The translations under genes were made by a program, and so were the position numbers. Below, piece after piece: positions 1-64,000 of a DNA stretch of 64,000 nucleotides; within the stretch, counting starts at the first letter, position 1; every line of letters begins with the position of its first letter. Under the pieces are notes generated by a model. That model saw nothing but the letters and a program-made list of their open reading frames with translations. It searched no databases and had not been told where the DNA came from. This stretch comes from a virus. The DNA is taken from the IMG/VR virus record IMGVR_UViG_3300027565_000001. The stretch is one strand, 5' to 3'.

Positions 1-258
1 GACGGCGTCGGCGTGCAGTCCGCAGAAAGCTTCTTCGCCATCTTGAAGCGCGGCGTTTACGGCAGTTTCCACAGCATCTCGGAGCAACACTTGCAGAAGT
101 ATTGCGACGAGTTCGCGTTCCGTTGGAACAACCGTTCGTCGCTCGGCATCGAGGACACTGAACGCGCCAGCCGCATGGTCAAGGGCGCCGTTGGAAAGCG
201 CCTAACCTATCGAAGGATTAACGCAGCAACGGCGATCGCCGACGAAACATCCGACTAG
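1..258 (+). mobile_element. IS1595-family (ISXO2-like) transposase, C-terminal fragment running off the left window edge
   Basis: Frame open from nt 1. The translation ...ESFFAILKRGVYGSFHSISEQHLQKYCDEFAFRWNNR resembles the conserved C-terminal block of IS1595/ISXO2 DDE transposases (recalled family knowledge). Confidence 0.7.
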
Positions 259-668
259 GCGTCCTCTGCGGCGCCGTTGAATTGGGTCGCATCGGCGGCG
301 CTCTCAGTTCCCACGTATATCCAATGGTTATCTTCGCGCCGCACGTCTTTGGTCTTCTTGGCACGGTGGTGCAATGCGGCCCCGATGTGCTCTGTCGATT
401 TAATCTTCTTGTAGCCAATTGCCGTGAGCGCATCCACGATTTGACGGTTCGTCATCGGGATATCCTTTTGTCGCAGCATCCACGCCGCGGCATCGCCGGG
501 ACCGCTCGTTGCTAGCCCGCGCGGCGGCTTTGGCTTTGAGGCGCCCACGCCCAGCAGTGCCTCAATCTTGCCGATCATGGCGGCGGCTGTCGCGTGCTTA
601 GCACGCTGTTCCTTCAATTCTTTCAACAAGGCAGCCGTCGTCGCTGCCGAAAGCGCATCATTCGACAT
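255..668 (-). CDS. hypothetical protein (137 aa)
   Basis: Uninterrupted ORF with GC-rich third positions. No family recognised. Confidence 0.55.
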   Translation of the reverse strand: MSNDALSAATTAALLKELKEQRAKHATAAAMIGKIEALLGVGASKPKPPRGLATSGPGDAAAWMLRQKDIPMTNRQIVDALTAIGYKKIKSTEHIGAALHHRAKKTKDVRREDNHWIYVGTESAADATQFNGAAEDA

Positions 669-855
669 GGCGCAAGTCCACGGATTGTGCTAGAGAGGGG
701 CAAATCAGGCCCCTCTGCCGCATGCGCCAGCAGAGGGGGTAGGTCAAGCCCTTACGGGCTCGTCTACCTGACGGTCATCTTCTTCGCGACCTCCTCTTGA
801 CTGTTGCAGGTGAAGGGTGGACGCAAGACTAGCGGCCCCGTAAGGGATCGCCAGA

Positions 856-891
856 GGCGGTAGGGCGGTAACCCTGCCGCCTTTGTCTTTT
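856..891 (+). terminator. intrinsic-terminator-like hairpin plus T-tract
   Basis: GGCGGTAGGG-cggtaa-CCCTGCCGCC (10 bp, one G.U pair) followed by TTTGTCTTTT. No convincing + strand gene lies upstream, so it may end an unannotated small RNA. Confidence 0.55.
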
Positions 892-910
892 GCACCCGTA
901 TTCGAGTGTT

Positions 911-984
911 GTCTAGGGGGTGTCTAGGTTCGCTCTATGCCATCAGGGGGCAAGATGCCAAAGTCGTCTAGGAGATCGTCTAGG
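911..984 (+). repeat. four direct copies of GTCTAGG (starting at 911, 922, 966, 978)
   Basis: TGTCTAGG twice spaced 11 bp and CGTCTAGG twice spaced 12 bp, read directly from the sequence. Iteron/operator-like arrangement. Confidence 0.8.
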
Positions 985-1124
985 GTAGAAGACAGGATTG
1001 AGGTAGAGCCCGGCGCCGAGAAGCGGCTGGCCAACATTCTCAAGAAGGCATTGCACACGCCGCCGCGGCATGTGCCCGACAAGCGCACGGCAAAGGCCAA
1101 AGGGAAGGGACACGGCGAACGATC

Positions 1125-1700
1125 TTAATATGGCAGCCGGTCAGGGAGGACCTGGCAGCCTAAGACTTTGCTCGCCGTGACATCGAATGCGTCAACGCAA
1201 TCCACAAAGCATTGCGGCTCTGTGCGTCCACAACGGCTTTTGCACTGCGCATATTCAGTAGATGCGAAGATTGGTTTGCTATCTTCCGCGTCTTTTTTCC
1301 CGTAGTTCTGGATCTTCTTAATGAGCATCGCAATCGTCATATTGTCTTGGTTGGAAGACATGATAAGGCGGGCTAGCTCACCCTTGATATAGCGATCATA
1401 TCTGGTTAGCCGTTGACCTGAATTTTTGTCGTCGGGCTGCATCGACACGAGCACACCCAGAACTCCCATGCAATACGCCGCTCGCTGAGTTGTCGAGGAC
1501 AGAGGCGATGCGGCCTCTGGTTGTGTCTCAGAGCCAAGTGCACCGCTACAGCCGAATTGCGGGCATACTGGTTGGATGTCGGTGGCACTCTTGCAAATCG
1601 CCTTCATCTTTCCATCAACGCAGAGGCACGCACACTGCGCTGTTGCGGAAGAAGACAACGCCACGGACGCGATGGCTAGTGCCACAAACACTGAACGCAT
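1125..1700 (-). CDS. secreted Cys-rich protein (191 aa)
   Basis: N-terminal signal peptide MRSVFVALAIASVALSSSATA/Q. The mature part has 12 Cys. No family recognised. Confidence 0.65.
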   Translation of the reverse strand: MRSVFVALAIASVALSSSATAQCACLCVDGKMKAICKSATDIQPVCPQFGCSGALGSETQPEAASPLSSTTQRAAYCMGVLGVLVSMQPDDKNSGQRLTRYDRYIKGELARLIMSSNQDNMTIAMLIKKIQNYGKKDAEDSKPIFASTEYAQCKSRCGRTEPQCFVDCVDAFDVTASKVLGCQVLPDRLPY

Positions 1701-1764
1701 TGCAGTTCTCCCCCGTACCGCAATCTGTGATAGACTACGCTTGCGACGCGTGGGTAGCCAAGCG

Positions 1765-2154
1765 CTAAGGTTGAGTGCGCAGCCATTGGCTCATGGCGTT
1801 CACGCACTGCTCAGCGTCTCGCTTGGAGAAGCGCAATGGAATTGTCACCACCCTGTTCTGATCCGGCAGATCAGCGAGCGCTGTCAGGCGAAAATGGTCA
1901 GCGCGCGGACCGAACTGCAGACCTGTCACGGAGATCGTCGTCCCCGGTCGCAGCGAATCCAGGTTTATGGGAACGCCGCTCCCTGGTTCGATTTGTCCCT
2001 GCAGTTCGGCGCACACTTGAGGTAATTGGCTCTTGTCAAGAATTACCACCCGACGCTCATCGGTGTCTCGGGACCACACTAGACGTACTTCTGTAGATCC
2101 CTGTTCGGGGGCTCGGACTTCCAACTGATCCGGCCTAAATTCAACATCAGCCAT
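1765..2154 (-). CDS. hypothetical protein (129 aa)
   Basis: ATG at 2154 (MADVEF...) has GGAGGTG 4 nt upstream. The 12 extra codons of the track ORF have no RBS. Confidence 0.65.
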   Translation of the reverse strand: MADVEFRPDQLEVRAPEQGSTEVRLVWSRDTDERRVVILDKSQLPQVCAELQGQIEPGSGVPINLDSLRPGTTISVTGLQFGPRADHFRLTALADLPDQNRVVTIPLRFSKRDAEQCVNAMSQWLRTQP

Positions 2155-2242
2155 GACGCACCTCCACTCTTGAGGACGCCAACGTAGCACTCACCCTAGT
2201 TTAGTCAACGGCATACGTCCCGAAATAGTCGAGGGAGCACCC

Positions 2243-2566
2243 ATGCAGTTCACGCCGCCTACCGGCAACATCTGCTTCAAGTGGCGCGGCGGCGATGCGA
2301 TGATTCTATGCGCTAACGGAACGATATGGTTTTGCCCCGAGATCGACCAAGCCAAAGCTGGACGTGAACTCGTCGAGAGCATGAGGCGGCATTGGTCGGC
2401 AATGGACCGTGAGAAGGCCAAGCGTATCGCCGATCTTGAGGGAATGGTACGCGACAAGGACGACATGCTGCAGGATATCGCCAGCGCCGCAGGGATCGAG
2501 ATCGGCCAGCAGTTCAGCGCGGCAGAGGTCATCCGGCGGTTGCGATCTTCTCCAGTTCCTTCTTGA
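2243..2566 (+). CDS. hypothetical protein (107 aa)
   Basis: GAGGGAG lies upstream of the ATG. The 3' end overlaps the convergent recT gene by 38 nt. Confidence 0.55.
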   Translation: MQFTPPTGNICFKWRGGDAMILCANGTIWFCPEIDQAKAGRELVESMRRHWSAMDREKAKRIADLEGMVRDKDDMLQDIASAAGIEIGQQFSAAEVIRRLRSSPVPS

Positions 2567-3539
2567 GGGCGAGGGCTGCGTCCTTCTCAAGCGCCCAGAA
2601 CTCCTGCAGTCCCAAACGATTACGTTCCCGCCATTTGAGCACCTCTCCCGCTTCTTCCTCGCCGGGTTTCATGTGCGCCTTGATGAAGGCCATGGCTTGG
2701 TCGTAGAACTTGCCTGCGGGCACGCGCTGCAAGGCTTCGCCGTCAAGCCAGTCGATCATGATGGCCTTGGCAGCACCGATCCGATCCAAACGCTCCTCGC
2801 GTTCCGCCTCGCTGATGATCTCGGTCGCGGTCAGATCGATGGTGTGGGCCTGGTCCAGCTCTCCTTCGGCGTAAGAACCCGAGGTTTCATTGGGCCAGCC
2901 CTTACGGATGGCGTCGGCCTCGGTGCATTTGGCCAGCATGGTCTCGGGCATGCTGCGCCAGTTCTTCTTGGTCGGATCGAGCTTGGATACGACTTCTCCA
3001 ACAGGAACGCGCTTCATCCGCGGCTTGCCAGCACGCTTGTGGCCTTCGGGCCAGACCTGGGGTGGATCGTAGGGCTCCCATTTGAACCCGTCCTCGCCGT
3101 CCTGAATGATCGGCGCCCGCTCATTCCACTTGAGCTTGGAGGTGATGGGGAACCATTCCCCGTGCGCGTGACGATAGACCGTGACCTCGCAGTCGAGAAT
3201 ACCCTTGGGGTTCGCCTCGCTGATCAGGGCATCATCGTAGGTGAAGCGCGGGGGCCTATCATCGGGGCGGTAGTTACCCGAACGCGCCGCTATCTTGCGA
3301 TAGAGCCCAATGCCAAGCACCGGAACAACGCGACGCTTCTCTTGGTCATGAGCGTCAAAAATAAAGAAGTAGATATCCTTAACAAAGGGGTTGGCCCCGT
3401 AAAGTTCGCAATACTCCACGGCGATGTCCAGCTCACTGGGGAGCAGATCTTTCCCGACCGTCTTCTTGAATAAGGCCAATCGGCGTGGATCTTGGCGAAC
3501 CAGCGCACCCGTCTTTCGCATGGGGATGATGTTGGGCAT
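2529..3539 (-). CDS. recT: RecT/Red-beta family single-strand annealing recombinase
   Basis: DIAVEYCELYGANPFVKDIYFFIF...VPVLGIGLYRKIAARSG and MLAKCTEADAIRKGWP blocks are typical of phage RecT. ATG at 3539 has GAGGA 5 nt upstream. Confidence 0.85.
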   Translation of the reverse strand: MPNIIPMRKTGALVRQDPRRLALFKKTVGKDLLPSELDIAVEYCELYGANPFVKDIYFFIFDAHDQEKRRVVPVLGIGLYRKIAARSGNYRPDDRPPRFTYDDALISEANPKGILDCEVTVYRHAHGEWFPITSKLKWNERAPIIQDGEDGFKWEPYDPPQVWPEGHKRAGKPRMKRVPVGEVVSKLDPTKKNWRSMPETMLAKCTEADAIRKGWPNETSGSYAEGELDQAHTIDLTATEIISEAEREERLDRIGAAKAIMIDWLDGEALQRVPAGKFYDQAMAFIKAHMKPGEEEAGEVLKWRERNRLGLQEFWALEKDAALALKKELEKIATAG

Positions 3540-3547
3540 GGCTATCC

Positions 3548-4060
3548 TCACGTCATGGTCAGTTGCACGGTTATGCCGCCGTTGCCGAGCGTCGCACCGG
3601 GGACGATCTCCTTGGCCTTCAGCGCCTCGGTGAGGAGTTTCTTGTCCAGCTTCGGATCCTGAGCCTTCCAGAATCTTGAAGGAATAGCGGCTTCGTCGGT
3701 TATCTCGACCTTGGGCGGAACTGCCTTGAGCACGATGGTGCCTGCGGCGGTTTCGATCCGTTTACGCTCGCTCAGTTCCATCGCCACCGCAAGGGATGTG
3801 CGCAGGTTTTCCTTCTGCTTTGACAAGCGGGAGACGCGGGCCTTGAGGTTCTCCAGCATGGAGTCGAGCCCGGCTTCCATTGCCTCGATCTCGGCAACCC
3901 GCATGATCCCCCGTTCGATGGCCTCCAGTAGTTCGGTTTGGCCCTCAACCGCATCGGCGCGCGCCTCAACATCATCCCCGAGAATGTCGCGAAAGTCGGC
4001 CAGCAAAACGCGAGCGGCTTCGATCTCCTGATGCAGGGCGTGGCTCGTATTGGTGCTCAT
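3548..4060 (-). CDS. Siphovirus Gp157-family protein
   Basis: 170-aa coiled-coil protein with C-terminal ...IPSRFWKAQDPKLDKKLLTEALKAKEIVPGATL typical of the Gp157 family. It sits directly upstream of recT, as is usual. Confidence 0.8.
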   Translation of the reverse strand: MSTNTSHALHQEIEAARVLLADFRDILGDDVEARADAVEGQTELLEAIERGIMRVAEIEAMEAGLDSMLENLKARVSRLSKQKENLRTSLAVAMELSERKRIETAAGTIVLKAVPPKVEITDEAAIPSRFWKAQDPKLDKKLLTEALKAKEIVPGATLGNGGITVQLTMT

Positions 4061-4224
4061 TGCTTCGTCTCGCTCTCAATCTGCCTGATCCGCTCCAACA
4101 GGTACTCCGCCTCAAGCTTTCGCCATTTCGCTAACTCGGCATAATGCGATTTTGAATTGCGCGCCATCTCCTCTGCATGGAACGCTATGCGGGTCTTGAG
4201 GAGGGCGATGATGCGGTCGATCAT
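4057..4224 (-). CDS. hypothetical small protein (55 aa)
   Basis: MIDRIIALLKTRIAFHAEEMARNSKSHYAELAKWRK.... The ATG overlaps the upstream stop (ATGA). The rest of the 101-aa track ORF is Arg/Gly-rich and non-protein-like. Confidence 0.5.
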   Translation of the reverse strand: MIDRIIALLKTRIAFHAEEMARNSKSHYAELAKWRKLEAEYLLERIRQIESETKQ

Positions 4225-4505
4225 GCTGTACTCTGGTGCCTCAACCTGCGCATCGGCGATGGAACAACGCCGCCCTTCTGCGCCAGTGCGTCCAACTCTC
4301 GCACTATGTCCGGTGCGAGATCCGTGAAACTCAAGATATTGGCGAGACGCGAGGCGTCCCACGGCGTCCTATCCCGCCTAAACCCGTCGATCTCAAGCTG
4401 TATCCCGCGGCGTAATTTCCCGAGGTTTGCCGCCTCTGCCCGGTCGCATAAGGCGTTGACGGTGTCGGCGGGAAGAGGGACTAAATGGGGTATGTCCGTG
4501 TCCAT
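4221..4505 (-). CDS. hypothetical protein (94 aa)
   Basis: GAAAGG lies 8 nt upstream of the ATG. Composition is protein-like. Confidence 0.6.
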   Translation of the reverse strand: MDTDIPHLVPLPADTVNALCDRAEAANLGKLRRGIQLEIDGFRRDRTPWDASRLANILSFTDLAPDIVRELDALAQKGGVVPSPMRRLRHQSTA

Positions 4506-4650
4506 TGACTAGCCTTTCCGCGAAACATGCCTCCAATAACCTGCGGGCCATCTCGGTGCGCGTCGGTATATCCAATTCCTCGCGGCGCACGTCGTCCAGC
4601 CTCTTGAGGAACGCGGCGTCGCATCTGGAAGAATTTGTCGCGCATGAGGT

Positions 4651-4908
4651 TCACGTTACCCGTTGGATCACTCTGTCGGCGCGGCTTGTGCCGATCTCTA
4701 TTATCGAGAATTTTGCCGTGTCAACGGATACTCGGCCCCCGCCATAGAGGGCGATAGGCATAGGTCCTCGATTGCCGTTCTGATGTGTGCGGAATAGTGC
4801 CTCCGCGCTCTCTTGCTCCACATGCGGATATGTGATGCGCGTCCAACTGCCCTCACGCAACGTAATGCTTGTGAAACCTGCATGTTTCTGTGCCCAAGAA
4901 AATCGCAT
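4651..4908 (-). CDS. hypothetical protein (85 aa)
   Basis: Internal ATG (MRFSWAQKHAGF...) is preceded by GAGGAAGAGG. The upstream part of the 154-aa track ORF is Arg/Gly-rich. Confidence 0.5.
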   Translation of the reverse strand: MRFSWAQKHAGFTSITLREGSWTRITYPHVEQESAEALFRTHQNGNRGPMPIALYGGGRVSVDTAKFSIIEIGTSRADRVIQRVT

Positions 4909-5143
4909 TGGCCTCTTCCTCATCCGATTGGGTGATCGCAACGCATAACGACGCGACGTGCGGTCTCCAAATAGATGGGCCAGCGAGCCCCCAAGCCCTG
5001 CGGCATCTGCGCGACCTACCCCGAAAGTGCGCCCCGCTTCAAACTCGTCAACTCGCTGGCCCTCGGCACATCGCTTCGCACGCTCAGCCCCGCAAGGTCC
5101 CCTCAATGACCCCATCGCGCGAAACGCCCCGCTGCCGAACCTA

Positions 5144-5350
5144 TTAGGCTATCTTGAGCAGCTTCCTGGAGACCGCATAATCGGTTTCCCACACATTGAA
5201 TCGATCCGACCATGTGAGCGTCGCTACCGTGCAGTCGTCCTTGTGTAGCCACACGCCTTTGCCGTGCTTGGGGCTGGGGTGATATCCCTCTCCCCGCAAA
5301 CGCTGGCGCGCTTCATGCAGGCGTTGATTTTTGTTGGCAGCGTCGATCAT
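5144..5350 (-). CDS. hypothetical protein (68 aa)
   Basis: Compact ORF whose start overlaps the stop of the upstream gene by 1 nt. Confidence 0.55.
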   Translation of the reverse strand: MIDAANKNQRLHEARQRLRGEGYHPSPKHGKGVWLHKDDCTVATLTWSDRFNVWETDYAVSRKLLKIA

Positions 5351-5817
5351 TATCTGGTGCTTCCCTTCTGCGCCGCAGCGATGGCGCGATTGGTGATAAC
5401 GATGGAGTATGCTTGCCCGCGCGTTGCCGCGGCATATAGGGAATCACCGAGCGCATACGGATCTTGATAGCCGTGGTCGCGGAAGAACTTCAACTCACCG
5501 TGCGAACTGCGGGCGTGCGCGGCATTATGGTGCTCGCGGCACAGCGGCAGGGCATGGCGATCCCGGCTTTTAAGATATACTCCCCGCTCCCTGGCGCACG
5601 GCCCCGCAAGCAGATGGTGCGGATCAACGCGTCTGGCGGTGCATCCCGGTATTATGCAGGGCAGCGTCCTGATCATCGCCAGGTGCGCGTCGGAATTGCC
5701 TGGCAACTGCTTGCGCCACTTCGGTTTGGCGCGGTCGCGCACCATCCGCTCCAGCCGCGAGGGACGAAAGTCGCCATACACGTGCGGCGGCCGGATTTCT
5801 TGAGGACGCTCGGCCAT
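5350..5817 (-). CDS. Cys/His-box (HNH/DUF968-like) nuclease-related protein
   Basis: The motif string LPCIIPGC...DPHHL...LPLCREHHNAAH resembles the zinc/HNH boxes of prophage DUF968/Ref-type proteins. Family assignment is tentative. Confidence 0.6.
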   Translation of the reverse strand: MAERPQEIRPPHVYGDFRPSRLERMVRDRAKPKWRKQLPGNSDAHLAMIRTLPCIIPGCTARRVDPHHLLAGPCARERGVYLKSRDRHALPLCREHHNAAHARSSHGELKFFRDHGYQDPYALGDSLYAAATRGQAYSIVITNRAIAAAQKGSTR

Positions 5818-5820
5818 GAC

Positions 5821-6141
5821 TCAGACCTTGCTGCTCTGCAGCAGCGCCGCCGCATCCCACGCGGTTTTGATGCGCTCGATCAGCTTGGGCACATCGGCGC
5901 AGCAAACGCGTATCCATCCCCCATTGGCCTTCAGGGTTATCATGATCTGGTCCGGGTAGGCGCCGATCTCGACTAGGGCGTCCAAATCGCCCGTGATTAT
6001 GGTATTAGCCACGCTGATCTGGAGTGTCTGCGGTAGCGGCTGTTGTGGTGGTGGTGCGGGCTGTGCCGCCGCCGGGATGGGCGGCGTTTCGGGCGTTGTC
6101 GAAGGCGTGCCTTCGGCTGGCTTCTCGGGTATGTCGGTCAT
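5821..6141 (-). CDS. hypothetical protein with Pro-rich N-terminus (106 aa)
   Basis: ORF in the operon with a 3-nt spacer to the next gene. No family recognised. Confidence 0.6.
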   Translation of the reverse strand: MTDIPEKPAEGTPSTTPETPPIPAAAQPAPPPQQPLPQTLQISVANTIITGDLDALVEIGAYPDQIMITLKANGGWIRVCCADVPKLIERIKTAWDAAALLQSSKV

Positions 6142-6163
6142 TGGTGGATACTCCGCTACTTAC

Positions 6164-6340
6164 TCAGTGCATGACGCTATCGCCGCGCAGCATGGCCGCG
6201 AACTTCTCCTGCATGGCAGGATGGTTAAGCTCGTCCTGCAGCCGCTTCCCCGCCTCGCGGAATACCTCTTTGCGCTGCTCGGTAGACATCTCGGAGACCA
6301 TCATTGGTCTGCCGTCAGGAAGCTTCGGCCAGGGCTTCAT
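6164..6340 (-). CDS. small protein (58 aa), first gene of the leftward early operon
   Basis: Below the 60-aa track cut-off. Hand translation MKPWPKLPDGRPMMVSEMSTEQRKEVFREAGKRLQDELNHPAMQEKFAAMLRGDSVMH. GGGAG lies 7 nt upstream. Confidence 0.45.
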   Translation of the reverse strand: MKPWPKLPDGRPMMVSEMSTEQRKEVFREAGKRLQDELNHPAMQEKFAAMLRGDSVMH

Positions 6341-6566
6341 GGATTATCTCCCGCAAGGAGGAAAGATCGCCGGAACACCTTGCTCGCCCTCTAAGGTGTG
6401 GGGACACGAAGTTGACCGCATCAGTGCCCCGGCGGAGAGTTAACAGAAGCGTCAGCTTTACTGCGGATCAACCCGCAGCGAGGGGACCATGGGGCAACTG
6501 CCCAATGAATGTCAAACAAAATCTTGGGCATTGTCCCCAGCTTCCGCACATGGTGGGCGTAGGCCG

Positions 6567-6596
6567 TTGACGAACGGGGCGAAATCCCCTTATGAT
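6567..6596 (+). promoter_or_regulatory. sigma70-like promoter giving a leaderless mRNA for the 6604 gene
   Basis: TTGACG (6567-6572), 18-nt spacer, TATGAT (6591-6596). The ATG at 6604 is 7 nt after the -10 box. The track start at 6592 lies inside the -10 box. Confidence 0.5.
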
Positions 6597-6603
6597 CGGC
6601 GTC

Positions 6604-6843
6604 ATGACCGAAACTAAGACTTTGCTGCAGGAGATCGAGGATTATCTTCGGGCAGGCGGAATGCGTGCTTCGACGTTCGGCCACAAGACCGCCAATGACG
6701 GCAAGCTCGTCGATCGTTTGCGCAGCGGCAAGACCGTGACGCTTGATACCGCAGAGCGCATACGGCGCTATATTCTCGATAACCCGGCGAAGAAGAAGGG
6801 GCCTCGCAGGCAGAACCCTAGCGAAGCCTTGGCAGCAGCGTAA
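6604..6843 (+). CDS. small early protein (79 aa), possible regulator
   Basis: MTETKTLLQEIEDYLRAGGMRASTFGHKTANDGKLVDRLRSGKTVTLDTAERIRRYI.... First gene of the rightward operon. Function not recognised. Confidence 0.65.
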   Translation: MTETKTLLQEIEDYLRAGGMRASTFGHKTANDGKLVDRLRSGKTVTLDTAERIRRYILDNPAKKKGPRRQNPSEALAAA

Positions 6844-6856
6844 AGCATCGAGTCAC

Positions 6857-6880
6857 CCGGCATGGTTGCCCACATGCCGG
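6857..6880 (+). terminator. hairpin downstream of the 6604 gene
   Basis: CCGGCATG-gttgccca-CATGCCGG lies 13 nt after the stop. There is no T-tract. Confidence 0.35.
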
Positions 6881-7333
6881 AATGGGGGGTGGGGAAACGG
6901 GGAGGCCCAACGGCAGCCCCGCCACTGCCACCAAGGGGGTTGGGCGCGGAGTTATCAGTAGCGTAGGGCGTACCGCGAAGGTAGCGGTGAGCGAGATGGC
7001 GTCGCCGTCACGGGCGACGGGTGGCCCAGTCCATCAGCTGGGCTCCCGGCCAAACATCTCGCTCTCCCCTGCCTTCGGGCATAAGGGTTGTAGGCATGGC
7101 GTTGGGTTTCCAGGGGGCTCTGTGCGCGACGGCCTCCGCATGTAGTGTCCGATGCGCTGACATGGTGTGGCGCTTGAGCTGTGCTTGGCGCCCCGGTTGC
7201 GTTAACTCTTGCCGACGCCGGCCGAGCAGGTAGCCTGTCCAGTTTGAACGCTCGGTCTTCATGTAACCTGAGAATCGGACGCGAGTCGCGGGCGTTGTAG
7301 TTGCTTAATAGTGCGTTGCTTTCCTTAGTATTT

Positions 7334-7361
7334 GTGTGCCGCCGCATGACGCGGCGAGGCG
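7334..7361 (-). repeat. GC-hairpin repeat, copy A
   Basis: gtgtgccgccgc-atgac-gcggcgaggcg, 29 nt upstream of the ATG at 7391. Confidence 0.85.
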
Positions 7362-7390
7362 CGCATTAACACGGGAACGGGGGTGAAAGC

Positions 7391-7816
7391 ATGGCATATA
7401 ATGGCGACGTGAACGCGATACTCAGTGCCCACATACGAGATTATTTCGCCAAGCGCTATGACGAGCAGATATACAAGGAACTGATGAAGCCAGCTTTGAC
7501 GTGCACCGCGGCAGTGGACTGGGGATCGCAAGGGAACATAACCCAGCAGATGTATACGGTGCCACAGATGTTCACGTTTGGCGCGCCATGGGTCGCAGCG
7601 CAGAAGCCGCGACAGCCTTCGCGAATAGGCTACGAAGGCTCCGGCCCGCAGAGCTTTGATACAGCCAGCCAATCCGACATCGCCAGCGCCGTCAAGATAC
7701 TCAGCGACAAGACCAGAGCAGCAGCGAAGCGCGGGGCGATCATGGCCGAGGCCGTGGGGGCAATGCAGACGGCATGGCGGTCGAATGGACGACCGCACTG
7801 TTTTGACATCGATTGA
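7391..7816 (+). CDS. hypothetical protein (141 aa)
   Basis: GGGGGTG lies 5 nt upstream of the ATG. GC looks lower than in the neighbouring genes. No family recognised. Confidence 0.6.
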   Translation: MAYNGDVNAILSAHIRDYFAKRYDEQIYKELMKPALTCTAAVDWGSQGNITQQMYTVPQMFTFGAPWVAAQKPRQPSRIGYEGSGPQSFDTASQSDIASAVKILSDKTRAAAKRGAIMAEAVGAMQTAWRSNGRPHCFDID

Positions 7817-7822
7817 CGTGCC

Positions 7823-8494
7823 GTGCCGCCCTCCGAAACAGCCGCCGTCAACTTCGCCAGTTCGACCAGCTCGGGCTGGAATGACGAACGAGAGGACATT
7901 CTCAAGAAGCTCTGGTCCGATGGCTTGAGCGCCTCCCAGATCGCCGGCCGGCTCGGCGGCGTCACCCGCAATGCCGTGATGGGCAAGGTGCATCGCTTGG
8001 GGCTCTCGGGGCGCGCAACCACGAACCGCATGGCGTCCCAGCGGCGCGTGCGCTCCTACCGCAGGCGCCGCATACGCCAGGGCATTGACTATCACCCTTG
8101 GCAACTGACACTCCCGCTCGACGAGCCCCAGTCACGCAACGACGACAACATCCTCCCATTCCCCAAGCAACCGTTTATCGACCGCATGGCGGAGGTCAAG
8201 GCCCCAGCTTCATTGAGAATGACCATCCTGGTCGAGAAGGATGGGGTGATGGTTGCCAACGACGAGTTCACGTCCAGAAACTGCAAATGGTCCACGGGGC
8301 GTGATCAGCGCGGGTTTCATGAATTTTGCGGCACGGATACGATTCCTGGAACGTCCTATTGCTACGCGCACCTCAAGGCATCACGCGACCCGCTGCCCCC
8401 ACGTCCCATATCGCTGCCGGGATTGATTTCTGGTACACTTCCCCGCGCCGCGCTCACGTATGGGCGTATTCTTGATCCCGAAGCGGCGGCCTGA
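7823..8494 (+). CDS. gcrA: GcrA-family cell-cycle regulator homologue
   Basis: WNDEREDILKKLWSDGLSASQIAGRLGGVTRNAVMGKVHRLGLSGR and C-terminal CKWSTG...FCG...YCYAH match the two conserved GcrA modules. Confidence 0.85.
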   Translation: MPPSETAAVNFASSTSSGWNDEREDILKKLWSDGLSASQIAGRLGGVTRNAVMGKVHRLGLSGRATTNRMASQRRVRSYRRRRIRQGIDYHPWQLTLPLDEPQSRNDDNILPFPKQPFIDRMAEVKAPASLRMTILVEKDGVMVANDEFTSRNCKWSTGRDQRGFHEFCGTDTIPGTSYCYAHLKASRDPLPPRPISLPGLISGTLPRAALTYGRILDPEAAA

Positions 8495-8515
8495 TCTGAT
8501 CGCACGGGGATACGC

Positions 8516-9994
8516 ATGCATTCGATTTCTGCCAGTTGGATGCGATATACGCTTGCCGGCTTCGGCATAGTGGTATCGCTGCTGGCGCTGGCCGCTTCCA
8601 TGAGCGCCAACGCCAAGTTCGGATATTCGCTTGGGGGCACACCCAGCGACGGCACCATCTACGCCGTGGTCTTTGCTGCCGCCGATGTCGGCATGGCACT
8701 GATGCCGTTCTTTTTCTTCGCCGCGTTGCGGAATCGCGAGTGGCTATTCGGGTTCATCACCCTTGCATTGTGGGTGCTCACGGTCGCCTTCGCCTTCTCC
8801 AATCTCCTCGGACATGCCAGCCTCAACCGGCTCAGCGTCGCCTCGCAGCGCACGGTGTCGGCAACAAACTACGAGGACGTGCGCACAGAACTAGCGGCCG
8901 CACGTCAGGAACGCGGCTTCATTCCGCAGCACCGCGATGAAGCCGTGGTCCGCGCCGAGATCACCAAGTACAAGATCAGCACGATGTGGAATGCCACCAG
9001 TGAATGCACGGAACTGGCCGGTGCTTCCGCACGCAAATACTGCGGCGGTTATGAAGTGCTGAACATAGAACTTGGCAATTCGCAACGCGCCAGCAAGGTG
9101 CAGGCACGCATCGATGCGTTGCAAGCGCGTAGCGATCGCGTTTCCGAGACGGGAGGAGCGAGCGTGCAATCCGAAGCGGATCCTCAGGCTTCCAGGCTGG
9201 CAAAGCTTTCCTTCGGTTATCTCAATGTCGAGCAGGCCCAATCGGTGCTGGTGGTCATGGTGGCGTCCCTGGTAATGGGCTTCGCCGGATTCGGTCCATA
9301 CGTCTCGACCAGCGTGTTGCGGCAGCGCAAGTCGCTGCTAATCGACATCACGCCATCGTCAGATAATCAGTTACCAACTAACTCCAAGTTGCCGCCACAA
9401 GGCGACCTCAAGGCCCTGGTAGACCAGTCGAAACAGGCTTTAGATGGGTCCAAAGGGGTCCAGAACCCGTCGCAACCCCCGCTCCCCTATCACATAATGG
9501 CACGGCTGGCCCGGCCACCCCATCCGGGGGCGGTTCCAGGGCTCAAGAAGATCGATTATCCCTTGGTCAAGCTCAAGGGCGAACTGCGCGAACCGCACGT
9601 CAAGCGCACCGGCTTCAAGGTCGCAGCGCAGAACTTCGCCGCCTGGCTGCAGGCATACGAATTGGCCGGCATCTACGAGCCAGCCCAAGTCGAGGCGCTG
9701 TACAAGATATTCGCCGAGATGGACCATCGCGAGGCCTGCCATACCAACATGCTGATGGGGAGCCTGAATGATCTCGGGCGTCGCTGCGGCGTCTACCGCA
9801 GGAGCATCAACGGCCTGAGGAAGTGGGTGGTGTCGCCCGGACGCTTTCCCACAGTGAAACCGGGCAAAGCCCAGCCAGCACTCGATAATGCGCAAACGAC
9901 AGCCCAGGCGCCGCAGGGCACACATAATCCCCCACCAGACGCAAATGCTGGCAGGGTAGTGCAGTTGCGCAGCAGATTCTGGAGGACCGCATGA
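8516..9994 (+). CDS. multi-pass membrane protein with coiled-coil and soluble C-terminal domain (492 aa)
   Basis: Four hydrophobic helices in the first ~110 aa, a coiled-coil with a Cys pair (SECTELAGASARKYC), a fifth helix VLVVMVASLVMGFAGFGPYV, then a ~220-aa soluble tail. Confidence 0.75.
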   Translation: MHSISASWMRYTLAGFGIVVSLLALAASMSANAKFGYSLGGTPSDGTIYAVVFAAADVGMALMPFFFFAALRNREWLFGFITLALWVLTVAFAFSNLLGHASLNRLSVASQRTVSATNYEDVRTELAAARQERGFIPQHRDEAVVRAEITKYKISTMWNATSECTELAGASARKYCGGYEVLNIELGNSQRASKVQARIDALQARSDRVSETGGASVQSEADPQASRLAKLSFGYLNVEQAQSVLVVMVASLVMGFAGFGPYVSTSVLRQRKSLLIDITPSSDNQLPTNSKLPPQGDLKALVDQSKQALDGSKGVQNPSQPPLPYHIMARLARPPHPGAVPGLKKIDYPLVKLKGELREPHVKRTGFKVAAQNFAAWLQAYELAGIYEPAQVEALYKIFAEMDHREACHTNMLMGSLNDLGRRCGVYRRSINGLRKWVVSPGRFPTVKPGKAQPALDNAQTTAQAPQGTHNPPPDANAGRVVQLRSRFWRTA

Positions 9995-10227
9995 TGAGCA
10001 ACGAAGCCGCGATCAGATTAGCCGAGGCGCTGGAGAAGCTCGCCCTAGCGATCGAAAGAGCGACCCCACCGAGCCTGATGGACAGGCTGCAGGTGCATGG
10101 GCATAATCCTTATCCCTATCCGCAGCCGCCGATATGGAATCCGCCTTGGCCATCGACCACGTGCGGCGCGGACTTGGTCAATACCACGGGCTGCTCCCAC
10201 AGCGGCGCTCCATCACGGATAAGGTAG
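9991..10227 (+). CDS. hypothetical protein (78 aa)
   Basis: ATGA start/stop overlap with the upstream gene, and abuts the next gene. Confidence 0.55.
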   Translation: MMSNEAAIRLAEALEKLALAIERATPPSLMDRLQVHGHNPYPYPQPPIWNPPWPSTTCGADLVNTTGCSHSGAPSRIR

Positions 10228-11358
10228 ATGCCCGACGACGCCCGCGACCTGTTGGAGCGAACCTACGGCCCCGGCAGCCAGTCCACAGAAGATGTGCTGG
10301 CTAATATGCCAGCACCGTCATTGTGGGAAAGGGCAAAAGCATATGCCGCCCCGGCCATGGGTATGTGGCATAATTCCGAGGATGCCCTAGCGCGCGCCAA
10401 CGATCAGTTCAATCAGCGCGCGGCCGGCGATCTGCAACGGATCGGCGTCACATCAGACCCGGATACAGTTGGAATGCTGACCACCCTGATCGGCGGCGTC
10501 CGTTCGCCAAGTTCGCCAGTCCGCATTCCCAACCCGATCAAAGCCTATCATGTCTCCCCGCATGATTACGATGTCCCAAGTCTTGAGCACGTTGGATCCG
10601 GTCAGGGCGCGCAATCATACGGGCATGGTCTTTACGCTGCCGAGAGCGCGGGCGCTAGAGATCAATATTTCGAGGACTTTAAAGCACAATCTAACGACCT
10701 CTATGGCAGAGATCCTATCCGCTACGATTGGAACATCCACGCCACACCAGAGCAGTTCTTGGATTGGGATAGGCCGGTGCCGAGCAACGTCAACGCCCGT
10801 GTCCGTCAAATATACAAAGATGCGGCAAAAGATACCGGCTTTGCTACTAAATTGTTGCCAGGATCATTGACCGGCGAGGAGGTTCTTCATCATCTGGATA
10901 ACGCCTTTCAATGGGGGCGAAGAAACGCAGAAAGTTCCGCAACTGATGCGCTGCGTGATATAGGCATCCCCGGCATCCGCTACCTAGACCAGAAATCGCG
11001 CGAGGGATTTTCTACCGCCCGCATCGACGGAAAGCCCGTCGCCGCCAACGACATGATTGGCTCCAATGCCATCGGTGCTCTGAAGGACGCTGGCGGTTCG
11101 CCACGGGACGCCATAGCTCAGCTTGAAACCGCAGCGAAGAATACGCGGTATCCCGATGAACGCGAGCAATGGACGCGGGCGGCACAGCTCATCAAGGATG
11201 GGCGCATTGTCTTCGATGAGAAGGCGGCTACCTCCAACTACGTCGTCTGGTCCCCGGAGATCATCGAGATACTGAAGAAGTACGGCATCGCCGGTCCGGT
11301 TGCGGCTTCAATACTCCACCAAGCCTACGGCGACAAGTCGGAAGGGACGCCGCCATGA
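10228..11358 (+). CDS. ADP-ribosyltransferase-like protein (PARP/ART-PolyVal-like core), 376 aa
   Basis: [23 protein letters not shown] (compare PARP GKGIYFADMVSKSANY), [12 protein letters not shown] and [17 protein letters not shown] blocks. Paralogue of 32268..33161. The family call is an inference. Confidence 0.7.
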
Positions 11359-11807
11359 TCCGCTCCTCGCAGTATCGCTCCTTCAAGTACGGTTCCCGCG
11401 GACATAATAGGGACTTGGGTGCCGCCGCGACTTCGCGCGGCGCGGCGGTAATCACCGAGAGCGTGGTCACTGCGGATCGGCAGCGTGAGTGCCTCGATTA
11501 CATCAGGGGGCGCATAGCGGAAACCGCCGTTGCGCCCAGCTACGAGGAAATCAGGATCGCACTCAGGCTGCACTCCAAGTCCGGGGTGCACCGCCTCATC
11601 ATGGCACTGGAGAGGCGGGGGGAGATCAGGAGACTGGGGCATAGGGCAAGGGCGATAGAGGTCGTCAATCCACAGGCAAGAGAGCAGGTTTCCCCAGCAA
11701 AAGCCCCGGTCGCGAAGCCATTGCTGGACATTACGGGGGCGGCATTCTACGTCGTAGAGAAATCTCCAGGCGAGGATGCTAGGCTCGTGCCGATGGAGGC
11801 GAAATGA
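11355..11807 (+). CDS. LexA N-terminal DNA-binding-domain protein lacking the S24 peptidase domain
   Basis: [63 protein letters not shown] closely follows the alphaproteobacterial LexA winged-helix domain. No Ala-Gly/Ser/Lys cleavage module follows. Hairpin copy K lies in codons 22-32, so the true start may be the GTG at 11463. Confidence 0.75.
11419..11448 (-). repeat. GC-hairpin repeat, copy K
   Basis: gtgccgccgc-gacttcgc-gcggcgcggcgg, 14 nt upstream of the GTG at 11463. Confidence 0.75.
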
Positions 11808-12007
11808 ACGATCTCGATACCGGCGTGGACGCCATTACATCGGCCAAGCCGACCCACGAATGTCCGCGCCACGGCCCGCACACCGCCAGCATGCACGTCG
11901 AGATCAAGGACGTACTCAAGCGCGTCTACTGCATGAAATGCATGGTAGAAGTTCTGGACAAGCTGGGGATTAAGGAGATGGAGCCAATCGCAAAGGGGAA
12001 GGCATGA
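11804..12007 (+). CDS. small Cys-containing protein (67 aa)
   Basis: ATGA overlap with the upstream gene. HECPRHGPH...YCMKCM suggests a zinc-binding fold. Confidence 0.6.
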
Positions 12008-12186
12008 CCACGAAGGCCGCAAAGATCCTCGCCCTCTACGAGGAGGGACTATCCTCCCCTCAGATCGCCGAGCGCCTCGGCTGTCATCAAGGTTATGTCA
12101 GAGCCGTCAAGGTGCGTGCGCTGGACCCGCGCGATAACGCGCGCAGACTACGCAAACGGCGCCGTGCGGCGGAGGCGAGGGCATGA
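12004..12186 (+). CDS. small HTH protein (60 aa)
   Basis: ILALYEEGLSSPQIAERLGCHQGYVRAV is a sigma70-region-4/LuxR-like helix-turn-helix. Confidence 0.6.
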   Translation: MTTKAAKILALYEEGLSSPQIAERLGCHQGYVRAVKVRALDPRDNARRLRKRRRAAEARA

Positions 12187-12599
12187 CCAAGGCCGAGCGC
12201 ATCCGCGCCCTCTACGCCAAGGGTCGTACGACGAGGGAGATCGCGGTCGAGGTATTCCGAACCAGGCATCCGACAGCGGCCAATCTGGCCTACGTGCGGG
12301 TCAGCGGGCGCCAACGTCTGGACGGCAGCAAGAGCGCCGCCGACAAGCGCTACTATTACGAGAACGGCGGGCGGGAGATGCAGAGCGCATGGGCGGCTCA
12401 TCGCTACGCGACAGATGCCAAATTCCGTGAGAATGCGCTAGCGTATCAGGCAAACCGCTACGCGACGGATGCCAAGTTTCGTGCTAGGACCAAAGCTCGG
12501 GCAAGAGCATGGCAACTCGCCAATCCAGAGCGGGTAGCGGAATCTAGGCGTGCCTATCGACGCAAGAAAGCTCTTGGCAGCGTCGCGAATCACATATAG
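12183..12599 (+). CDS. HTH protein (138 aa), tandem paralogue of the preceding gene
   Basis: IRALYAKGRTTREIAVEV... parallels the previous gene. It contains an internal RYATDAKFR duplication. Confidence 0.65.
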   Translation: MTKAERIRALYAKGRTTREIAVEVFRTRHPTAANLAYVRVSGRQRLDGSKSAADKRYYYENGGREMQSAWAAHRYATDAKFRENALAYQANRYATDAKFRARTKARARAWQLANPERVAESRRAYRRKKALGSVANHI

Positions 12600-12615
12600 G
12601 TTAACAAACAGTGAA

Positions 12616-12646
12616 GGGCTCGGTGTCGCCGCCACCGAGCCCTTTT
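12616..12646 (+). terminator. canonical rho-independent terminator
   Basis: GGGCTCGGTG-tcgccgc-CACCGAGCCC followed by TTTT, 16 nt after the stop at 12599. Confidence 0.75.
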
Positions 12647-12655
12647 GAAGATGCG

Positions 12656-12671
12656 TTAAAGGGCAGTTAAC
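12656..12671 (+). promoter_or_regulatory. CtrA-box-like motif TTAA-N7-TTAAC
   Basis: TTAAagggcagTTAAC read directly. It lies between the terminator and the DUF1376 replication gene, 37 nt upstream of its GTG. Confidence 0.45.
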
Positions 12672-12708
12672 ACAGTGCGTACCCTCAACGGCTAGAGGAG
12701 GGCACGAC

Positions 12709-13434
12709 GTGCCAGCACCACATATAGCGCAAGACGCTAGCGAAATCAAGCCCCGCAAGCGCAAGTGCCATGAGACAGATCCTTGGTACAAGCGTTATGC
12801 ACGGGACTTTTTTGAGGATACACGCGAGCTAACGCCCGAGCAGCGCGGTCTCTACAACGACGCCGTCGATCTCATCTACATGGCCGAAGGCCCTATCGGG
12901 GACGACGACCGTCTCCTAGCCCATAAGATGTGCGTTGACGTGCGCACGTGGCGCCGCGTCCGCAAGACACTTTTGGCGACGGGAAAGCTGTACATAACCC
13001 GCGGTCAACTGTTCAACAAGCGCGCCAAAGAGGTGTTGGATCGGCGGGAGATCGAGAGGAGATCCATGGGTAGATCGGCTGGAGGTCGGCCGGAGGTCGG
13101 CCCCGATCTTTTTGAAAACATCAATGATTCCAATGCCCCCGTGCGAGCTACCTCGACAGATCAAGATCGATCAGATCAGAAGAGTCAGAAGAAAGATCAT
13201 CAAGATCGATCTTTTGAACCTAGGGTCATAGATGGAGGCAAGTCACAACCGGCTCGAACAGTTCGCTTTGTCTCGCAAGACGCACTCGACCAAGTTCGGA
13301 CACTCGCCCCCGGGTGGGATCGCCAAATGCTCCTCAAGAAATTCATGGACTGGCCAAAAAGCAAAGAGGCCATCGATATGGACAAGGCATTTCTGGGGTG
13401 GGTGCCAAAATTCGTGAAAGGAAAGGCAGCTTAA
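12709..13434 (+). CDS. DUF1376 (YdaU-like) phage replication-associated protein
   Basis: PWYKRYARDFFEDTRELTPEQRGLYNDAVDLIYMAEGPI...RLLAHKM...TWRRVRKTL follows the DUF1376 pattern. GTG start with GAGGAGGG upstream. Confidence 0.8.
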   Translation: MPAPHIAQDASEIKPRKRKCHETDPWYKRYARDFFEDTRELTPEQRGLYNDAVDLIYMAEGPIGDDDRLLAHKMCVDVRTWRRVRKTLLATGKLYITRGQLFNKRAKEVLDRREIERRSMGRSAGGRPEVGPDLFENINDSNAPVRATSTDQDRSDQKSQKKDHQDRSFEPRVIDGGKSQPARTVRFVSQDALDQVRTLAPGWDRQMLLKKFMDWPKSKEAIDMDKAFLGWVPKFVKGKAA

Positions 13435-14012
13435 CGAATGGTTCAATCGGCCGCCGCGTAGAGGCGACTGACCGCGAGTAGCCTACAGATGCCGGGTCGG
13501 GTTTCGAGACAGCCCCCGGCGCCGCCCAGCGCAACGAAGGACCAGCGCTAGGCGTGATGAGGATCGAGGGGTTATCGGCACCCACACACAAAAACGAGAC
13601 GCGACGGGGGAACTTCACGGGTAAATCCGGCCTCCGACCCTCCCGAAGGCTTTCAGCGGCCGAGGGAACATCCGCCGCCAAGGCGCCAATGCCTGAAGCG
13701 GGCCGACCGTAGAGACCAAGTAAGTGCAATGCGAGCGGCGCACGACTACCCCCCCCTCCGTGTAGGGCTGGCCACCGTATCGGCCGGGGAGCGAGCGGCA
13801 CTCGTTAAAATGACATGCCGGGTATACGTCGCTGCAACATGCTGATCCTCTGCCTATGGCTGCCGCAGGCCGTAGGTGTGCTGCCTCAGGATGCTTTTCT
13901 CAGTGGAGAAAGCGGGAGGGGAGGAAAGCGGAGGGCGGCGCTATGGTAGGTTCGCTCTGCATCGTGCGCTGCTACGACAGCAGCACTGAGATGAATGAGG
14001 GGGAGAACGGAA

Positions 14013-14258
14013 ATGAGCCGCGAACGCTATATCCCCATCACCGCCCGCCTGGCCCATATCCGATCCAAGGCCTTAGCGCACCTTGAGAGCCTGCAAGGAT
14101 GGGACCTCAGTAAGGACGTGACAGAGAGGGATCTGTTTTATGCAGCGAAACGGCAGTACCGCGATGCGGATCGCGCTTATACGAGGGCGGTATATAGGTT
14201 AACGCCTGAGGAGAGGTATGCGGAGGAACTTAGGAAGAAGGGGGCGCCGAGCACATGA
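14013..14258 (+). CDS. hypothetical protein (81 aa)
   Basis: The ATG (MSRERYIPI...) has GGGGGAG 7 nt upstream. Confidence 0.55.
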   Translation: MSRERYIPITARLAHIRSKALAHLESLQGWDLSKDVTERDLFYAAKRQYRDADRAYTRAVYRLTPEERYAEELRKKGAPST

Positions 14259-14276
14259 GACATTGGGATTATAGGG

Positions 14277-14315
14277 ATGCCGCCGCAGCTTCGCGTAGCT
14301 CGCGCGGCGCGGCGG
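14277..14315 (-). repeat. GC-hairpin repeat, copy L (long loop)
   Basis: atgccgccgc-agcttcgcgtagctcgc-gcggcgcggcgg, 4 nt upstream of the ATG at 14320. Confidence 0.7.
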
Positions 14316-14319
14316 TAAC

Positions 14320-14574
14320 ATGAGCAAGCTTGGCATGACTGGCCACGTCCTCAACATTGAGCACGCGGACTTCCCGGAGGTTGGGGATGTCTGGCACGAC
14401 CATGGTATGCACGTCTGCACCGTGCAGAAGGTGGATGGGGATCAGGTTACTTGTCGCTGGGCTAACAGGGACCGGCCGCGAGTAATGGCTCGCACCCAGT
14501 TCGCGAAGTTCATGCGTTACGACACGATGCCGACCAAGACATGGGCACACGTGACGCCGAGGGACGCAGCATGA
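14320..14574 (+). CDS. hypothetical protein (84 aa)
   Basis: ORF immediately after hairpin copy L. ATGA overlap with the next gene. Confidence 0.6.
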   Translation: MSKLGMTGHVLNIEHADFPEVGDVWHDHGMHVCTVQKVDGDQVTCRWANRDRPRVMARTQFAKFMRYDTMPTKTWAHVTPRDAA

Positions 14575-14897
14575 CAAAGCGAGAGCGCTTACCCAACCGC
14601 CGCGCCGCCGAGAACGTGACTTTCGTCTCGCGCGGGCAGAAGGTCGTGTGCAACATCGGTTATTATCCCGATGGCCGTATCGGCGAGGTGTTTGTCGTGG
14701 ATGCGGGTAAGACCGGCGCGGATCTCAATGTCGCCATGCTGGAGGTAGGCGTTGCCGTGTCTATCGCCTTGCAGCACGGGGCAAGCATCGATTCCATGCG
14801 GGCGTCGTTCCCACGTACCGAGCAAGGGAAGGCGGAAGGGACGATGGGGCAACTGCTGGATCTCCTTGCCGCCCCTAACTTGCGCGCCGTAACATAA
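14571..14897 (+). CDS. small protein resembling the C-terminal module of class II ribonucleotide reductases (108 aa)
   Basis: MTKRERLPNRR...GYYPDGRIGEVFVVDAGKTGADLNVAMLEVGVAVSIALQHG resembles stand-alone RNR-C-terminal/TSCPD-like proteins of alphaproteobacterial phages. The TSCPD Cys motif is absent. Tentative call. Confidence 0.6.
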   Translation: MTKRERLPNRRAAENVTFVSRGQKVVCNIGYYPDGRIGEVFVVDAGKTGADLNVAMLEVGVAVSIALQHGASIDSMRASFPRTEQGKAEGTMGQLLDLLAAPNLRAVT

Positions 14898-14927
14898 TCG
14901 AAGCGACGCACCATCCGCGAGGACGCA

Positions 14928-15485
14928 GTGCACCCAGATAACCTCGATTACGGCCCAGCCCTTTCCTACCTAGTCCTCCTCCTGAGCTGGATAATATTCA
15001 TCTGGTCCTACTGGAAGCAGGAGAAGGAGCTGGCCGTACTGAGGGGCAAGTGGCTGGAGGTGCCAGGGTCCGAGGTAGAAATCACAGAGGAGAACGACAT
15101 GGCCAAATACACCTACGCCGATCTCGCCGATAAACCCTTCGTGCCACCAACGGCCATCGAACCAACGGAGGAGATCGAAAAGGGCCGCCGGATCGTCAAC
15201 GATCTAGCCGCACGCAATCCAGAACTCGCGGCGAAACTCAGGGCGGCCGCGATCAGAACGGTCGCCGCCAAGCGCGGCCCGATCACCAGCACCGACGTGT
15301 GGGTGTATTTGCGTGATAATGATCCGACCACGATGGAGGCAGCCAAGAAGGTTGCCAACGGTCGAATTATGACTTCGGCATTCGACGGCCCCGCGTGGGA
15401 GAAAACGGGGCGGTATCTCCCGCAGGGCTCACACGGTAGGCCAGTTAGTGAATGGCGATACCGGCATGCGCTGGAGGCCGCGTGA
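14928..15485 (+). CDS. membrane-anchored hypothetical protein (185 aa)
   Basis: GTG start with GAGGA upstream. N-terminal hydrophobic helix LSYLVLLLSWIIFIWSYW. Confidence 0.6.
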   Translation: MHPDNLDYGPALSYLVLLLSWIIFIWSYWKQEKELAVLRGKWLEVPGSEVEITEENDMAKYTYADLADKPFVPPTAIEPTEEIEKGRRIVNDLAARNPELAAKLRAAAIRTVAAKRGPITSTDVWVYLRDNDPTTMEAAKKVANGRIMTSAFDGPAWEKTGRYLPQGSHGRPVSEWRYRHALEAA

Positions 15486-17497
15486 TTGCCCGCACATTCC
15501 TCGATGGGCGCGTTGTCCTTCACTGCGGGGATTGCTTGAATGTGCTCGCAACGTTACCCGAGGCGTCTGTGGACAGTGTCGTTTGCGACCCGCCTTATCA
15601 TCTGACCAGCATCGTCAACCGCTACAGCAAAACGAGCATGGAGCGAGAAGGATCGAATGAGAAACGTGCCCGTGAGCGCTCAGATGCCATGGGCAGATTG
15701 GTCGGCGGTTTTATGGGCAAACTATGGGATGGCGGCGATATCGCGGCGCGCATTGAGACGTGGGAAGCCGTGCTGCGTGTGCTCAAGCCGGGCGGTCATC
15801 TGATCGCCTTCTCTGGCACGCGCACCTATCACCGCATGGTGTGCGCCATCGAGGATGCCGGATTTGAGATCCGTGATCAAATCGGTTGGTGCTTCGGCTC
15901 AGGCTTTCCCAAGAGCCATGACGTGAGTAAGGGGATCGATCGTCAGGCAGGAGCGCAGCGCGACAAGATTGCCATCGGCGCTCCCGTGAAACGCATGATC
16001 CCGGGCGCAGATCAGAACGCGGATGGCAGTTGGACCAAAGACAATGGGCGCGTTTACCAGCCGGGAAAAGAACTGCCGGCAACGGCCGAGGCCGAACAGT
16101 GGAATGGCTGGGGCACAGCTCTAAAGCCAGCGTGGGAACCTATCGTACTCGCGCGCAAGCCGCTGACGACCAACCCAGTTGCAGTGCGTGATATTGTGGA
16201 GTGCGAGCTGCGGGCTCGTGGCGTGGAGGGCGTTATCGCATGGACAAGCAGTGCAAAAAATGCGGCGAGGTCAAGCCGCCTGAACTCTTCAAACCGAACC
16301 CAAGCGCCCGAAACGGGGGAAACATCTGCAAGGCATGTCGGCGCATCAGAGACGGCATGCACCGACGAGCAAATCCCGCACTGTACCGGGCCAGGATCAA
16401 CAAATGGATCGCCGCCAACCGTGAGCGAGCGCGGGAACTGCGCCGCCGCTCAGACCGCAAGCTCAAGGCGGAAGTCTTCGCTGCCTATGGGTCAGTCTGC
16501 GCCTGCTGCGGAGAGAGAGAGCCCGCATTCCTCACCCTTGACCACATCGGCGGAGGTGGCACCAAGCACCGAAAGCAGTTCCATCAAAAGGTCTATGCTG
16601 ATCTGCGACGACGAGGGTTCCCAGAAGGGTTCCAAATCCTTTGCTGGAATTGCAACTGGGCTCACAGACTCACGGGCAGTTGCCCACATCAGTCGGAACA
16701 GCGACGGAACCTTCGAGTGGCCTGACGATCTCCCGATTCACGTCCCGGCGCGGTCTCTGACCGTCGCAGAGAACGTCCTACAGCACGGTACCGGGGCGAT
16801 CAATGTGGACGGATGCAGGGTGGAGACTTCCGAAAGTCTGAATGGCGGCGCTTACGCACAGAACGGTGCGCGAGTGGCTATGGCGGGCGATGAGCGCACC
16901 GGAGCAGCGCTGGGCATGTTCCAGCCAGGGAAGACCACCGAGAAAGAATTCGCGCAGCCCGTCGGTCGCTGGCCCGCCAACATCGTCCACGACGGCTCAG
17001 AGGAAGTGCTGGCGGCGTTCCCAGATACCCAATCTGGCGTGCTTGCAGCCGGCACCATTCGCTCGACCGACAACCAAATATACGGAAAGGATTTGCGACG
17101 CGCCGGAGACCCAGCGACGTTTCGCGACGCGGGCGGCGACAGCGGTTCGGCCGCCCGCTTCTTCTACACCGCCAAAGCCGACGCCGAGGATCGCCTTGGC
17201 TCCAAGCACCCGACCGTCAAGCCGCTAGATCTCATGCAGTGGCTCGTGCGGCTCGTGACCCCGCGCAAGGGCATCGTGCTTGATCCATTCGCTGGCACGG
17301 GCACCACGGGCGAGGCCGCGTGGCGCGAAGGCATGAACGCCATATTGATCGAGCGCGAGGAAGAATACCAGGCGGACATCGCAAGGCGCATGGACCTGGC
17401 GACCCAACCCGAAAAGCGCGTGGCGGTTGCCAAGTCCAAGAACAAGACCGAATGCGTATCGGACCTGCCGCTGTTTGCCGGCTGCAAGACCTCATAA
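15482..17497 (+). CDS. beta-class N6-adenine/N4-cytosine DNA methyltransferase carrying a 198-codon insertion
   Basis: CDPPYHL (motif IV) comes early and DPFAGTGTTGEAA (motif I) late, with HPTVKP and RWPANIVHDG blocks. GTG at 15482 has GGAGG 4 nt upstream and a GTGA overlap with the previous stop. Insertion at 16163-16761 (see findings). Confidence 0.85.
   Translation: MIARTFLDGRVVLHCGDCLNVLATLPEASVDSVVCDPPYHLTSIVNRYSKTSMEREGSNEKRARERSDAMGRLVGGFMGKLWDGGDIAARIETWEAVLRVLKPGGHLIAFSGTRTYHRMVCAIEDAGFEIRDQIGWCFGSGFPKSHDVSKGIDRQAGAQRDKIAIGAPVKRMIPGADQNADGSWTKDNGRVYQPGKELPATAEAEQWNGWGTALKPAWEPIVLARKPLTTNPVAVRDIVECELRARGVEGVIAWTSSAKNAARSSRLNSSNRTQAPETGETSARHVGASETACTDEQIPHCTGPGSTNGSPPTVSERGNCAAAQTASSRRKSSLPMGQSAPAAERESPHSSPLTTSAEVAPSTESSSIKRSMLICDDEGSQKGSKSFAGIATGLTDSRAVAHISRNSDGTFEWPDDLPIHVPARSLTVAENVLQHGTGAINVDGCRVETSESLNGGAYAQNGARVAMAGDERTGAALGMFQPGKTTEKEFAQPVGRWPANIVHDGSEEVLAAFPDTQSGVLAAGTIRSTDNQIYGKDLRRAGDPATFRDAGGDSGSAARFFYTAKADAEDRLGSKHPTVKPLDLMQWLVRLVTPRKGIVLDPFAGTGTTGEAAWREGMNAILIEREEEYQADIARRMDLATQPEKRVAVAKSKNKTECVSDLPLFAGCKTS
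16240..16725 (+). CDS. HNH endonuclease (161 aa) nested out of frame inside the methyltransferase gene
   Basis: CKKCG...CKAC, CACCGE, LTLDHIGGGG..H and LCWNCNWAH motifs. Own GGAGGG RBS 9 nt upstream of the ATG. Confidence 0.8.
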   Translation: MDKQCKKCGEVKPPELFKPNPSARNGGNICKACRRIRDGMHRRANPALYRARINKWIAANRERARELRRRSDRKLKAEVFAAYGSVCACCGEREPAFLTLDHIGGGGTKHRKQFHQKVYADLRRRGFPEGFQILCWNCNWAHRLTGSCPHQSEQRRNLRVA

Positions 17498-17504
17498 CTG
17501 AAAA

Positions 17505-17533
17505 CCGCCACGCCGCTAAATGCGGCGGCACCC
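17505..17533 (+). repeat. GC-hairpin repeat, copy B
   Basis: ccgccacgccgc-taaa-tgcggcggcaccc, 7 nt after the methyltransferase stop. Confidence 0.85.
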
Positions 17534-17558
17534 AAACCCTACCCACCCCGGCCACCCC

Positions 17559-17765
17559 ATGAGCAAGCGCCGCCCTACCAAGTGTTCCTCCTGCGGAGCC
17601 AAGCTAGGCGAGGCAAGGATGGTAGTCCACGATGCGGATCCCACCAAACCTTCTGGGGATTACTGCAACTCGGCATGCCTTTTCGCTGCACGGGAGGCGG
17701 CAAATCGCGCTAAAGTGCTAGCCGACATCGAAACGATCATGCCGGTTGAAGGGATGCCCCGCTAA
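17559..17765 (+). CDS. small zinc-ribbon-like protein (68 aa)
   Basis: MSKRRPTKCSSCGAKLG...YCNSAC. The upstream 13 codons of the track ORF are the translation of hairpin copy B. Confidence 0.55.
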   Translation: MSKRRPTKCSSCGAKLGEARMVVHDADPTKPSGDYCNSACLFAAREAANRAKVLADIETIMPVEGMPR

Positions 17766-18199
17766 TGCCGAACATAGCCAATGCTCCCGACCGCGACCCC
17801 AACATCCTCATCGTTCCCATGGATCGCGGCCCCTCCCACGTCACTGAAACGCGTACCGTCATCGAGAAACGCGCCCCCACCGACGACAGCGTGCGCCTGC
17901 TGCGTGAGATGGAGGCCAAGGCGGAGGCGCGTATCCTTGAAAGCGTGCGCGTCGCCGATACGGTCTTTGAGTGCGTGGTGCACAGCTACCGCGACGTAGT
18001 CAACGACAAGATGGTCTACCGCGCCGTGGTCAAGCTCAACGGCCGCACCGTGACCGCGGAGCACGCGGTGTGGACGATGGACGCCAAGGACTTGCGGGCA
18101 GCATGGGAAGCGCTACGGGACAAGCTAGCCACGGCCATAGCCTCGGAGGTGCTCAAGGGGGCGTTCGCGGCGACCATGAGGGCTAGGAACCTCGGATAA
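17765..18199 (+). CDS. hypothetical protein (144 aa)
   Basis: TAATG start/stop overlap with the upstream gene. Confidence 0.6.
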   Translation: MPNIANAPDRDPNILIVPMDRGPSHVTETRTVIEKRAPTDDSVRLLREMEAKAEARILESVRVADTVFECVVHSYRDVVNDKMVYRAVVKLNGRTVTAEHAVWTMDAKDLRAAWEALRDKLATAIASEVLKGAFAATMRARNLG

Positions 18200-18286
18200 G
18201 GCGCCAGAAGGCTTCTTGCGGCGCCCTGGAGGGGGTCTGGGCGGCAGGGAAGGGGTTTTTGATACGGGGATATCGGAGAGGGGGCA

Positions 18287-19102
18287 ATGTCGGCGCTACA
18301 GAGGCGGCTGGACGAGAAGAAGGTTGGCTGGCTTTACGCAACTATGGATTGCGATCTGGGGACGTGCACGTATTGCGGGGGCATTGCGCAATGCATGGAT
18401 CATGTTCCTCCCCTGTCGCATGCCGCACGGATGTTGGACATTAGCAGAGATGAACTCATGAGCACGACACTTATGGTTGTGCCCAGTTGCTATGAGTGCA
18501 ATGGTCTGGCTGGTAGTTCCTATCAGGCGACGCTTTCGGAGCGTCGGGCGTACGTCAAGCGGCGTCTACGAGAGAAGTATCGCCAGCTGCTCTTGGTGCC
18601 CAAATGGTCAGAGGATGAGATTGCGGAACTTGGCTACCATCTGGCAACTGTAGTGAAGACGGCTGATTATAAATTCGAGTCAGTTCGCGAGCGTCTTGCC
18701 TTCAATCCTAATCGTGGAACGAGACCACGCCGCATCCACATCGTCATGCCAGCAAATCTCAGCATAACTCCTCAAGCGTTGGCGAAACGCAGGTGGGTGA
18801 CCGAACAGAAAGCAATAGACGCATACGTTGCTGCAAAGCTGGCGAAATCACTCCCCGACTATCGTGCAATTATAGCGAGGATGATTGCGGGAGGAAAAGT
18901 CCCTGACGTGCGGAACCAGCGCAGCTTGATCGCTTTTGCATCGTACGCAAGCCAGGCGCTGAAAGCGGTGCTTCACCCTGGCAAATATGATTGGGTGAAG
19001 TCAAATACAGTCCTTCCGAGGACAAACAGCTTAAACTGGCACAAGAAGAGGGATCGTGAGTATGAGGAGTTGATGCGAGACCGGAGAAGCGAAAAACCGT
19101 GA
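18287..19102 (+). CDS. HNH-like endonuclease (271 aa)
   Basis: CTYCGG...CMDHVPP...VVPSCYECN motif string. GC looks visibly lower than in the flanking genes. Confidence 0.7.
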   Translation: MSALQRRLDEKKVGWLYATMDCDLGTCTYCGGIAQCMDHVPPLSHAARMLDISRDELMSTTLMVVPSCYECNGLAGSSYQATLSERRAYVKRRLREKYRQLLLVPKWSEDEIAELGYHLATVVKTADYKFESVRERLAFNPNRGTRPRRIHIVMPANLSITPQALAKRRWVTEQKAIDAYVAAKLAKSLPDYRAIIARMIAGGKVPDVRNQRSLIAFASYASQALKAVLHPGKYDWVKSNTVLPRTNSLNWHKKRDREYEELMRDRRSEKP

Positions 19103-19374
19103 CGGTGCAACTACCTGAACTCAGCGCCATGATTGTCATCGGCTGTGCGGCCATCGCGTGTGCATTATCGCTCGTTGCGATACGCAAGGCCGAGCGAGCG
19201 TCAGACAAAGCCGCTAAGGCCATGTTGGCGGCACGTCAGGCCATGGGCGCCGCAATGGGATTGGCGCAATTTCTGCGAGTGGAACTCATTGAGTGTGGAT
19301 GCCCTTCCTGCATGGAAGATGATGAAGACGCGGCAGATATTGAGGATTTTCAGTCGGACGGAAAGCCACACTGA
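19099..19374 (+). CDS. membrane protein (91 aa)
   Basis: Hydrophobic helix AMIVIGCAAIACALSLVAI and an acidic C-terminus. ATGA-type overlap with the upstream gene. Confidence 0.55.
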   Translation: MTVQLPELSAMIVIGCAAIACALSLVAIRKAERASDKAAKAMLAARQAMGAAMGLAQFLRVELIECGCPSCMEDDEDAADIEDFQSDGKPH

Positions 19375-19376
19375 CG

Positions 19377-19577
19377 ATGGATCATCGAGCACAATCCGAT
19401 CTTGCCCAGGCACAAGCGATTACCGACGCCCTACCTGAGATCAGGATATTTTTCGATGACCTGAAGCGCGAAGGATCGATCTGGGGAGGACGTGGAGAGA
19501 CCGCCCGCTACATCGTCAGGCTGCTGGAAGGAGCTGCGGGACGGCTGCTGCTGCGCATACCCGAGGACGTGGCATGA
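19377..19577 (+). CDS. hypothetical protein (66 aa)
   Basis: ORF in operon context. Confidence 0.5.
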   Translation: MDHRAQSDLAQAQAITDALPEIRIFFDDLKREGSIWGGRGETARYIVRLLEGAAGRLLLRIPEDVA

Positions 19578-19996
19578 CCGAAGACGCCAACGCCACGATT
19601 ATCCCGCAGCCGCAACCAACGCAGATGGAACTGCCGGTTCCGGTTCCGATACCCACCAAGCCCTGCGCCGAGCCCGGCTGCACCGAGCCGATCCTCGCAG
19701 GCGCCCTCTGTGGCAAGCATTATCGTGCGGCACGGAGGTGGCGGCGGAAGATGTCCACTACAGAGCAGCGCAACCTGCTCAGCGCCTGCGTCGATGAATG
19801 CGGCATGATCTTCGATCAGAACGCCGATAATATATCCGCCCTGTGCACGGTACTGGGCTGGGAGAAACGCCGGGTGATCTCGGGGCTGTACGTCCTCCAG
19901 GAGGTGGGGTTGATACAGTGCGAGAGAAGGCGGGGGAAGTTGGCCCCCAGGCGCTGGACGATAATCGAGAGTGCGCAGACGGAGGCGATCGGATAA
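19574..19996 (+). CDS. Cys-box plus winged-helix-like protein (140 aa)
   Basis: CAEPGCTEPILAGALCGKHY zinc-finger-like box followed by a region that looks wHTH-like. Confidence 0.6.
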   Translation: MTEDANATIIPQPQPTQMELPVPVPIPTKPCAEPGCTEPILAGALCGKHYRAARRWRRKMSTTEQRNLLSACVDECGMIFDQNADNISALCTVLGWEKRRVISGLYVLQEVGLIQCERRRGKLAPRRWTIIESAQTEAIG

Positions 19997-20491
19997 TGCA
20001 ACCGTCCCATTGGGTCACCCTCCTGCTCATCGGCATCGCCGCCCTCATGTTGGCGTGCCTGTGATCAGCCCTGTGATCTGGCTCCCGCATTATTCCCAAG
20101 CTGGGGCATTGGGCGCTCGCATCGCGCTGGCAAGGTTCAAGCTTGGGCGATGGTGGCGCAGCCCCGCGATTATGCTCGGCATGGAAGCTATGGCCGTGCG
20201 CGCGCTGACCGCCTGCCTCCTGCTGCGCCCTGAATAGGGAACGCCGCAGGGCACCCAAATATCACAATCCCCACCCGCAAAGCTCAAGGCGATGTGGCGC
20301 AAAAGCCCTCCACAGCGACATATCGCGCACACTTGCGCTGATGCAACGCGAGGCCCACAATCGTCCCGCATACAACAAGAACTAAGCGGGGGTTGGAATG
20401 CTTGAAATGATGTGGGTTGTCGTGGTCATTGCGGGGTCGGTGGGGATTGGTACGATTATAGCCCTGGTGATGGGGGCCTGATTATCTCCAG

Positions 20492-20520
20492 TTGACATAA
20501 TCGGTTAACGCAATTATATT
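20492..20520 (+). promoter_or_regulatory. near-consensus sigma70 promoter giving a leaderless mRNA
   Basis: TTGACA (20492-20497), 17-nt spacer, TATATT (20515-20520). The ATG at 20528 is 7 nt after the -10 box. Confidence 0.6.
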
Positions 20521-20527
20521 AGTCGCC

Positions 20528-20713
20528 ATGGATAACCATGGCACGATTATGCTTGGCGGCAAGGTATCACCAGAACTTGCCCAACGGGTCAGGGCGCTTG
20601 CCGACCGCACCCGTAATCCTTATGCGCCAACCGTATCGCAGTTTGTGGCGCGAGGTGTGGAACTTGCGGTGCAGGAGTATGAGCGCAAGCGCGAGGCCGC
20701 CAATGGCCGTTAA
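20528..20713 (+). CDS. ribbon-helix-helix (CopG/Arc-like) DNA-binding protein (61 aa)
   Basis: GTIMLGGKVSPELAQRVRALADRT...SQFVARGVELAV fits a beta-strand/helix/helix RHH layout. Confidence 0.7.
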   Translation: MDNHGTIMLGGKVSPELAQRVRALADRTRNPYAPTVSQFVARGVELAVQEYERKREAANGR

Positions 20714-20873
20714 CTTCGCCGACTGGTGGCGCAAGCAGTATCCGAATGGGGTCGGTCCTCTTCGCCCCAATCCTTACGAGAACGTTTTTGAGCAAGAGAG
20801 ACTCCGCGAAGCGCACCGCAAGCGGATGCGCGAGCGCAAAGCGAAACGGGCCGCATTAACGCAGCCCAAGTAA
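20703..20873 (+). CDS. small basic protein (56 aa)
   Basis: The ATG at 20703 overlaps the RHH gene by 11 nt. MAVNFADWWRKQYPNG...RKRMRERKAKRAAL. Confidence 0.45.
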   Translation: MAVNFADWWRKQYPNGVGPLRPNPYENVFEQERLREAHRKRMRERKAKRAALTQPK

Positions 20874-20978
20874 CTCTTCCGTAGCGTCTGTCGCGTAAAC
20901 AAGTAGCCCGGGCAAGCGGCTCGTAACCGCCCCCGGGCTTTGTGCGTCCCACCTTCCAACCACGAAAGGATAGCCGCT

Positions 20979-22082
20979 ATGGCTATGTCTACCACTCTGC
21001 GCCCCAAGGGCGCAATCCGAAAACGCCTGTTGTTGTTGACAAGCTCGCGAGGCCAGCCAAGCTTCAGCGTACGCTTGGTCTATCTGACGTTGGGTGCGTT
21101 CTTTGCCCTCCTGACAACCAGAGTCTTGCTGTGGGAGGTCCACAGCGTCGCCGATCTCACCGTCGAGCATTACCTGACTATCGGCGCGATCATCGGTGCC
21201 ATCGCGTCGGGCGTCTACTTCAGTCACATGCTGCGCCAGTTCAAGTTCATCTCCGCGCTGGTGTTCGGCGTGGTGTGCTTGGCGGCGACCGCATACTGCC
21301 TGATCGGTTCCGCCGGCCGTAGCGATGAAATGGCATTCGAGCGCAACGCGGCGGCACGGCAGGTCAACAAGGAGCGGGAGCGCGCCTTGCGTGACCGGGA
21401 TGCAGCCAAACGTCGCTACGATACCGCCCTCGATGCCGAGACCGTAGAATGTGGGGGCGGTCAAGGTCCAAAGTGCATCAGCAAGCGTGCCACAACGCAG
21501 GATCGGCGCTTCGACCTTGAGGCCGCAGAACTGCTGCTGCAACGGACCAAGCCGGAGCAGCGCGAGAACGGCAAGCTGAAGCGGGCCGCCCAGGTGATCG
21601 CGCTATTCAGCAGCGCAACCGAGGAAGGGGCGGAGCGTGGATTGGCCATCCTGTGGCCGTTCCTGCCACCGTTCATCTGTGAGTTACTGACGATTTCCTT
21701 CCTACATCTGGGTTTCGGGCATCGTCCAGCCCCCCGGACGGTTGCGCGAACAGTTACGCCAACTGTTCCGGTAACTCCCGAAGTCCCACCGAGGCCATCC
21801 GAGCCCCTGGTAACGGTGCAGGCAACCATCCCTGCAGAATGGACGCCGGTTTCGGTGGAACGAGCGCGCGAGCTTGCCGGCCGCGCGGAGGCGGAAGGGG
21901 TATTCGATGCGCTGCGTAGCGTGCAGCCCAAGGCTGTGTCCAACGATGAATTGGCCGCCATGCTCAGCGTCAGCAAGGCGGAGTCCAGCCGGCGCGTCAG
22001 TGATCTGGTTCGGGTGGGTCTCGTCAGCCGGCAGCCCGCTGGCCGTTATGTGGCCATCAGCTTGCGGCCGTTGCTGCACTGA
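20979..22082 (+). CDS. multi-pass membrane protein with coiled-coil and C-terminal winged-helix domain (367 aa)
   Basis: GAAAGGA lies 8 nt upstream of the ATG at 20979. Hydrophobic helices, a coiled-coil with the Cys pair ECGGGQGPKC, a further helix pair, and C-terminal ...NDELAAMLSVSKAESSRRVSDLVRVGLVSRQPAGRY (MarR-like wHTH). Same architecture as 8516..9994. Confidence 0.7.
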   Translation: MAMSTTLRPKGAIRKRLLLLTSSRGQPSFSVRLVYLTLGAFFALLTTRVLLWEVHSVADLTVEHYLTIGAIIGAIASGVYFSHMLRQFKFISALVFGVVCLAATAYCLIGSAGRSDEMAFERNAAARQVNKERERALRDRDAAKRRYDTALDAETVECGGGQGPKCISKRATTQDRRFDLEAAELLLQRTKPEQRENGKLKRAAQVIALFSSATEEGAERGLAILWPFLPPFICELLTISFLHLGFGHRPAPRTVARTVTPTVPVTPEVPPRPSEPLVTVQATIPAEWTPVSVERARELAGRAEAEGVFDALRSVQPKAVSNDELAAMLSVSKAESSRRVSDLVRVGLVSRQPAGRYVAISLRPLLH

Positions 22083-22117
22083 GGAAACAGTTGGCGTAAC
22101 AGTTCAGGTAACGCAAA

Positions 22118-22142
22118 GGGGCGGCAGTCGAGTTGCCGCCCC
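22118..22142. terminator. hairpin between convergent genes (possible bidirectional terminator)
   Basis: GGGGCGGCA-gtcgagt-TGCCGCCCC abutting the stop codon of the minus-strand gene 22143..22337. Confidence 0.6.
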
Positions 22143-22337
22143 TTACTTCGAGGAAGGCGCGGCAGGAAACTCGCACGTGCTGTGGATCGCTCCACCGAAC
22201 GTGCTGGGAATCCAGTGCCCGTGCTGTTCAATGCATGCCACCTGGGCCGATTTTGGCTCTGACGTGTAAACCGCCGCGTAGGCTATGGCAGCACACATAC
22301 CAATGAATGCTACCGCTGCTGGCCATGCATAGTTCAC
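22143..22337 (-). CDS. small membrane protein (64 aa)
   Basis: N-terminal helix WPAAVAFIGMCAAIAYAAVY. Confidence 0.55.
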   Translation of the reverse strand: MNYAWPAAVAFIGMCAAIAYAAVYTSEPKSAQVACIEQHGHWIPSTFGGAIHSTCEFPAAPSSK

Positions 22338-22600
22338 GTTGCGGCCTCCTTTGGTGTCGGCCTGCGCATGGCGTCGATTGCCTTGTGCGCCATCCCCAGA
22401 TAAGCCGTCCAGATGGGTTGGGCGCGTGCCATGTCTGGTACATAGCCGAACGATCCAGGCACAGCGACGCGCTCGACTTCGCCACTTATGAACAGCGCGT
22501 TCGGATCATAATGCGCCGTGGCTGCCATTTCCTTCGCCAAGGCTTCGGCCAACGCCTGGACAGCCAAGCCCCGTGCCCACTCGTTGAGATCGATCTTCAC
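22334..22600 (-). CDS. hypothetical protein (88 aa)
   Basis: 4-nt overlaps with both neighbouring genes. Confidence 0.6.
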   Translation of the reverse strand: MKIDLNEWARGLAVQALAEALAKEMAATAHYDPNALFISGEVERVAVPGSFGYVPDMARAQPIWTAYLGMAHKAIDAMRRPTPKEAAT

Positions 22601-22953
22601 GTCGCATTCTCCTCATTCACCAGCACCGGGTCCAGGCTCTCCAACTCGGCGTCCTCGGCCAGTTCCGCCGTCGAAAAGGCCATGAACTTCGCCATGGCGT
22701 CCTCGGGGCTTGAAGCTTCAATGATGCGTGTCCCCGACATCGAGTAGAACACCTCGTAACGTGCCCAGGCCGAGGGCTTCTTCGGTGCGGGTTCGGTGTG
22801 GACGATCATGGGTTGGCCGCCTGCTTTCTTCTTCGCCCTTAGCCACTCGTCGTAGATTTCAAGCATCATGCCTTCCAAGCGTCCTATCGGAGAGCTGGCG
22901 CCAGACTTCACACGCTTATTCCAGTACCGGAAGAACTCTTGCAGGTTGGTCAT
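22597..22953 (-). CDS. hypothetical protein (118 aa)
   Basis: Start at MTNLQEFFRYWNK.... The upstream part of the 257-aa track ORF is Arg/Ser/Pro-rich and overlaps real genes in other frames. Confidence 0.6.
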   Translation of the reverse strand: MTNLQEFFRYWNKRVKSGASSPIGRLEGMMLEIYDEWLRAKKKAGGQPMIVHTEPAPKKPSAWARYEVFYSMSGTRIIEASSPEDAMAKFMAFSTAELAEDAELESLDPVLVNEENAT

Positions 22954-23171
22954 GACTGCCTGATCCCTCCATGCGCGGTTACCATGTTGGCCGTCTGCCG
23001 ACTGATGCCGTTCAAGTACGCGATCAGCTCGTCCCGCTCCCGGTTCAAGCGTGCCACCTCGTTCGCTGCCTTGTGGAGTAGGTCCGCTACGTCCCTGCGT
23101 GGGCTTGGGGTGGCGTCGCGGTGCTTTTGTTCTTCGGCCCTCAGGGCGGATTCGATGACGCTCATGCTCAT
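22950..23171 (-). CDS. coiled-coil protein (73 aa)
   Basis: MSMSVIESALRAEEQKHRD.... ATGA overlap with the upstream stop. Confidence 0.55.
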   Translation of the reverse strand: MSMSVIESALRAEEQKHRDATPSPRRDVADLLHKAANEVARLNRERDELIAYLNGISRQTANMVTAHGGIRQS

Positions 23172-23575
23172 GACTTGGCCTTTGGGATGGTATCGCACCA
23201 TTTTGCGAGCATGTGCGCGATGCCGCCGATCTTGTGCTCGTGCTTCGGCCCGAAGTCGCCGAGGGTGGCGCGGATATAGCGCATGACCTTGTCCTTATCG
23301 ATGCCATCGCGCACCGCGATACCATGATCGGCGAGCTTTCCGCCCTTGAAGAACAGACCTGAGAGTGCATTGCAAAATGGTCCGTGCATTGCCTGCTCGT
23401 CCTCGGTCAGGTCTTCCCACTTCGGCAGCAGTTCGCGATACCGACATGGGAAGGCCATATCGATGTCCGTGACCAACGGGGGCTGCGGCCCATTGAGGTC
23501 AATTGGCGTCTTCTCTGCTTCTTCGATCTGAGAAGAGAGATGTCGCAACTGCGCGCGCTGCTTTGCTCTTTTCAT
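23168..23575 (-). CDS. hypothetical protein (135 aa)
   Basis: Start at MKRAKQRAQL..., coupled (TGATG) to the small upstream membrane ORF. Confidence 0.6.
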   Translation of the reverse strand: MKRAKQRAQLRHLSSQIEEAEKTPIDLNGPQPPLVTDIDMAFPCRYRELLPKWEDLTEDEQAMHGPFCNALSGLFFKGGKLADHGIAVRDGIDKDKVMRYIRATLGDFGPKHEHKIGGIAHMLAKWCDTIPKAKS

Positions 23576-23718
23576 CACTGCCACCCGTGCTTTCTGCGGT
23601 TGTCGATCTCTTCGATGACCCAAACCACGGTAGTCACCGCAGCCGCAGTGAGAGCACCGATCACCAGGGCGTATACCCCGAAGATCGAGTAGAAGAAGAA
23701 GGCTTCAATGGCTCCCAC
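23575..23718 (-). CDS. possible small membrane protein (47 aa, GTG start)
   Basis: Hand translation VGAIEAFFFYSIFGVYALVIGALTAAAVTTVVWVIEEIDNRRKHGWQ. AGGGGA lies upstream. Below the track cut-off. Confidence 0.35.
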   Translation of the reverse strand: MGAIEAFFFYSIFGVYALVIGALTAAAVTTVVWVIEEIDNRRKHGWQ

Positions 23719-23723
23719 GACAC

Positions 23724-23972
23724 TTATCCCCTGCGTTTTGCCGCTGGCGGTTTGTCCGATTTGGGTGCCGCCGCAGCTTCGCCTTCGGCTGCGCGCGGCG
23801 CGGCGTCTTCTATCCGTGCGCGGATTTCCTCGATGGTCTCGACTGCGTAGAACACCTGCCCGTTGCCCATCCTGATCGTCGCCTTGCCGGCGCAGGAGCG
23901 GATTGAAGCGATCTGGGCGATGCCGAGATCGTAGTAGCCGTCCTCGGCGATGATGGTGATGAAGCCGCGCAT
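23724..23972 (-). CDS. hypothetical protein (82 aa)
   Basis: Start at MRGFITIIAEDGYY.... The first 17 codons of the track ORF are the translation of hairpin copy C. Confidence 0.55.
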   Translation of the reverse strand: MRGFITIIAEDGYYDLGIAQIASIRSCAGKATIRMGNGQVFYAVETIEEIRARIEDAAPRAAEGEAAAAPKSDKPPAAKRRG

Positions 23973-23993
23973 GATCCGCTTCTCAATGATGAT

Positions 23994-24021
23994 CGCCTCG
24001 CCGCTTAATGCGGCGGCACAC
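23994..24021 (+). repeat. GC-hairpin repeat, copy C
   Basis: cgcctcgccgc-ttaa-tgcggcggcacac, in the spacer between minus-strand genes. Confidence 0.85.
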
Positions 24022-24026
24022 AAGCA

Positions 24027-24332
24027 TTATCTCCACGGTGCCTCCGCGCGCCACAATGCCAGCCTGTGATCTCGCTCCTCAAGGTCTAGGAGCCCGAGGT
24101 CGCGCGCCACATCTGGATCGTATTCAACCGCCCAAGTCGTATCGTGTAGGAGATCGGGGTCGGTGATATCCACTCCCGAGCACCGAGAACGCTCCACTGC
24201 CTTAGCGTAAGCTTGGCGCAAGCTATCCGCATCGATGATTTCGTGGAACTCGTTTGGACCGCTCAATATGATGAAGGTTGCCAACCGGAGGAGGCGTGTC
24301 TCGATGGCCGTTATGCGATCTGGGGTGGCCAT
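24027..24332 (-). CDS. hypothetical protein (101 aa)
   Basis: Start at MATPDRITAIE... overlapping the upstream stop (TAATG). Confidence 0.6.
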   Translation of the reverse strand: MATPDRITAIETRLLRLATFIILSGPNEFHEIIDADSLRQAYAKAVERSRCSGVDITDPDLLHDTTWAVEYDPDVARDLGLLDLEERDHRLALWRAEAPWR

Positions 24333-24511
24333 TACCGAACTGCCTTCCATTCGTGCTCGCCCAGCGTCTTCTCGCAGAAGATCACCGCGCCCAGCCGATC
24401 GTGGGCATTGACTTCCATGACCTTGACTGCGTTGGTGCGGGAGTTGCGGAGGCGGATGGTGTAGGAAACCGTGCTGCAGCCCCAGTCGGCGCTGGTCAGG
24501 TTCTTGGACAT
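24332..24511 (-). CDS. small protein (59 aa), first gene of the leftward operon of the second switch
   Basis: Below the track cut-off. Hand translation MSKNLTSADWGCSTVSYTIRLRNSRTNAVKVMEVNAHDRLGAVIFCEKTLGEHEWKAVR. GGAG lies 7 nt upstream. Confidence 0.5.
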   Translation of the reverse strand: MSKNLTSADWGCSTVSYTIRLRNSRTNAVKVMEVNAHDRLGAVIFCEKTLGEHEWKAVR

Positions 24512-24553
24512 TCGGGATCTCCGGGTTGGGGGTGTGGCGTCTTGCTGATTTGG

Positions 24554-24582
24554 ACCCTACGCCTCAGTCAAAAGCCTGTCAA
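24554..24582 (-). promoter_or_regulatory. leftward promoter of the divergent switch
   Basis: On the minus strand: TTGACA (24582-24577), 17-nt spacer, TAGGGT (24559-24554). Confidence 0.45.
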
Positions 24583-24616
24583 CACAAAATATACGCCGCA
24601 AGTGTTGGCGACGATG

Positions 24617-24646
24617 TTGACAAGCCCCGCGTGATGCGTTTATGGT
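24617..24646 (+). promoter_or_regulatory. rightward promoter of the divergent switch (leaderless)
   Basis: TTGACA (24617-24622), 18-nt spacer, TATGGT (24641-24646). The ATG at 24653 is 6 nt after the -10 box. Confidence 0.5.
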
Positions 24647-24652
24647 ACAGCA

Positions 24653-24835
24653 ATGGCCAAAGATACCTTCCTCCACATGCGCATCTCGGGTGATGTGATT
24701 CGAGCCCTTGATGCGCTTCGTAAGGACGAGAACGACTTGCCCAATAGGTCCGATATGGTTAGGCGATTGATCGCGCGCGCCGTTGCTCAACGGCGCGACG
24801 TGGGAAGCGACTCCAAACGGGCGGCACGCCGATGA
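24653..24835 (+). CDS. ribbon-helix-helix DNA-binding protein (60 aa)
   Basis: DTFLHMRISGDVIRALDALRKDENDLPNRSDMVRRLIARAV fits the RHH (Arc/Mnt/CopG) layout. Confidence 0.7.
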   Translation: MAKDTFLHMRISGDVIRALDALRKDENDLPNRSDMVRRLIARAVAQRRDVGSDSKRAARR

Positions 24836-25035
24836 CTCCCGTCAACTCCGACGAAACCCTAGCCCTCATCCGCTATTATGCCTCGCGGATCATTGAGGTG
24901 TGCAACGCGCCGATCCCCGGCGAGCAGGACGATTACAAGCTGGCCGAAGGGACGGAACGATTTGCGAGAGTGATAGGAGAATACGCGGGACGTGTTGCGG
25001 TCTTGGCTGATGCAATCCGCGAGGCACGCCGATGA
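24832..25035 (+). CDS. hypothetical protein (67 aa)
   Basis: ATGA-coupled ORF. Confidence 0.6.
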   Translation: MTPVNSDETLALIRYYASRIIEVCNAPIPGEQDDYKLAEGTERFARVIGEYAGRVAVLADAIREARR

Positions 25036-25235
25036 CCCCCGTCATGTTGAAGGGCCTCATCTGGATAGCCGAGCACGAGCCCGTGGGCACCTTCCCGGCT
25101 GATGGGCCATCCAACGTGATCCGCCGCAAGCTGGAGTGCGCAGGATTGATAGAGCGCGCAGGGCGGGGAGCGGTTATCAAGTACCAGTTGAGCCCGGCGG
25201 GTAGGCATGCAATGGCTGGGGAGGCGCGGCGATGA
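25032..25235 (+). CDS. hypothetical protein (67 aa), possibly winged-helix
   Basis: ATGA-coupled ORF. NVIRRKLECAGLIERAGRG looks wHTH-like. Confidence 0.6.
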   Translation: MTPVMLKGLIWIAEHEPVGTFPADGPSNVIRRKLECAGLIERAGRGAVIKYQLSPAGRHAMAGEARR

Positions 25236-25489
25236 GTGAAGCCTCTGACGCCGCCGCCCATGCTGCGGTCGCGGAACTGATGCCCCTACCATTGGGCGAT
25301 GGGCGTACTGCCAAGAAAGATCCCGCCTACTGCGAGCGCGAAGGCGTAGACCATTGCTGGGAAACATCAAAGGAGGAGCGGCCACCTTGGATGAGCAGTG
25401 CGCCGTCCATCCACGATCCAGAGGTGCTCGTCTGCACTAACTGCGGCAGCAGGAAAGTGGTGCCAAGTCGATGGGGTGAGAGGCGATGA
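25232..25489 (+). CDS. hypothetical Cys-containing protein (85 aa)
   Basis: ATGA-coupled ORF. YCEREGVDHCW...VCTNCGS. Confidence 0.6.
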   Translation: MSEASDAAAHAAVAELMPLPLGDGRTAKKDPAYCEREGVDHCWETSKEERPPWMSSAPSIHDPEVLVCTNCGSRKVVPSRWGERR

Positions 25490-25713
25490 GCAGCAAGCTT
25501 CCCAACTTTCCGCCCGCACCCGTCAGCGCCGACATAGCGGAGTTGCGCAGCGCGTTGGATGCGACGCTCAAATTACAGGTGGGGGAACCCGCAGACTCGG
25601 ATTCTGCCCAACTGGCCTACGCCATGGCCCACGTCCTCAAACTGATGACAGAGGTGCTGGAGCGAATGGACCGAGACTGGGCCAAGCTCAGAAGTGTGAC
25701 GGAGGGGCCATGA
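25486..25713 (+). CDS. hypothetical protein (75 aa)
   Basis: ATGA-coupled ORF. Confidence 0.6.
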   Translation: MSSKLPNFPPAPVSADIAELRSALDATLKLQVGEPADSDSAQLAYAMAHVLKLMTEVLERMDRDWAKLRSVTEGP

Positions 25714-25973
25714 TCCTCCCTTGGCGCAAGAAGCTCCCAGACCATCCCGTCCATGAGCACTTCACGTATGACCTCGGCTACTCCGTCATGCAGAACGGGG
25801 ACATCATCACATCAGACGGCAAGCCCCGCCTGCTATCGGATGAACACGCGAAGATCGCCAAGGCCAATGCCAAGAAGGCAGGCAAGCCCGTGCTGTTCCG
25901 AGAACCATTGCCGCATGAGCGGGAGGACTTCGATGCGGCAATGACTCCACCGCCGTGGGATGCGGTGTCATGA
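25710..25973 (+). CDS. hypothetical protein (87 aa)
   Basis: Start at MILPWRKKLPDHP... with ATGA overlap. The upstream part of the 191-aa track ORF overlaps real genes. Confidence 0.6.
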   Translation: MILPWRKKLPDHPVHEHFTYDLGYSVMQNGDIITSDGKPRLLSDEHAKIAKANAKKAGKPVLFREPLPHEREDFDAAMTPPPWDAVS

Positions 25974-26233
25974 GAATCAGCAAGGACCAGGACAAAATCA
26001 TCAGGGACGCACTTGGCTCCGAGTACGATGCTTGGGTCGCCGCGAACAAGCCGACGTTCTGGAAGTGCACGCGCGTATCTACGACCAAATGTCATCTCAC
26101 CTACGACGAAGTGGAAACGATCAAGACACTGATCGGGGATTGGTTCTATTTCATCGCTAAAGCGAAGCCGAGGCCCACAGAGTTTGAGAAGGACGTAGCT
26201 GCATTAGCCACCAAACTCGGCATGGACGATTAG
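25970..26233 (+). CDS. hypothetical protein (87 aa)
   Basis: Start at MRISKDQDKII... with ATGA overlap. Confidence 0.6.
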   Translation: MRISKDQDKIIRDALGSEYDAWVAANKPTFWKCTRVSTTKCHLTYDEVETIKTLIGDWFYFIAKAKPRPTEFEKDVAALATKLGMDD

Positions 26234-26247
26234 GAGAACGAGCGCAG

Positions 26248-26514
26248 ATGACCATTGACCCCATCGCCTTCTCCCAAACCCAACTCGCACTCGCCATGAT
26301 GAGTAAGGACGCCACGCCGCCCAATGCGGCGGCACACAATGCCCCTAAATCCTACCGCTGGCTATCAAGTTTGATCACCTTCCTCATCTCCACTTGGGCA
26401 GGTAGTACTGCTGGGTCTGTGATGATGGTATTAGGTGCGGGGCCGGTCTGGATTATGCTCACTGCCGGGATCGTGACGCTGGGGATGCTGATGGGGATCC
26501 GAGTATCGGAATAG
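26248..26514 (+). CDS. membrane protein (88 aa) containing hairpin copy D in-frame
   Basis: AGGAGA lies upstream of the ATG. C-terminal half has two hydrophobic helices. Codons 21-30 (DATPPNAAAH) are the repeat. Confidence 0.5.
   Translation: MTIDPIAFSQTQLALAMMSKDATPPNAAAHNAPKSYRWLSSLITFLISTWAGSTAGSVMMVLGAGPVWIMLTAGIVTLGMLMGIRVSE
26310..26337 (+). repeat. GC-hairpin repeat, copy D
   Basis: cgccacgccgc-ccaa-tgcggcggcacac. The only copy inside a predicted ORF. Confidence 0.85.
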
Positions 26515-26526
26515 GGTCGTGCGGCC

Positions 26527-26778
26527 GTGACGGTGAAAATCGGCATCGTCAAGGTCGGCGACAAGGTCACCTGCACGGAAGGCCACGTGATCTGCGAGGT
26601 CATCGCCGACCCTTGGACAACTCTACCTTGGAGCGACGCGTTCGGCGTTTGGCGGCAGAAGGATCGCCCACGTCGCGGAGAAATGTATAAACCCAAGTGC
26701 GCCGTGTGCGGGGCGGACTTCATCCACCCTGGACCAAACTGGGCGATGCATTTTCAGGATGGGCGGTGGAAGCCATAA
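26527..26778 (+). CDS. hypothetical Cys-containing protein (83 aa)
   Basis: GTG start. CTEGHVIC...CAVCG. Confidence 0.55.
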   Translation: MTVKIGIVKVGDKVTCTEGHVICEVIADPWTTLPWSDAFGVWRQKDRPRRGEMYKPKCAVCGADFIHPGPNWAMHFQDGRWKP

Positions 26779-26876
26779 TGGCCTATTAATACCGATAGTG
26801 GCAATGCCGCCACAGTTCGCTGCTAAATGTAGTTTCCGCTTGCAGATAGCAGCAAATCGTTTTAGAAGGCCCCAAA

Positions 26877-27080
26877 ATGGCCAAGGGGGAAACCATCCAT
26901 CTGCGGATCGAGGAGTCCCTGCGAGACCGCCTCGTGACTCTAGCCGCTAAGGATCACCGTTCCCTGTCGAACTTGATAGAGAAAATCGTACTCGACTGGT
27001 ACGAGGATAAACATCAGAAGCCGAGAGCCCGTACCATAAACGGCCACGACACCCAGGCGGCAAAGACCGCCGCGCCCTAA
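26877..27080 (+). CDS. ribbon-helix-helix DNA-binding protein (67 aa)
   Basis: ETIHLRIEESLRDRLVTLAAKDHRSLSNLIEKIVLDWY fits the RHH/CopG layout. Preceded by an AT-richer 98-nt spacer containing CTGCTA-N21-TAGCAG. Confidence 0.7.
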   Translation: MAKGETIHLRIEESLRDRLVTLAAKDHRSLSNLIEKIVLDWYEDKHQKPRARTINGHDTQAAKTAAP

Positions 27081-27146
27081 AGCATCACCTGCGTATCCCG
27101 TTGCGTTGCGTTTCCATCCTCTCCACGATTGAAGGATCGTAAACGC

Positions 27147-27860
27147 ATGCACCCACACTCCCGCTTTAACTGGGCCATCTGGGCGCTCGCCGCCGCGGCC
27201 ATCATCGGCTTCGCCTTCATCTATGCGCATCCGGCCAAGGCCGGCGGCCCCGTCATGGGGGCGGCGATCGAAGTCAGTGCCGGCGGCGCCATCACTCAGG
27301 ATCAGCTCTCCTCGGGTACATCCAAGATCGACCTCTCCCAGGTCGGCCTGCTCGGGGGTATCGGCGCGGGCCTGACCTGCAAGACGGACGCCTTCATCTG
27401 CGGCATCATGGGCCGCTATTCCTACATGCACGAGAGCGGGGCCATCGGCTCGGCGTCGCTGGTATCGTCCAACCTCGTCGAAGTCGCGGCCAAATTCGGG
27501 GTCAGGCTTACCGCGGCAACCTCGCTATACGGCCTCGGCGGATACGCCTGGCAGAACCTCGATCTTTCCTCGGTCGGCATGGGAACCAAGACGCCTGCCG
27601 GTTGGCTGGCCGGCGGCGGGTTCGAGCACCAGATCGCCAAGTCGCCCTGGTATCTCAACGCCGAGTACGAGCACATCTTCTTCGGCGCCCAGGGCCTAGA
27701 TGCCAGCACCAAGCTGACGCCAGATGCCAACATCGTCCGTGTGGGTCTGGCTTATCACTTCGGCGAGAAGTCTGGCGCAAATCCCTTCGATGTCAGCGGT
27801 CTACTGCCCGAAGAGAAAGGCTGCGACCCCAAGCTCGCCACCTGCCCACGCTTGAAGTAG
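27147..27860 (+). CDS. outer-membrane beta-barrel protein (Omp25/Omp31/porin-family-like)
   Basis: Signal peptide ...AIIGFAFIYAHPAKA/GG. Alternating Gly/aromatic beta-strand pattern ending ...NIVRVGLAYHF, plus a 35-aa tail with 2 Cys. Lom-like moron position. Confidence 0.75.
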   Translation: MHPHSRFNWAIWALAAAAIIGFAFIYAHPAKAGGPVMGAAIEVSAGGAITQDQLSSGTSKIDLSQVGLLGGIGAGLTCKTDAFICGIMGRYSYMHESGAIGSASLVSSNLVEVAAKFGVRLTAATSLYGLGGYAWQNLDLSSVGMGTKTPAGWLAGGGFEHQIAKSPWYLNAEYEHIFFGAQGLDASTKLTPDANIVRVGLAYHFGEKSGANPFDVSGLLPEEKGCDPKLATCPRLK

Positions 27861-27864
27861 GAGA

Positions 27865-27894
27865 CGCCGCGCCGCACTTTATGCGGCGGCACCC
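27865..27894 (+). repeat. GC-hairpin repeat, copy E
   Basis: cgccgcgccgc-acttta-tgcggcggcaccc, 4 nt after the OMP stop. Confidence 0.85.
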
Positions 27895-27978
27895 ATAATC
27901 CATAATCACCGAGATCCGCAGCCGGCCGCTGACCGCTCTTCTCCTCAACCAGCACTAAAGGCCAGTTGCGGTGCCCCA

Positions 27979-28015
27979 GGTCGCCGCCTTTCCTGACAGT
28001 GGGGGGGCGGCGACC
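27979..28015 (+). other. perfect 10-bp GC hairpin in the 5' region of the 28037 gene
   Basis: GGTCGCCGCC, 17-nt loop, GGCGGCGACC, read directly from the sequence. Confidence 0.6.
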
Positions 28016-28036
28016 GTCCCATTAACCGGAGTCCTG

Positions 28037-28588
28037 ATGGACGATCTTCCGACCTTCACATCTGGATCGATGCAGACGAGCAGCACTTCAGGCGCGATGC
28101 TCTCGGGCGCCATCACGGCGCTGAATGCGCTGAATACCAACCACACCTACACGGTCAATCCGGTGCAGCAATACACCCAGGATCTGGCCCGCTATTCCGG
28201 GCTGCATCAGTTCGGCAATCTCAATTCCCTCACGCCAACGCAGATCACCCTCGGAGGATCATCATCCGTGTCCGCCCCTGTCGCCGTGAAACCCAAGCTG
28301 CGCGTCTGCCGCGTGTTCCTGGTTGACTGCGACGAGCGCATCCCCGTCGATAAGCGCATTATCTACCGCACCGACGAATTGATCACGGAGAGCGACGACC
28401 GCGAGTTGTTCTTCGACATCCCGGTGAAGGATCTGCTCGCCAAGCATAACGATTATCGCAAGACGGTGGAGTGGGAGGAGAAGACCGCCGATGGCACCAA
28501 GACTCGCACGGGCCTGAAGGAAATCCGCATCCGCGACCTGATCATGTCGGTCACGACCATTGCCGAGTTCGCCGGGCGCACTCACTGA
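28037..28588 (+). CDS. hypothetical protein (183 aa)
   Basis: The ATG (MDDLPTF...) has GGAG 5 nt upstream. Ser/Thr-rich N-terminus and a charged C-terminal domain. No family recognised. Confidence 0.6.
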   Translation: MDDLPTFTSGSMQTSSTSGAMLSGAITALNALNTNHTYTVNPVQQYTQDLARYSGLHQFGNLNSLTPTQITLGGSSSVSAPVAVKPKLRVCRVFLVDCDERIPVDKRIIYRTDELITESDDRELFFDIPVKDLLAKHNDYRKTVEWEEKTADGTKTRTGLKEIRIRDLIMSVTTIAEFAGRTH

Positions 28589-28599
28589 GCGGTGATTAT

Positions 28600-28628
28600 C
28601 GCCACGCCGCACTTCATGCGGCGGCACC
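28600..28628 (+). repeat. GC-hairpin repeat, copy F
   Basis: cgccacgccgc-acttca-tgcggcggcacc, 11 nt after the stop at 28588. A 28-nt perfect inverted copy of H. Confidence 0.85.
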
Positions 28629-28645
28629 ATAATAAAGGCAGATCG

Positions 28646-28825
28646 ATGATCGACCTCGCCACCATCCGCACCATCATCATCGTCGCCCTGCTCATGAGCA
28701 TTGCCGCCATAGCCGCTGTTAGCTTGGGAGGGTGTGCTTCCTTCAAGGATGATCAGAATAACCTGTTCTCAATTCACTACGACGCCAAGGGGATGTACTC
28801 GCGTCAGGACAGGGCGCGGTTCTAG
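28646..28825 (+). CDS. small lipoprotein (59 aa)
   Basis: MIDLATIRTIIIVALLMSIAAIAAVSLGG/C, a signal peptide with a lipobox. Below the cut-off when trimmed from the track ORF. Confidence 0.6.
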   Translation: MIDLATIRTIIIVALLMSIAAIAAVSLGGCASFKDDQNNLFSIHYDAKGMYSRQDRARF

Positions 28826-28830
28826 GATTT

Positions 28831-28866
28831 GTGTGCCGCCGCAGCCCTGCGGGCGCGGCGTGGCGG
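28831..28866 (-). repeat. GC-hairpin repeat, copy G (long loop)
   Basis: gtgtgccgccgc-agccctgcgggc-gcggcgtggcgg, followed like copy H by t(t/c)ttca(a)caggagagg. Confidence 0.8.
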
Positions 28867-28898
28867 TTTTCAACAGGAGAGGCTAAGAAAGCTCTGAG

Positions 28899-29873
28899 AT
28901 GATCGACCGCCGCAAGCTCATGCAGGTGCTGGGGCAGGTATTTGGCGCAGCGGCACTGATGCCACTCGCCGAACTGACGAAGGCTACCGCGTCACCAATT
29001 CCAGCGGTATTGCGTGCCATGGCTGCCGACATGCAGAAGACGGCAGACGCCTTCCGTGCAGGGGAAGCGCCTGAGCTGCTGGCCGGTACCTACGACAGGA
29101 TATTTCAGCATCGGCCATCGGAGCGTTCCATCGAGCAGACGGTGCATGTCGCGTATTTCGCCGACCCTGATCACTCCGGCCAACGCTTCCTCTACCAAAG
29201 CGAGCTCGCGGAATACGGATTGGGCTTTCTCGTCGTCAGGGACGACGATCCTCGCAAGACAATCGGCGGCGTTCCCGTTGCGCGCTTGGCGGATTTACCG
29301 CAGATGCTGCGCAGCCTCGCCATTTCCTTCCAGAGCATGCGTGAGATCCACGCGGCCGAACTGTTCGATAATGCCGATGTCTACGATGCTCACACCGTCG
29401 GCGATGGCGTCGCCATGTGCTCGCCGATGCATCCCTGCGATGGAGCCACTTGGGCCAATGCGCTGGCGACGCCGTGCGATCTTAACGGTCATTCCCTGCG
29501 CCATGTCCTGGAGCAGATACGCACGACCTTCGTCGATCAGCGCGGCTTGCGTATCAGCGCACGCGGCCGGCGCCTCGTCGTGCCGCTGGCCATCGCCTAT
29601 GACGCTGAGCGCGCTATCGCTCAGCTGAAAGCTGACGATCCCTTCAATACGTTCCGGTTCGATTATGAACCGGTCGTCTGGGATTACTTGACCAAGGAAC
29701 ACCGATGGTTCGTCCTGACGACTTGCCAGGGCTTCCATTGGTTCGAGCGCGAGCCGTTCTCCGTTGCCTGCGATGTGGATGTGAACAAGGATTGCGTGCA
29801 CGTCATAGGCCATGAGAAGCGCGCCTTCGCTTGTCATGATCCACGTGCGGTCTTTATGAGTGCCGCCGCATGA
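28899..29873 (+). CDS. major-capsid-protein paralogue with N-terminal Tat-like signal peptide (324 aa)
   Basis: The C-terminal ~190 aa align with the bona fide capsid protein at 63409..64000 (TVGDGVAMCSPMHPCDGAT / IVGDGKALYDTGHPVDGST; HRWFVLTTCQGFHWFEREPF / YAWFVLTKNDGLVFFERDAY). N-terminus is MIDRRKLMQVLGQVFGAAALMPLAELTKATA/S. Confidence 0.8.
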   Translation: MIDRRKLMQVLGQVFGAAALMPLAELTKATASPIPAVLRAMAADMQKTADAFRAGEAPELLAGTYDRIFQHRPSERSIEQTVHVAYFADPDHSGQRFLYQSELAEYGLGFLVVRDDDPRKTIGGVPVARLADLPQMLRSLAISFQSMREIHAAELFDNADVYDAHTVGDGVAMCSPMHPCDGATWANALATPCDLNGHSLRHVLEQIRTTFVDQRGLRISARGRRLVVPLAIAYDAERAIAQLKADDPFNTFRFDYEPVVWDYLTKEHRWFVLTTCQGFHWFEREPFSVACDVDVNKDCVHVIGHEKRAFACHDPRAVFMSAAA

Positions 29874-29888
29874 AGTGCGGCGTGGCGG
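29860..29888 (-). repeat. GC-hairpin repeat, copy H
   Basis: gtgccgccgc-atgaagt-gcggcgtggcgg. It overlaps the stop of the capsid paralogue and lies 17 nt upstream of the ATG at 29906. Confidence 0.85.
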
Positions 29889-29905
29889 TCTTCACAGGAG
29901 AGGAT

Positions 29906-30202
29906 ATGGAAAATCTGCAGAAGAGTGCTCAACAGGACTTGAAACGGCTGATCAGCCAAATCGAACGCCTGGCCGAGGAACGCAAGGCGCTTGGCGCCGA
30001 CATCAGCGACAAGCTGAAGGAAGCCAAGAGCCGAGGCTTGGACCCGAAGATCATCCGCAAGGTGCTCGCCTTGCGCAAGAAGACAGAGGCCGAGCGCGAA
30101 GAGGAAGAGGCGATCTTAGCGACGTATCTGCACGCTTTGCAAGGGACACCTCTCGGCGACTACGCCGACCGCCAGGCGGCGCGCGAGATGGCCTCGGTAT
30201 AA
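29906..30202 (+). CDS. gapR: GapR-like (DUF2312) nucleoid-associated protein
   Basis: AQQDLKRLISQIERLAEERKALGADISDKLKEAKSRGLDPKIIRKVLALRKKTEAEREEEEAILATYLHAL aligns along its length with Caulobacter GapR (from memory). AGGAG lies 5 nt upstream. Confidence 0.8.
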   Translation: MENLQKSAQQDLKRLISQIERLAEERKALGADISDKLKEAKSRGLDPKIIRKVLALRKKTEAEREEEEAILATYLHALQGTPLGDYADRQAAREMASV

Positions 30203-30217
30203 TCAAGGAGAACAGCG

Positions 30218-30334
30218 ATGCCCAGAGTTCTGCAGCGCCTGCATCATGGCTGGCTCGGCGACCACATCAAGGCCTGGTGGCTGGCGCGGTTCGCACGCAG
30301 GGTGAGTGAGTTCAAGGCGGATGCGATCCGCTAA
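30218..30334 (+). CDS. small protein (38 aa)
   Basis: AAGGAG lies 7 nt upstream. MPRVLQRLHHGWLGDHIKAWWLARFARRVSEFKADAIR. Below the track cut-off. Confidence 0.45.
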   Translation: MPRVLQRLHHGWLGDHIKAWWLARFARRVSEFKADAIR

Positions 30335-30340
30335 CTTAGG

Positions 30341-30380
30341 GCCAAGGCCAGACTAGCGGGGGCTAGGGTCTGGCCTTGGC
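30341..30380. terminator. long hairpin at the convergence of the rightward and late (leftward) transcription
   Basis: GCCAAGGCCAGAC, 14-nt loop (itself CTAGC-ggg-GCTAG), GTCTGGCCTTGGC. No T-tract. Confidence 0.55.
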
Positions 30381-30605
30381 AGGGGTGCCAGGAACCGCGA
30401 GGAACGGGGGGAAGTGTGCGTGTTCCTAGCGTTCGTACTATTCTGTACAACGGGCGCTTGGGCAAGATTCGGGAATTACCTATATATTTGTGGTTGTCTC
30501 GGCCTGGCTCGTCCACCAAAACGTGCACCTCCTAAATAAGCACTTTCCGCAGCTGGACCTCGGTCAGCATTTGTCTACCGTATGAGGATCTGTCGCCCCA
30601 AGTGA

Positions 30606-30836
30606 ATGCGTGAGGGCACATCCATGAGAGAGACGATGGCGCCGCCCCCGGCGCTCAACGCGATCGCCGTCACCTATCGCTGTGAGGACGGCCACCACGA
30701 CATCCGCTTCTATAGAGAGGGTCCGGTCGCGCGCACTGTCGCATGCGTGATCTGTGGCTGGCCGGCGTCGATCTCGCGCGATGAATACGCGCGTCACGAC
30801 AAGCTATTGACGGCGCTCAGCAGTTGGATCAGCTGA
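30606..30836 (+). CDS. small Cys-containing protein (76 aa or shorter)
   Basis: YRCEDGHH...VACVICGW is zinc-ribbon-like. There are three candidate ATGs. The 3' end overlaps the convergent late operon. Confidence 0.5.
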   Translation: MREGTSMRETMAPPPALNAIAVTYRCEDGHHDIRFYREGPVARTVACVICGWPASISRDEYARHDKLLTALSSWIS

Positions 30837-30926
30837 TCCAGCCGAACGTGTAGCATATGGCGATGATCACCGCCCAGCAGCACACTTCAAAGGCGAAGCG
30901 CGCGGCGCGGTGGCGCTTGAGCGCGC

Positions 30927-31388
30927 CTAGAACATCACCCCAAGTAATCCCTTCCACGCCCCCGTTGCGTAGCCCTCCGCCACCAGCCACGCCCCCGCCG
31001 AGCGCGTCGCGATCCACCACAGCACGGTAAGCGCCGTTGGGCCGATGGACGCCGCCTTCTCGGCGACCGTGAGGACGAGCCGCCAGCGGCGCTTCTTGGC
31101 CGTCGCCGTCCCAGATGGAGGACCAGGGCCGCGCGGGGGCTCCTCCGTTCTCGTTGGCTGCGGCGGCATCTGGGAATAGCGCGCCGAGGTGACCATCGAG
31201 ACTGTGGTTTCGAGCCGTGCCATCTCGTGCGATTGGCTGGACTGCCGCTGCTCCAAGTGACTCAGGCGCTGGCTGGTGTGGTCGGCGTGCGCCCTGAGGC
31301 TGCCGATGCTCTCGGCGAGCGCCATGAAATGTGCGATAGTCTCGCTCCACGGCGATGCGCTGGGCGAGCTCTCTGAGTCTTTCCGCAT
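30927..31388 (-). CDS. coiled-coil protein with C-terminal membrane segments (153 aa)
   Basis: This frame has consistently GC-rich third positions. Helical N-half, and C-terminus KKRRWRLVLTVAEKAASIGPTALTVLWWIATRSAGAWLVA. Last gene of the late operon. Confidence 0.6.
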   Translation of the reverse strand: MRKDSESSPSASPWSETIAHFMALAESIGSLRAHADHTSQRLSHLEQRQSSQSHEMARLETTVSMVTSARYSQMPPQPTRTEEPPRGPGPPSGTATAKKRRWRLVLTVAEKAASIGPTALTVLWWIATRSAGAWLVAEGYATGAWKGLLGVMF

Positions 31389-31527
31389 CCATGCCCTAGC
31401 CCCCGATATGCCCTCTATCTTGCAGTTATGCCCGGCCGCGCCGGACAGTTGGATGCCCTATGCGTGCTGCCCCCGCAGACGGCACAGGTCACGACAATCG
31501 GTATCTTCGGTAATGTGCGCACGCTGC

Positions 31528-31716
31528 TCATTTGCGTATCGCCGCGGCGTCACTGGCCAGAGGCGCCATCGGCACATATAGCCCGATGCCGAACACGAGG
31601 CCGAAGATAAGTGCCACCGCTATGGTGCAGGCGATTGCGGTCTGATAGCGCTCGGGCAGCGATTTATGCCGTTTGCTATGGTGATGCTCGTGGACGATTG
31701 CGTGGTCGTGAGTCAC
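31528..31716 (-). CDS. small membrane protein with His-rich N-terminus (62 aa, GTG start)
   Basis: GTGA overlap with the upstream stop. VTHDHAIVHEHHHSKRHK...IACTIAVALIFGLVFGIGLYV. Confidence 0.45.
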   Translation of the reverse strand: MTHDHAIVHEHHHSKRHKSLPERYQTAIACTIAVALIFGLVFGIGLYVPMAPLASDAAAIRK

Positions 31717-32006
31717 TTGGCCCTCGCCCGTGTCTTGGTCGCTACCGCGGCCTCGATTGCCGACAATCGCTGCTCCATCGTGTCGAGGCGCGATGGGCCG
31801 ATCGAGGGCATGGACATCGTTTTCATGACGGTGATGGGGTTGCTCACGACAGCCTTGGTCTGGGTCCAATTCTGCGCCATCAAAGTGCCGCCGAGCGTTA
31901 CCGCCCCGGTGCCCAGGACGAGCAGGATCTGGTTGAAGGAGGGCAGCAGGCCCATGATGAGGGGCCACCAGTAGGGGGCCGGCTGGGTAACGGTTGCGTC
32001 GGCCAT
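31713..32006 (-). CDS. holin-like membrane protein (97 aa)
   Basis: Hydrophobic stretch YWWPLIMGLLPSFNQILLVLGTGAVTLGGTLMA and a charged C-terminus, positioned in the lysis cassette. Confidence 0.55.
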   Translation of the reverse strand: MADATVTQPAPYWWPLIMGLLPSFNQILLVLGTGAVTLGGTLMAQNWTQTKAVVSNPITVMKTMSMPSIGPSRLDTMEQRLSAIEAAVATKTRARAK

Positions 32007-32010
32007 GGGA

Positions 32011-32271
32011 TTACTCCTTTGCCTTCGTGGTCAGCTTCTTCACGTACTTTTGCAGTTGGGTCAGTTTGAGCGCCTCGCGCCCGTACTTGGCGCGCAGTTC
32101 GGCCATCGCATGCACCAGATCGTCGCCGACATGAACCGGCTGCAGCTGTTCAGGGGGCACCATGACGCGCGAGGAGGGCGGGGCGATCTGGCTGGGTATC
32201 GCCATGCCACCCAGTCCTGCGCAACCGGCGAGAAAGAGCGAGATGATCGTCGCGGCAAGCATGCGCATCAC
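32011..32271 (-). CDS. lipoprotein, candidate outer-membrane spanin component (86 aa)
   Basis: MMRMLAATIISLFLAG/C lipobox, then Pro-rich AIPSQIAPPSSRVMVPPEQLQP. Confidence 0.6.
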   Translation of the reverse strand: MMRMLAATIISLFLAGCAGLGGMAIPSQIAPPSSRVMVPPEQLQPVHVGDDLVHAMAELRAKYGREALKLTQLQKYVKKLTTKAKE

Positions 32272-33161
32272 GCCACGCCTCCATACGCACGTTTGAGTAT
32301 CTCAGCAGCGTGGGCTGGGTCGAATAAGATCATCTCGCGCTCCTCCCAACCTCTCTCGCCCTTGGGGCCGGTCTTTGGCTCCCACAGACGCACGCCCGCA
32401 TGGCCTTCGGCATGAGCACGCGTTAGTTCGGCGTCGTGTGCCGCATCCCAGGCCTCGTCCCCAACATCCAGAAGTTCTGGTAGCCGCACATCCTTGATAG
32501 ATCCGGTGACGTTGTAGCTGCGCACGGGACCGTAGCCTGCGGCGTACTTCGGATCTGACGTGAAATACACGCCCCTGAGTCCCTCCGTTGTCACGGGCTC
32601 CCAGTTCATAAGCCGATCCTGATGCGGCGTGCCGCGATACCAAATTGACGAAGAAGTTGAAGCAGATTCTGGCGCTACCCGCTGACCTGAGGTGGCAGCG
32701 CGTGTCGCCGATGTCGCCTCGGCCCGCGCGATCATCTCGTCAAGGGCACTTCTAGGTGATGCAGAGGGCGCTTGTGTCTCTGGCGCCCGTGCTAGCGGAG
32801 AGTTGGCCGATGGCGCGGGAGAGGCCCGCGACGGCGGCGGCTCATTCATGAATCGCAGATATTCGCCGATGTGGTTGACGGTGCTGCCGTATCCTTCCGC
32901 ACCCGCCCGCATGGCCATCAGAGCTAGGGGCGCCTCGCGACCGAGTTCGGCCAGCGTCGGATGATCCTTGGCCCACTGCGACTGCTCTCTGGGATAGGCC
33001 GATCCCAGCGGCGCGATATAATCGTGGTGCAGTTGCGCCAGCGTGTCCAACAAGGACGGCTGCTGCGGGCTTGGATAAGCCTGCTCTAGCAGCTCTTGTC
33101 GGTCGTCGGGCACTACTTCACCCTCGATAATGCGTCCGCGGTCGTCGGCGTCGCCATGCAA
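32268..33161 (-). CDS. ADP-ribosyltransferase-like protein (R-S-ExE-like motifs), 297 aa, start uncertain
   Basis: The C-terminal domain has WYRGTPH, GVYFTSDPKYAAGY, GHAGVRLWEPKT and EEREMILFDPAHAAEILKRAYG, parallel to 10228..11358. The annotated start overlaps the upstream gene by 49 nt. Confidence 0.7.
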   Translation of the reverse strand: MHGDADDRGRIIEGEVVPDDRQELLEQAYPSPQQPSLLDTLAQLHHDYIAPLGSAYPREQSQWAKDHPTLAELGREAPLALMAMRAGAEGYGSTVNHIGEYLRFMNEPPPSRASPAPSANSPLARAPETQAPSASPRSALDEMIARAEATSATRAATSGQRVAPESASTSSSIWYRGTPHQDRLMNWEPVTTEGLRGVYFTSDPKYAAGYGPVRSYNVTGSIKDVRLPELLDVGDEAWDAAHDAELTRAHAEGHAGVRLWEPKTGPKGERGWEEREMILFDPAHAAEILKRAYGGVA

Positions 33162-33406
33162 TGGTCGGCTATCTTGCCGGCATTATCAAGTGCCTTATTG
33201 CGCGCGGCCTCCTGCAGGGCGGCTATTCTATCGTCGATCGTGTTCTGCTCACCGATGTCGTCGTTGGTCTTCTTAATTGCGACATTGATCTTCTGCCAGA
33301 CCTCGGCCTCTCTGATGTTGCCGATTTTATCTATGCCCCAGTATGCAGCACTGAGCAGCATGCCGATAATGGCGACCCAGGCTACGGGCGAGAGGGAGAA
33401 GGGCAT
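33113..33406 (-). CDS. N-terminally anchored coiled-coil protein, candidate inner-membrane spanin component (97 aa)
   Basis: Helix VAWVAIIGMLLSAAYWGI followed by a charged coiled-coil. Lies directly downstream of the endolysin gene. Confidence 0.6.
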   Translation of the reverse strand: MPFSLSPVAWVAIIGMLLSAAYWGIDKIGNIREAEVWQKINVAIKKTNDDIGEQNTIDDRIAALQEAARNKALDNAGKIADHCMATPTTADALSRVK

Positions 33407-33409
33407 CTC

Positions 33410-34840
33410 TCAGGATACCTTGGAGGGCAGGAACGGCGAGGACGCAGATAATGATTGGCCGGCGCCGCGCGGGAGATAACGGCCGTCTTTATGAGCGGAT
33501 ATCAATCCCCTTTCTATTCCGAACTTGACGCCGACGTAGGCCAGACCTCCCGTAAGTAAGACCCCGCCAAGAAAGAGCAGGAACGGATGCTGCGAGGCCA
33601 GATGCGATATTGCGCCGCCGTTGCCTTGGCTAGTATCGACGAACTGATTGGCGATGGCGAGGCCGCCTCCTCCGAGCGTTGTGCCGCCCCAAAACCAGTT
33701 CTTGAATGTTTTGATGCTGTCCGCTAAGCGGCTACCCTGGTCCGCCAGATCGTTGACCCTGGTGAACGACAAGTTCTCGAACGTGGGCCACATCGATGCC
33801 TTGGCGGGCTCGGGTTCGGGACTTTGTGTGCCCTGCGGCATTGCGGCAACGGTTGGAGGATTATCGGATACGTCGGCGCTATCGGCCCGTGCGGAGACGA
33901 CCGGCGCGGCGAGACTTTGCACCTCGGCGGCATCGCGCAGCGCATCCATGGTCTTCGCGTCGACCTTGCCCGTGCGCGGCAGTCCATGTGTTCCTTGGAA
34001 GGCTGTCATTGCGCGCGCGGTTTGCGTGCCGAACTGGCCATCGGCAGGGCCAGATAGAACGCCAGCCTTCTTAAGCAGCCGCTGCACCTCGACGACGGAG
34101 GCGCCGCGTGCGCCCAGGGTCAACTCATCGGTCAGTTCGATTGAGGGAGCCGGCACCGATGGAACCATGACGCCTGCGACCTCGGTTAGATGTGGCGGCC
34201 AAATCCGTTTCGCCCGAGCTAGGTGCGCCTCCACATCGCTGAGCCCGTTGGTACCCCCGTTGATCGCCCTCCGTACCGCTACAACGTCATCCCGGTCGGC
34301 CTTCTCGTTGCAGCGCTTTTCCTGCCATTCCAATAATGCGGCATGGATAGCATTGCGCGGCTCGGAGAGCTGATCGATAGGACAACCGATCTTGCCCGCA
34401 TAAGCTTCGTGCGCGGCTCTCCCGGTGATCTGTTCGATGCCGCATCCCCGGTATTTGAAACCGTCACCCTCTGCGGTATTGCCGAGCATATGCGCCATGC
34501 GTGGGCAGCCCAATCCATACACACGCTCGGCCAGCGCATAGGGATTATGCGCTAAGGTCGCCGCTTCTTCCTGGGTATGGATGCCCTTGTCGTGGAACAC
34601 CTCCAGTATCCTCTGGGCCGAATAGGACATGTCCTCCCAGAGTATGGTGAGGTTGGTTTCCCCGCACCACGTCGCGATCAGGTGGCACCAGCGCAGGTTG
34701 GATGTGATGCCGAACTGCTCCAGCAGATCGCCCGAGGTGGTGATCGCGCCGACATAGCCGTCCCACACCGCAGCCCTTGCAGGATTGGTCGGCCTGGGGA
34801 CGAGGATAGCCAGTTGCTGGCGCGTGATGAGGATGGGCAT
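33410..34840 (-). CDS. endolysin: GH19-like muramidase/chitinase domain, PG-binding domain and C-terminal hydrophobic segments
   Basis: WCGETN...LGNTAEGDGFKYRGCGIEQITGRAAH (GH19-like). LGARGASVVEVQRLLKKAGVLSGPADGQFGTQTARAMTAFQGTHGLPRTGKVD (PG_binding_1-like). C-terminal FWGGTTLGGGGLAIANQFV and FLLFLGGVLLTGGLAYVGV. Confidence 0.85.
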   Translation of the reverse strand: MPILITRQQLAILVPRPTNPARAAVWDGYVGAITTSGDLLEQFGITSNLRWCHLIATWCGETNLTILWEDMSYSAQRILEVFHDKGIHTQEEAATLAHNPYALAERVYGLGCPRMAHMLGNTAEGDGFKYRGCGIEQITGRAAHEAYAGKIGCPIDQLSEPRNAIHAALLEWQEKRCNEKADRDDVVAVRRAINGGTNGLSDVEAHLARAKRIWPPHLTEVAGVMVPSVPAPSIELTDELTLGARGASVVEVQRLLKKAGVLSGPADGQFGTQTARAMTAFQGTHGLPRTGKVDAKTMDALRDAAEVQSLAAPVVSARADSADVSDNPPTVAAMPQGTQSPEPEPAKASMWPTFENLSFTRVNDLADQGSRLADSIKTFKNWFWGGTTLGGGGLAIANQFVDTSQGNGGAISHLASQHPFLLFLGGVLLTGGLAYVGVKFGIERGLISAHKDGRYLPRGAGQSLSASSPFLPSKVS

Positions 34841-34988
34841 GTGCGGCGTCGTTCGATCTGCAAGTCAGGACGCGGCACAAATCGCTAGCTAGGATGCCTC
34901 AAGACGCTTCCAAAAGCTACGCCAAATGCGTTAAGATCGGGTCATGGACATCCTGCGCCACTAAACCTTTGTAGAGAGTACGCGCAAC

Positions 34989-35390
34989 ATGACTCTAAAC
35001 GGACGCTTCGTCAGCGTGACGAGACGACTCTCGGTCTTCGCCAAATACAAGGACACCAAAGGGCTAGCGACATACCTGAATAGCGACGAGTTCTGGGAGC
35101 ACCTCATTGAACTCGGACGCTGCGACCCGAAGCGCGGTCGCATGGCTTTGATGTCCATGGTTGAGGCGTCATCCAAGTGCAAGGGTGCTCTCGATGCTAA
35201 AGCGCCAATCCCTGCGCCAGGACAGAGCAAGCGCGTATCGTGGACATCCGAGAACATTTCTCGCTTGCAGAAGGCATGGCGCAAAGGCGGGAAGGATGGG
35301 GCTGCTCGGGAACTTGGCATCAGTCTAGGAGCCGCACACATCGCTGGCCTGCGTTACGTGCCCGAGGCCCGAGGCGCGCATGCAACCTAA
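34989..35390 (+). CDS. opposite-strand moron protein (133 aa) with C-terminal HTH-like segment
   Basis: The only + strand ORF inside the late region. GC looks lower. SWTSENISRLQKAWRKGGKDGAARELGISLGAAHIAG weakly recalls the GcrA N-terminal HTH. A hairpin GCGCATG-N9-CATGCGC spans the stop. Confidence 0.6.
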   Translation: MTLNGRFVSVTRRLSVFAKYKDTKGLATYLNSDEFWEHLIELGRCDPKRGRMALMSMVEASSKCKGALDAKAPIPAPGQSKRVSWTSENISRLQKAWRKGGKDGAARELGISLGAAHIAGLRYVPEARGAHAT

Positions 35391-35709
35391 ACATGCGCCG
35401 CAAACTGCCTAGGAGCGTCGCTGGCGCCCGGCAGAGTTGGACATCCTTTGCATCAAGCAGCGACACTGGGCGCCTTGTAGGCTACTCAGCGGCATTGCGT
35501 GCTGCCCTCTAGGCGACCCTTTCCCTTCCGACCCCATTCCAGGCGCCCGACAGGGGGTCTAGGGCCGGTTTTGGGGTCTGGACCAAGGTGCAGCCTGTAC
35601 CAGAAAACCGCCTGCCCTGGGGCATCCTGGGCAGCGGATTGCCATGTGGGGCAAATCGGCTTACCGGCGGGGGATGGCTTGGGGGTCCGTCCTTTTCTTT
35701 CTCTTCGCC

Positions 35710-38316
35710 CTAATGCATCCGGGGCTGGCCTTCTACGGGCTGGTCTTGTTGGTTGCGATTTCCGACCCCGTGTTCTGCCGCTATGGCGTTGTAGGCAGGT
35801 AAAAGCGCCGGGTCTTTTCTTGCCATCTGTCCCAACTGGTTGATCAGCGCCGCCATGCGTGGCGCCGTGGTATTGACGGGGGCGCGCGCCATCGCCGCCC
35901 TGAGTCTAGCGTACTGCGCGATCCAGTTGACATAGGCCGGTCTTGAAAATAGTACAGAGAATGCCGCTGTCGGTGCGAGCATGCCGCCCAGCAGCGCCGT
36001 CTGGTGGTTCATGGCGAGTATCCCGGTGCCCGCCATGGTCAGGTAGTTGATCAAATCCGTTCCCGAGCGCGAAGTATTCGCCAGGGCTTCGACATTGGCA
36101 AGCCGGGAAACGACGCGAGAGAGATCGTTCATTGCCTGTGTGTATTCGCCTCCGAACATGAGGGCGCGCGCCTGCGGGCTCATCGCGTTCCAGCTGGTCA
36201 TGAAGGTCTGGGGGCTGAATCCGGCTTCTTCGACCATGCCCCGGGCGTTGGGCTTGGGCTTCCCCATCTGGTCGAGCATGAGAGCCGAGAACTGGTTGCG
36301 CTCTTCAGGTCGCAATGCACCCATGGCCGAGCGCAGCATCCCCATGTTGCCCTTGGTGCCGTCCAGGGCGGAACGGATCAGCATGCCGGCTGCCTGTTGT
36401 GGGTTGTCCGTTCCGGCGAGTTTGGCGAAGCGGTCCATGCGATCAATGCCTTGGCGGAAGTATCGGTCTGCGGTGCGGAAGTCCCGCAGGGACTGGTCGG
36501 CCCTGAGCGCAACAATCGGCTGAACGTAATCGGGGCGGTTGTTGCTGATCTGGGTTCTTTGGTAGGCGCGGTTGGCGAGATCCTGCAATCCTACTTCTAT
36601 ATCGCGCGATAGTGCCCCATAGAGCGTGCCGAGCTGTCGTCTGTCGAGACTAGCCTGGTAGGGCGAAAAGTTGGAGAGCGCACGACCGACCTCCGTGCGT
36701 ATGGCGCGCATGTCATCGAGCGTGAAGTTCGCGGCTCGCGAATTGCGGATGCGATCGGCCAGCTCGCCCGTGATCGTGCCCTGCCCTGCGATCTGGTTGG
36801 CGACCTCGCGGTCGATCCCGCCTAATGCCGCCCGCGTATTGGCAGCGGCAAGCATATTCGGGTTGGCGGTCTCATCGATGCGTTGAAAGGCTGGAACGGA
36901 GCGCCACGCCTTTTCGTAGAGCGCTTCGGAACGGGCAGCGAACGAGGTGTCAGCCGCAGGCGTTCGCACAAGGGTTTGCAATTCGGCATCGCTCAGATCG
37001 GCCGCTGCACGTCTCCCCATGATGGTCTGGTCGAGTGAGCGTGCGGCCGGAACAGCTACTCCGCGGTTGGTCTGAGAGAGACCTCCATAGGGATAGAACG
37101 CGCTCTCGCGGATGGGCGCGGCTGCCGTCGCGCGCTGTTCTGCGGCAGCCGACATTTGCGGGGCGCCCCGCGCGGCGTTCTCATAGGCGCCGATGCGACC
37201 GGCGTCATTCACCAGGATATGCTGAGCCGGATTATAAGCGGTCGTCGTACCGTTTGGGCGAAGGATCGTCGGCGCAGTTCCCGGCGTAACCGGCGCTACC
37301 TCTCCTACATATGGCCCGGGAGCTCGGGGTTGTATCCCGAGATCGGTGAGCACACCTGGTTCAAGGTCGGATACTCCAGCCGTGCGAAACCTATCCAATC
37401 CGCTCTGCAGCGCGTGCCCCGCCTGTTCGACGGTAGCTGATGGAGCCATGTCGGAACTGATGGCACGCGAAGCGTCTCGTGCTCCGACCAGTGCCTCATC
37501 CAGCGACTTCTTGATGGGATCGCCGAGGTAGGGAATGCGCGATGTCATCTGCCCAAGGCCAGACACGGGGCCTTGGGAGAAGGCGATCGGAGGTTTGCGC
37601 ACGCCGAGGCGGTCGAATGACTCTATATCGGATGCGATGTTCGCCGCGCGCTCGGTAGCCAACTCGGCCCCTACCGCAGTGCCGACAGCCCCCGATGGCG
37701 TTCGTGCCGCCATGGCGGCAGGCGCAAGCGCACTTGAATGGGGCAGCGCAGCCGCAGCAGTCTCGGTAGCTTGAGGTACGGCGCGGATCGAACTCGTCAC
37801 CGGACCTACCGCCAGTCCCGGCATCATCAGTCGTGCCGCCGAGGTGAAGCGGTTCTCGTTGACTTGGGCGTTCCGAGCATAGACCGCCAACTTGTTAGTC
37901 GCGGGGTCGCGTGCGACGAAGTCGGTCTTCGGATTGATGAAGCGTTCGTCCCCGGTCGGTGACTTGTAGCCCTGCCCCCACTCGAACTCTTCGAGATCGC
38001 CGAGACGTTGCGGTGCATTATTTGGAGCGGCAGCAGCAAGGGGCGAGGACGACATGCCCTTGGCCGGAAAATACTTCGAGGTCGCATAGGGATTGACGCC
38101 CTGGCGTGCCGCAAGTTCGGCATCCTGCTGCACGTCGAACAACGAAAGCGGCGGCGGAGTAGGAGGTGCTGTCAGTGTTGCTTCACGTTCACCACCGGCA
38201 GGCGCGGGCGTGACATCCTTGAACCCAGCCGCCGTCCACGTATCCTTGGGAGGTTCACCGGAAGGTTTTACCTTCTCCGCTTCCTTGAATCCCGCCTCTG
38301 CCCAAGGGTCGGCCAT
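35710..38316 (-). CDS. large virion-associated (internal/ejection-type) protein, 868 aa
   Basis: Long ORF in the virion module with Ala/Gly/Pro-rich low-complexity and helical regions. Function inferred from size and position only. Confidence 0.75.
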   Translation of the reverse strand: MADPWAEAGFKEAEKVKPSGEPPKDTWTAAGFKDVTPAPAGGEREATLTAPPTPPPLSLFDVQQDAELAARQGVNPYATSKYFPAKGMSSSPLAAAAPNNAPQRLGDLEEFEWGQGYKSPTGDERFINPKTDFVARDPATNKLAVYARNAQVNENRFTSAARLMMPGLAVGPVTSSIRAVPQATETAAAALPHSSALAPAAMAARTPSGAVGTAVGAELATERAANIASDIESFDRLGVRKPPIAFSQGPVSGLGQMTSRIPYLGDPIKKSLDEALVGARDASRAISSDMAPSATVEQAGHALQSGLDRFRTAGVSDLEPGVLTDLGIQPRAPGPYVGEVAPVTPGTAPTILRPNGTTTAYNPAQHILVNDAGRIGAYENAARGAPQMSAAAEQRATAAAPIRESAFYPYGGLSQTNRGVAVPAARSLDQTIMGRRAAADLSDAELQTLVRTPAADTSFAARSEALYEKAWRSVPAFQRIDETANPNMLAAANTRAALGGIDREVANQIAGQGTITGELADRIRNSRAANFTLDDMRAIRTEVGRALSNFSPYQASLDRRQLGTLYGALSRDIEVGLQDLANRAYQRTQISNNRPDYVQPIVALRADQSLRDFRTADRYFRQGIDRMDRFAKLAGTDNPQQAAGMLIRSALDGTKGNMGMLRSAMGALRPEERNQFSALMLDQMGKPKPNARGMVEEAGFSPQTFMTSWNAMSPQARALMFGGEYTQAMNDLSRVVSRLANVEALANTSRSGTDLINYLTMAGTGILAMNHQTALLGGMLAPTAAFSVLFSRPAYVNWIAQYARLRAAMARAPVNTTAPRMAALINQLGQMARKDPALLPAYNAIAAEHGVGNRNQQDQPVEGQPRMH

Positions 38317-38317
38317 A

Positions 38318-39259
38318 TTACGGCGCCACCATCACTCGGCCATCGGGCGTCATCACATGCGTGCCAGAGCGGTAGAGCTTTGCGTCATCCAGCCCCTTGA
38401 CGGCAATTGGGTGCGTCTTCGATCCGCTTTGACCTTCCGACAATGCGGGGTCGAGGCTGAAGGTGTTGCGGGAGGCATTATCGGCGGTATCGAGGATACG
38501 CATCGCACCCTTGCGATCGGGAGAATAGCGTAAGCGGTTCATCAGATCCTTGAATAGACCCATTTTGGCATCGGAGTTGGCGATCGCGCCCTTGCCCATG
38601 GCGGTGATGTACTGCTCGGTCAAGGCCCCGACCAAGTGCTCCAGATCGTTCTGCAGGTTCCATTGTCTCAAGTAATCTGGGTCACCGGCCGAAGGGCCGT
38701 AGTTCGCCCTTGCTTGCGTCGGCGTCATGTCGGGGGCACGCCATGCTTCCCGGGAGATCGGCACGGTATTGGCCGCTGGCTGCGGCGTCGTATTGTACGG
38801 ACCGGCGGCCTGCTGCCAGTCATCCTCCGAGGCGCCGGCAACCATCTGTCGCAGTGCGTCGATGCCGGGCATCACACGCGTGCCAGCGGCACGCCGATTA
38901 GCTAGGTCTATTGATGCTTTGCCGGCGCCTTTTGCGGCTTCCGAGCGCGCTTGGTAGGTGGGGTCATGTTCGTAGAGGTTGGTGCCCGCCGTGGCCAACG
39001 CTCGATTGCCCATCAGACCGCCGATCAGGGCCATGCGCTTGGCACGTTCGGCCTCTTCGCCGAGCGGCACCATGGTCATGTCTGGGGCGCCTTCCAGTGG
39101 CTGCATGCCGCCAGGCTTCGATCCAGGAATTTGGGCTGGTTGCGGCGCCGTTTTCTTGGCGTTCCAGCGGTTTGTCATCTCCTGGTCGATCTGCTCGGGC
39201 GTGGCCTCGTCATCGAAGGCATGCACGGCGCCATCAGGGTCGCGGACGTAGCGGGTCAT
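38318..39259 (-). CDS. virion-module protein (313 aa)
   Basis: Start at MTRYVRDPDG... overlapping the upstream stop (TGATG). Confidence 0.7.
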   Translation of the reverse strand: MTRYVRDPDGAVHAFDDEATPEQIDQEMTNRWNAKKTAPQPAQIPGSKPGGMQPLEGAPDMTMVPLGEEAERAKRMALIGGLMGNRALATAGTNLYEHDPTYQARSEAAKGAGKASIDLANRRAAGTRVMPGIDALRQMVAGASEDDWQQAAGPYNTTPQPAANTVPISREAWRAPDMTPTQARANYGPSAGDPDYLRQWNLQNDLEHLVGALTEQYITAMGKGAIANSDAKMGLFKDLMNRLRYSPDRKGAMRILDTADNASRNTFSLDPALSEGQSGSKTHPIAVKGLDDAKLYRSGTHVMTPDGRVMVAP

Positions 39260-41205
39260 CAGGGCGTTCCAGCCTTTGGCTTCCACTCGTCAATATTTGG
39301 TGGTGCCACGCCATTGGTGCGCTGCGTATGCAGGCGCATGAGATTCTGCTGATGCGTGAGCATAGCCTGGTCGCGAGCGCGGCTGGCGGCCTCCATCTCC
39401 TGCCGATAGGTCGGCGAGCCGGGCACCGCCACGGACTGCATTAGGTTGATCTGATCAAGCCGCGACTGGAACTGCTTGTTCTCCGCCTCGACCGCCTGCG
39501 TATAAATCAACGACGGCTCGGTCTTTGCCTTCAAGGCTTCGATCTCAGTCGGGTTCTTGGCTGCCTCAAGTCCGTAGGTCTTGGCGGCGATCGTCGGCGT
39601 CATCACGCCGTTGATCGGCACTTGTCCCGTGGCGATCTGCGCAGTTTGCGCCAGTTGCTGCGCCTGTAACGTAGGCTGTCCCTGTATGGTCCGCCCAAGC
39701 ATCCCCTCCCGCTCTCTCAGCAGGTTGGCGTTCGCCATGTTCCCTTCGGCTACTCCATGCGTGAATCCTGCAACCCCCGGTATGCCTGAGTTGCCGCCGA
39801 TGGTCAGCAGTGCGTTGGTGAATGGGCTAATGCCGTAGCCCTTGAGGATGTCCTGGTAGTTGCTACTCGGACTGCTATTGGGTGCCGCCGCATTGGGCGG
39901 CGCGGCGTCTGAATCATCGCCATTTCCGACCTTGGCCAATCCGCCATCCTCATAGCCTATTCGTCCCCCGCTTGCGGCGCGTCCCTGTAGTAGCGGGCTG
40001 TTGCGCGATAGTGCTGCGGCCATCATCGGGCCGAGCACGTCAAGCGACGGATTGTTCGTCGGCAGAGATGCGGAGGGTGTACTGGAAGCGCCGGCCTGGG
40101 GCGAGGCCGGCGGCGTGGTCAGGGTCTTGTTGAGGGCCTCCAGATTCTGCAGGAACGGGTTCTTGCCGGTATCGGCGTTTGCCGGATTGGCCATGGTCAC
40201 GGTTGGCATCCAGCTCCCCATCCCCACGTCCCCGCCGCCCTCGAAGCCAGGCTTTTTGCCGCCATCGGTTTCGGCATGCTTTCGCAGCTTGTGAAACGTG
40301 TGGAAGGCGTCCTCGACCTTCGATGCGAATGATCCATGCGCACTAGGGGCACCGACAGGACCACCATCCGCCTTGCCTACGCGCCCGGCAAGCAGACCAT
40401 CGCTCACTGCACCTCCATCCTTAAACAGACCTCCAAGCCAGCTTCCCGCTCCTTGGCCCAATCCGCCGAGCCACTGGAACGGGGTCTGCCCACCCGGAGA
40501 CATCGGGCTCATTCCCAGTCCCAGCAACCCAGCTCCAACGCTCATCATCGAGGGGTTATAGGTCGTCTGCCCCGTCATGTCCGAGGTGCCGGTGTTAAAG
40601 GTGCTCCCGGTGCTCTGACCCTGCTGGCCATATTGGCGCTGGTTGGTTGCGCCGGAAGTGGAGATCAGCCCCGGCATCGCCCCCAGGAATCCGGTGCCGG
40701 CAGAGTTTATGCCCATGCCGGCTCTAGCTAGAGCAGCTTGATTCGACTCGGCCACGGGTATCCCCGAGTTCCACGCATTGGTCATTATGCCTTGGGCAAG
40801 GTTGCCCATGTTTGCATTGACCGTGCCATAATACCGGGACAACGCTCCATCGTCGCTGCTGCCCCAGGGATTGGCGGCCATCGACCCGCGTATTGAGGAT
40901 GCCTGGTCCTGGATGCCCGGCTGCATCGCCGCCGCCGCTGCCTGGAACTCCTGCCCGGCCATAGGATAGGCCAATCGGCCGATATCCGCCGAGGTCACGG
41001 GCGCGGCGGACGAGGTCAGCAGCGGATTACCAGCCAGCGCTTCATTGACGTTGTTGGCGCCATATGTTCCCAACCATTGCAGGAACGGGGTTGAGGTATC
41101 GGTGCCCGTCCCTTGGACGCCCTGCGTCCCCGAGGATGTGCCCCGGTTGGTGGTATTGGTCGTCTGCTGCTGCTGGGTATTGCCGGAACAGAATGAGCCC
41201 ATCAC
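39259..41205 (-). CDS. Gly/Gln/Ser/Thr-rich virion-associated protein (648 aa)
   Basis: Low-complexity N-half and helical C-terminus. Contains x-GG-x-[VI] motifs shared with 41790..45410. Confidence 0.75.
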   Translation of the reverse strand: MMGSFCSGNTQQQQTTNTTNRGTSSGTQGVQGTGTDTSTPFLQWLGTYGANNVNEALAGNPLLTSSAAPVTSADIGRLAYPMAGQEFQAAAAAMQPGIQDQASSIRGSMAANPWGSSDDGALSRYYGTVNANMGNLAQGIMTNAWNSGIPVAESNQAALARAGMGINSAGTGFLGAMPGLISTSGATNQRQYGQQGQSTGSTFNTGTSDMTGQTTYNPSMMSVGAGLLGLGMSPMSPGGQTPFQWLGGLGQGAGSWLGGLFKDGGAVSDGLLAGRVGKADGGPVGAPSAHGSFASKVEDAFHTFHKLRKHAETDGGKKPGFEGGGDVGMGSWMPTVTMANPANADTGKNPFLQNLEALNKTLTTPPASPQAGASSTPSASLPTNNPSLDVLGPMMAAALSRNSPLLQGRAASGGRIGYEDGGLAKVGNGDDSDAAPPNAAAPNSSPSSNYQDILKGYGISPFTNALLTIGGNSGIPGVAGFTHGVAEGNMANANLLREREGMLGRTIQGQPTLQAQQLAQTAQIATGQVPINGVMTPTIAAKTYGLEAAKNPTEIEALKAKTEPSLIYTQAVEAENKQFQSRLDQINLMQSVAVPGSPTYRQEMEAASRARDQAMLTHQQNLMRLHTQRTNGVAPPNIDEWKPKAGTP

Positions 41206-41783
41206 AATCCCCCGCCGCCGTGTTCGAGTTGATTATAGGGCGCAGCAAAGGGGCTGTAAAAGAATGTTTGGCCGTAGGTCTTGAATCCAAGCCGCTCGAA
41301 GAACCGATCCTTGGCCGCCGTCCGCTCCAGCGTGACATTGCCCATCCTGAGGTCGAGACGCGTGGCGATGGCGATCTTGATTGCGAATCTGATCAGCGAG
41401 CGGGCATGCCCGCTCCTGCGATAATCGGCCTTGACGTAGGTGAAGTAATCTCCAAGGAACGGCCGCCGCGAGTACCAAGTCGCTCCGATTCCCAAACACA
41501 CCGATGCCTGCAGATTACCGGGCTCGCCGATAATCCCGCAGCATGACTGGCCGACATCGAGTGCGTTGCGGTCGCGAATGATCGCCTTCTGCACCGTCCC
41601 TCTGACGAGTTCCTCATCGATCGGAAACGGCTGATTGAACTCGTCCCTAAATCCGCTCTCCTTGTGCATCAGGCGCAGCATGTCCATCAGCTCCTCCTCG
41701 TCAGAGGGCTGCGCTACGCGCACCACGCTTGGCGAGGGCGCTGCCTGCGCTGATTCGGAGGGGATGATGGTTAGGTCTCTCAC
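41202..41783 (-). CDS. GNAT-family N-acetyltransferase
   Basis: YRRSGHARSLIRFAI (R-x-x-G-x-A acetyl-CoA motif) and ...FFERLGFKTYG tail, embedded between the large virion proteins. Confidence 0.8.
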   Translation of the reverse strand: MRDLTIIPSESAQAAPSPSVVRVAQPSDEEELMDMLRLMHKESGFRDEFNQPFPIDEELVRGTVQKAIIRDRNALDVGQSCCGIIGEPGNLQASVCLGIGATWYSRRPFLGDYFTYVKADYRRSGHARSLIRFAIKIAIATRLDLRMGNVTLERTAAKDRFFERLGFKTYGQTFFYSPFAAPYNQLEHGGGGL

Positions 41784-41789
41784 ACTGGC

Positions 41790-44700
41790 TCACTTCGCAG
41801 GCGACGGGAGTTGGCTGAGCGTGCGGATGTGATCGGCGCGGATCTGCTTCACCATCTGGTCCAGCATGGCGTGGCCGCGGTCGATATTACCCCCGCCGTA
41901 CTTGGCGACTGCCTCTGGGGAGACCGTGAACTCTCCTGCCGAGATCTTGATAGGCACGGCACCACCAGCGGCTCTTGTGGGCTGCGACTTGCCGAACATC
42001 TTCTCCAGGATCTTCATTCCCGCAAGCGTGTTGTTGCCGGCCCCGGGCATTCCCGATACGGCATCCGCTGGGACGATGTATGAGCCCGAGGCGACGTTGA
42101 CAGGGAGGGCATCATCGCGCCCCCCCGATGGGCCTATAACCGGCCCGACATGTACTCGGCCCCCCTTGGCATAATGCCTAGCCAGATCCAGCGCCTTCCT
42201 TATTGCTCCCCCCCTGGCCATGGCGTCTGGGTTGAAGTCTCCCCCTGGTGGCCTATCCGGTTTCTTGGGTACGCCAGGGGCGATCTCGTCAATATCTTCC
42301 GGCGTTCGCGCTCCGTTCGGCTTACCTTTTGTTGACGATTGTGCATTAGTCTTGCCCTTGGTAGGCGGTTCGCCCTTGCCCTTGACATAATCCTCAGGGG
42401 CCATGCGGCCCTTGACGACATCGTCGGGCATGAACTTGCCGGCCATGGGGTGGCCTTCAGGCCAATGCTTGGTACCGGCCGCACTGGTCGTTGGGACAAG
42501 AAGCGGCTTACTGGTTGGTGACGAAGATGGCGCAGGCAGAGCACGTTGACTGGACTCGCCTGAGGGCGGAAGCGGTGGACCTGCCGCCGCCCGATAGTCT
42601 GGGAGACGCTCGGCCAATCGCGAGCGCGCCAACGCCATCAAGGGAGGCTCGATTGCTGGCCCGTTGGCAGCGCCGGGAGCAAGAACTGCGGGCAAGGTTC
42701 CAAGCCCATGAGCAGTCCCTGAAAACCCGCTTCCTTCGCCACTCGCTGCAGCTTCGTCAGCGTCTAAACCAAACCTCTTGACAAGTGCCTGCGTCTCAGG
42801 TGCTGGGCGCCTGCCCGGTCCCGCAGTTGGGAAGAGATGCGGCGTCGCCCATCCGGTCAGCGCCCCGAGACCGCCAAACGTTTTGGCCGCCTCGAACATG
42901 TCCTGCGGCGTGCCCAGAACCCGCACGGCCTCCTGATGCTCTTTGGAGTCTGCGGGAGCATTTGCCTTGTTGAACTGATACGGGAACAGGGAGGCCTCCG
43001 TCCCCGCCGCCGCACCGGCCAATGCCGGCGCCGCGTGGTCGCGCATGATGTCCGAGACGGTGCGCATCAGCGGGCCGTGTTCTTGCTCCAGATAGCCCTG
43101 TGCCGTCTTGGTCGCGTGCTCGGCTAATGGAAGATTGGGCTCTCCCCTTCTCGGAAAGAGGTTCGTCTCTGCCGTGTCGACCGCCCTGTTCCACGGAGCT
43201 CGCCCGGCCCTCTCCGCCAAGTTGCCGAAGTTCTTGGCGAGATAGCCGGCAGCCATGGGCGCGAGAACTTGCACCGCCGGCCATGCGGCAGCAGCATCGG
43301 GGTGCGCGGTTGCCCATGGGAGGCTGCCCTTGGTGATGGTCGCTAGGCGCTCATTGTATTGACCTAAGAGCTTGCTGGCCTCTGCTGCTGCTCGAATGCG
43401 ATTGGATTGAACCTGAGTGCCAGGTTCGGCATGCGCGATCTTATTTTGCTCATCGATCTGTCGCTGCAGTGATTGCAGCGTGGGATCATTCAGTTCGATG
43501 TCGGACTTCCTGCGCGCGAGCGCGCCCGAGGGTGTTTCCTGCACGGTGCCGGGGACTTTAGTCGGCACGGCATGCGCCCCCAGCGCCTGCTCTTCAAAGG
43601 GCGCTACGGCTCCGGCACTTGCAATCAGTGGCATCGCCGCCTTTGGCAGATAGCGATTGGCGTAGGTGGCGGCGAGCGGGCCTGCGGTTGTTGCGAGGGA
43701 TTTCAGGGTATCCAGCTGCTTCTCCCCTTCGCTCATGCCGGCGCGGCGCGCGGCGTTGGCTTCAAGATCGCGTCTGGATTCCTCAATGCCTTCATGCAGT
43801 CCTGGATAGTTGTATCCCGGTATCGGTGGCGCGATGGTGCGCAGGATATCCTTGAGGATTTCAGGATCGAAGTGACCGCCCATCAAGTTGGGATCTTCGT
43901 CACGGATAGGGCTTTCGTTACGCGCCTTGGCCCTATCGACCTCCGCCGCCGCCGTATCGCTGCCGATGCCTCCGCTCGCCAATCCCTTGCGTCCCTTTCC
44001 GTCCTTATCAGTCTGCTTGTACTGCCCCGCCAGTATCAGTCCTTCTGCTATGTGGTTGGCTAGACGTTGGTGGGGGTCGTCGTCGACCGATCCCCCGGAG
44101 GCGCGACCCTGGTTGGGCAGGTTGAACGGGTTAGAGGATATCCCGGCAGGCATGGATGAGCTCTGCTGCATCCAGGGCGGGGTGGAATTGGGATAACCGG
44201 GGCTGGGTTGGGTTTGGCCCAGTAATGTACCGGGTGCAGGGCCGAAGTAGTTCTGCGGTTGTGCTGGCGTAGGCATCGGCGGGGCCGGGGCAGGGCCGAA
44301 ATAGTTGCGCGGCTGTGGTGATACTGGCCCAGACATTGGCCCAGACACTGGCATGGATACTGGCCCAACCTGTGTCCCTATCCCCGGTGCCGCTTGCATT
44401 GGCGGTATTTGTGTGCCCTGCGGCATTACCGTTGGCGATGGAGACGAACTCGGGGCTGGGGGGAGAATTGCACCCGGTGGCGGCGGGGACGCAGTGGACC
44501 CAAAGCCGGTATTAACCGGAGGTGCCCCGGGTTGATTCGGCAACGGCGCCCCCCCAAAGCCGGTGCTGGCAATACCGAGGCTCGGGCCAGTAATCGACGG
44601 CGGCGCGGGCGGCAGCATGGACCCAGGACCAGCTGGAGGGCTTTGCGACTGCAGGCCGAATCCCGACTGCATCACGGGAGGCTGTCCGCCGAGGGCCATA

Positions 44701-45410
44701 CCGACGCGACCTCCGAAGGCTTTGCGGGCATAACGACGCGCGGTATTGAGCGCTATGGCGATTGCCTGAGCCCTTGGTTTTCCGGCTCCGAGTTCCGCCC
44801 TGATATTATTCGACACCGCTTGGCGACTGCCGGATTTTTCGAGCGGCATGACCGTTCCCCCTGCTGCGAATCCCTTGCGAATGTCGCCGAAGGGCTTCTT
44901 GGTATCGCCCGACGCCAGCCACTCCTTGAACCGCTCGACGCTCATCTCGGTTACGGCGCCAATGCGGTCCTTGGCCTTGCCGTCCGAGAATGCCTTCTCA
45001 TAAGTTGCCAGCGCCGCGTCCCTACTCTGATAATCAATGAAGCATTTATGCTCGTCGAACTTGCCGGTTGTGTCGTTGACCTGATCGATAATGTACACTT
45101 TATTGCTGGCATGGTCATCGCCGACGTAGGTATCGACGTGATCGCCGTCGTGACCTACCGACCCCAAGAAATACCCATATGGCGCGGGCATGCGCACCTG
45201 CCACTTGTGGCCCGATTTTGAAACACCCTGTCGCAAAGAGCCCTTGGGATTTTCGATTGTTACCGTAAGGCCCCGCCAGGGCCACTTGCCCTTGGCATAG
45301 TTGCCGGCGGCCTTCTGGGCATCGCTCGGGTGCCGTTCGGTCTGGCGCGCAGCCAATGCCAGCGCCTTCGCGACGGTTTCTTGATGCGGACTGGATTCGA
45401 TTAAGCTCAT
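41790..45410 (-). CDS. very large multi-domain virion (ejection-type) protein, 1206 aa
   Basis: Folded N-terminal module (AGNYAKGKWPWRGLTVTIENPKGSLRQG...DGDHVDTYVG...FDEHKCFIDY), a long Pro/Gly-rich linker, helical regions, and C-terminal ...AAGGAVPIKISAGEFTVSPEAV.... Confidence 0.85.
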   Translation of the reverse strand: MSLIESSPHQETVAKALALAARQTERHPSDAQKAAGNYAKGKWPWRGLTVTIENPKGSLRQGVSKSGHKWQVRMPAPYGYFLGSVGHDGDHVDTYVGDDHASNKVYIIDQVNDTTGKFDEHKCFIDYQSRDAALATYEKAFSDGKAKDRIGAVTEMSVERFKEWLASGDTKKPFGDIRKGFAAGGTVMPLEKSGSRQAVSNNIRAELGAGKPRAQAIAIALNTARRYARKAFGGRVGMALGGQPPVMQSGFGLQSQSPPAGPGSMLPPAPPSITGPSLGIASTGFGGAPLPNQPGAPPVNTGFGSTASPPPPGAILPPAPSSSPSPTVMPQGTQIPPMQAAPGIGTQVGPVSMPVSGPMSGPVSPQPRNYFGPAPAPPMPTPAQPQNYFGPAPGTLLGQTQPSPGYPNSTPPWMQQSSSMPAGISSNPFNLPNQGRASGGSVDDDPHQRLANHIAEGLILAGQYKQTDKDGKGRKGLASGGIGSDTAAAEVDRAKARNESPIRDEDPNLMGGHFDPEILKDILRTIAPPIPGYNYPGLHEGIEESRRDLEANAARRAGMSEGEKQLDTLKSLATTAGPLAATYANRYLPKAAMPLIASAGAVAPFEEQALGAHAVPTKVPGTVQETPSGALARRKSDIELNDPTLQSLQRQIDEQNKIAHAEPGTQVQSNRIRAAAEASKLLGQYNERLATITKGSLPWATAHPDAAAAWPAVQVLAPMAAGYLAKNFGNLAERAGRAPWNRAVDTAETNLFPRRGEPNLPLAEHATKTAQGYLEQEHGPLMRTVSDIMRDHAAPALAGAAAGTEASLFPYQFNKANAPADSKEHQEAVRVLGTPQDMFEAAKTFGGLGALTGWATPHLFPTAGPGRRPAPETQALVKRFGLDADEAAASGEGSGFSGTAHGLGTLPAVLAPGAANGPAIEPPLMALARSRLAERLPDYRAAAGPPLPPSGESSQRALPAPSSSPTSKPLLVPTTSAAGTKHWPEGHPMAGKFMPDDVVKGRMAPEDYVKGKGEPPTKGKTNAQSSTKGKPNGARTPEDIDEIAPGVPKKPDRPPGGDFNPDAMARGGAIRKALDLARHYAKGGRVHVGPVIGPSGGRDDALPVNVASGSYIVPADAVSGMPGAGNNTLAGMKILEKMFGKSQPTRAAGGAVPIKISAGEFTVSPEAVAKYGGGNIDRGHAMLDQMVKQIRADHIRTLSQLPSPAK

Positions 45411-45425
45411 GGGCGCGTGATAATA

Positions 45426-46160
45426 TCAGTTCCAAGCCGCGCCGACCAGCGCCGCGGCACCCGTACTGAACGACCCCGATATCGTCCGGTTGGACTGTGA
45501 TGGAAGCGTATCAAGGCTTCCCGCCCATTCGGCCAAGTCGGCATCTCCAGGTACCGTTTCCTCGTTGTCCTGCGTTGAACCGCTTCCCGTAAGTGATGGA
45601 TTGACGGCATTGGCAAACAGCGAGATGCCCTGGATCAGGACTCCGTTGCCCGGGATATTGATCGTCGTCGACAGCGAGGTACCTGATCCCGTCGTGTTGC
45701 TGGCCGTCGCCGTAGGCGTAGCGCTCACGAGATTATTGAGCCGATAGACATCGATGCCGCAGGCAACTACAGCAGCACTGAAGGTCAGCGAGATAGTTCC
45801 CGATGCGCTCACCGTAGTAGCTGAGATTATGGCGCAACTCGCATCCTGTACGGCCGCGCTGGTGCCGACGACATTGACGTGAATGGTCGCCCCTACCCCG
45901 GCGATGCTGGCGGAACTGAGCTTTCTACCGTCCCCCGGTGTATCCCAGCCGTGCACGACGACGACGACGAGCGAGGTGCCGATCGCGGTGCCTAGATTGG
46001 TACCCGCGAAGTTGAATGTACTGGCGCTGCCAAAGGTTGGAGCCGGAGATGTGACGTAGGTGCGCGTTGCCAAGCCGAGCGCATACAGGGTGACGGGGAA
46101 GGTGAGCACGACCGGCCTAGCTGAAGTTCTTCTGCGCCACGCCGTACATATTGGTGCCAT
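45426..46160 (-). CDS. fibre/receptor-binding-like structural protein (about 227-244 aa)
   Basis: Ser/Thr/Gly/Val-rich beta-type composition. The start may be the GTG at 46109, which avoids the 44-nt overlap. Confidence 0.65.
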   Translation of the reverse strand: MAPICTAWRRRTSARPVVLTFPVTLYALGLATRTYVTSPAPTFGSASTFNFAGTNLGTAIGTSLVVVVVHGWDTPGDGRKLSSASIAGVGATIHVNVVGTSAAVQDASCAIISATTVSASGTISLTFSAAVVACGIDVYRLNNLVSATPTATASNTTGSGTSLSTTINIPGNGVLIQGISLFANAVNPSLTGSGSTQDNEETVPGDADLAEWAGSLDTLPSQSNRTISGSFSTGAAALVGAAWN

Positions 46161-46977
46161 CCGAGACGAAGGTCAGCACGTCGATCGCCGCGACGCCCGT
46201 CGATAATACCGGGGCGACGCCACTTGGCCATTTGAAAACAGCATTGTACGCTAAGGTTCGGCTCCCCGAACCATCCTGGATCACTCTCAATATATACGTG
46301 AACCCATCCACCAGATTGCTCGGCGCCCCCAAGGTACGATTACCCCCCAGCGTCACCTTGGCCACCTGCTGCGTCTGCGCGTTCCAGGTAATAGTGGCCG
46401 CATCCGTAAGGGTAACGGTGCCGAACCCTTGCTGCTGCAGCCAGGTATTGGTGTTTAATATTGCGAGGCCGATCCCGCCCTTGGTCACCCCTGCAGCCAG
46501 ATCGAACGTCGGCGGATTATTTGCTGTCAACGTCCCGAACGTGACATACGTCGCGGTATTGGTGTTATAGGCCTGCAGCAGCCAGGTATGCGCGGCCGTG
46601 GTATCGGTCTGGATCGCACTTCCGTTGACCAACGTGACATTGGCAACCCCCGACAGATTGCCGGAATCATCACAGGCGATCGGTGAGTTCTGGACGCTAC
46701 CCGATATCGCACCACTGCTAACCGTCTTGACGCGGAGCAATCGGTTGGCCGATGTCCCGACCACGCCCCCGATCAGCTTCCCCGTTATTGCAGTGGCAAT
46801 GGCATTGATCTTGGTGATTATCGCCGTGGAGTTTGCCGAAAGCTGCTGGCGTACCTGCGATACCGCCTGGTTGATGGCAGTGGCGTTGGCGACGTCGGCG
46901 GAGGATACCGAAGAGCCAGGACTTGCTGGCGCGGCCGGAGCCGCGGGTGCCTGCGTTTGTAGCGCGTCCGCCGGCAT
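46117..46977 (-). CDS. fibre-like structural protein (286 aa)
   Basis: Ala/Thr/Gly/Asn-rich beta-type composition in the tail module. Confidence 0.7.
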   Translation of the reverse strand: MPADALQTQAPAAPAAPASPGSSVSSADVANATAINQAVSQVRQQLSANSTAIITKINAIATAITGKLIGGVVGTSANRLLRVKTVSSGAISGSVQNSPIACDDSGNLSGVANVTLVNGSAIQTDTTAAHTWLLQAYNTNTATYVTFGTLTANNPPTFDLAAGVTKGGIGLAILNTNTWLQQQGFGTVTLTDAATITWNAQTQQVAKVTLGGNRTLGAPSNLVDGFTYILRVIQDGSGSRTLAYNAVFKWPSGVAPVLSTGVAAIDVLTFVSDGTNMYGVAQKNFS

Positions 46978-46978
46978 C

Positions 46979-47203
46979 TCATACCGCCGGCAGGTTGTTG
47001 AGCGCAGTGACGATAGAGGCCAAGGCCGTCAATGCGCTAGCGTTCTGCGTATTGAGATCGTTGGCCACGCCGTTGGTCTGCTGCGCCAATACCCCGGTCT
47101 GCACGGTCGTGCTCAGTCCTTGCCCCGTGGGGTTCTGCTGGGTGAACCACGGCGAGGAGGCGGTCGCGGTTGTCGGGTCCGACGTGGACGCTGGGTCGGC
47201 CAT
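46979..47203 (-). CDS. small structural-module protein (74 aa)
   Basis: ORF tightly packed between structural genes. Confidence 0.55.
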   Translation of the reverse strand: MADPASTSDPTTATASSPWFTQQNPTGQGLSTTVQTGVLAQQTNGVANDLNTQNASALTALASIVTALNNLPAV

Positions 47204-47206
47204 GGC

Positions 47207-49480
47207 TTATCTCCGACCCGACAGCGCGAACCTGAACCGATTGCGTCCCATTCTAATGAAGGTATTGAGATCGCTCGCGGTCATGTTGATGCGGAACTGC
47301 CGCCCCCTGAAGCGCACGTCGACCTTGTTGGTGGTCGAGGTCACGGTGTAGGGGCCATAGGAGCGCGGGGTGTCGCCAGGGTTGTTGATCACGTCGAAGG
47401 TCACCTGCGCGGTCGCGGTCTGCGCGCCGTTGAACAGGCCCCACTTCATGTCTGGGAGCCACTGGTCGACGACGACGAAGTCCTCGCCATCGGAAATGAA
47501 GAACCACCCGGTCTGAAAACTCCAAACGAGAGGCTGGCCGTCCGCGTTCTGTCCATTCTCTTGCGAGTACAGGATGCCCGTCGGCGTCGCCATGATGGGA
47601 TTGCCGATCACGGACTGGTCGATGCCTATTGATCTCGGCATCGAGCCATAATCCCAAGACCCGTCGATGACGTTGACTTTGGCGTAGGTGTCGCACTGCC
47701 CGGTACCACCCGCCGTGGTTGGAAAAAACCACCAGATCTCATTGAAGGCAGTGACTGACTGCGACCAGCACTTGTCGAGGTTGGTGGTATCGATTTGCTG
47801 GAACACTGCGTCCCACACCGTGCAGGGGATGGTTATCGGGGCTCCACCGGCCAGCGCATGGAAGTTCTTGCGCCCCATCCAGTAGACGACGCCCGACATC
47901 TGCGCGATCGAATGGCGTGAGATCGTCCCGCAGTTGGCGCCGATCTTGGTCTGTGTCCAAATCTGCGGGAGGTTGACATACGTCGCCGACCAAAGATCCA
48001 GATCGGTCCAGAATAAAACCTGCTGCGGTGTGGCCATGCCGGCTTTGATCGCCGAGCCCGTAGGAATGCGCGACTGGAATGCTTGCGAGGTTGCATTGCT
48101 GGTGGGATTGACTACGTTCGTTTTCCAAAATGTATAATCGCTCAAATCGCTCGCCCGCCATGTCAATGGGTCCTGCGCCAACCCTATTGTTTTGGTGATC
48201 GTGCTCCCGTAGGCGATCAGGATTTGATACGGCGCCGCAACGAAGATCCCGCTGTTATAGAACGGCGCCCCTGAGATGATCTGCGAGTTCTGCACGCCGC
48301 TATTGGGCGTCCAGGTGTAAATGGCCCCATTCGCCGGACACGCCGTCAAGGTCGCCGCCCAATTGTCCAAGGTCCAGTCGGTCGCGGTTATGTTTGTCCC
48401 GGTCTGCGAACTACCGGCACCACCCACACCGCTGTAGGTCCCGCTGGAGTACGTGGAGAACGAGTATCCCGTACCCCCAGCCACCGGCCCAATGGTGATG
48501 TAGTAGACGAACTCCACATTGCCCGTGTTCATCGATGCCGTGGCGCCTGATGTCGCTTTGGCCGTCGCCGAGATGGTGAAGGTATCGGTATCGGTAATGG
48601 TAACGGCAGCATAGGTTCCCTGTATCGTCAGGCCACCAACGGTCGTGGCAATGGGAAAGACAATGCTGTTGCCGGCACTCAAGCCGTGGTCGGCGAACTT
48701 CACGGATACGGTGGCGCTGGCATTGGTGGTCGTGAACTGCGGTACTTGCGAGGGACTCGCCACCCCGCCAGATGTGTAGGCGCCATATCCCGTCGAATCG
48801 ATTCCGGTTAATGTAAAGTTACCCGCCCCCACCGCCGAGATCGCATAGACGTTGCCGTTGAGCTGCGTCATCCCCGACACGCCCGAGATATAAACGAGGT
48901 CGCCGTTGGCAAAATCGTTGGCGGCGGTGATTACACAAGGGTTGGCCTGCGTCGCCCCGGTTATGGTCGCGTTCTGCCGGGTATCGGCCGCATTCGACGC
49001 CGCGGTTATCTGGTAGGAGGTCGGCGATAATATGGTGGTGATCGAGTAGACTCCCGACAGTATTATCCCCCCCACCGCAACGGGCGTATTGAACGCAACC
49101 GAATCGAGGACGGTGACATTGGAGATATTGCCATCGACGATGGTCACCAGGGCCGAGGCCGATGTGGTCGCGAAGTTCGGGGTCACGTCCGAGGTAAACG
49201 TCTGGGGCGTGATGTCGGTGATGACGCCGCCGTTGATCACGTCCAAGGCGCTAGTCGTGCCGATCGCCAGCCAAGTTGATGCGTTGAGGTCGAGCCACGC
49301 CGCCAGCGATCTGGGCGTTCCGCCGAGTGCCAATGCAATGTATTTTGCCCAACCCCCAAGCTTCTCGAAGAAGCCCGCGCGAAACCGCCCAAGTTGCGAG
49401 GTCGCAAACCCGGCCTGCAGCGCCGTGCTTGTGGCTTCGGTGTTGACACCAGGTCGCAACGTGACGGACGCGAACGGCAT
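47207..49480 (-). CDS. large tail structural protein (757 aa)
   Basis: The N-terminus ...VTLRPGVNTEATSTALQAGFATSQLGRFRAGFFEKLGGW recalls tail-hub/tubular proteins of short-tailed phages. Tentative call. Confidence 0.75.
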   Translation of the reverse strand: MPFASVTLRPGVNTEATSTALQAGFATSQLGRFRAGFFEKLGGWAKYIALALGGTPRSLAAWLDLNASTWLAIGTTSALDVINGGVITDITPQTFTSDVTPNFATTSASALVTIVDGNISNVTVLDSVAFNTPVAVGGIILSGVYSITTILSPTSYQITAASNAADTRQNATITGATQANPCVITAANDFANGDLVYISGVSGMTQLNGNVYAISAVGAGNFTLTGIDSTGYGAYTSGGVASPSQVPQFTTTNASATVSVKFADHGLSAGNSIVFPIATTVGGLTIQGTYAAVTITDTDTFTISATAKATSGATASMNTGNVEFVYYITIGPVAGGTGYSFSTYSSGTYSGVGGAGSSQTGTNITATDWTLDNWAATLTACPANGAIYTWTPNSGVQNSQIISGAPFYNSGIFVAAPYQILIAYGSTITKTIGLAQDPLTWRASDLSDYTFWKTNVVNPTSNATSQAFQSRIPTGSAIKAGMATPQQVLFWTDLDLWSATYVNLPQIWTQTKIGANCGTISRHSIAQMSGVVYWMGRKNFHALAGGAPITIPCTVWDAVFQQIDTTNLDKCWSQSVTAFNEIWWFFPTTAGGTGQCDTYAKVNVIDGSWDYGSMPRSIGIDQSVIGNPIMATPTGILYSQENGQNADGQPLVWSFQTGWFFISDGEDFVVVDQWLPDMKWGLFNGAQTATAQVTFDVINNPGDTPRSYGPYTVTSTTNKVDVRFRGRQFRINMTASDLNTFIRMGRNRFRFALSGRR

Positions 49481-49860
49481 CAGTCACCGCTCGTAATCAG
49501 TTTTGTTTCAGCATGGCCATTGCCGATTACGGAGGGCGCCCGAGGCACATCCATCGCGCGGTTCAGCATGGTGATCAGCCCGGCAATCGCGGCCGACGAC
49601 TGTGCATCGGTCTTCTTGACCTCGGCCGTCATCTCGTTCACGGCTGCGGCGGTTTGCATCTGTCGCTGCGAGTTCTCTATGGTGAGGATGGGGAGGAACG
49701 CGATGGCGCAGTCCCACTTGTCGATCTCCTGGGTTGATTGGGGATTCTTGCCGCGCAGTTGCACCCACAAGGGGCAACTGTGACATACGTCGGCCATCGC
49801 CTTCTTGTGGAAGGGGCACTTGAGGTCGTCGGGGCCGCGTGGTACCTGTCGCTTGGTCAT
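49480..49860 (-). CDS. Cys-box protein in the tail module (126 aa)
   Basis: LKCPFHKKAMADVCHSCPLW suggests metal binding. Confidence 0.6.
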   Translation of the reverse strand: MTKRQVPRGPDDLKCPFHKKAMADVCHSCPLWVQLRGKNPQSTQEIDKWDCAIAFLPILTIENSQRQMQTAAAVNEMTAEVKKTDAQSSAAIAGLITMLNRAMDVPRAPSVIGNGHAETKLITSGD

Positions 49861-50004
49861 TGCATGCTCATGTGGAGTCTCATCGATGCTCGCTATTCCA
49901 CCACGTATCTGCCGGTTCTGCGGTTATCGCTCTCCCTTCCTGCGGCGCCTCCTGGCGCTCTTCTCTGTGCCTACGCATCTGTGCGACCACGACCACGAGA
50001 CCGC

Positions 50005-50862
50005 CTAGTTCCGGGTCGCTTGGATTATGTTCACATAATTGACGTTCATCGACAGCGTGTGAGTGTGGCCACCGCCGCCGCCGGTCGCCACTGCCGCAGC
50101 CGTTCCCGTGCTCGTGCCAGACGAACTTAGCGTGTCAACCGGCGGTCCAGCACCGCCGCCTTGGAACCTGTTTGAATCGAGAGTGTATTTGACATCGTGC
50201 GTATGCGAGGGAATATCGGCGACTTGCAGTGTGTATGACCCAGTATTCACTGAGGCTCCGAATACGGTATTGAACCCCGTAGCTCCGCCCGTACCAGCTC
50301 CAGTTCCCGAGACGAGCCGCAGAGCATAATCGTTTAATGTCACGACCTGTGTCCAGCCTGCGGGCGCTGAGGCCTGCGGAAACAGGACGGCAGTTCCCAC
50401 GGGGATCGGATCGGCCGTGGAAGATCCTACAAGCCCGACGATACGCGGGGCATTTGTGCTATCGAGGAACAGCGTACCGCGGCGTCCCTGAGGAAGTACG
50501 ACACTTCCCGTGCTCGTCGTCAGCGTGATGGTAAAGGCACCCGTCGTCAAATTCTCCCAGTAGTAGAATCCGTTGAAATACGTCGTCGCATCACCCGCCG
50601 CGGGGCTGACAACGATCGAAGCCGTAAGCGTCCCGGTGAAGCGGAACATGCAGTTCGATACATCCGCGCCCCCTCCCGCCGTGAACACAAGGCTCACGTT
50701 GCTCGACGCAACCGAGAACGTGCTGATGCCCGCGACGATCGTATCAAGAGGCTGGATAACGCCCGTGTTGACATCGACGCCGACCGTACCTCCGGCGCCC
50801 CAGACGCCGCTTGCGGAGCCAGAGGATTGTGCCGAAAGTTTCTTGAGACTTGTGAATGCCAA
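50005..50862 (-). CDS. tail fibre protein with tail-collar-like C-terminus
   Basis: ...IPSHTHDV...GGGGGHTHTLSMNVNYVNIIQATRN resembles the phage tail-collar/MdpB-type C-terminal domain. Confidence 0.75.
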   Translation of the reverse strand: MAFTSLKKLSAQSSGSASGVWGAGGTVGVDVNTGVIQPLDTIVAGISTFSVASSNVSLVFTAGGGADVSNCMFRFTGTLTASIVVSPAAGDATTYFNGFYYWENLTTGAFTITLTTSTGSVVLPQGRRGTLFLDSTNAPRIVGLVGSSTADPIPVGTAVLFPQASAPAGWTQVVTLNDYALRLVSGTGAGTGGATGFNTVFGASVNTGSYTLQVADIPSHTHDVKYTLDSNRFQGGGAGPPVDTLSSSGTSTGTAAAVATGGGGGHTHTLSMNVNYVNIIQATRN

Positions 50863-50865
50863 GAC

Positions 50866-51606
50866 TTATCCCCTTTGCGGCTGAGCAGTCGGCTCCAGCG
50901 CCTTCGACGACCAAGATGCTCCGGCCAATCTAGCGCGTGCCGCCCAGGCGGTTCCGCTCTGCATCAACTGTTGGTACATGGCCTCCCACGTATTCGCGAG
51001 TTGCGGGTTGTCAGTGCCAGCCGCTCCAAAATTCATGGTCCACGAACTCGCTGCGATCATCGTCGCTGCGAACATCAGATCCCAAAGATTGTCCGTAAGC
51101 CAACTTGAAAGATTGGACGCCGAAATCGGAGTGGGCTGGAATTTCCCGCAACATTCGATTCGATACGCTTGGTCCGGCCACGGCCCCAACAGCACCTGGG
51201 TCTGAGATGGAGATAGGTACGTGTTCTGGCTGATGTACGCTGCCATGGTGGGCACGGTCGCCCCTGTAACCGATGGCCACGTCCAATCAAGCACGGCTTG
51301 CGACACGAAGACCAGTGGGTTGCGCGTACCGGAGTCCGGTGCCGTGCTCGCTGGGGTTATGACATTAAGAGAATCGAGGATCAGAAACGTGCCAACGGAC
51401 ACGGGCAAGTTGAAGTTGCGGCTATTTGGCGTGCACGATGCGGAGCCGTCGCGGATGTTCGCATCAAGCAAATCCAATTCGCGGTACAGACGGTTTTCTG
51501 CGTATGCGATCCAGTTCGGCAGCGCCGTGAGAAACGCCGCGTTCGTCGAATCCACCACGATGGCGCTCGATACCTGCGTGACCAGGTCGTTGTAGTTGAG
51601 GGCCAT
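50866..51606 (-). CDS. structural (adaptor-like) protein, 246 aa
   Basis: Shares pattern (...YRELDLLD..., ...LGPWPDQAYRIEC...) with 56480..57124. Confidence 0.7.
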   Translation of the reverse strand: MALNYNDLVTQVSSAIVVDSTNAAFLTALPNWIAYAENRLYRELDLLDANIRDGSASCTPNSRNFNLPVSVGTFLILDSLNVITPASTAPDSGTRNPLVFVSQAVLDWTWPSVTGATVPTMAAYISQNTYLSPSQTQVLLGPWPDQAYRIECCGKFQPTPISASNLSSWLTDNLWDLMFAATMIAASSWTMNFGAAGTDNPQLANTWEAMYQQLMQSGTAWAARARLAGASWSSKALEPTAQPQRG

Positions 51607-51609
51607 CCG

Positions 51610-54573
51610 TCAGCTCCAGTTGCCGACATTGGTGACGGTGCCGGCGCCGACCGGCCAGAGACGAATGAACGACCCGGCGAGGACCTTTTCGGTGCCGTTG
51701 GGCTGGGCGGAGAATTTCACCTGCGGGATGAGCGTGCCGCCGCCGTTGATGTTGATGCGCCCGCGGATCTTGATGACGACATTTTCGGTGGCGGATGTCG
51801 ATGCCGCGGTGACGGCGGTGACCGAGGAGATCGCGGCGCCGACGATGTAGATGCCTGACACGGCGGTTAGCGCATTGGAGGTTGCGGTGTAGGCCTGGAC
51901 GAACAGATTGGTTCCCGCCGCCGTGATGGTCGCGGCGCCCGCAAAGAGCACGCCCCAAGTGTGCGACGTGGTGCCGGTGTTGGTTCCATAGTAGACCGCA
52001 TCGACATCGTAGGCCGTGCTCGCTGCCACCGTGAGCGCACCATTGGTCGAGGCGTTGAAGGCCTTCTGCGCCGAGGCGCTATCGGTCAGCGTATAATCGG
52101 CAGTCAGCGATTGGAACTGCTCGGTAACGGCCACCTGTCGAGACGATGCGACTGACGTGCCGTAAATGCACGTGCCGTCGTACTCGATGGCGCCGGCCAA
52201 TGGCGAGGTGAGATTGGTACCCGAGGTCAGCAGAATCGGTGCAATCGCCGTGGTGCCAGCGCCGATTTGCGCATAATGCGACGGCGCACCGCCGAGGCCG
52301 AGGCCGGTCTTGCCCTGAACGTAGAGGTTGTTGTTGCCGGCATCGACCGGGGTTGCGCCGAAGCTGAACCCTCCCGAAGCATACGCCTGCATGAAGGCGA
52401 CGCTGCCGTTGTTGGTGCCAAACAGAAGATTGCCGGCGTCGGCGAGGAAGAAGTTCAGCTGCGCATTGGATTGCTGCCCGATATAGAAACCAAGCAATCC
52501 AGTATAGCGACAGCGCAATTGATTCTGCCCGGTACCGTCCTCGATCAGTACGCGGTTGGAGGTAGATGGGGCGGTGTTTATGCCCCAGAAACCGCCAGTT
52601 GAGATCGTGCCGCGGGTAGACTGCGATCCCGTCTTGAATATGATGCTGTCGGTGGTGCCTGCGCCCGCGGTGCTCTCCAAGGTCAGCGTCGAGCTGGCGG
52701 CCGTGCCCCCGATCAGGCTGGGGCCATAGAATGCCGTCGTGCTGATCGTGTCGACGCCCTGATCCGACACACCGACCGTATAAACGCCTGCACCGATATA
52801 GACACCCTGGTTCTGCACGTTGTTGACGTTGGGCGTGATCAGCTGAATGCGGCTCGATAATGCCCCCGTCGTAGAGTTCAGCACCATCGTGCTGATCGAG
52901 CCGTACTGCACCGACAAGCTGCCTGGGCTCGATGATTGCGAGCCGCCGAACTGGATGACGCCGATCTGGCTTTGAGCGGGCGGCGCGGTGCCTGGGTTAC
53001 GCGACAACTCAAGCGCGGGGTTGTTGTCCCATGCCGTCGGCAATGCGTAATTGGTCGAGGTCGCGTTTTGTCCCGCGCCGAAGGTCAGCGTTATCGCCGA
53101 CGTGCCGTTGGTGTATTTGATCTGGGTGGAGACCGCGCCGTTGTAATCGTAGGAGACGACGGCCGAGGACGCATTGGTAATGTAGCCGATCAAGGCGCTA
53201 TTGGCGTAGCCGCCGGAAGTGTTACCGCCGGCAGCGGCATTGAAGAGCGTGGCATTGGCCTGGATGGCCGCGACGATGGCTGCAGCCACCTGCGTGTTGG
53301 TCTGACCCGTCGTGACGGTGACGGGAACATTCTGGGTCTGGGCATTGTAGGTAAAGCTGACGGTCAGTGTGCCGTTGGCGGCCACACCGGATACCGTTAT
53401 GGTGGCCAGCGCCGACGGGTCGGTCGACGTCAGGACGAGAACATCGGCCGAGAATACCGGATTGGCGTCCGACCATACCAGCTGATGGGTGGTTGGCGAG
53501 CCGGAGCCCTGCAGGTTGCCGCTCGAAGGATGAATGACGCTGTAGTAGGGCGCGGCGATCCAACTTGTTATGCCCGTGCCATCGGTGTTGAGAAGGTAGC
53601 CGGCTGTCCCAGCGGTCGTCGGCAGCGTGAGCGTCCACGCGGCGCTTGCCGAGTTCGATCCCTGCAGTGTCGTGGCAAACGCGCCAGCCGCGGTGTTGGC
53701 GAGGATCAGCTTGCCTTGTGTGGTCTGCTGCACGCCCAACGTGGGGGTGACGGTAAGGGAGGGAACGCCCGAAGACGACGCATTGAGAATGCCGCCGTTG
53801 GCCGTGGCCAACCCGGCAATTACATTGGCCGAGGAACTGTATAGCAACTGGTTAATGGTGGTCGTCGCCGGGTAGGTCGCCGTCGACCAGGCTGGAGTGG
53901 CACTTGATCCCGAGAGCAGGACTTGGTTGGCGGTCGCGGTCCCGGCAAGGATTTGCAACTGCGTCGCATTCGACCAGACGATGCCGCCGTTGGACGCGGT
54001 GAGAGCGGCGTTCGTTCCCCCGTTGGCCAGCGCCTTCCCCGCCAGGGTATCGGTAACGGCAGGGAGGCTGAGCGTGACGGACCCGAGCGCTCCTGCAACC
54101 GCCTGTACGATAATGCTGCCGCTGGTGACGTTGGCGAATGCAAGGCTGCCGAGCGTCGCCCCCGCAACACCCAGAGTGGGAGTGGCAGTCCACGTCGGAT
54201 CTGCTGCGGCATTACCCTGAAACAGTGTCCCCGATGCCGGCACGGCAATCTGCGTAACAGTGCCGGTGCCGTTGCCCACCTGCACGGCATGTGCGGTCAG
54301 CGTCGTAAGCCCGGTACCGCCTCCTGCCACGTTAATGGTCGGCAGATCCGCGAGCACGACCGCCCGAAACGCCGGCAGCGCCGCCGCCCCCGATGTCGGC
54401 CCGGCGTAGAGAGCATTCGCCGCCTGGACCGTCGTCCCCGAGCCGAACCCGGTGATCAGATTTACAGGGACTTGCTTGGTGGTTCCGCCCTGGACGATGG
54501 CCAATGGCTCGGTGCCGGATAATGACACGGCCGCCGGCAATCCAGTAATCGTGGTCGTCAGCGGCGTCGTCAC
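51610..54573 (-). CDS. long tail fibre / spike protein (987 aa)
   Basis: Gly/Thr/Ala/Ser-rich repetitive beta composition throughout. Confidence 0.8.
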   Translation of the reverse strand: MTTPLTTTITGLPAAVSLSGTEPLAIVQGGTTKQVPVNLITGFGSGTTVQAANALYAGPTSGAAALPAFRAVVLADLPTINVAGGGTGLTTLTAHAVQVGNGTGTVTQIAVPASGTLFQGNAAADPTWTATPTLGVAGATLGSLAFANVTSGSIIVQAVAGALGSVTLSLPAVTDTLAGKALANGGTNAALTASNGGIVWSNATQLQILAGTATANQVLLSGSSATPAWSTATYPATTTINQLLYSSSANVIAGLATANGGILNASSSGVPSLTVTPTLGVQQTTQGKLILANTAAGAFATTLQGSNSASAAWTLTLPTTAGTAGYLLNTDGTGITSWIAAPYYSVIHPSSGNLQGSGSPTTHQLVWSDANPVFSADVLVLTSTDPSALATITVSGVAANGTLTVSFTYNAQTQNVPVTVTTGQTNTQVAAAIVAAIQANATLFNAAAGGNTSGGYANSALIGYITNASSAVVSYDYNGAVSTQIKYTNGTSAITLTFGAGQNATSTNYALPTAWDNNPALELSRNPGTAPPAQSQIGVIQFGGSQSSSPGSLSVQYGSISTMVLNSTTGALSSRIQLITPNVNNVQNQGVYIGAGVYTVGVSDQGVDTISTTAFYGPSLIGGTAASSTLTLESTAGAGTTDSIIFKTGSQSTRGTISTGGFWGINTAPSTSNRVLIEDGTGQNQLRCRYTGLLGFYIGQQSNAQLNFFLADAGNLLFGTNNGSVAFMQAYASGGFSFGATPVDAGNNNLYVQGKTGLGLGGAPSHYAQIGAGTTAIAPILLTSGTNLTSPLAGAIEYDGTCIYGTSVASSRQVAVTEQFQSLTADYTLTDSASAQKAFNASTNGALTVAASTAYDVDAVYYGTNTGTTSHTWGVLFAGAATITAAGTNLFVQAYTATSNALTAVSGIYIVGAAISSVTAVTAASTSATENVVIKIRGRININGGGTLIPQVKFSAQPNGTEKVLAGSFIRLWPVGAGTVTNVGNWS

Positions 54574-54588
54574 GCCCAGCCCTCTGCA

Positions 54589-55341
54589 TCAGGTCAAGTT
54601 GATACTCAACGCCAACGCATCGAACTGCACCGGAGCCCCAACCGTTATCGACGGGGGCGGCCCTACCACGCTCAGCACACCACTCGTCAATAACGCCCCC
54701 CCGCTCGCCGCATTATACAGCCCCGCGTAGTTGATGTTAATAGCGCTCAACGAGGACGCAGTGACCACAATAGGCGATGTATTCGTGGCGATGGTCTGCG
54801 TGGTTATCGTGGTGGTGAGCTGCGAGGCAATGTTGGTGCGTGTAGCCGACCCGGTAATCGCCGCCAGCACGGAAACCCCCGCACTCCCCGTCGGGTTGCC
54901 GTTGAACAGGTCTAGGAACACAGAAGCAACCGACCCAAGATGGTACTTCATCGCACATGCCAGATGCACGGTTAGCGGCGAATCGTCTGGGTTGCGTGGT
55001 TCAGGGGTGATGAGATCCAGCCCGGACTCGGTGGTGATGATCGAGCCGTCTTGGGTGATCAAAAACGATGCCTCGTCCAAAGTGTAATTTTCCGGTCGGG
55101 CGTTATAGATCGGCAACGGATCCGGTGGCAGGATGACGGGCGAGTCCTGGGGATTTAGCGGGTCGATGTGCTTGGGACAAACCAGGAAGCGCGTGTTTTG
55201 CGGGGTCGTGGTGCCGCGATAGGAATACTGCCAGCGCAGTTGATGGAGTGGCCACTGGAAGCCGCAACAATCCGCCGCCGCCCAAGCCCGGGGATTGTCG
55301 GAATCGACTTCCGTGTTCTTGGGGTGATAGCGGTAGGCCAT
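54589..55341 (-). CDS. structural-module protein (250 aa)
   Basis: ORF between the fibre gene and the GIY-YIG gene. No family recognised. Confidence 0.7.
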   Translation of the reverse strand: MAYRYHPKNTEVDSDNPRAWAAADCCGFQWPLHQLRWQYSYRGTTTPQNTRFLVCPKHIDPLNPQDSPVILPPDPLPIYNARPENYTLDEASFLITQDGSIITTESGLDLITPEPRNPDDSPLTVHLACAMKYHLGSVASVFLDLFNGNPTGSAGVSVLAAITGSATRTNIASQLTTTITTQTIATNTSPIVVTASSLSAININYAGLYNAASGGALLTSGVLSVVGPPPSITVGAPVQFDALALSINLT

Positions 55342-55344
55342 CCC

Positions 55345-56457
55345 TCATGCCTCCTGAAGGAAGTCTTCAAGGAAGCGAAAATGAAGGCCAGCACAGCGCC
55401 CGTTCCTATAGATGGCCGCAGAAACCAATGATGTCGTTTTGCCGCAAGCGCGCGCTGCATCACCAATGCTATCAAACACAGTGCCAGACTCAATACAAAT
55501 GACCTTCTTTCGTTGTTTAGCCCACGTTCGTACCCAACCGGACATACGCCGCTCCTTGATGGCGGCAAGTTCTTCTGCGCTCTTGACAGGTCTCACGTAA
55601 GCTGGCTTGTCCGCATATCTAAAGCGCAGCCCGCTGACTGTAGTGGCGCCGTTTCTGCAGCACTGCACAACAGTCATCTGCGCAAGTTTATAGTGTTTTG
55701 CTGCGGCTCTGCCGCTCGGATAAGCCTTCCCATCAGTGATGCATACGACTGGTCGCGACCTAGATAGACGGAGCTTCTCTACGCGTGCTCCCAGACGTGC
55801 CTTGCGTTCTTCCATGATCGTATTGCATTGTTCAAGCGTCAGGGGCTTCGCAGCGTGTGCAAAGAAAAGACCGTTAGCACTCACCTCGCGACCGCTGCAA
55901 GAACTGCAGATACGACTGCAAGATACGCCGTAGGCAGCGACAGCTAGCTTTATGCCCTCAAACCAGCGCCCATCGTTCAGACATACGACCGGCCGGAAGT
56001 TCAGCTTCATTGCGGCCCTGGTCGCTAGCGTCTTGCGTCGCTGTTCGGCCGTCCACTTACGGCCTCTCATTAGAGGAATTTGCTTCCTGCGCCTTTCCTC
56101 TGTCCATGCCGCCCGAAGCGCCTTGGCCATGTAGGCGTGACGTTCTGGAGTCCACTTTGCGCCGTTTGGCGCATACTTGCCGAGCAGGATGTTGTACGCT
56201 GGCCTCAGCGTCGCAATGTAATGGCGTTCGCGATCTGCGGCCTCTCGTTCGGAGAGGCCGTCCTCAAGTACCGAGAACTCGAATGCATCGCCGCCGTATT
56301 TCTTAATCGCTTTGCCAAAGATGAGCGCATTGGCAATTCCCTTTGGCGAAGTGGCACTCCAGATGTGCATATAGGCGCGGCGTTCCAATGAAGTCCGCGT
56401 AGCGCCGATGTATAGCTTCCCGTTCACCTTGTTGCGGGCCACATAGACCAAAGCCAT
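55345..56457 (-). CDS. GIY-YIG homing endonuclease with three NUMOD/IENR-like DNA-binding repeats
   Basis: MALVYVARNKVNGKLYIGATRTSLERR...EREAADRERHYI...YNI (GIY-YIG core), then 3x V(V/I)C(L/I)xxGxx(F/Y)...GL(F/R)F(R/A). GC looks lower than in the flanks. Confidence 0.8.
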   Translation of the reverse strand: MALVYVARNKVNGKLYIGATRTSLERRAYMHIWSATSPKGIANALIFGKAIKKYGGDAFEFSVLEDGLSEREAADRERHYIATLRPAYNILLGKYAPNGAKWTPERHAYMAKALRAAWTEERRRKQIPLMRGRKWTAEQRRKTLATRAAMKLNFRPVVCLNDGRWFEGIKLAVAAYGVSCSRICSSCSGREVSANGLFFAHAAKPLTLEQCNTIMEERKARLGARVEKLRLSRSRPVVCITDGKAYPSGRAAAKHYKLAQMTVVQCCRNGATTVSGLRFRYADKPAYVRPVKSAEELAAIKERRMSGWVRTWAKQRKKVICIESGTVFDSIGDAARACGKTTSLVSAAIYRNGRCAGLHFRFLEDFLQEA

Positions 56458-56479
56458 TGCATGGGAGCCTTCTGCATCT

Positions 56480-57124
56480 TCAGGTTCCCCAGTATTGCTG
56501 CAACGACGGCATAATGTAAATAGGTACTTGCTCCTTATCCGTGGTCGCTGCGACTGACCACGCATCCTCCGCGTCTGCCTTGCGCTGTGGCTCCAGATCC
56601 CGCGCGTAGATGCGGGCTAGGCGATGGGCAAGCTTGGCGACATAGCAGTCCAGCCAACGATAGGGTACGTCGACCGTTGCCCCATTCGCGAGGCTGGCAT
56701 CCTGCACCTGGCGCAATTGCCTGACGTTGAAGACGTACGTTGCCGCAGCATCTGGCACCGGCCAGAAAGTAATCTGCGGAGTAGCGAGAAGATTTAGCCA
56801 AAAGGCAGTGGGCGGCCCTTGCTGGGATTTATTGGCAATGGCCGAATATTCAAATGTACTGTAAGCAAAGATAAGACGATCTGTTGAGACGCCACCAGAC
56901 GTTGTTGTGATATATGGCGCCTGGAAAGCCACCAAGTGAGGAGACAAAGTATACGTTGCTGTACCGGCTGTAAGTGTCTGCGTATACAGCTCGTCTAAGA
57001 ATAAGTTTGGGACCTTATTGCTTAGCTCAACTTGCGTGAGATTGCACTCATTGTAGGCGTCGTAAAGATGTTGTGCGCCGATCTCGGGTGGACGTATGCC
57101 AATACGGGCAAACGCCGAAATCAT
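56480..57124 (-). CDS. structural (adaptor-like) protein, 214 aa
   Basis: ...ITFWPVPDAAATYVFNVRQLR... parallels 50866..51606. Confidence 0.7.
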   Translation of the reverse strand: MISAFARIGIRPPEIGAQHLYDAYNECNLTQVELSNKVPNLFLDELYTQTLTAGTATYTLSPHLVAFQAPYITTTSGGVSTDRLIFAYSTFEYSAIANKSQQGPPTAFWLNLLATPQITFWPVPDAAATYVFNVRQLRQVQDASLANGATVDVPYRWLDCYVAKLAHRLARIYARDLEPQRKADAEDAWSVAATTDKEQVPIYIMPSLQQYWGT

Positions 57125-57197
57125 GAGATTCGACGTTGGGGGATTGAAGTTGTACGTCGAGGTGGTCGCGATGACACGCCCCTCCCGCTATCCCGCC

Positions 57198-57503
57198 CTA
57201 CGCACTCGCCCTTGGCGCTTCGTCGTGGCCGTTCGCTACCGGGGGGATTATCTGTGCGTCCTCCGCATCCTTGGCCGGCTTGGGGGGCAGCGGCGCCATC
57301 TTCTCGGCCGCCGCCAGCTTGCCCTCCAGCTCCGCTATCTTCTTGTCCTTTTCCTCCCCGGCCCTGCGTAATGCCTTGAACATCGCCTCCAGCTTGACAA
57401 TGCCGTTGTTGGCCTGGTCCCTCTGGCCCACCAGGGTTTCAACGATGTCGTTGTGCTCCTGCTGAATGGTCTTGATCTGGGCCTGCATCTCGGGTTCTGT
57501 CAT
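57198..57503 (-). CDS. coiled-coil protein (101 aa)
   Basis: Heptad-like charged sequence and a Pro/Ala-rich tail. Confidence 0.6.
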   Translation of the reverse strand: MTEPEMQAQIKTIQQEHNDIVETLVGQRDQANNGIVKLEAMFKALRRAGEEKDKKIAELEGKLAAAEKMAPLPPKPAKDAEDAQIIPPVANGHDEAPRASA

Positions 57504-57619
57504 GACGGCGAAGCGCCCTTTCTGTCTGGCTGTGGTCTACGCGGATTATACGCTACAGAAGAGATGGTCACCATCCCTATCGACGAGGACGCAGTGCACA
57601 CAATTCACCTTGAGATAAT

Positions 57620-57649
57620 GTGTGCCGCCGCATTAGAGCGGCGAGGCGG
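57620..57649 (-). repeat. GC-hairpin repeat, copy I
   Basis: gtgtgccgccgc-attaga-gcggcgaggcgg, 3 nt beyond the stop of 57653..58021. Confidence 0.85.
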
Positions 57650-57652
57650 TGG

Positions 57653-58021
57653 TTAACTCACCGTCCCCGCCGGCAGCGACCCCTTAGACTGCAGATAACC
57701 ATATGCTGCGGTTTTAATAGCAGCGTATATGCTCGCTCCTTTAGGCGCAGCGGTCATCAATGCCGTCATATCGGTAACGGCTGGCACTGCAGGAGTGATA
57801 ACCGTCTTGCCGTCAGGAGACATGACAGCGGCTACTGCGGGCTTGTCCTGGATGGTCGCGGCGTAATTCACAAGTGCGTTTGACGACGCATCAAAGCCGC
57901 TGAACTGGATGACCGCGGTAGGCGATCCCACGGCAGGAATGCTGATAAGGATGGAAGTGATCTGCCAATTGATGGGGGTACCTAGAGAGATTGCTTGGGG
58001 AGTAGTCGGGGTGAGGGGCAT
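57653..58021 (-). CDS. structural-module protein (122 aa)
   Basis: ORF flanked on both sides by hairpin repeats I and J. Confidence 0.65.
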   Translation of the reverse strand: MPLTPTTPQAISLGTPINWQITSILISIPAVGSPTAVIQFSGFDASSNALVNYAATIQDKPAVAAVMSPDGKTVITPAVPAVTDMTALMTAAPKGASIYAAIKTAAYGYLQSKGSLPAGTVS

Positions 58022-58034
58022 GGGTTATCCTTTG

Positions 58035-58063
58035 GTGTGCCGCCGCATTGAGCGGCGAGGCGG
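58035..58063 (-). repeat. GC-hairpin repeat, copy J
   Basis: gtgtgccgccgc-attga-gcggcgaggcgg, 14 nt beyond the stop of 58078..59889. Confidence 0.85.
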
Positions 58064-58077
58064 TAATCGCCGTTACG

Positions 58078-59889
58078 TTACGACACTCTCGTGACCAGAA
58101 ACGACGACCCGATGAGCACACTGGACGTACCATTCGATACCTTTTGGGCGAATTGGGCTGTCAACGTCCCCGCATTAGCTACCTTTATGCGTCCCGTGAT
58201 GGTGATGTAATAGCTGGTATCAACGGCGGCTGATTGCGCGTTGCCTTTGGTCGTGTCCCGTGCGCTGACTGCGATAGAGTTGGATGTATCGGAGATGGCC
58301 TCTGTCTGCTGGACAAACGATGTGACCGTAGCGGTACCTCCGATTGCCGTTTTCCAACCACCGACAGCATCTGCCGTAATATGCAATACTGCTATGAAGG
58401 CATAATCTCCAGAGGCAATCAGTGTAGCAGTAAGTCCCGTGATATTCGCCAGAGTCGTATTCGTTGTTGCATCGAACTGCGTCGTGACCAGAGAATTCAG
58501 ATTCTGTTGAACAACAGCCCCGGCGATATATGCATCTCTAGGCCGAGTTGCCGCATTAGCGCCGATGTCAAAAGCGTTGTCGGTTTGTGCAATAAACATA
58601 CCATTAGTGTCAATTTGCCAACGGCCACCTGTGTTCGACTTGTTGAAGTAAATGTTGCCGTTGGACTGCATCTGGATCTGGCCGCCGTTGGCGCCAGAGA
58701 CAAATTCAATGTCTCTTTCCGTGCCCGTACCAGCAGCGACTGTGCGGAAGGAGAGACGATTTGCTACTGCCGTCCACCCAAATAGTCCTCGCTCATAATT
58801 AGAACCATCAGTGTAGGTGTTATATACTTGAAGCGCCTGCGCAGTAGTTCCATTGCGTTGCCCTACCACATTGGCGGCATCACGCAGGAGGATGGTATCG
58901 GCATTCCAATTCAGCTGGCTAGCTGACGCAAGTTGAACAGCCTGCGTCTCCCCCTTGATCGTCAGTGCTGTAGTAGGGGTGGCCTTGGTTCCTGAGACTC
59001 CGCTCTTTACGCCGGTCTGGAAGATGATGTCGCCCGAGGTCCCCGACCCCGCCGACATCGACCCAATCAGCGTCCAGGTGACGCCTGCGTTGTTGACCGT
59101 ATTCGCACTCTGCACCTGCAGTGTCTGTGCTACGGGAGAGGCGGCGTCGGTGCTGCCGAGCTGGAGGGTGGCAGCCCCGCCACGACGTAGAAAAAGATCG
59201 TACGTCCCTGGTGACTCAGCTCCAGTGGTCCACTTAATGGACCCGGTATCAAGTAACCCATACGCCTGCGCAAATATATCGATATAATTGTTGATCGTTG
59301 AATCGAACGCAGTGAAAATATTTCCCGCGTTTGAGATACCGAGAGCACCAGCATTAGCGCCATTCGTAAAGAGCAAAAAGCCACTATTTAAGAATTTGAA
59401 TGGAGAGGTGTATCCGCCTCCATTAATCTGCACCGATAAAACAAGATTAGATGTAGGCGCCGCCGCCCCCTGCACCGGCTGATTTTCTACTATCCAGTCT
59501 ACCGTTTGGCTCCCTGAAGAGTTGGTTTGCCACCCCTGGCCCGTAAAACGCAGGCGTGGTGACCACTTCTGGGCACCTACGGTGGCCGCTGTCGAGTTGA
59601 GAAGTATGTACCCATCTGTCGAGGCATTGCCGATCGCTTGGGTGTTGGTAAGGGCAGATGAGGCATAGGTTAGTGCCGCCGTCTCCGACACCACCCCTGC
59701 GAGGTCATAGAGCAGCCGTGTAGTGGTGCCCCCGGTGATCGTGGTGGTGCCGACCGTCAGGCCGGTAAACGTCTGGATCTGCGTCGCCGTGACCTTTACG
59801 TCGCCGCCGCTCTGCGTGCCATAGAACAGTTCCGGCCCCGTCAGGGCTGAGGCCGCGGGAAGATTGGCGAGTGTGGAGTTGCCGGCCAT
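58078..59889 (-). CDS. tail fibre-like protein (603 aa)
   Basis: Gly/Thr/Ala/Asn-rich beta-type composition. The N-terminus (MAGNSTLANLPAASALTGPELFYG) resembles that of 51610..54573 (LPAAVSLSGTEPLAIVQG). Confidence 0.8.
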   Translation of the reverse strand: MAGNSTLANLPAASALTGPELFYGTQSGGDVKVTATQIQTFTGLTVGTTTITGGTTTRLLYDLAGVVSETAALTYASSALTNTQAIGNASTDGYILLNSTAATVGAQKWSPRLRFTGQGWQTNSSGSQTVDWIVENQPVQGAAAPTSNLVLSVQINGGGYTSPFKFLNSGFLLFTNGANAGALGISNAGNIFTAFDSTINNYIDIFAQAYGLLDTGSIKWTTGAESPGTYDLFLRRGGAATLQLGSTDAASPVAQTLQVQSANTVNNAGVTWTLIGSMSAGSGTSGDIIFQTGVKSGVSGTKATPTTALTIKGETQAVQLASASQLNWNADTILLRDAANVVGQRNGTTAQALQVYNTYTDGSNYERGLFGWTAVANRLSFRTVAAGTGTERDIEFVSGANGGQIQMQSNGNIYFNKSNTGGRWQIDTNGMFIAQTDNAFDIGANAATRPRDAYIAGAVVQQNLNSLVTTQFDATTNTTLANITGLTATLIASGDYAFIAVLHITADAVGGWKTAIGGTATVTSFVQQTEAISDTSNSIAVSARDTTKGNAQSAAVDTSYYITITGRIKVANAGTLTAQFAQKVSNGTSSVLIGSSFLVTRVS

Positions 59890-59892
59890 GGG

Positions 59893-60093
59893 TTACACCG
59901 ATGCCAAGATAAGTTTGTCGTCGCTGCCGGTCGTCAGCAGCAGGTAGTCCGATCCGTCAGCAAGAAGCAGAAACCCTGTTGCGTCTGACGCGGTGACGTT
60001 GGTCAGCCCGAACCCACCGATCTTCGGCTGGAACTGAAGCCCGGTGCCCTCTTGGAAACACAGCCCTTCGGCGGCATCGATCAGGCCGGGCAT
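59893..60093 (-). CDS. small structural-module protein (66 aa)
   Basis: Tightly packed ORF. Confidence 0.5.
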   Translation of the reverse strand: MPGLIDAAEGLCFQEGTGLQFQPKIGGFGLTNVTASDATGFLLLADGSDYLLLTTGSDDKLILASV

Positions 60094-60100
60094 GCCGACA

Positions 60101-61129
60101 TCACTTCTGGTAGTTCTGCAGGATCGTCAGCTTGATCTTGCCGGGGTTGGTCTGGCTGTTGAGCACAATGCGCGAGTATTTGGGCGGATAGGCATAGTTT
60201 CCCTGCACGCCGGTCGTTGTCGTGCTCGCAACCAAATTGGAATCGGGATGGTTTACCCAGATCATGTTCACAGGGGTCACACTGTCTGACGTACTTGCAA
60301 CGTCCGACAAGGAATTTTGTACCGTCCAGTTGACAGTGCCTGACCCATCGATCTGCAACGCGGTAGGTCCCATCGCGGCCAGCTCATCGAACCTTGCCCA
60401 CGGCGAGCCAGCGACTCCATTAGTGCCGACAGAAATGGTCGTGGCAACTGCGCCAGAGGTCTTAATCGACGTGACTGAAAGATAATCCAGCGTAGATGCG
60501 ACCGTTGAGCCGTTGGTCAGCGTGACCGTCTCGCTGATGGCATTCCCCGACCAGTCAGTTCCAGCGAGTGCTACGGTGATGGCGGAATCGTTGCCCCCAT
60601 CCGTGAACAGCACGCGCCGTGCCGCATCCAGAGTTGCTGGACCATAAGTCCCGACCTTGACGGCTCCTGCAGCTGCACCATTGGTGGTGATGGAGATGAT
60701 GGTCGAGTAGACGTTGGTCGAGGAGACGACGGAGGCATTGGCCCCCGTGATGGTCTCTTGGACGATGACCCCAGGTCCGAAAGTACCGACGCCCTGCAGC
60801 GTTCCAACCACGGCGAATGTAATGCCGCTATCGTTGCCCGCCGATGTGATGAAGAAGCGGCTGGGCGTGGCGAAATAGGAGATTGCCGCAGCGCTGACTG
60901 GCGAGTTGCCCTGCCCGATCGGCGCGCTGGTTGTGGATAGTGAGCCGTTGAGAGTGAGCGCAATCGCACCCGCTGGCGTTTGACTGAGGCAGATATTGTT
61001 GTCGGTGAATGATCCAGCAGCCCCGTTCAGCACGAGGTATTGCGCCCCGGCCGCTTTCTGCGAGAGCGACACCTTGGTGGCCGAGGATGCGGCGAGCGGG
61101 CCGCAGTTGAGAACTATTGCGCGGGCCAT
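60101..61129 (-). CDS. virion protein (342 aa) sharing a domain with 61704..63317
   Basis: RRVLFTDGGNDSAITVALAGTDWSGNAISETVTLTNGSTVAST...SIKTSG...VGTNG parallels the 537-aa protein. Confidence 0.75.
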   Translation of the reverse strand: MARAIVLNCGPLAASSATKVSLSQKAAGAQYLVLNGAAGSFTDNNICLSQTPAGAIALTLNGSLSTTSAPIGQGNSPVSAAAISYFATPSRFFITSAGNDSGITFAVVGTLQGVGTFGPGVIVQETITGANASVVSSTNVYSTIISITTNGAAAGAVKVGTYGPATLDAARRVLFTDGGNDSAITVALAGTDWSGNAISETVTLTNGSTVASTLDYLSVTSIKTSGAVATTISVGTNGVAGSPWARFDELAAMGPTALQIDGSGTVNWTVQNSLSDVASTSDSVTPVNMIWVNHPDSNLVASTTTTGVQGNYAYPPKYSRIVLNSQTNPGKIKLTILQNYQK

Positions 61130-61134
61130 GTTTC

Positions 61135-61674
61135 CTACTTCTTATGCCAGTGCTTCATGGTCTCGGCGCGGACGGCATCGCGCTTGATCTCGGGATCCTT
61201 GGAATGCTCGGCCTTTGCGAGTCGCTTGGCCGGGATCTTTTTGTCCTCGGAGATGCCGAGTTCCCGATGGAGCTTGCCTTTCTCTCCACCTGGATGAAAG
61301 TTTGGCGTCCTGCCACCCTTGGCATACTCCGCCTTGTCGTCCTTCATCTCCTTGTCGGCTTCGCTCTCTCCCTTGTGCGGCATGTCCTTGCCGCCAGACC
61401 AGGGGATACCGGGCCTTAGGCCTGTGCCGGTGCGACCGCCGAACTTGCGCCCGGGCCTAGCGAGCGAGGTCTTCACCGGGATACCATCGGCACCTATCCC
61501 ATCGTCCCCCGTGATCCCCTCGGCTCTCCCATTCCCTTTGGCCATGTCCATGACCTTGGGGGAGACGCCGTTTCGAGGCGCCTTGATGCCCGCAACGTCG
61601 CGCGTCTTCGATATGCTGCCGCCAAAGCGATAGCGGCAGTTGGTGCGGGGAGCGTTCGTTAGCCGTCCGGCCAT
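61135..61674 (-). CDS. basic virion-module protein (179 aa)
   Basis: The ATG at 61674 has AAGGAG 9 nt upstream. The long N-terminal extension of the 480-aa track ORF overlaps the 537-aa gene and is Arg/His/Gly-rich. Confidence 0.6.
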   Translation of the reverse strand: MAGRLTNAPRTNCRYRFGGSISKTRDVAGIKAPRNGVSPKVMDMAKGNGRAEGITGDDGIGADGIPVKTSLARPGRKFGGRTGTGLRPGIPWSGGKDMPHKGESEADKEMKDDKAEYAKGGRTPNFHPGGEKGKLHRELGISEDKKIPAKRLAKAEHSKDPEIKRDAVRAETMKHWHKK

Positions 61675-61703
61675 GGCCCGGATCTCCTTATTATCCGAGC
61701 GCC

Positions 61704-63317
61704 TTACGTGCCGTTGTTGGTCGCGGTGTTTTGCGCTACGCCGAACATCCCGGTAGGCGTGCCGATGTTGGCCACACTCGGCGCGATGGACACGGTGAGC
61801 CGCTTGGTCCCATCGGAGTTGTCCGGCATCGAGATGGTGCCACGCACATCGCCCGTGGTCGTGGTGGCGGCGCTCGTAACGGCAGCCGTAAAAGTGCTGC
61901 CTGCCTGGTTGTTGTTGACCACGGTGGCGTAGAGCCGGCCGGACCCTTCCGAGAAGGTTGTGGTCGAGGACGCTGTAAACGTGATCTCGTTGAGGGCGGT
62001 TGCCGTGATCACGCCGGTCGGCGAGCCGGAGGTGTTGACTGCCGTTCCGGCGATGGCCGCCGAGACCTCGAAGGCGTTGGTCGTCAACCCGCCGGCCACA
62101 ACGTAGTAGACCGTGCCGGCCGTAAGTCCAGTCGGCAGCGTGCCCGTCGATGTGAATACGATGGGCGTCTTGGCCACGAGGCCATGGTTGGGCCACGTAA
62201 ACACCCCGGGCGAGGCCTGTGTCACAGTGACGACAGAGGTCACCGATGGCCCGACGTTGGCTGCCGTGATAGCGGTGGAACCGACCTCGAAACCTGCGGG
62301 CGTCATGGTCGTCGACGAGAGCGTCATGACGCCGCCCGTCATCGCCGTGGTATTGATGCCCGCCGTAAAGGTTGTCCCCTTGCTGCCGGTGGTGCAGGCC
62401 ACGTCGACGATGAATCCGACCCGAACGACCGTGAAATCGAACGGGATCGCAGGCAAGTAGAAGACGTTGGCGTCGGCGACGCCCGAAAGCGTGATCGTTG
62501 GGGAATAGAAGGTCTGCTCTGCGGGGACTAGCAAACCGCCAGGTCCGGTGATCATCCCTTGCGGGGCGCCCCACCACGCCTCGATATAGGGAATGCGATC
62601 GGCGCGAATTGGCAGGCCGTAGACATCGCCGGTGCCAACCGTGGCGGCCGTGGAGTTGAGCGTACCGGCTGGCGTTATGCTGGCGATGTACTTGAAGGCC
62701 TTCTTGCTGGCGGCCACGCCATTGTTTTTGAGCGTGACCGACTCCGTCATCGGATAGCCGTAGAGATCATACCCAGCGATCACGGCGGTGCCGCTCGAAT
62801 CGTCCGATGGCGACGTGATCCTTATGTTGCGAGAGATCGCCTTGGTCGGATCCCACATGGCGATGGTGCCGGCCTGGGAGAACGAGGTTCCCGCCATGGC
62901 CGTGTCGATGGCAAACAGCCCCGTGACGGTAGCCCCGGTATCGGCCCTGGTGATCGACGTGCTCCCCGTGATCCCGGTGCCGGCCGTCAGCGTCATCGCC
63001 GTACCTGCGGTCAGCGTCTGCGAGGTGGCGATGTTGTTCGCCGACAGGGCGGACGGAACCTGGTCGATGCACTGATACTTCCCACCCCCGAGGAACCCGT
63101 ACACCGATGGGGTCGTGGACGACCCGCCGACGATCGGAAAGCCCTGCCCGGGTTTATAGGTAAAGGGAAACCTGGCATCGTGCAGGGCGTAGCCGTGGAT
63201 CGACATCCACGGTGCCGCTTCCGGGTTCTGGCCGCCAGACGGCGCAGGAGACGCCGCCGCCCCGATAGGATCGCCCCTGTAGTTGAGGTAGGGACCAAGT
63301 TTTGCCGAGATGGTCAT
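61704..63317 (-). CDS. virion protein (537 aa) immediately downstream of the capsid gene
   Basis: RNIRITSPSDDSSGTAVIAGYDLYGYPMTESVTLKNNGVAASKKAFKYIASITPAG...VGTGD domain shared with 60101..61129. Thr/Gly/Ala-rich C-half. Confidence 0.75.
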   Translation of the reverse strand: MTISAKLGPYLNYRGDPIGAAASPAPSGGQNPEAAPWMSIHGYALHDARFPFTYKPGQGFPIVGGSSTTPSVYGFLGGGKYQCIDQVPSALSANNIATSQTLTAGTAMTLTAGTGITGSTSITRADTGATVTGLFAIDTAMAGTSFSQAGTIAMWDPTKAISRNIRITSPSDDSSGTAVIAGYDLYGYPMTESVTLKNNGVAASKKAFKYIASITPAGTLNSTAATVGTGDVYGLPIRADRIPYIEAWWGAPQGMITGPGGLLVPAEQTFYSPTITLSGVADANVFYLPAIPFDFTVVRVGFIVDVACTTGSKGTTFTAGINTTAMTGGVMTLSSTTMTPAGFEVGSTAITAANVGPSVTSVVTVTQASPGVFTWPNHGLVAKTPIVFTSTGTLPTGLTAGTVYYVVAGGLTTNAFEVSAAIAGTAVNTSGSPTGVITATALNEITFTASSTTTFSEGSGRLYATVVNNNQAGSTFTAAVTSAATTTTGDVRGTISMPDNSDGTKRLTVSIAPSVANIGTPTGMFGVAQNTATNNGT

Positions 63318-63352
63318 GGTGCGCTATGCGCTCCTCTTATCTGTCTGCTCCT

Positions 63353-63382
63353 CCCATCCGCTCTATTCCGAGCACGGATGGG
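63353..63382 (-). other. hairpin between the capsid gene and the next gene
   Basis: CCCATCCG, 14-nt loop, CGGATGGG, 26 nt beyond the capsid stop. No U-tract. Possible mRNA-stabilising or attenuating structure. Confidence 0.45.
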
Positions 63383-63408
63383 AATGACCTGTGGGTGACC
63401 AGCGGAAA

Positions 63409-64000
63409 TCAAGCGGTCGGGAAAGTTCCGAACGAGGCTCTCCAATCGACGTAAATCGGCTGCGCTCTCTGGTATGCTTTCACCAGCAGGTTGTCCGTGG
63501 TGTTGTCGACCCACATGTCCGTCTCGTAGGCGTCGCGCTCGAAGAACACGAGGCCGTCGTTCTTGGTCAGCACGAACCACGCATAGTTGCTCGTGAGGTA
63601 ATCGCAGATCATGTAGCCGGTGATCCCGCCCTCGACGTTGCGACCCGCGTTGATGTCGTTCTCGTCCGTGCCCGGACGAAGCTCGGTCTTGGTGATCCGT
63701 TCGGCCACGTCCATCAAATTGACCGGAACCAAGAGGCCATCGGGGCGGGGGCGCCCCATGATCTTGAGGGCGCGCTCGTCGACCCAGTTGGTGCGGATGT
63801 TCTTGATCGCCTGCATCAACGAGGCTTCGTTGAGGTCGAGGTCGGTCGAGAACTTGTTCGCCGCAGTGGAACCGTCTACGGGATGCCCCGTGTCGTAGAG
63901 CGCCTTGCCGTCGCCCACGATTGACGCATCGTAGGTCGTGCCGTTGTTGAAGACGTTGAAGGCGTTGACCTCCCAGAACTCCTTGAAGGCCTTGGCAAGA
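63409..64000 (-). CDS. major capsid protein, C-terminal ~197 aa (gene continues beyond the right window edge)
   Basis: The frame stays open upstream of the track GTG to nt 64000 (...LAKAFKEFWEVNAFNVFNNGTTYDASIVGDGKALYDTGHP...). The pattern is typical of HK97-fold podovirus-type coat proteins, and the gene heads the structural operon. Confidence 0.85.
   Translation of the reverse strand, partial: LAKAFKEFWEVNAFNVFNNGTTYDASIVGDGKALYDTGHPVDGSTAANKFSTDLDLNEASLMQAIKNIRTNWVDERALKIMGRPRPDGLLVPVNLMDVAERITKTELRPGTDENDINAGRNVEGGITGYMICDYLTSNYAWFVLTKNDGLVFFERDAYETDMWVDNTTDNLLVKAYQRAQPIYVDWRASFGTFPTA

Follow-up and report, generated by a model that had tools for sequence, protein, structure and literature searches.

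A family of sixteen REP-like palindromic hairpins private to one uncultured phage genome

What is a GC-rich hairpin that looks and sits like a bacterial REP, yet has not been found in any sequenced bacterium or any other virus and comes without a matching transposase? This question is raised by an uncultured phage genome of ~105 kb, of which about 98 kb was seen; the window referred to below is a stretch of 64,000 nucleotides of this genome (IMG/VR record IMGVR_UViG_3300027565_000001). A preliminary description had listed twelve copies of the element in the window, and every one of them was recovered, in position and in sequence. The family total is larger, with 16 copies: two in the window had been missed (M, 23760-23805, and N, 39877-39907), and two more (X1 and X2) lie in the same genome outside the window. 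The 16 copies score 38 to 55 bits with a covariance model and the next best match reaches 17 bits, which leaves a clean gap. The core CGCCGC-N3-18-GCGGCG occurs 16 times as against 1.07 expected, and none of 100 shuffles reached 16. The main-family copies in the window are as follows.

A, 7331..7361, plus strand: 47.9 bits; loop ATGAC, bulge A; mRNA reads GTGT-first; in a 547-nt gap, start at 7391 29 nt downstream.
K, 11414..11447, plus strand: 47.3 bits; extended loop GACTTCGC; stop at 11358 58 nt upstream, probable GTG start of a LexA-like gene 16 nt downstream.
L, 14272..14314, plus strand: 37.9 bits; 17-nt structured loop, -29 kcal/mol; stop 16 nt upstream, ATG at 14320 5 nt downstream.
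B, 17506..17536, minus strand: 54.6 bits; stop of a DNA methyltransferase gene 8 nt before; antisense to transcription.
M, 23760..23805, plus strand: 41.8 bits; 20-nt structured loop; in ORF 23724-24023 (minus strand), read through near the C-terminus as DAAPRAAEGEAAAAP.
C, 23994..24024, minus strand: 49 bits; sense to transcription; stop of gene 24027-24350 (minus strand) 5 nt before, likely ATG of the next gene downstream.
D, 26310..26340, minus strand: 49.1 bits; in ORF 26248-26514 (plus strand), read through in frame near the N-terminus (DATPPNAAAH).
E, 27865..27897, minus strand: stop of gene 27147-27860, which encodes an outer-membrane beta-barrel, 4 nt before.
F, 28600..28632, minus strand: stop at 28588 11 nt before; exact 28-nt inverted match with H.
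G, 28828..28865, plus strand: 50.3 bits; stop at 28825 5 nt before.
H, 29855..29887, plus strand: 50.2 bits; overlaps the TGA stop of gene 28899-29873, GapR-like gene 18 nt downstream.
N, 39877..39907, plus strand: 47.6 bits; inside a 647-aa ORF, 39259-41202 (minus strand), read as DAAPPNAAAP in a variable low-complexity linker.
I, 57617..57648, plus strand: 50.7 bits; stop of a 122-aa gene, 57653-58021 (minus strand), 4 nt before; antisense to transcription.
J, 58032..58062, plus strand: 52.7 bits; antisense to transcription; stop of a tail-fibre-like 603-aa gene 15 nt before, next start 13 nt after.

The unit is TTTGKG-TGCC-GCCGC-loop(4-20 nt)-GCGGC-GN-GGCG, a GC-rich sequence of 35-45 nt. 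It had been described as a 6-bp stem with non-complementary flanks, whereas the unit is in fact larger: its stem has 9 bp (a T.G pair and eight Watson-Crick pairs), is interrupted by a fixed 2-nt bulge, and is preceded by a 5' head, TTTG(T/G)G. The description of the element as an orientation-specific, imperfect GC-rich palindrome is borne out by this anatomy. Across the 16 copies, 19 core positions are invariant, and the information content falls sharply past -6 and about +2, while loop length varies between 4 and 20 nt. The long loops have structure of their own, and the loop of G contains a nested GCCCTGCGGGC mini-hairpin that resembles the short family described below. The stem matters as a fold and not as a dimer site, because all nine pairs form in 16 of 16 copies, the loop length is free, and X2 carries a compensatory C-G to G-C swap, which costs its ORF two amino-acid changes. 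As RNA the copies fold at -14 to -29 kcal/mol, as single-stranded DNA at -9 to -11 kcal/mol, and the GUGU-first RNA strand is the more stable (-17 to -29 kcal/mol) through added G.U pairs. The near-invariant stem with its free loops fits sequence-specific protein recognition at least as well as neutral copy-paste, and the conserved asymmetry of head and bulge is superfluous for a generic RNA hairpin; both observations count against the reading preferred below.

Several known identities were rejected. No U-tract follows the hairpin on either strand and no copy was called terminator-like, which rejects a U-tailed terminator; no sigma70 promoter is attached to the copies, which rejects a promoter-linked, PeSL-like element; and the attC core motifs RYYYAAC/GTTRRRY are absent from the main family, which is therefore not a set of attC sites. 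Rfam contains no match for the element. The described REP super-families are defined by a GTAG (or CGTC) tag (PMC3733652); the proposed resemblance to REP/BIME elements holds for anatomy and placement and fails for the tag, as the head is GTGT/GGGT and neither GTAG nor CGTC is consistently present, so that the identity as a GTAG- or CGTC-tagged REP was likewise rejected.

Non-coding DNA makes up 10.6% of the genome and holds 10-11 of the 16 copies (P≈8e-7). Except for A and K, the intergenic copies all begin within 16 nt of the preceding stop codon, whatever their orientation, and the distance from a copy to the next start merely mirrors spacer length. The division into stop-associated and start-associated orientation classes thus turns out to be mostly a short-spacer effect; the reported 6:6 split is correct for the twelve copies first listed and gives way to 7 GTGT-first and 9 CCGCC-first copies in the mRNA of the full family. 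Three to four copies are read through, all in one Ala/Pro-rich frame, which is common to the four CCGCC-first copies that fall within called ORFs (D, M, N, and X2); D had already been recognized as an in-frame read-through, and the linker that bears N is not alignable with remote homologues. Strong sigma70-like promoters are located at 20492 and 24617, with the copies downstream of them, inside operons. The neighboring genes are ORFans. Each of E, F, G, and H comes after a single small accessory gene (for an OMP beta-barrel and for ORFans of 205, 59, and 324 aa), and the pairs M+C and J+I each bracket one small gene. The clustering of five copies within 3.6 kb, the exact 28-nt inverted pair formed by F and H, and the RBS region common to G and H downstream of the hairpin were all found as first reported. 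The copies were not dispersed by local duplication, because far-apart copies have identical loops (D and N, X2 and J, F and H) and similarity is not linked to proximity (Mantel p=0.95).

With a strict search pattern of 22 bases, which 9 of the 12 copies first listed match, more than one independent copy was found in none of the 185,579 species representatives, and the hits are chance singletons; the sole genome with multiple matches owes them to a single IS-like sequence, present 7 times and identical in its flanks. Chance singletons were also all that was found in JGI metagenome contigs, in IMG/VR, and among cultured phages. The element is thus specific to this phage and not, as had been considered, a host REP scattered over sequenced chromosomes. 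It was not found in four relatives (L198, L199, L200, and L202) or in another 80 viral loci that share the marker. L198 and L199 each have their own, different hairpin family, and L200 and L202 have none in the 17-18 kb examined. Nearly all copies of the L198 family are in the sense orientation and adjoin a Shine-Dalgarno sequence, an arrangement suggestive of a dedicated role of such families in expression and one that counts against the reading preferred below. Such a patchy, fast-turnover distribution is typical of mobile DNA. Against the reading preferred below, neither a presence/absence polymorphism nor a target-site duplication or an empty site was demonstrated; the sister-strain contigs compared were identical. 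No variant without a bracketed gene was found.

The genome also contains five short sites, which consist of the main-family head and a 4-bp mini-hairpin only (TGTGTGCC-CTGC-GGCR); four are in the window, as against 0 expected.

Short site, 9909..9930, minus strand: GGATTATGTGTGCC-CTGC-GGCG; within ORF 8516-9994.
Short site, 20242..20255, minus strand: intergenic; 17.4-bit R1 match.
Short site, 33825..33841, plus strand: within endolysin-like ORF 33410-34840 (minus strand).
Short site, 44410..44426, plus strand: within a 1206-aa ORF, 41790-45410 (minus strand).

Besides this short derivative family, a second long hairpin family (family 2) is present. The search for a RAYT-type transposase that had been proposed was negative: the Pfam tables for the 98 kb seen list neither a RAYT nor any other HUH/Y1 transposase. 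The only transposase is of the IS1595 type, with ends unrelated to the element, and no mobilizing enzyme was identified in the 98 kb seen, which also counts against the reading preferred below. The host class is probably Alphaproteobacteria, as indicated by GcrA-, GapR-, H-NS-, and LexA-like genes and by IS1595 relatives on Mesorhizobium, Bradyrhizobium, and Roseomonas plasmids.

We tentatively read the family, with a probability of roughly 45%, as a phage-resident REP/MITE-like palindromic element that has spread by copy-paste and whose transcribed hairpins punctuate polycistronic mRNAs; the mobility of the copies and their effect at the RNA level are what we infer, whereas the membership, anatomy, and placement of the family, its restriction to this genome, and its lack of promoter or terminator features are observed. 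The element would have multiplied within one phage genome by hairpin-targeted transposition or by recombination or gene conversion, and copies would persist where they are least harmful, i.e., in short post-stop spacers and occasionally in frame in disordered protein segments. The Ala/Pro read-through and the position of N in a non-alignable linker are reminiscent of inserted selfish palindromes, with which RPEs and intragenic REPs may be compared (PMC3733652). Since all copies lie inside host-RNAP-type operons, each would be transcribed, and RNA of either orientation should form a stable stem-loop. Given transcription and a stable fold in either orientation, the likely effect, by analogy with bacterial REPs, would be punctuation of polycistronic mRNA, in which the hairpin might act as a 3'-exonuclease barrier that results in differential segment stability, cause pausing or partial termination, or uncouple translation at the stop codon. 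As an incidental by-product, the copies may supply 30-40-nt homology patches for ORFan gene exchange.

The main rival, which we regard as somewhat unlikely, takes the copies to be DNA-level recognition sites, as duplex or as extruded or single-stranded hairpins, for a putative phage-encoded, sequence- and structure-specific protein, which might be a nicking or homing endonuclease, a recombinase, a primase-loading factor, a nucleoid or packaging factor, or a repressor. Functional sites would co-evolve with the protein, and their position in spacers would reflect only the difficulty of accommodating a 30-nt GC palindrome in coding sequence. Consistent with such sites, the core, the bulge position, and the head are invariant among copies whose loops are free, and mixed orientation relative to transcription poses no problem at the DNA level. 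Because the five short sites keep the head and the lower stem while the upper stem is missing, they suggest that the hairpin base and the 5' head are the parts being read. The occurrence of different families in related phages is what co-evolution of protein and site predicts, and a divergent Cre/Xer-like tyrosine recombinase adjoins the marker gene in all three hairpin-family phages (this one, L198, and L199); the family-2 hairpins resemble those of L199, the recombinase of which is the closer (55% versus 38% identity), although this link comes from three genomes with partial loci. GIY-YIG and HNH nucleases and a serine recombinase are also encoded; however, no partner protein was identified, and the lack of a family in 17-18 kb of L200 and L202 would be odd for an essential genome-wide signal. 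In addition, variable arm spacing rules out a classical dimer-on-duplex operator or recombinase core site for the main family, and sites on both strands speak against one-strand nick systems.

A role as cassette boundaries or recombination hot spots, as first suggested, is possible insofar as ORFans are bracketed, but the orientations are mixed and attC cores are absent. In its specific form, in which integron-attC-like or PeSL-like linkers serve ORFan insertion, excision, or inversion through a folded-strand recombinase or homology patches, we consider it improbable. The genes that precede E to H or are bracketed by M+C and J+I would suit such linkers, the fixed bulge recalls the extrahelical bases behind attC strand polarity, the genome encodes a tyrosine recombinase, and PeSL stem-loops mediate such shuffling in T4-like phages (PMC2839356, PMC4122927). 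On the other hand, the main family is about half the minimal attC length besides lacking its cores, its orientations are not uniform, no PeSL-type sigma70 promoter is attached, several copies lie within ORFs (including the 647-aa virion-module gene), and a variant missing a bracketed gene was not found.

Still less probable are sequence-specific RNA elements in the mRNA, i.e., translational operators, RNase processing sites, anti-termination (nut/put-like) sites, or terminators. In their favor, the hairpins fold stably as RNA, especially the GUGU-first strand, and G, H, L, and C, all of them sense, are found 5-35 nt before starts, G and H in a common RBS context. The operator or processing role proposed earlier is nevertheless disfavored because transcription would yield the opposite strand from 9 of the 16 copies; GUGU-first sense transcription applies to only 7 of 16 copies and to 0 of 5 short sites, RNase III would need stems longer than the 9-13 bp present, and neither a U-tract, a terminator-like copy, nor an Rfam match was found. 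An ordinary REP family acquired from, or common with, an unsequenced alphaproteobacterial host is very improbable, since despite the alphaproteobacterial clues and the common occurrence in that class of transposase-less REPs with 8-9-bp stems, 4-5-nt loops, and intragenic copies (PMC3733652), the strict pattern found no species representative with two or more independent copies and only chance singletons in JGI contigs, and both REP tags are inconsistent.

The closest known systems compare with the element as follows. Like bacterial REPs (GTAG-tagged and RAYT/TnpA_REP-associated, and the enterobacterial BIMEs), the element is an imperfect, GC-rich palindrome of 20-40 nt; one end bears a short, unpaired, conserved head, and a bulge confers orientation specificity; it occupies short spacers 3' of ORFs within operons in both orientations, with loop-defined sub-families and occasional intragenic copies, and by analogy its RNA-level effects would be mRNA stabilization, or attenuation near stop codons. 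It differs in being phage-resident rather than chromosomal, in its 16 copies as against hundreds, in its GTGT/GGGT head in place of GTAG, in the lack of a RAYT gene in the phage, in occurring mostly as singletons instead of head-to-head or tail-to-tail dimers, and in its absence from all sequenced bacterial species. The alphaproteobacterial CGTC-tagged REPs, including Rickettsia RPE-4 and RPE-6 (Di Nocera et al. 2013, PMC3733652), probably share its host class, and they have in common with it an 8-9-bp stem, loops of mostly 4-7 nt, no dedicated transposase, rare clusters, and tolerated in-frame copies within proteins; the CGTC tag, however, is present in only 4 of 16 phage copies (GGCGTC in D, E, M, and N), and the phage unit lacks the A.T pairs at the stem base and the CCA tail and has a fixed 2-nt bulge. 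The PeSL cassettes of T4-like phages (PMC2839356, PMC4122927) are likewise phage-borne, multi-copy, conserved GC stem-loops in intergenic positions beside ORFans, and both could plausibly serve the homologous exchange of small gene cassettes, but PeSLs are composites of about 100 bp that have a strong sigma70 promoter and act as terminators, whereas the phage element has neither promoter nor U-tract, is of mixed orientation relative to transcription, and lies in part within ORFs. Integron attC sites share the imperfect palindrome, the bulged bases that distinguish the two folded strands, the variable central loop, and the location between a stop codon and the next start codon; the phage element, in contrast, has no R''/R' cores, half the minimal length, and copies that are not co-oriented, and the phage has no IntI-type integrase and no attI/Pc platform. 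The stoperators and start-associated sequences of Cluster A and Cluster K mycobacteriophages are 13-bp duplex protein sites or RBS-linked motifs, which have a single orientation relative to transcription and form no hairpin. The phage element, although a variable-loop hairpin found in both orientations, resembles them as a short asymmetric motif that is private to a phage lineage and occurs in many copies in the short intergenic spacers of both early and late operons.

All twelve copies (A to L) of the GC-rich hairpin listed in the preliminary description were checked in the sequence and lie at the positions claimed for them. In the window, the core pattern CGCCGC-N3-18-GCGGCG has 16 occurrences where 1.07 would be expected; none of 100 shuffled sequences reached 16. 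The element had been described as a 6-bp stem with flanks; alignment of the copies in one orientation gives a much tighter unit, i.e., TTTG(T/G)G-TGCC-GCCGC-loop-GCGGC-G-N-GGCG(G), with 19 invariant core positions and a stem of nine pairs (one T.G and eight Watson-Crick) that carries a 2-nt bulge (G,N) on the 3' arm. The covariance model R1, built on this hairpin, scores 14 window copies at 38 to 55 bits, with the next best match at 17 bits, and adds two copies that were absent from the earlier list.

Window 23760-23805, copy M
Window 39877-39907, copy N

Two further copies (X1 and X2) lie outside the window on L156, an IMG/VR contig of the same genome, so that this main family has 16 members in about 98 kb of genome; the 15.6 kb flanking the window contains none. 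The copies are 31 to 46 nt long with sharp boundaries, and their heads read GTGT, GGGT, GAGT, GGAT, or TGGT after TTT or TTA. All 144 pair cells across the 16 copies are formed; eight pairs are constant, and the ninth shows one compensatory change, from C-G to G-C, in copy X2. The loop measures 4 to 20 nt (4 to 7 nt in 12 of the 16 copies), long loops are themselves structured, and computed folding gives RNA hairpins of -14 to -29 kcal/mol. The perfect pairing, the compensatory change, the free loop length, and the structured long loops show that selection acts on the folded hairpin. Copies F and H are exactly identical over 28 nt as an inverted pair, as had been reported, and the RBS context common to G and H and the in-frame reading of copy D were likewise borne out.

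With the gene calls of the public contigs, 10 of the 16 copy centers are noncoding, whereas noncoding DNA makes up 10.6% of the sequence (P = 8e-7); the count becomes 11 to 12 with corrected ORF starts around copies C and K. Copy K is probably not a coding copy; a LexA-like domain begins just past it. The copy-bearing spacers are 32 to 149 nt long, and the intergenic copies other than A and K start at most 16 nt past the upstream stop codon in either orientation, at the following distances.

Copy L, 16 nt past the stop codon
Copy B, 8 nt
Copy C, 5 nt
Copy E, 4 nt
Copy F, 11 nt
Copy G, 5 nt
Copy H, overlapping the upstream stop codon
Copy I, 4 nt
Copy J, 15 nt

The copies had been divided into a class that follows stop codons and a class that precedes start codons; since the intergenic copies other than A and K lie within 16 nt of stops whichever way they point, this division mostly reflects how short the spacers are. 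Relative to transcription, seven copies are GTGT-first (A, K, L, C, G, H, and X1) and nine are CCGCC-first (B, M, D, E, F, N, I, J, and X2). Copies D to H fall inside a single operon, judging by strong sites at 20492 and 24617 that resemble sigma70 promoters. The genes adjacent to copies are ORFans, with the exception of a GapR-like gene. Called ORFs contain four of the CCGCC-first copies (D, M, N, and X2), and all four are read in one frame, to give peptides resembling D-A-[AT]-P-P-N-A-A-A-[HP]. The stem change in X2 preserves pairing at a cost to the encoded peptide, where Pro and Ala are interchanged. Copy N is located in the low-complexity linker of a 647-aa protein whose remote homologues have only the N- and C-terminal blocks in common with it, a comparison consistent with insertion into a variable linker. 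A separate repeat, CGAGGACGCAGTGCAC, is present in three copies.

Window 14918-14933, CGAGGACGCAGTGCAC
Window 54751-54763, CGAGGACGCAGTGCAC
Window 57584-57599, CGAGGACGCAGTGCAC, about 20 nt from hairpin copy I

Database scans used a strict 22-base pattern that 9 of the 12 listed copies satisfy. It has 34 matches in 596 Gb of sequence from 185,579 species genomes, all of them singletons in GC-rich contexts except in one MAG, and another 34 singletons in the JGI metagenomes. The MAG, an uncultured alphaproteobacterium with seven matches, does not carry a REP family, as identical flanks identify the matches as one IS-like sequence repeated. In IMG/VR, the strict pattern returned nothing beyond this genome's own fragment and a loose pattern only chance singletons among the matches listed; cultured phages gave matches at chance level only. 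The preliminary description had asked whether the element is phage specific or a host REP, and the finding of only chance singletons in the species genomes and JGI metagenomes speaks for a phage-specific element. The main-family element is also absent from relatives located via the RlaP-HD marker protein (70 to 79% identity) and from 80 further marker-sharing viral loci totaling 1.17 Mb. At the copy A site, the intergenic DNA is not alignable with that of the relative L200.

The source phage is metagenome assembled and about 104.8 kb in size, with circularly permuted contigs of 104,801 and 104,887 bp, and 98.4 kb of it was assembled by joining loci. The available sister contigs are identical. 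Contig L156 is ruled out as a second element-bearing phage, since it has 0 mismatches over 12.7 kb with this genome; its marker protein is also present on the 104,887-bp contig. No close relative of the phage was found among cultured phages or in IMG/VR, and the 603-aa (a mosaic tail-fiber protein), 324-aa, and 647-aa window proteins yielded no usable relatives as queries. The phage genes include those for a capsid, a small terminase, tail-fiber-like and endolysin-like proteins, RecT/Gp157, and a large DNA methyltransferase. Other features of the genome are as follows; L191, L197, and L001 are loci of the same genome.

Window 1-258 and upstream (L191 10411-11364), inserted IS1595-family DDE transposase gene
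Window 7823-8494, 11464-11807, and 29906-30202 and L197 6276-6749, homologues of host global regulators and nucleoid proteins (GcrA-like, LexA DNA-binding domain, GapR-like, and H-NS-like)
Window 15452-17497, DNA methyltransferase of 681 aa
Window 44233-44378, short tandem or near-tandem repeats with periods of about 12 and 54 nt, within the gene of a 1206-aa virion protein with a lysozyme-like N terminus
Window 55345-56457 and L001 3992-4504 (window frame about 65386-65898), stand-alone genes for GIY-YIG and HNH endonucleases, located in the structural module
Window frame -10837 to -2781 (L191/L197), about ten early genes with the conserved translation-initiation contexts CAACTGAAAGGAGAAC and CGAAAGGCCGCGCC-ATG

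The GIY-YIG and HNH genes probably encode homing endonucleases, and the early-gene initiation contexts recall the "start-associated sequences" known from certain mycobacteriophages. The GcrA-, GapR-, H-NS-, and LexA-like genes, the marker homologues, and the IS1595 relatives point to an alphaproteobacterial host: among cultured phages, those of Erythrobacter and Caulobacter have the nearest homologues of the marker protein, and the nearest DNA relatives of the IS1595 copy are on Mesorhizobium, Bradyrhizobium, and Roseomonas plasmids. Together with the DNA methyltransferase, the regulator homologues suggest manipulation of the cell cycle and nucleoid of such a host.

Hairpin families are not confined to this one. 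The relatives L198 and L199 each have their own multicopy family with asymmetric flanks at gene junctions. That of L198 (TGCGAAT..TTCGTAAAG-N5-TTAACGATA) is mostly sense and abuts the RBS, and that of L199 (CGTAA-CGTCCTCTAA-N6-TTAGAGGACG-GGGTTAG) includes one compensatory variant; two other relatives have no hairpin family in 17 to 18 kb. The genome studied here has a second long bulged hairpin, family 2 (CCTAAC..CCGCTAA-loop-TTAGCGAGCGGGTTAGG), with five copies in the early region, outside the window. Its fuller consensus is CCTAAC-N-CCGCT(A/T)A-loop-T(T/A)AGCGAGCGGG(T/C)TAGG, and it occupies larger intergenic gaps.

Window frame about -24461 (L197 about 19470), family 2 copy
Window frame about -21194 (L197 about 16200), family 2 copy
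Window frame about -16588 (L197 about 11600), family 2 copy
Window frame about -14844 (L197 about 9860), family 2 copy
Window frame about -11940 (L197 about 6950), family 2 copy

One family 2 copy is upstream of the RlaP-HD gene, a junction at which L198 and L199 bear copies of their own families, and the family 2 sequence resembles the L199 family. Five short sites in this genome retain the main element's head and lower stem with a tetraloop only. Two unrelated features were observed in the relatives, the second of which suggests a putative tRNA gene array.

L199 11843-12508, release-factor-like ORFs (PCRF and RF-1 domains), apparently split into two
L198 20680-21530, tRNA-like repeat cluster with T-arm-like GGTTCAAnTCC motifs

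The anatomy and exclusivity of the main family are solid, and the lineage-wide pattern of family switching is unusual. Widely separated copies can share an identical loop, similarity between copies shows no relation to their proximity, and a Mantel test rejected a local-duplication model. The distant identical loops, the sharp boundaries, the single benign coding frame, the ORFan neighbors, the presence of several families in one genome, and the patchy, differing families among sister phages are hallmarks of selfish palindromes of the REP/RPE/MITE type. We therefore favor, at a probability of roughly 45%, a composite reading in which a selfish REP-like palindrome has a REP-like effect on mRNA and supplies patches of homology; its mobility, partner protein, and function are what we infer from these patterns. 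The copies would be transcribed within operons as hairpins right after stop codons, a position in which stable hairpins make a REP-like mRNA effect most likely, i.e., 3'-end protection or attenuation plus translational uncoupling. They may double as homology patches for the exchange of ORFan genes.

The stem, bulge, and head are conserved in mixed orientation to transcription; thus, the asymmetry is read in DNA or during copying and not in mRNA. The main rival to the composite reading, that the copies serve as dedicated sites which a phage protein recognizes as DNA or as a hairpin, is rather unlikely, but the invariant stem and the retention of the head and lower stem in the short sites argue for it. 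A classical dimer-on-duplex operator or recombinase core site is excluded by the variable arm spacing. A weak lead to a reader protein is a divergent Cre/Xer-like tyrosine recombinase that is present in all three phages with hairpin families.

L197 8048-9358 (this genome, outside the window), recombinase of 436 aa, weak matches only
L198 18326-19657, recombinase, 38% identity to that of this phage
L199 17824-19107, recombinase, 55% identity to that of this phage

These identities parallel the similarity of the hairpin families, and the recombinase was not seen in the sampled parts of two relatives without such families. It is considerably more doubtful that the hairpin families are substrates of a phage-encoded enzyme that recognizes folded DNA, in a system for moving or exchanging small genes or propagating hairpins. 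The tyrosine recombinase or an unrecognized nuclease would be the candidate enzyme, and the system would be phage autonomous, with the sites of each phage co-evolving with its own enzyme; if real, such a system would differ from RAYT/REP, IS200/IS605, and integrons. Readings of the copies as cassette linkers, as a specific RNA, or as host REPs are less likely, and Rfam 15 gave 0 matches in the window at the gathering score.

Small palindromic repeats (REPs, RPEs, and MITEs) are regarded as features of cellular chromosomes that are maintained by domesticated host transposases. A private family of 16 copies plus derivatives on a phage of ~105 kb, including in-frame copies in virion-module genes, with no counterpart in any sequenced host and with different families in sister phages, would show that viral genomes can harbor REP-like elements and allow their turnover. 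Its 16 sites in about 100 kb offer a compact system for two long-open questions about REPs, i.e., how transposase-less families spread and whether they act as DNA or RNA. In practical terms, the main-family hairpins are markers of junctions between genes and of ORFan cassettes, and in phage genomes they may influence how stable the mRNA is and how recombination proceeds.

Among known elements, a Rho-independent terminator consists of a GC stem-loop followed by a U-tract. The main family is not of this kind: no T-run follows on either strand, and no intact copy was called terminator-like, the one overlapping call (23788-23804) covering only the 3' arm of copy M. The flanks of the resident IS1595 have no similar sequence, which rejects a MITE of that element, and no target-site-type direct repeats flank the copies. 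The PeSLs of T4-like phages are sigma70-like early promoters fused to a stem-loop, whereas no sigma70-like promoter adjoins any copy of the main family; exchange between PeSL copies yields ORFan indels or mini-circles. An attC site has R''/R' cores (RYYYAAC...GTTRRRY), a length of 57 to 141 bp, and a place in a co-oriented array beside intI/attI; the main family has no such cores, half the minimum length, and mixed orientation, which exclude this identity. The CCTAAC...GTTAGG ends of family 2 do resemble the attC cores, whereas the main family has no such ends.

REPs are short (20 to 40 nt) imperfect palindromes that form stem-loops, occur in many copies across a bacterial chromosome, and lie mostly extragenically downstream of ORFs; the associated RAYT gene of a REPtron encodes an IS200/IS605-type Y1 transposase. 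The resemblance to REPs noted in the preliminary description holds for the fold, with 16 of 16 copies fully paired, and for the mainly extragenic placement just past stop codons. It does not extend to chromosomal abundance, as none of the 185,579 species genomes has the element scattered at high copy number, or to a RAYT: the proposed transposase search gave no Y1_Tnp/HUH match (Pfam) among the called genes in 98 kb of the phage's roughly 104.8 kb. Two REP super-families have been described, defined by GTAG and CGTC tags (PMC3733652). GTAG-type REPs have a conserved unpaired GTAG (GTRG/GYAG) at one end (PMC3733652), a tetranucleotide that is missing from the main-family head. CGTC-tagged REP/RPE-4 and -6 have a terminal CGTC (TGTC/CCTC), A.T at the first two stem positions, and a CCA tail (PMC3733652), whereas in the main family just four copies (D, E, M, and N) have GGCGTC, T.G/G-C forms the base of the stem, and the CCA tail is absent. 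On the other hand, the alphaproteobacterial CGTC-type REPs/RPEs have 8- to 9-bp stems, short loops, and intragenic units and lack a transposase (PMC3733652), and the main family is similar in its 9-bp stem, short loops, in-frame intragenic units, and lack of a transposase. Falling outside the definitions of both REP super-families, PeSLs, and attC sites, the main family is filed here as a phage-private REP-like palindromic repeat family.

What the first reader, a model, noticed from the sequence alone, without database searches (positions are those of the whole stretch)
16163..16761. 594-nt in-frame insertion inside the DNA methyltransferase gene carries an out-of-frame HNH endonuclease gene (possible dual-coding homing cassette)
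The methyltransferase ORF (15482-17497) has CDPPYHL early and DPFAGTGTTG late, which is the beta-class motif order. In the CcrM-like and phage enzymes I recall, ...ARKPL and TVAxNVLxHGTGAxNxDGCR are adjacent. Here ...ARKPL ends at 16165 and TVAENVLQHGTGAINVDGCRV starts at 16760. Between them lie about 198 codons of Ser/Thr/Ala-rich low-complexity sequence.

Read in another frame, the same DNA encodes a well-formed 161-aa HNH endonuclease (16240-16725). It has CKKCG..CKAC, CACCGE, LDHIGGGG..H and LCWNCNWAH motifs and its own GGAGGG RBS.

CTGAC is directly repeated at both junctions (16163-16167 and 16757-16761). Removing 594 nt, exactly 198 codons, restores ARKPL-TVAENVL.

The methyltransferase frame has no stop across the whole insert. 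Within the HNH ORF, every Leu or Val codon that precedes an A-initial codon ends in C (CTC AAG, CTC ACC, CTC ACG, GTC AAG), while CTG is used elsewhere. That choice is exactly what avoids TGA in the methyltransferase frame.

Two readings are possible. The cassette may be removed at the RNA level. Alternatively, the enzyme may be made with a roughly 200-aa disordered loop whose DNA is overprinted by a mobile endonuclease gene.
Basis: partly seen in the sequence, partly recalled or inferred. Interest (0 to 1): 0.8.

Follow-up and report, generated by a model that had tools for sequence, protein, structure and literature searches.

The report
Hidden HNH gene inside phage methylase
A phage DNA methyltransferase gene carries a 594-base mobile insert that stays readable in the methylase frame while encoding a homing-type HNH endonuclease in another frame; this kind of element was first described in 2025, and the window holds a new lineage of it.

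Summary
The beta-class methyltransferase ORF (15452/15482-17497) has a 594-nt, 198-codon stop-free insert (16166-16759) between ARKPL and TVAENVL. An SD-led 161-aa HNH ORF (16240-16725) lies inside it in another frame.

For the window alone, the evidence that the frame is kept open is modest. P(open) is 0.20 by within-ORF synonymous permutation and 0.008 with extein codon usage.

The family-level evidence is decisive. Loci found through the HNH alone show the same architecture at GC 0.39-0.64. There are 11 non-redundant open loci, one closed (L163) and one frameshifted (L166); the joint P is about 1e-35. Free-standing relatives carry 3-5 stops per 100 codons in that frame.

No intron model matches, the RNA is not unusually stable, and intein residues are absent. 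The cassette is 94% identical between alleles whose exteins are 79% identical, and its distribution is patchy, which fits homing.

AlphaFold2 models the insert's two ends as folded and its middle 110 residues as disordered.

The kind is already published: the "ShiLan domain" hidden HNH (Arsenault, Gosselin and Gogarten 2025). It sits in the same methylase family, 11-12 codons upstream, with an HNH that showed no detectable similarity. The window's element is a new member of a known kind.

The parts
15452..17497 (+). Beta-class N6-adenine/N4-cytosine DNA methyltransferase gene (681 aa from ATG 15452; 671 aa from 15482 as in database protein P0001), read through the insert
   Evidence: ORF; Pfam PF01555 E=6.6e-24; phrog_67 E=1.5e-62; PDB profile hits to CcrM, DpnA and RsrI; Foldseek hits to CcrM and M.BceJIV
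15452..16165 (+). N-terminal host part ('extein'), ending ...EPIVLARKPL and containing DPPY
   Evidence: Alignment with uninterrupted homologues
16166..16759 (+). 594-nt cassette, 198 stop-free codons in the methylase frame (boundaries +/- 2-3 codons)
16163..16167 (+). CTGAC, 5' copy of the junction direct repeat
   Evidence: the repeat is not conserved in all relatives
16166..16239 (+). 5' adaptor, coding only in the methylase frame (TTNPVAVRDIVECELRARGVEGVIAW). It is modelled as a helix with pLDDT 83-96. Its conserved G-E-I-x-W motif is the footprint of the HNH Shine-Dalgarno sequence and start codon.
   Evidence: 4 synonymous versus 1 non-synonymous recent changes in L003/L161
16225..16230 (+). 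GGAGGG Shine-Dalgarno-like site, 9 nt upstream of the HNH ATG
   Evidence: a GGAG-like motif 7-9 nt upstream of the NTG start in 11 of 13 loci (15 nt in L008, none evident in L165)
16240..16725 (+). HNH (His-Me finger) endonuclease ORF of 161 aa, offset by one base from the methylase frame. It has CxxC...CxxC, CxCCGE, LDHIGGGGxxHR, LCWNCNWAH and CPH motifs.
16277..16609 (+). Overprinted linker: methylase-frame residues 276-386, Ser/Thr/Ala-rich, modelled as disordered (pLDDT ~30)
   Evidence: depleted in hydrophobic residues compared with the same frame of free-standing relatives; 1 synonymous versus 18 non-synonymous in the methylase frame in the L003/L161 comparison
16619..16759 (+). 3' module: methylase-frame residues 390-436 (FAGIATGL...DGTFEWPDDLPIHVPARSL), modelled as beta strands with pLDDT 83-95. 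It overlaps the HNH C-terminus up to 16725 and codes only in the methylase frame from 16726.
16757..16761 (+). CTGAC, 3' copy of the junction repeat. The preceding VPARSL mimics the upstream VLARKPL.
16760..17497 (+). C-terminal host part, beginning TVAENVLQHGTGAINVDGCR and containing DPFAGTGTTG

Best explanation
The insert is a mobile homing-endonuclease cassette that is not spliced out of either the RNA or the protein. It is tolerated because it is translated through.

**Inferred steps**
- The methylase mRNA is read in the methylase frame across all 198 insert codons. This gives a 671/681-aa enzyme in which the insert leaves the fold between the strand ...EPIVLARKPL and the helix TVAENVLQ.
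- The insert's two ends form a small folded module, and its middle ~110 residues form a hydrophilic disordered tether.
- On the same mRNA, ribosomes start independently at a conserved Shine-Dalgarno/ATG pair (16225-16230 and 16240). They make a 161-aa HNH endonuclease in the overlapping frame.
- The endonuclease presumably cuts insert-free methylase alleles near the conserved ARKPL/TVA site. Repair from the invaded allele then copies the cassette in.

**Shown here**
- The architecture.
- HNH homology.
- Conservation of the open frame.
- Conservation of the start signals.
- The mosaic and patchy distribution.
- Frame-specific selection.

No experiment supports the inferred steps, and methylase activity of the insert-bearing enzyme is also untested.
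For: 1. **Same architecture in HNH-ascertained loci.** L001-5, L007, L008, L080, L081, L160, L161 and L165 all show N-methylase, then HNH offset by one base, then C-methylase in the N frame. Each has 0 stops in the methylase frame across the HNH and 1-16 in the third frame, at GC 0.39-0.64.
2. **Free-standing control.** Free-standing relatives (n=150) have 3.1-5.3 stops per 100 codons in that same frame at GC<0.6. Only 4 of the 129 with GC<0.6 have none.
3. **Exact probability of an open frame.** This takes the HNH protein and the extein codon usage as given. It is 0.0077 for the window and 1e-7 to 0.1 for the others, with a summed log10 of -35.4 over 11 loci. The conservative within-ORF permutation gives a product of 2e-9.
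4. **More read-through homologues.** Thirteen further homologues (excluding P0001, the window's own protein) among the top 120 methylase hits carry a 193-198-aa insert at the same site. No intermediate sizes occur.
5. **Conserved start signals.** A GGAG-like motif lies 7-9 nt before an NTG start that overlaps a conserved Trp codon, in 11 of 13 loci.
6. **Frame-specific selection (L003 vs L161).** In the overlap there are 13 synonymous and 6 non-synonymous changes in the HNH frame, against 1 and 18 in the methylase frame. In the adaptors there are 9 synonymous and 3 non-synonymous changes in the methylase frame.
7. **Linker composition.** The linker has 11 points fewer hydrophobic residues than the same frame of free-standing relatives at equal GC (p=3e-7).
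8. **AF2 model.** pLDDT is 83-96 for residues 239-275 and 390-436 and about 30 for 276-386. The core matches CcrM and M.BceJIV.
9. **Mobility.** L003 vs L161 is 94.2% identical over the cassette and 79% over both exteins. L003 vs L007 is 98.9% over the cassette and 81.8% over the C-extein. Nine of 13 insert-bearing methylases have an insert-free nearest neighbour by extein identity; for the window this is 73% against 62%.
10. **No intron signal**.
11. **Published precedent.** The same design occurs in the same methylase family: PMC11855218.
Against: - No transcript, protein or activity data exist for this or any related element. The 2025 paper is also purely computational.
- L163 carries the same cassette at the same site with about 10 stops in the methylase frame. 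Read-through is therefore not obligatory for persistence, or that copy is dead or split.
- L166 has frameshifts.
- The window alone is not significant under the most conservative null (P=0.20).
- The embedded loci form one clade of the HNH family, so the composition tests are not phylogenetically independent.
- Patchiness was judged by pairwise identity, not by a tree test.
- The AF2 confidence for the insert rests on only 13 insert-bearing rows.
Confidence: 0.8

Rival explanations
1. The 594 nt are removed from the mRNA, by a self-splicing group I/II or unknown intron carrying an HNH ORF. The open methylase frame would then be incidental.
For: - HNH genes are common in phage group I introns (established knowledge).
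- L163 keeps intact-looking exteins although the methylase frame is closed across the insert.
- A short junction repeat is present.
Against: - No Rfam match at E<=10 in 15000-18000, and none at E<=1 in 11 related loci including L163.
- The insert RNA is less stable than shuffles, z=+1.48.
- Only 108 nt lie outside the ORF.
- With a 594-nt excision, a U-ending 5' exon gives an intron ending in U, and an intron ending in G requires a G-ending exon. There is no GUGYG...AY.
- An intron gives no reason for codon choice to hold the host frame open (summed log10 P=-35.4 over 11 loci), nor for purifying selection on the adaptors in the host frame.
Confidence: 0.05
2. The insert is a non-canonical intein that is translated and then spliced out of the protein, with its homing endonuclease encoded out of frame. 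This has been reported for some actinophage inteins and for a cyanobacterial dnaX intein.
For: [quoted passage not shown]
- The window's HNH also hits endonuclease VII PHROGs.
- The insert ends fold, and the +1 residue is usually Thr.
Against: - The first insert residue is T, G, M, S, V, I, K or A across relatives.
- The last residues are SL, PL, AP, SN and similar, never His-Asn.
- The +1 residue is Asn in L008, L165, P0043 and P0048.
- The folded parts total about 85 aa, too few for a HINT domain.
- Pfam finds nothing in the host-frame insert.
Confidence: 0.03
3. The methylase is inactivated or functionally split by the insertion. The long ORF would then be a by-product, for example of recent insertion or of composition. 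Alternatively, the N and C halves are what matter, as in 'genes in pieces' created by free-standing homing endonuclease genes.
For: - L163 looks like a split gene, with a possible ATG restart (MEYSVEW...) before the C half.
- Mycobacteriophage methylases of this family are often annotated in pieces.
- Phage orphan methylases can be dispensable (PMC11855218).
Against: - The open frame is held in 11 non-redundant loci down to 39% GC.
- Exteins keep all catalytic motifs.
- The adaptors are under purifying selection in the methylase frame.
- The linker composition is biased toward solubility.

None of these is expected for a dead gene.
Confidence: 0.07
4. Ribosomes bypass the insert, hopping from the CUG at 16163-16165 to the CUG at 16757-16759 as in T4 gene 60. 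A variant is that ribosomes frameshift from the methylase frame into the HNH frame to make a fusion protein.
For: - Identical Leu codons (CTG within CTGAC) sit at both junctions.
- T4 gene 60's bypass element travels with the MobA HNH gene (established knowledge).
- The HNH frame is open for 48 nt upstream of its ATG.
Against: - The gap is 594 nt, against 50 nt in gene 60.
- No stop codon follows the putative take-off codon.
- The junction codons do not match in L001 (L vs P) or L003/L007/L161 (M vs N).
- Bypass would remove the need for an open frame.
- A conserved SD plus start codon argues for independent initiation of the HNH.
Confidence: 0.02

Closest known systems
ShiLan domain / hidden out-of-frame HNH in mycobacteriophage DNA methylase (Arsenault, Gosselin & Gogarten 2025, Genes 16:178, PMC11855218; Gosselin et al. 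2023, PMC9957025)
   Same: - Same host gene family. The window methylase is 42-46% identical to PopTart, Bipolar and Mantra methylases.
- Same design: a ~200-aa stop-free in-frame insertion, an HNH ORF with zinc fingers in another frame, no intron or intein signature, and a disjunct distribution.
- AlphaFold models both as a loop held away from the enzyme.
- Both carry a diverged copy of the upstream junction peptide at one end.
   Different: - The HNH proteins show no detectable similarity. BLASTP of the window HNH against the Bipolar and Mantra hidden HNHs gives E=1, and no mycobacteriophage is hit by tblastn at E<=1e-3. The ShiLan type is Pfam HNH_3; the window type has no Pfam hit.
- The insertion site is 11-12 codons further downstream. 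The ShiLan insert precedes (F/W)EPIVxARKPL and the window's follows it. Both occur in tandem in one Kribbella gene, L080.
- The window type has a clear SD and mostly ATG starts. The paper reports no RBS and proposes leaderless GTG initiation.
- The window type occurs in uncultivated phages and prophages at GC 0.39-0.64, not in cultured actinophages.
Pacc40 gp60 hidden HNH (same 2025 paper)
   Same: A 160-aa out-of-frame HNH-like ORF inside an in-frame insertion of a phage methylase, similar in size to the window's 161-aa ORF.
   Different: According to the paper it lies in a different methylase family (helicase-methylase fusion) and at a different site. No Mycobacterium phage record matched the window HNH at E<=1e-3. 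The two sequences were not compared directly.
Inteins with out-of-frame homing endonucleases (bioRxiv 10.1101/2025.01.02.630785; 10.64898/2026.09.14.751524)
   Same: The HEG is overprinted on host-frame coding sequence, and some of these HEGs are endonuclease VII-like, as are some PHROG hits of the window ORF.
   Different: In those elements the host-frame product is an intein that splices. Here the intein-defining residues are absent.
Free-standing homing endonuclease genes that split host genes (T4 MobA/gene 60, Aeh1 MobE/nrdA 'genes in pieces'; established knowledge)
   Same: An HNH-family HEG inserted at a conserved site of a phage DNA-metabolism gene without an intron or intein. L163 may be of this type.
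   Different: Those insertions interrupt the host reading frame. Here the frame is kept open, and the insert is presumably part of the protein.
Rickettsia palindromic elements (RPEs), selfish DNA inserted in frame into protein genes and translated (Ogata et al. 2000; from memory)
   Same: A mobile insertion tolerated by being translated as an extra surface segment.
   Different: RPEs are ~100-150 bp and non-coding in other frames, with no endonuclease. Recalled from memory only, not tested here.

Membership tests
Out-of-frame HNH insertion elements in phage DNA methylases (kind defined by PMC11855218) | In-frame insertion in a PF01555 methylase with no stop codon in the host frame | tested here: met
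   198 stop-free codons at 16166-16759. The frame is also open in 11 non-redundant relatives.
Out-of-frame HNH insertion elements in phage DNA methylases (kind defined by PMC11855218) | An alternative-frame ORF within the insert encodes an HNH endonuclease with zinc-finger motifs | tested here: met
   phrog_2255 HNH endonuclease at E=1.1e-18. CxxC pairs and the DH...N...CPH motifs are invariant across 20 homologues.
Out-of-frame HNH insertion elements in phage DNA methylases (kind defined by PMC11855218) | No detectable self-splicing intron or intein features | tested here: met
   Rfam searches negative. Fold z-score +1.48. No conserved C/S/T at residue 1 and no terminal HN.
Out-of-frame HNH insertion elements in phage DNA methylases (kind defined by PMC11855218) | Disjunct distribution, with the element more conserved than the host gene (homing signature) | tested here: met
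   Cassette 94-99% identical against 79-82% for exteins. Nine of 13 insert-bearing methylases have an insert-free nearest neighbour. No formal tree test was run.
ShiLan domain element specifically | HNH homologous to the ShiLan/Bipolar hidden HNH (HNH_3 type, 195 aa) | tested here: not met
   BLASTP gives E=1 against the Bipolar and Mantra hidden ORFs. No mycobacteriophage hit by tblastn.
ShiLan domain element specifically | Insertion between ALKPx and (F/W)EPIVxARKPL, starting with a duplicated copy of that peptide | tested here: not met
   The window insert follows ARKPL. L080 has both elements, separated by FEPIVVGRKPL.
Group I intron carrying a homing endonuclease ORF | Conserved catalytic core detectable by covariance models; U at the end of the 5' exon and G at the end of the intron | tested here: not met
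   No Intron_gpI or any other hit at E<=10 or at E<=1 in 11 loci. No 594-nt excision satisfies both boundary rules. Very divergent introns cannot be excluded by computation alone.
Intein (HINT domain, protein splicing) | N-terminal Cys/Ser/Thr, C-terminal His-Asn (or Gln/Asp), +1 Cys/Ser/Thr, and HINT blocks A, B, F, G | tested here: not met
   The first residue varies (T/G/M/S/V/I/K/A). The last residues are L, P or N without a preceding His. No Pfam hit.
HNH / His-Me finger nuclease superfamily | Beta-beta-alpha-metal motif with a catalytic His and Asn/His ligands | tested here: inconclusive
   PHROG HNH and endonuclease VII families match, and the D101-H102, N137 and H150 columns are invariant. 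However, Pfam gives no hit, and the PDB profile search gives only E=0.07-0.2 (Hpy99I and an HNH domain protein). The HNH ORF was not modelled structurally.
Programmed translational bypass (T4 gene 60 type) | Matched take-off and landing codons, a stop codon after take-off, and a short (~50 nt) gap | tested here: not met
   CTG matches CTG in the window. But no stop follows, the gap is 594 nt, and the junction codons do not match in L001 or L003.

The most novel reading that the evidence does not exclude
This is an independently evolved second lineage of 'translate-through' homing cassette. It uses an HNH family that showed no detectable similarity to the ShiLan HNH, 11-12 codons from the ShiLan site. 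Its host-frame product would be an evolved adaptor: a folded clasp formed by the two ends plus a disordered tether kept free of stops and poor in hydrophobic residues. That adaptor would do the job of an intein's splicing domain without any splicing. If so, translate-through is a general third way for homing endonuclease genes to live inside essential-fold genes, besides introns and inteins. It would be widespread well beyond actinophages and systematically missed by annotation.
Probability: 0.5. Interest if true: 0.6.

Novelty: new member of a known kind. Interest (0 to 1): 0.5.

Why it matters
- **Annotation.** Gene callers report only one of the two overlapping genes. In the 5.8-billion-protein collection these loci appear either as a 620-707-aa 'methylase' or as a 150-170-aa hypothetical protein.
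- **A cleaner test of dual coding.** The published ShiLan case rests on ten closely related mycobacteriophages. This family spans GC 0.39-0.64 and 40-60% protein identity. That allows a quantitative test that the host frame is actively kept open (joint P about 1e-35). It also allows a dissection of which frame is constrained where.
- **A mechanistic suggestion.** The HNH has a canonical Shine-Dalgarno sequence and start codon written into a conserved G-E-I-x-W peptide of the host frame. This differs from the leaderless-initiation idea proposed for ShiLan.
- **A recurrent target.** One Kribbella gene holds the ShiLan-type and window-type cassettes side by side, and a PVC-group gene holds a second hidden HNH-like ORF (double zinc ribbon; HNH motif seen by eye only) at another conserved motif. 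This methylase fold appears to be repeatedly invaded by such elements.
- **Practical use.** The linker shows where a beta-class methylase tolerates a 200-aa insertion.

Tried and rejected
- **Rfam.** Permissive thresholds on the window and on 11 related loci found nothing relevant. The only hit was a chance snoRNA match at E=0.76.
- **RNA folding.** Folding the insert gave z=+1.48, so it is not a structured RNA.
- **Pfam.** Both frames of the insert gave nothing. The HNH assignment rests on PHROGs and on conserved motifs.
- **PDB sequence search.** The profile search with the HNH family gave only marginal hits.
- **Within-ORF synonymous permutation.** This null turned out to be over-conservative, because the ORF's own codon usage is already shaped. 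It gave P=0.20 for the window. It was replaced by an exact calculation with extein codon usage. A Monte Carlo version timed out after four loci, but its values agreed with the exact ones.
- **Other possible dual-coding hosts.** A few free-standing HNH relatives have an open +1 frame (L040, L042, L053, L108, L125). None of these frames has a Pfam domain, so they were treated as chance or unknown.
- **Extein versus HNH identity.** The correlation across pairs is driven by the L003/L007/L161 trio (Pearson 0.76, Spearman 0.19). It was not used as evidence either way.
- **Intein, bypass and frameshift-fusion readings.** Considered and rejected on junction residues and on the conserved SD/start.
Full report
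**1. The observation**

The window has a + strand ORF at 15452-17497 (681 aa). The database protein P0001 starts at 15482, has 671 aa and is 100% identical. The ORF contains CDPPYHL near the N-terminus and DPFAGTGTTG near the C-terminus. This is the beta-class motif order.
- It matches Pfam PF01555 (E=6.6e-24) and phrog_67 (E=1.5e-62).
- A family profile hits CcrM, DpnA and RsrI.

ARKPL ends at 16165 and TVAENVL begins at 16760, with 198 stop-free codons between them. A 161-aa ORF at 16240-16725 lies in the frame offset by one base. GGAGGG at 16225-16230 lies 9 nt upstream of its ATG. CTGAC flanks both junctions.

The ORF matches PHROG HNH endonuclease families (phrog_2255, E=1.1e-18) and endonuclease VII-like families. 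It has 55 homologues in the protein collection. All invariant Cys, His, Asp and Asn columns of a 20-sequence alignment are present in the window copy. The host-frame translation of the insert matches no family.

**2. Is the open frame more than chance?**

For the window alone the answer depends on the null.
- Permuting synonymous codons within the HNH ORF leaves the methylase frame open in 20% of trials. That null inherits the ORF's own codon usage, which has already been shaped.
- An exact calculation fixes the HNH protein and draws codons from the usage of the same gene's flanking parts. It gives P=0.0077.

The decisive evidence is comparative. Loci were fetched using the HNH protein only, so the search was blind to the state of the methylase frame.
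- The close HNH relatives L001-5, L007, L008, L080, L081, L160, L161 and L165 all lie inside a homologous methylase at the same site with the same frame offset.
- Each has zero stops in the methylase frame across the HNH and 1-16 stops in the third frame, at GC from 0.39 to 0.64.
- The same relative frame of 150 free-standing relatives carries 3.1-5.3 stops per 100 codons at GC<0.6. Only 4 of the 129 with GC<0.6 have none.
- The exact probabilities for 11 non-redundant loci sum to log10 P = -35.4.
- Thirteen further read-through methylases with a 193-198-aa insert at this site are among the top 120 protein hits (a 14th such hit, P0001, is the window's own protein). Eighty-four hits have the uninterrupted spacing, and there are no intermediate sizes.

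There are exceptions. L163 has the cassette with about 10 stops in the host frame, and L166 has frameshifts.

**3. What the two frames encode**

The HNH start is conserved. An NTG codon overlaps a conserved Trp codon of the host frame, and a GGAG-like motif lies 7-9 nt upstream in 11 of 13 loci. This explains the conserved host-frame peptide G-E-I-x-W.

AlphaFold2 was run with an 82-row alignment.
- The methylase core and the insert's first ~37 and last ~47 residues have pLDDT 83-96. These ends form a helix at 245-255 and strands at 395-401 and 410-415.
- Residues 276-386 have pLDDT of about 30.
- The model matches CcrM and M.BceJIV.

The linker has 11 percentage points fewer hydrophobic residues and 6 points more Ser/Thr/Ala/Pro/Gly than the same frame of free-standing relatives at equal GC (p=3e-7 and 2e-5). 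HNH third positions, which are host-frame second positions, are depleted in T and G.

The recent pair L003/L161 shows frame-specific selection, although the counts are small.

| Region | Frame | Synonymous | Non-synonymous |
|---|---|---|---|
| Overlap | HNH | 13 | 6 |
| Overlap | Methylase | 1 | 18 |
| Two single-coding adaptors | Methylase | 9 | 3 |

The HNH is therefore the constrained gene in the overlap. There the host frame is constrained only to stay open and hydrophilic. The adaptor ends are real host-frame protein.

**4. Mobility**

- L003 vs L161: the cassette plus 70-90 nt of flanks is 94.2% identical, and both exteins are 79% identical.
- L003 vs L007: 98.9% over the cassette and 81.8% over the C-extein, but 96% over the N-extein.
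- By extein-only identity, 9 of 13 insert-bearing methylases have an insert-free nearest neighbour. The window is 73% identical to insert-free P0022 and 62% to the best insert-bearing relative.

This fits homing with co-conversion of flanks. No formal tree test was run.

**5. Rival mechanisms**

*RNA splicing.*
- No Rfam match appears in the window (E<=10) or in 11 loci (E<=1).
- The fold z-score is +1.48.
- Only 108 nt lie outside the ORF.
- The boundary bases fit neither group I nor group II rules.

*Protein splicing.* The first and last insert residues vary and lack the intein nucleophile and the His-Asn pair.

*Bypass.* The matching CTG codons are not conserved in L001 or L003, no stop follows the take-off codon, and the gap is 594 nt.

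*Dead or split gene.* This is contradicted by the maintained frame, the intact motifs and the adaptor selection, though L163 may be such a case.

**6. Comparison with what is known**

A literature search found PMC11855218 (Arsenault, Gosselin and Gogarten 2025) and its precursor PMC9957025.
- The 'ShiLan domain' is a 202-aa stop-free insertion in a mycobacteriophage methylase. It hides a 195-aa HNH in another frame, has no intron or intein features and has a disjunct distribution.
- A second case, Pacc40 gp60, and out-of-frame HEGs inside inteins are also reported.

The window's methylase belongs to that same family, at 42-46% identity to PopTart, Bipolar and Mantra. The element itself is different.
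- Its HNH is not detectably similar to the Bipolar or Mantra hidden HNH (E=1).
- No mycobacteriophage is hit by tblastn.
- Its site is 11-12 codons downstream. In Bipolar the ShiLan insert precedes FEPIVVARKPL.
- In a Kribbella qitaiheensis gene (L080) a ShiLan-type cassette (Pfam HNH_3) and the window-type cassette sit in tandem, separated by FEPIVVGRKPL.

The finding is therefore a new member of a known kind.

**7. Context and verdict**

The window (GC 0.60) carries virion structural genes. It is a phage or prophage of an uncultivated lineage.

The specialist surprise is reduced by the 2025 publication. The family still provides much stronger statistical evidence for selection on dual coding, a canonical internal start, and evidence that several non-homologous HNH cassettes converge on the same methylase loop. 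Interest is 0.5.

Noticed in passing
L080:1526-4147 (Kribbella qitaiheensis NZ_JBHSKE010000077.1): One 873-aa open methylase frame holds two out-of-frame HNH cassettes in tandem. The first is ShiLan-type (hidden ORF about 2330-2900, Pfam HNH_3 at E=9e-10). The second is window-type (3001-3483). They are separated only by FEPIVVGRKPL.
   Followed up: partly
L081:3889-4514 (PVC group MAG PXAS01000078.1); probably also L161: A second ~620-nt in-frame, stop-free insertion lies between the conserved SAARFF and HPTVKP motifs of the same methylase. It hides another out-of-frame zinc-ribbon, HNH-like ORF (MEKHTCPNCG...EHRHHPDY...CHRKLH). The only Pfam hit is a double zinc ribbon below the cut-off.
   Followed up: partly
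L160:3790-4440: A third HNH-like ORF (…ESHHKRPF…CQEHHYKEH) follows the RWPANLI motif of the methylase. Here the methylase frame is closed and the C-terminal part resumes in another frame. No intron model matched.
   Followed up: partly
L163:2918-3571 (Ga0207997_1007050): This is the same cassette at the same site, but with about 10 stops in the methylase frame. Its HNH belongs to the subclade of the free-standing copies L162/L164. Both adaptors are retained, and an ATG (MEYSVEW...) could restart the C half. It may be a split gene or an ancestral or decayed state.
   Followed up: partly
P0042, P0047, P0072 (proteins only): These three methylase homologues carry a different ~200-aa insert at the ShiLan site, flanked by a duplicated PIVLARKPL-like segment. 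Their DNA was not fetched, so any hidden ORF is unknown.
   Followed up: no
L242 (Mycobacterium phage Sonah PP358747.1 36119-37703) and the similar Jebeks, Shipwreck and Malithi records: These methylases are annotated as methylase | hypothetical | methylase. The last ~60 residues resume in a different frame after about 270 nt. The cause (frameshift, small insertion or annotation artefact) was not examined.
   Followed up: no
L040, L042, L053, L125 (free-standing HNH relatives): These loci have zero stops in the +1 frame across the HNH at GC 0.46-0.56, where 3 per 100 codons are typical. The open frames have no Pfam domain. They could be chance or further overlapping genes.
   Followed up: partly
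window 18287-19102 (+): A 271-aa Cys-rich ORF (CTYCGG...CMDH...CYECNG) lies about 800 nt downstream of the methylase. It matches only phrog_36777 (unknown function, E=4e-10) and could be another nuclease-like or zinc-binding gene.
   Followed up: no
window 33000-63000 (- strand): This is a block of long minus-strand ORFs. It includes a virion structural protein (47207-49480, phrog_3287 at E=8.5e-49) and a 1206-aa protein whose N-terminal domain is shared with minor head, endolysin and DarB-like families. Several ORFs of 480-987 aa have no PHROG match.
   Followed up: partly
P0089 (protein only): A single homologue has a short 24-aa insertion at the ARKPL/TVA site (AVPQEKPEGE...ADQADKPARMRSA). 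It was the only intermediate length among the 120 homologues. It could be a remnant of a cassette or an unrelated loop expansion.
   Followed up: no
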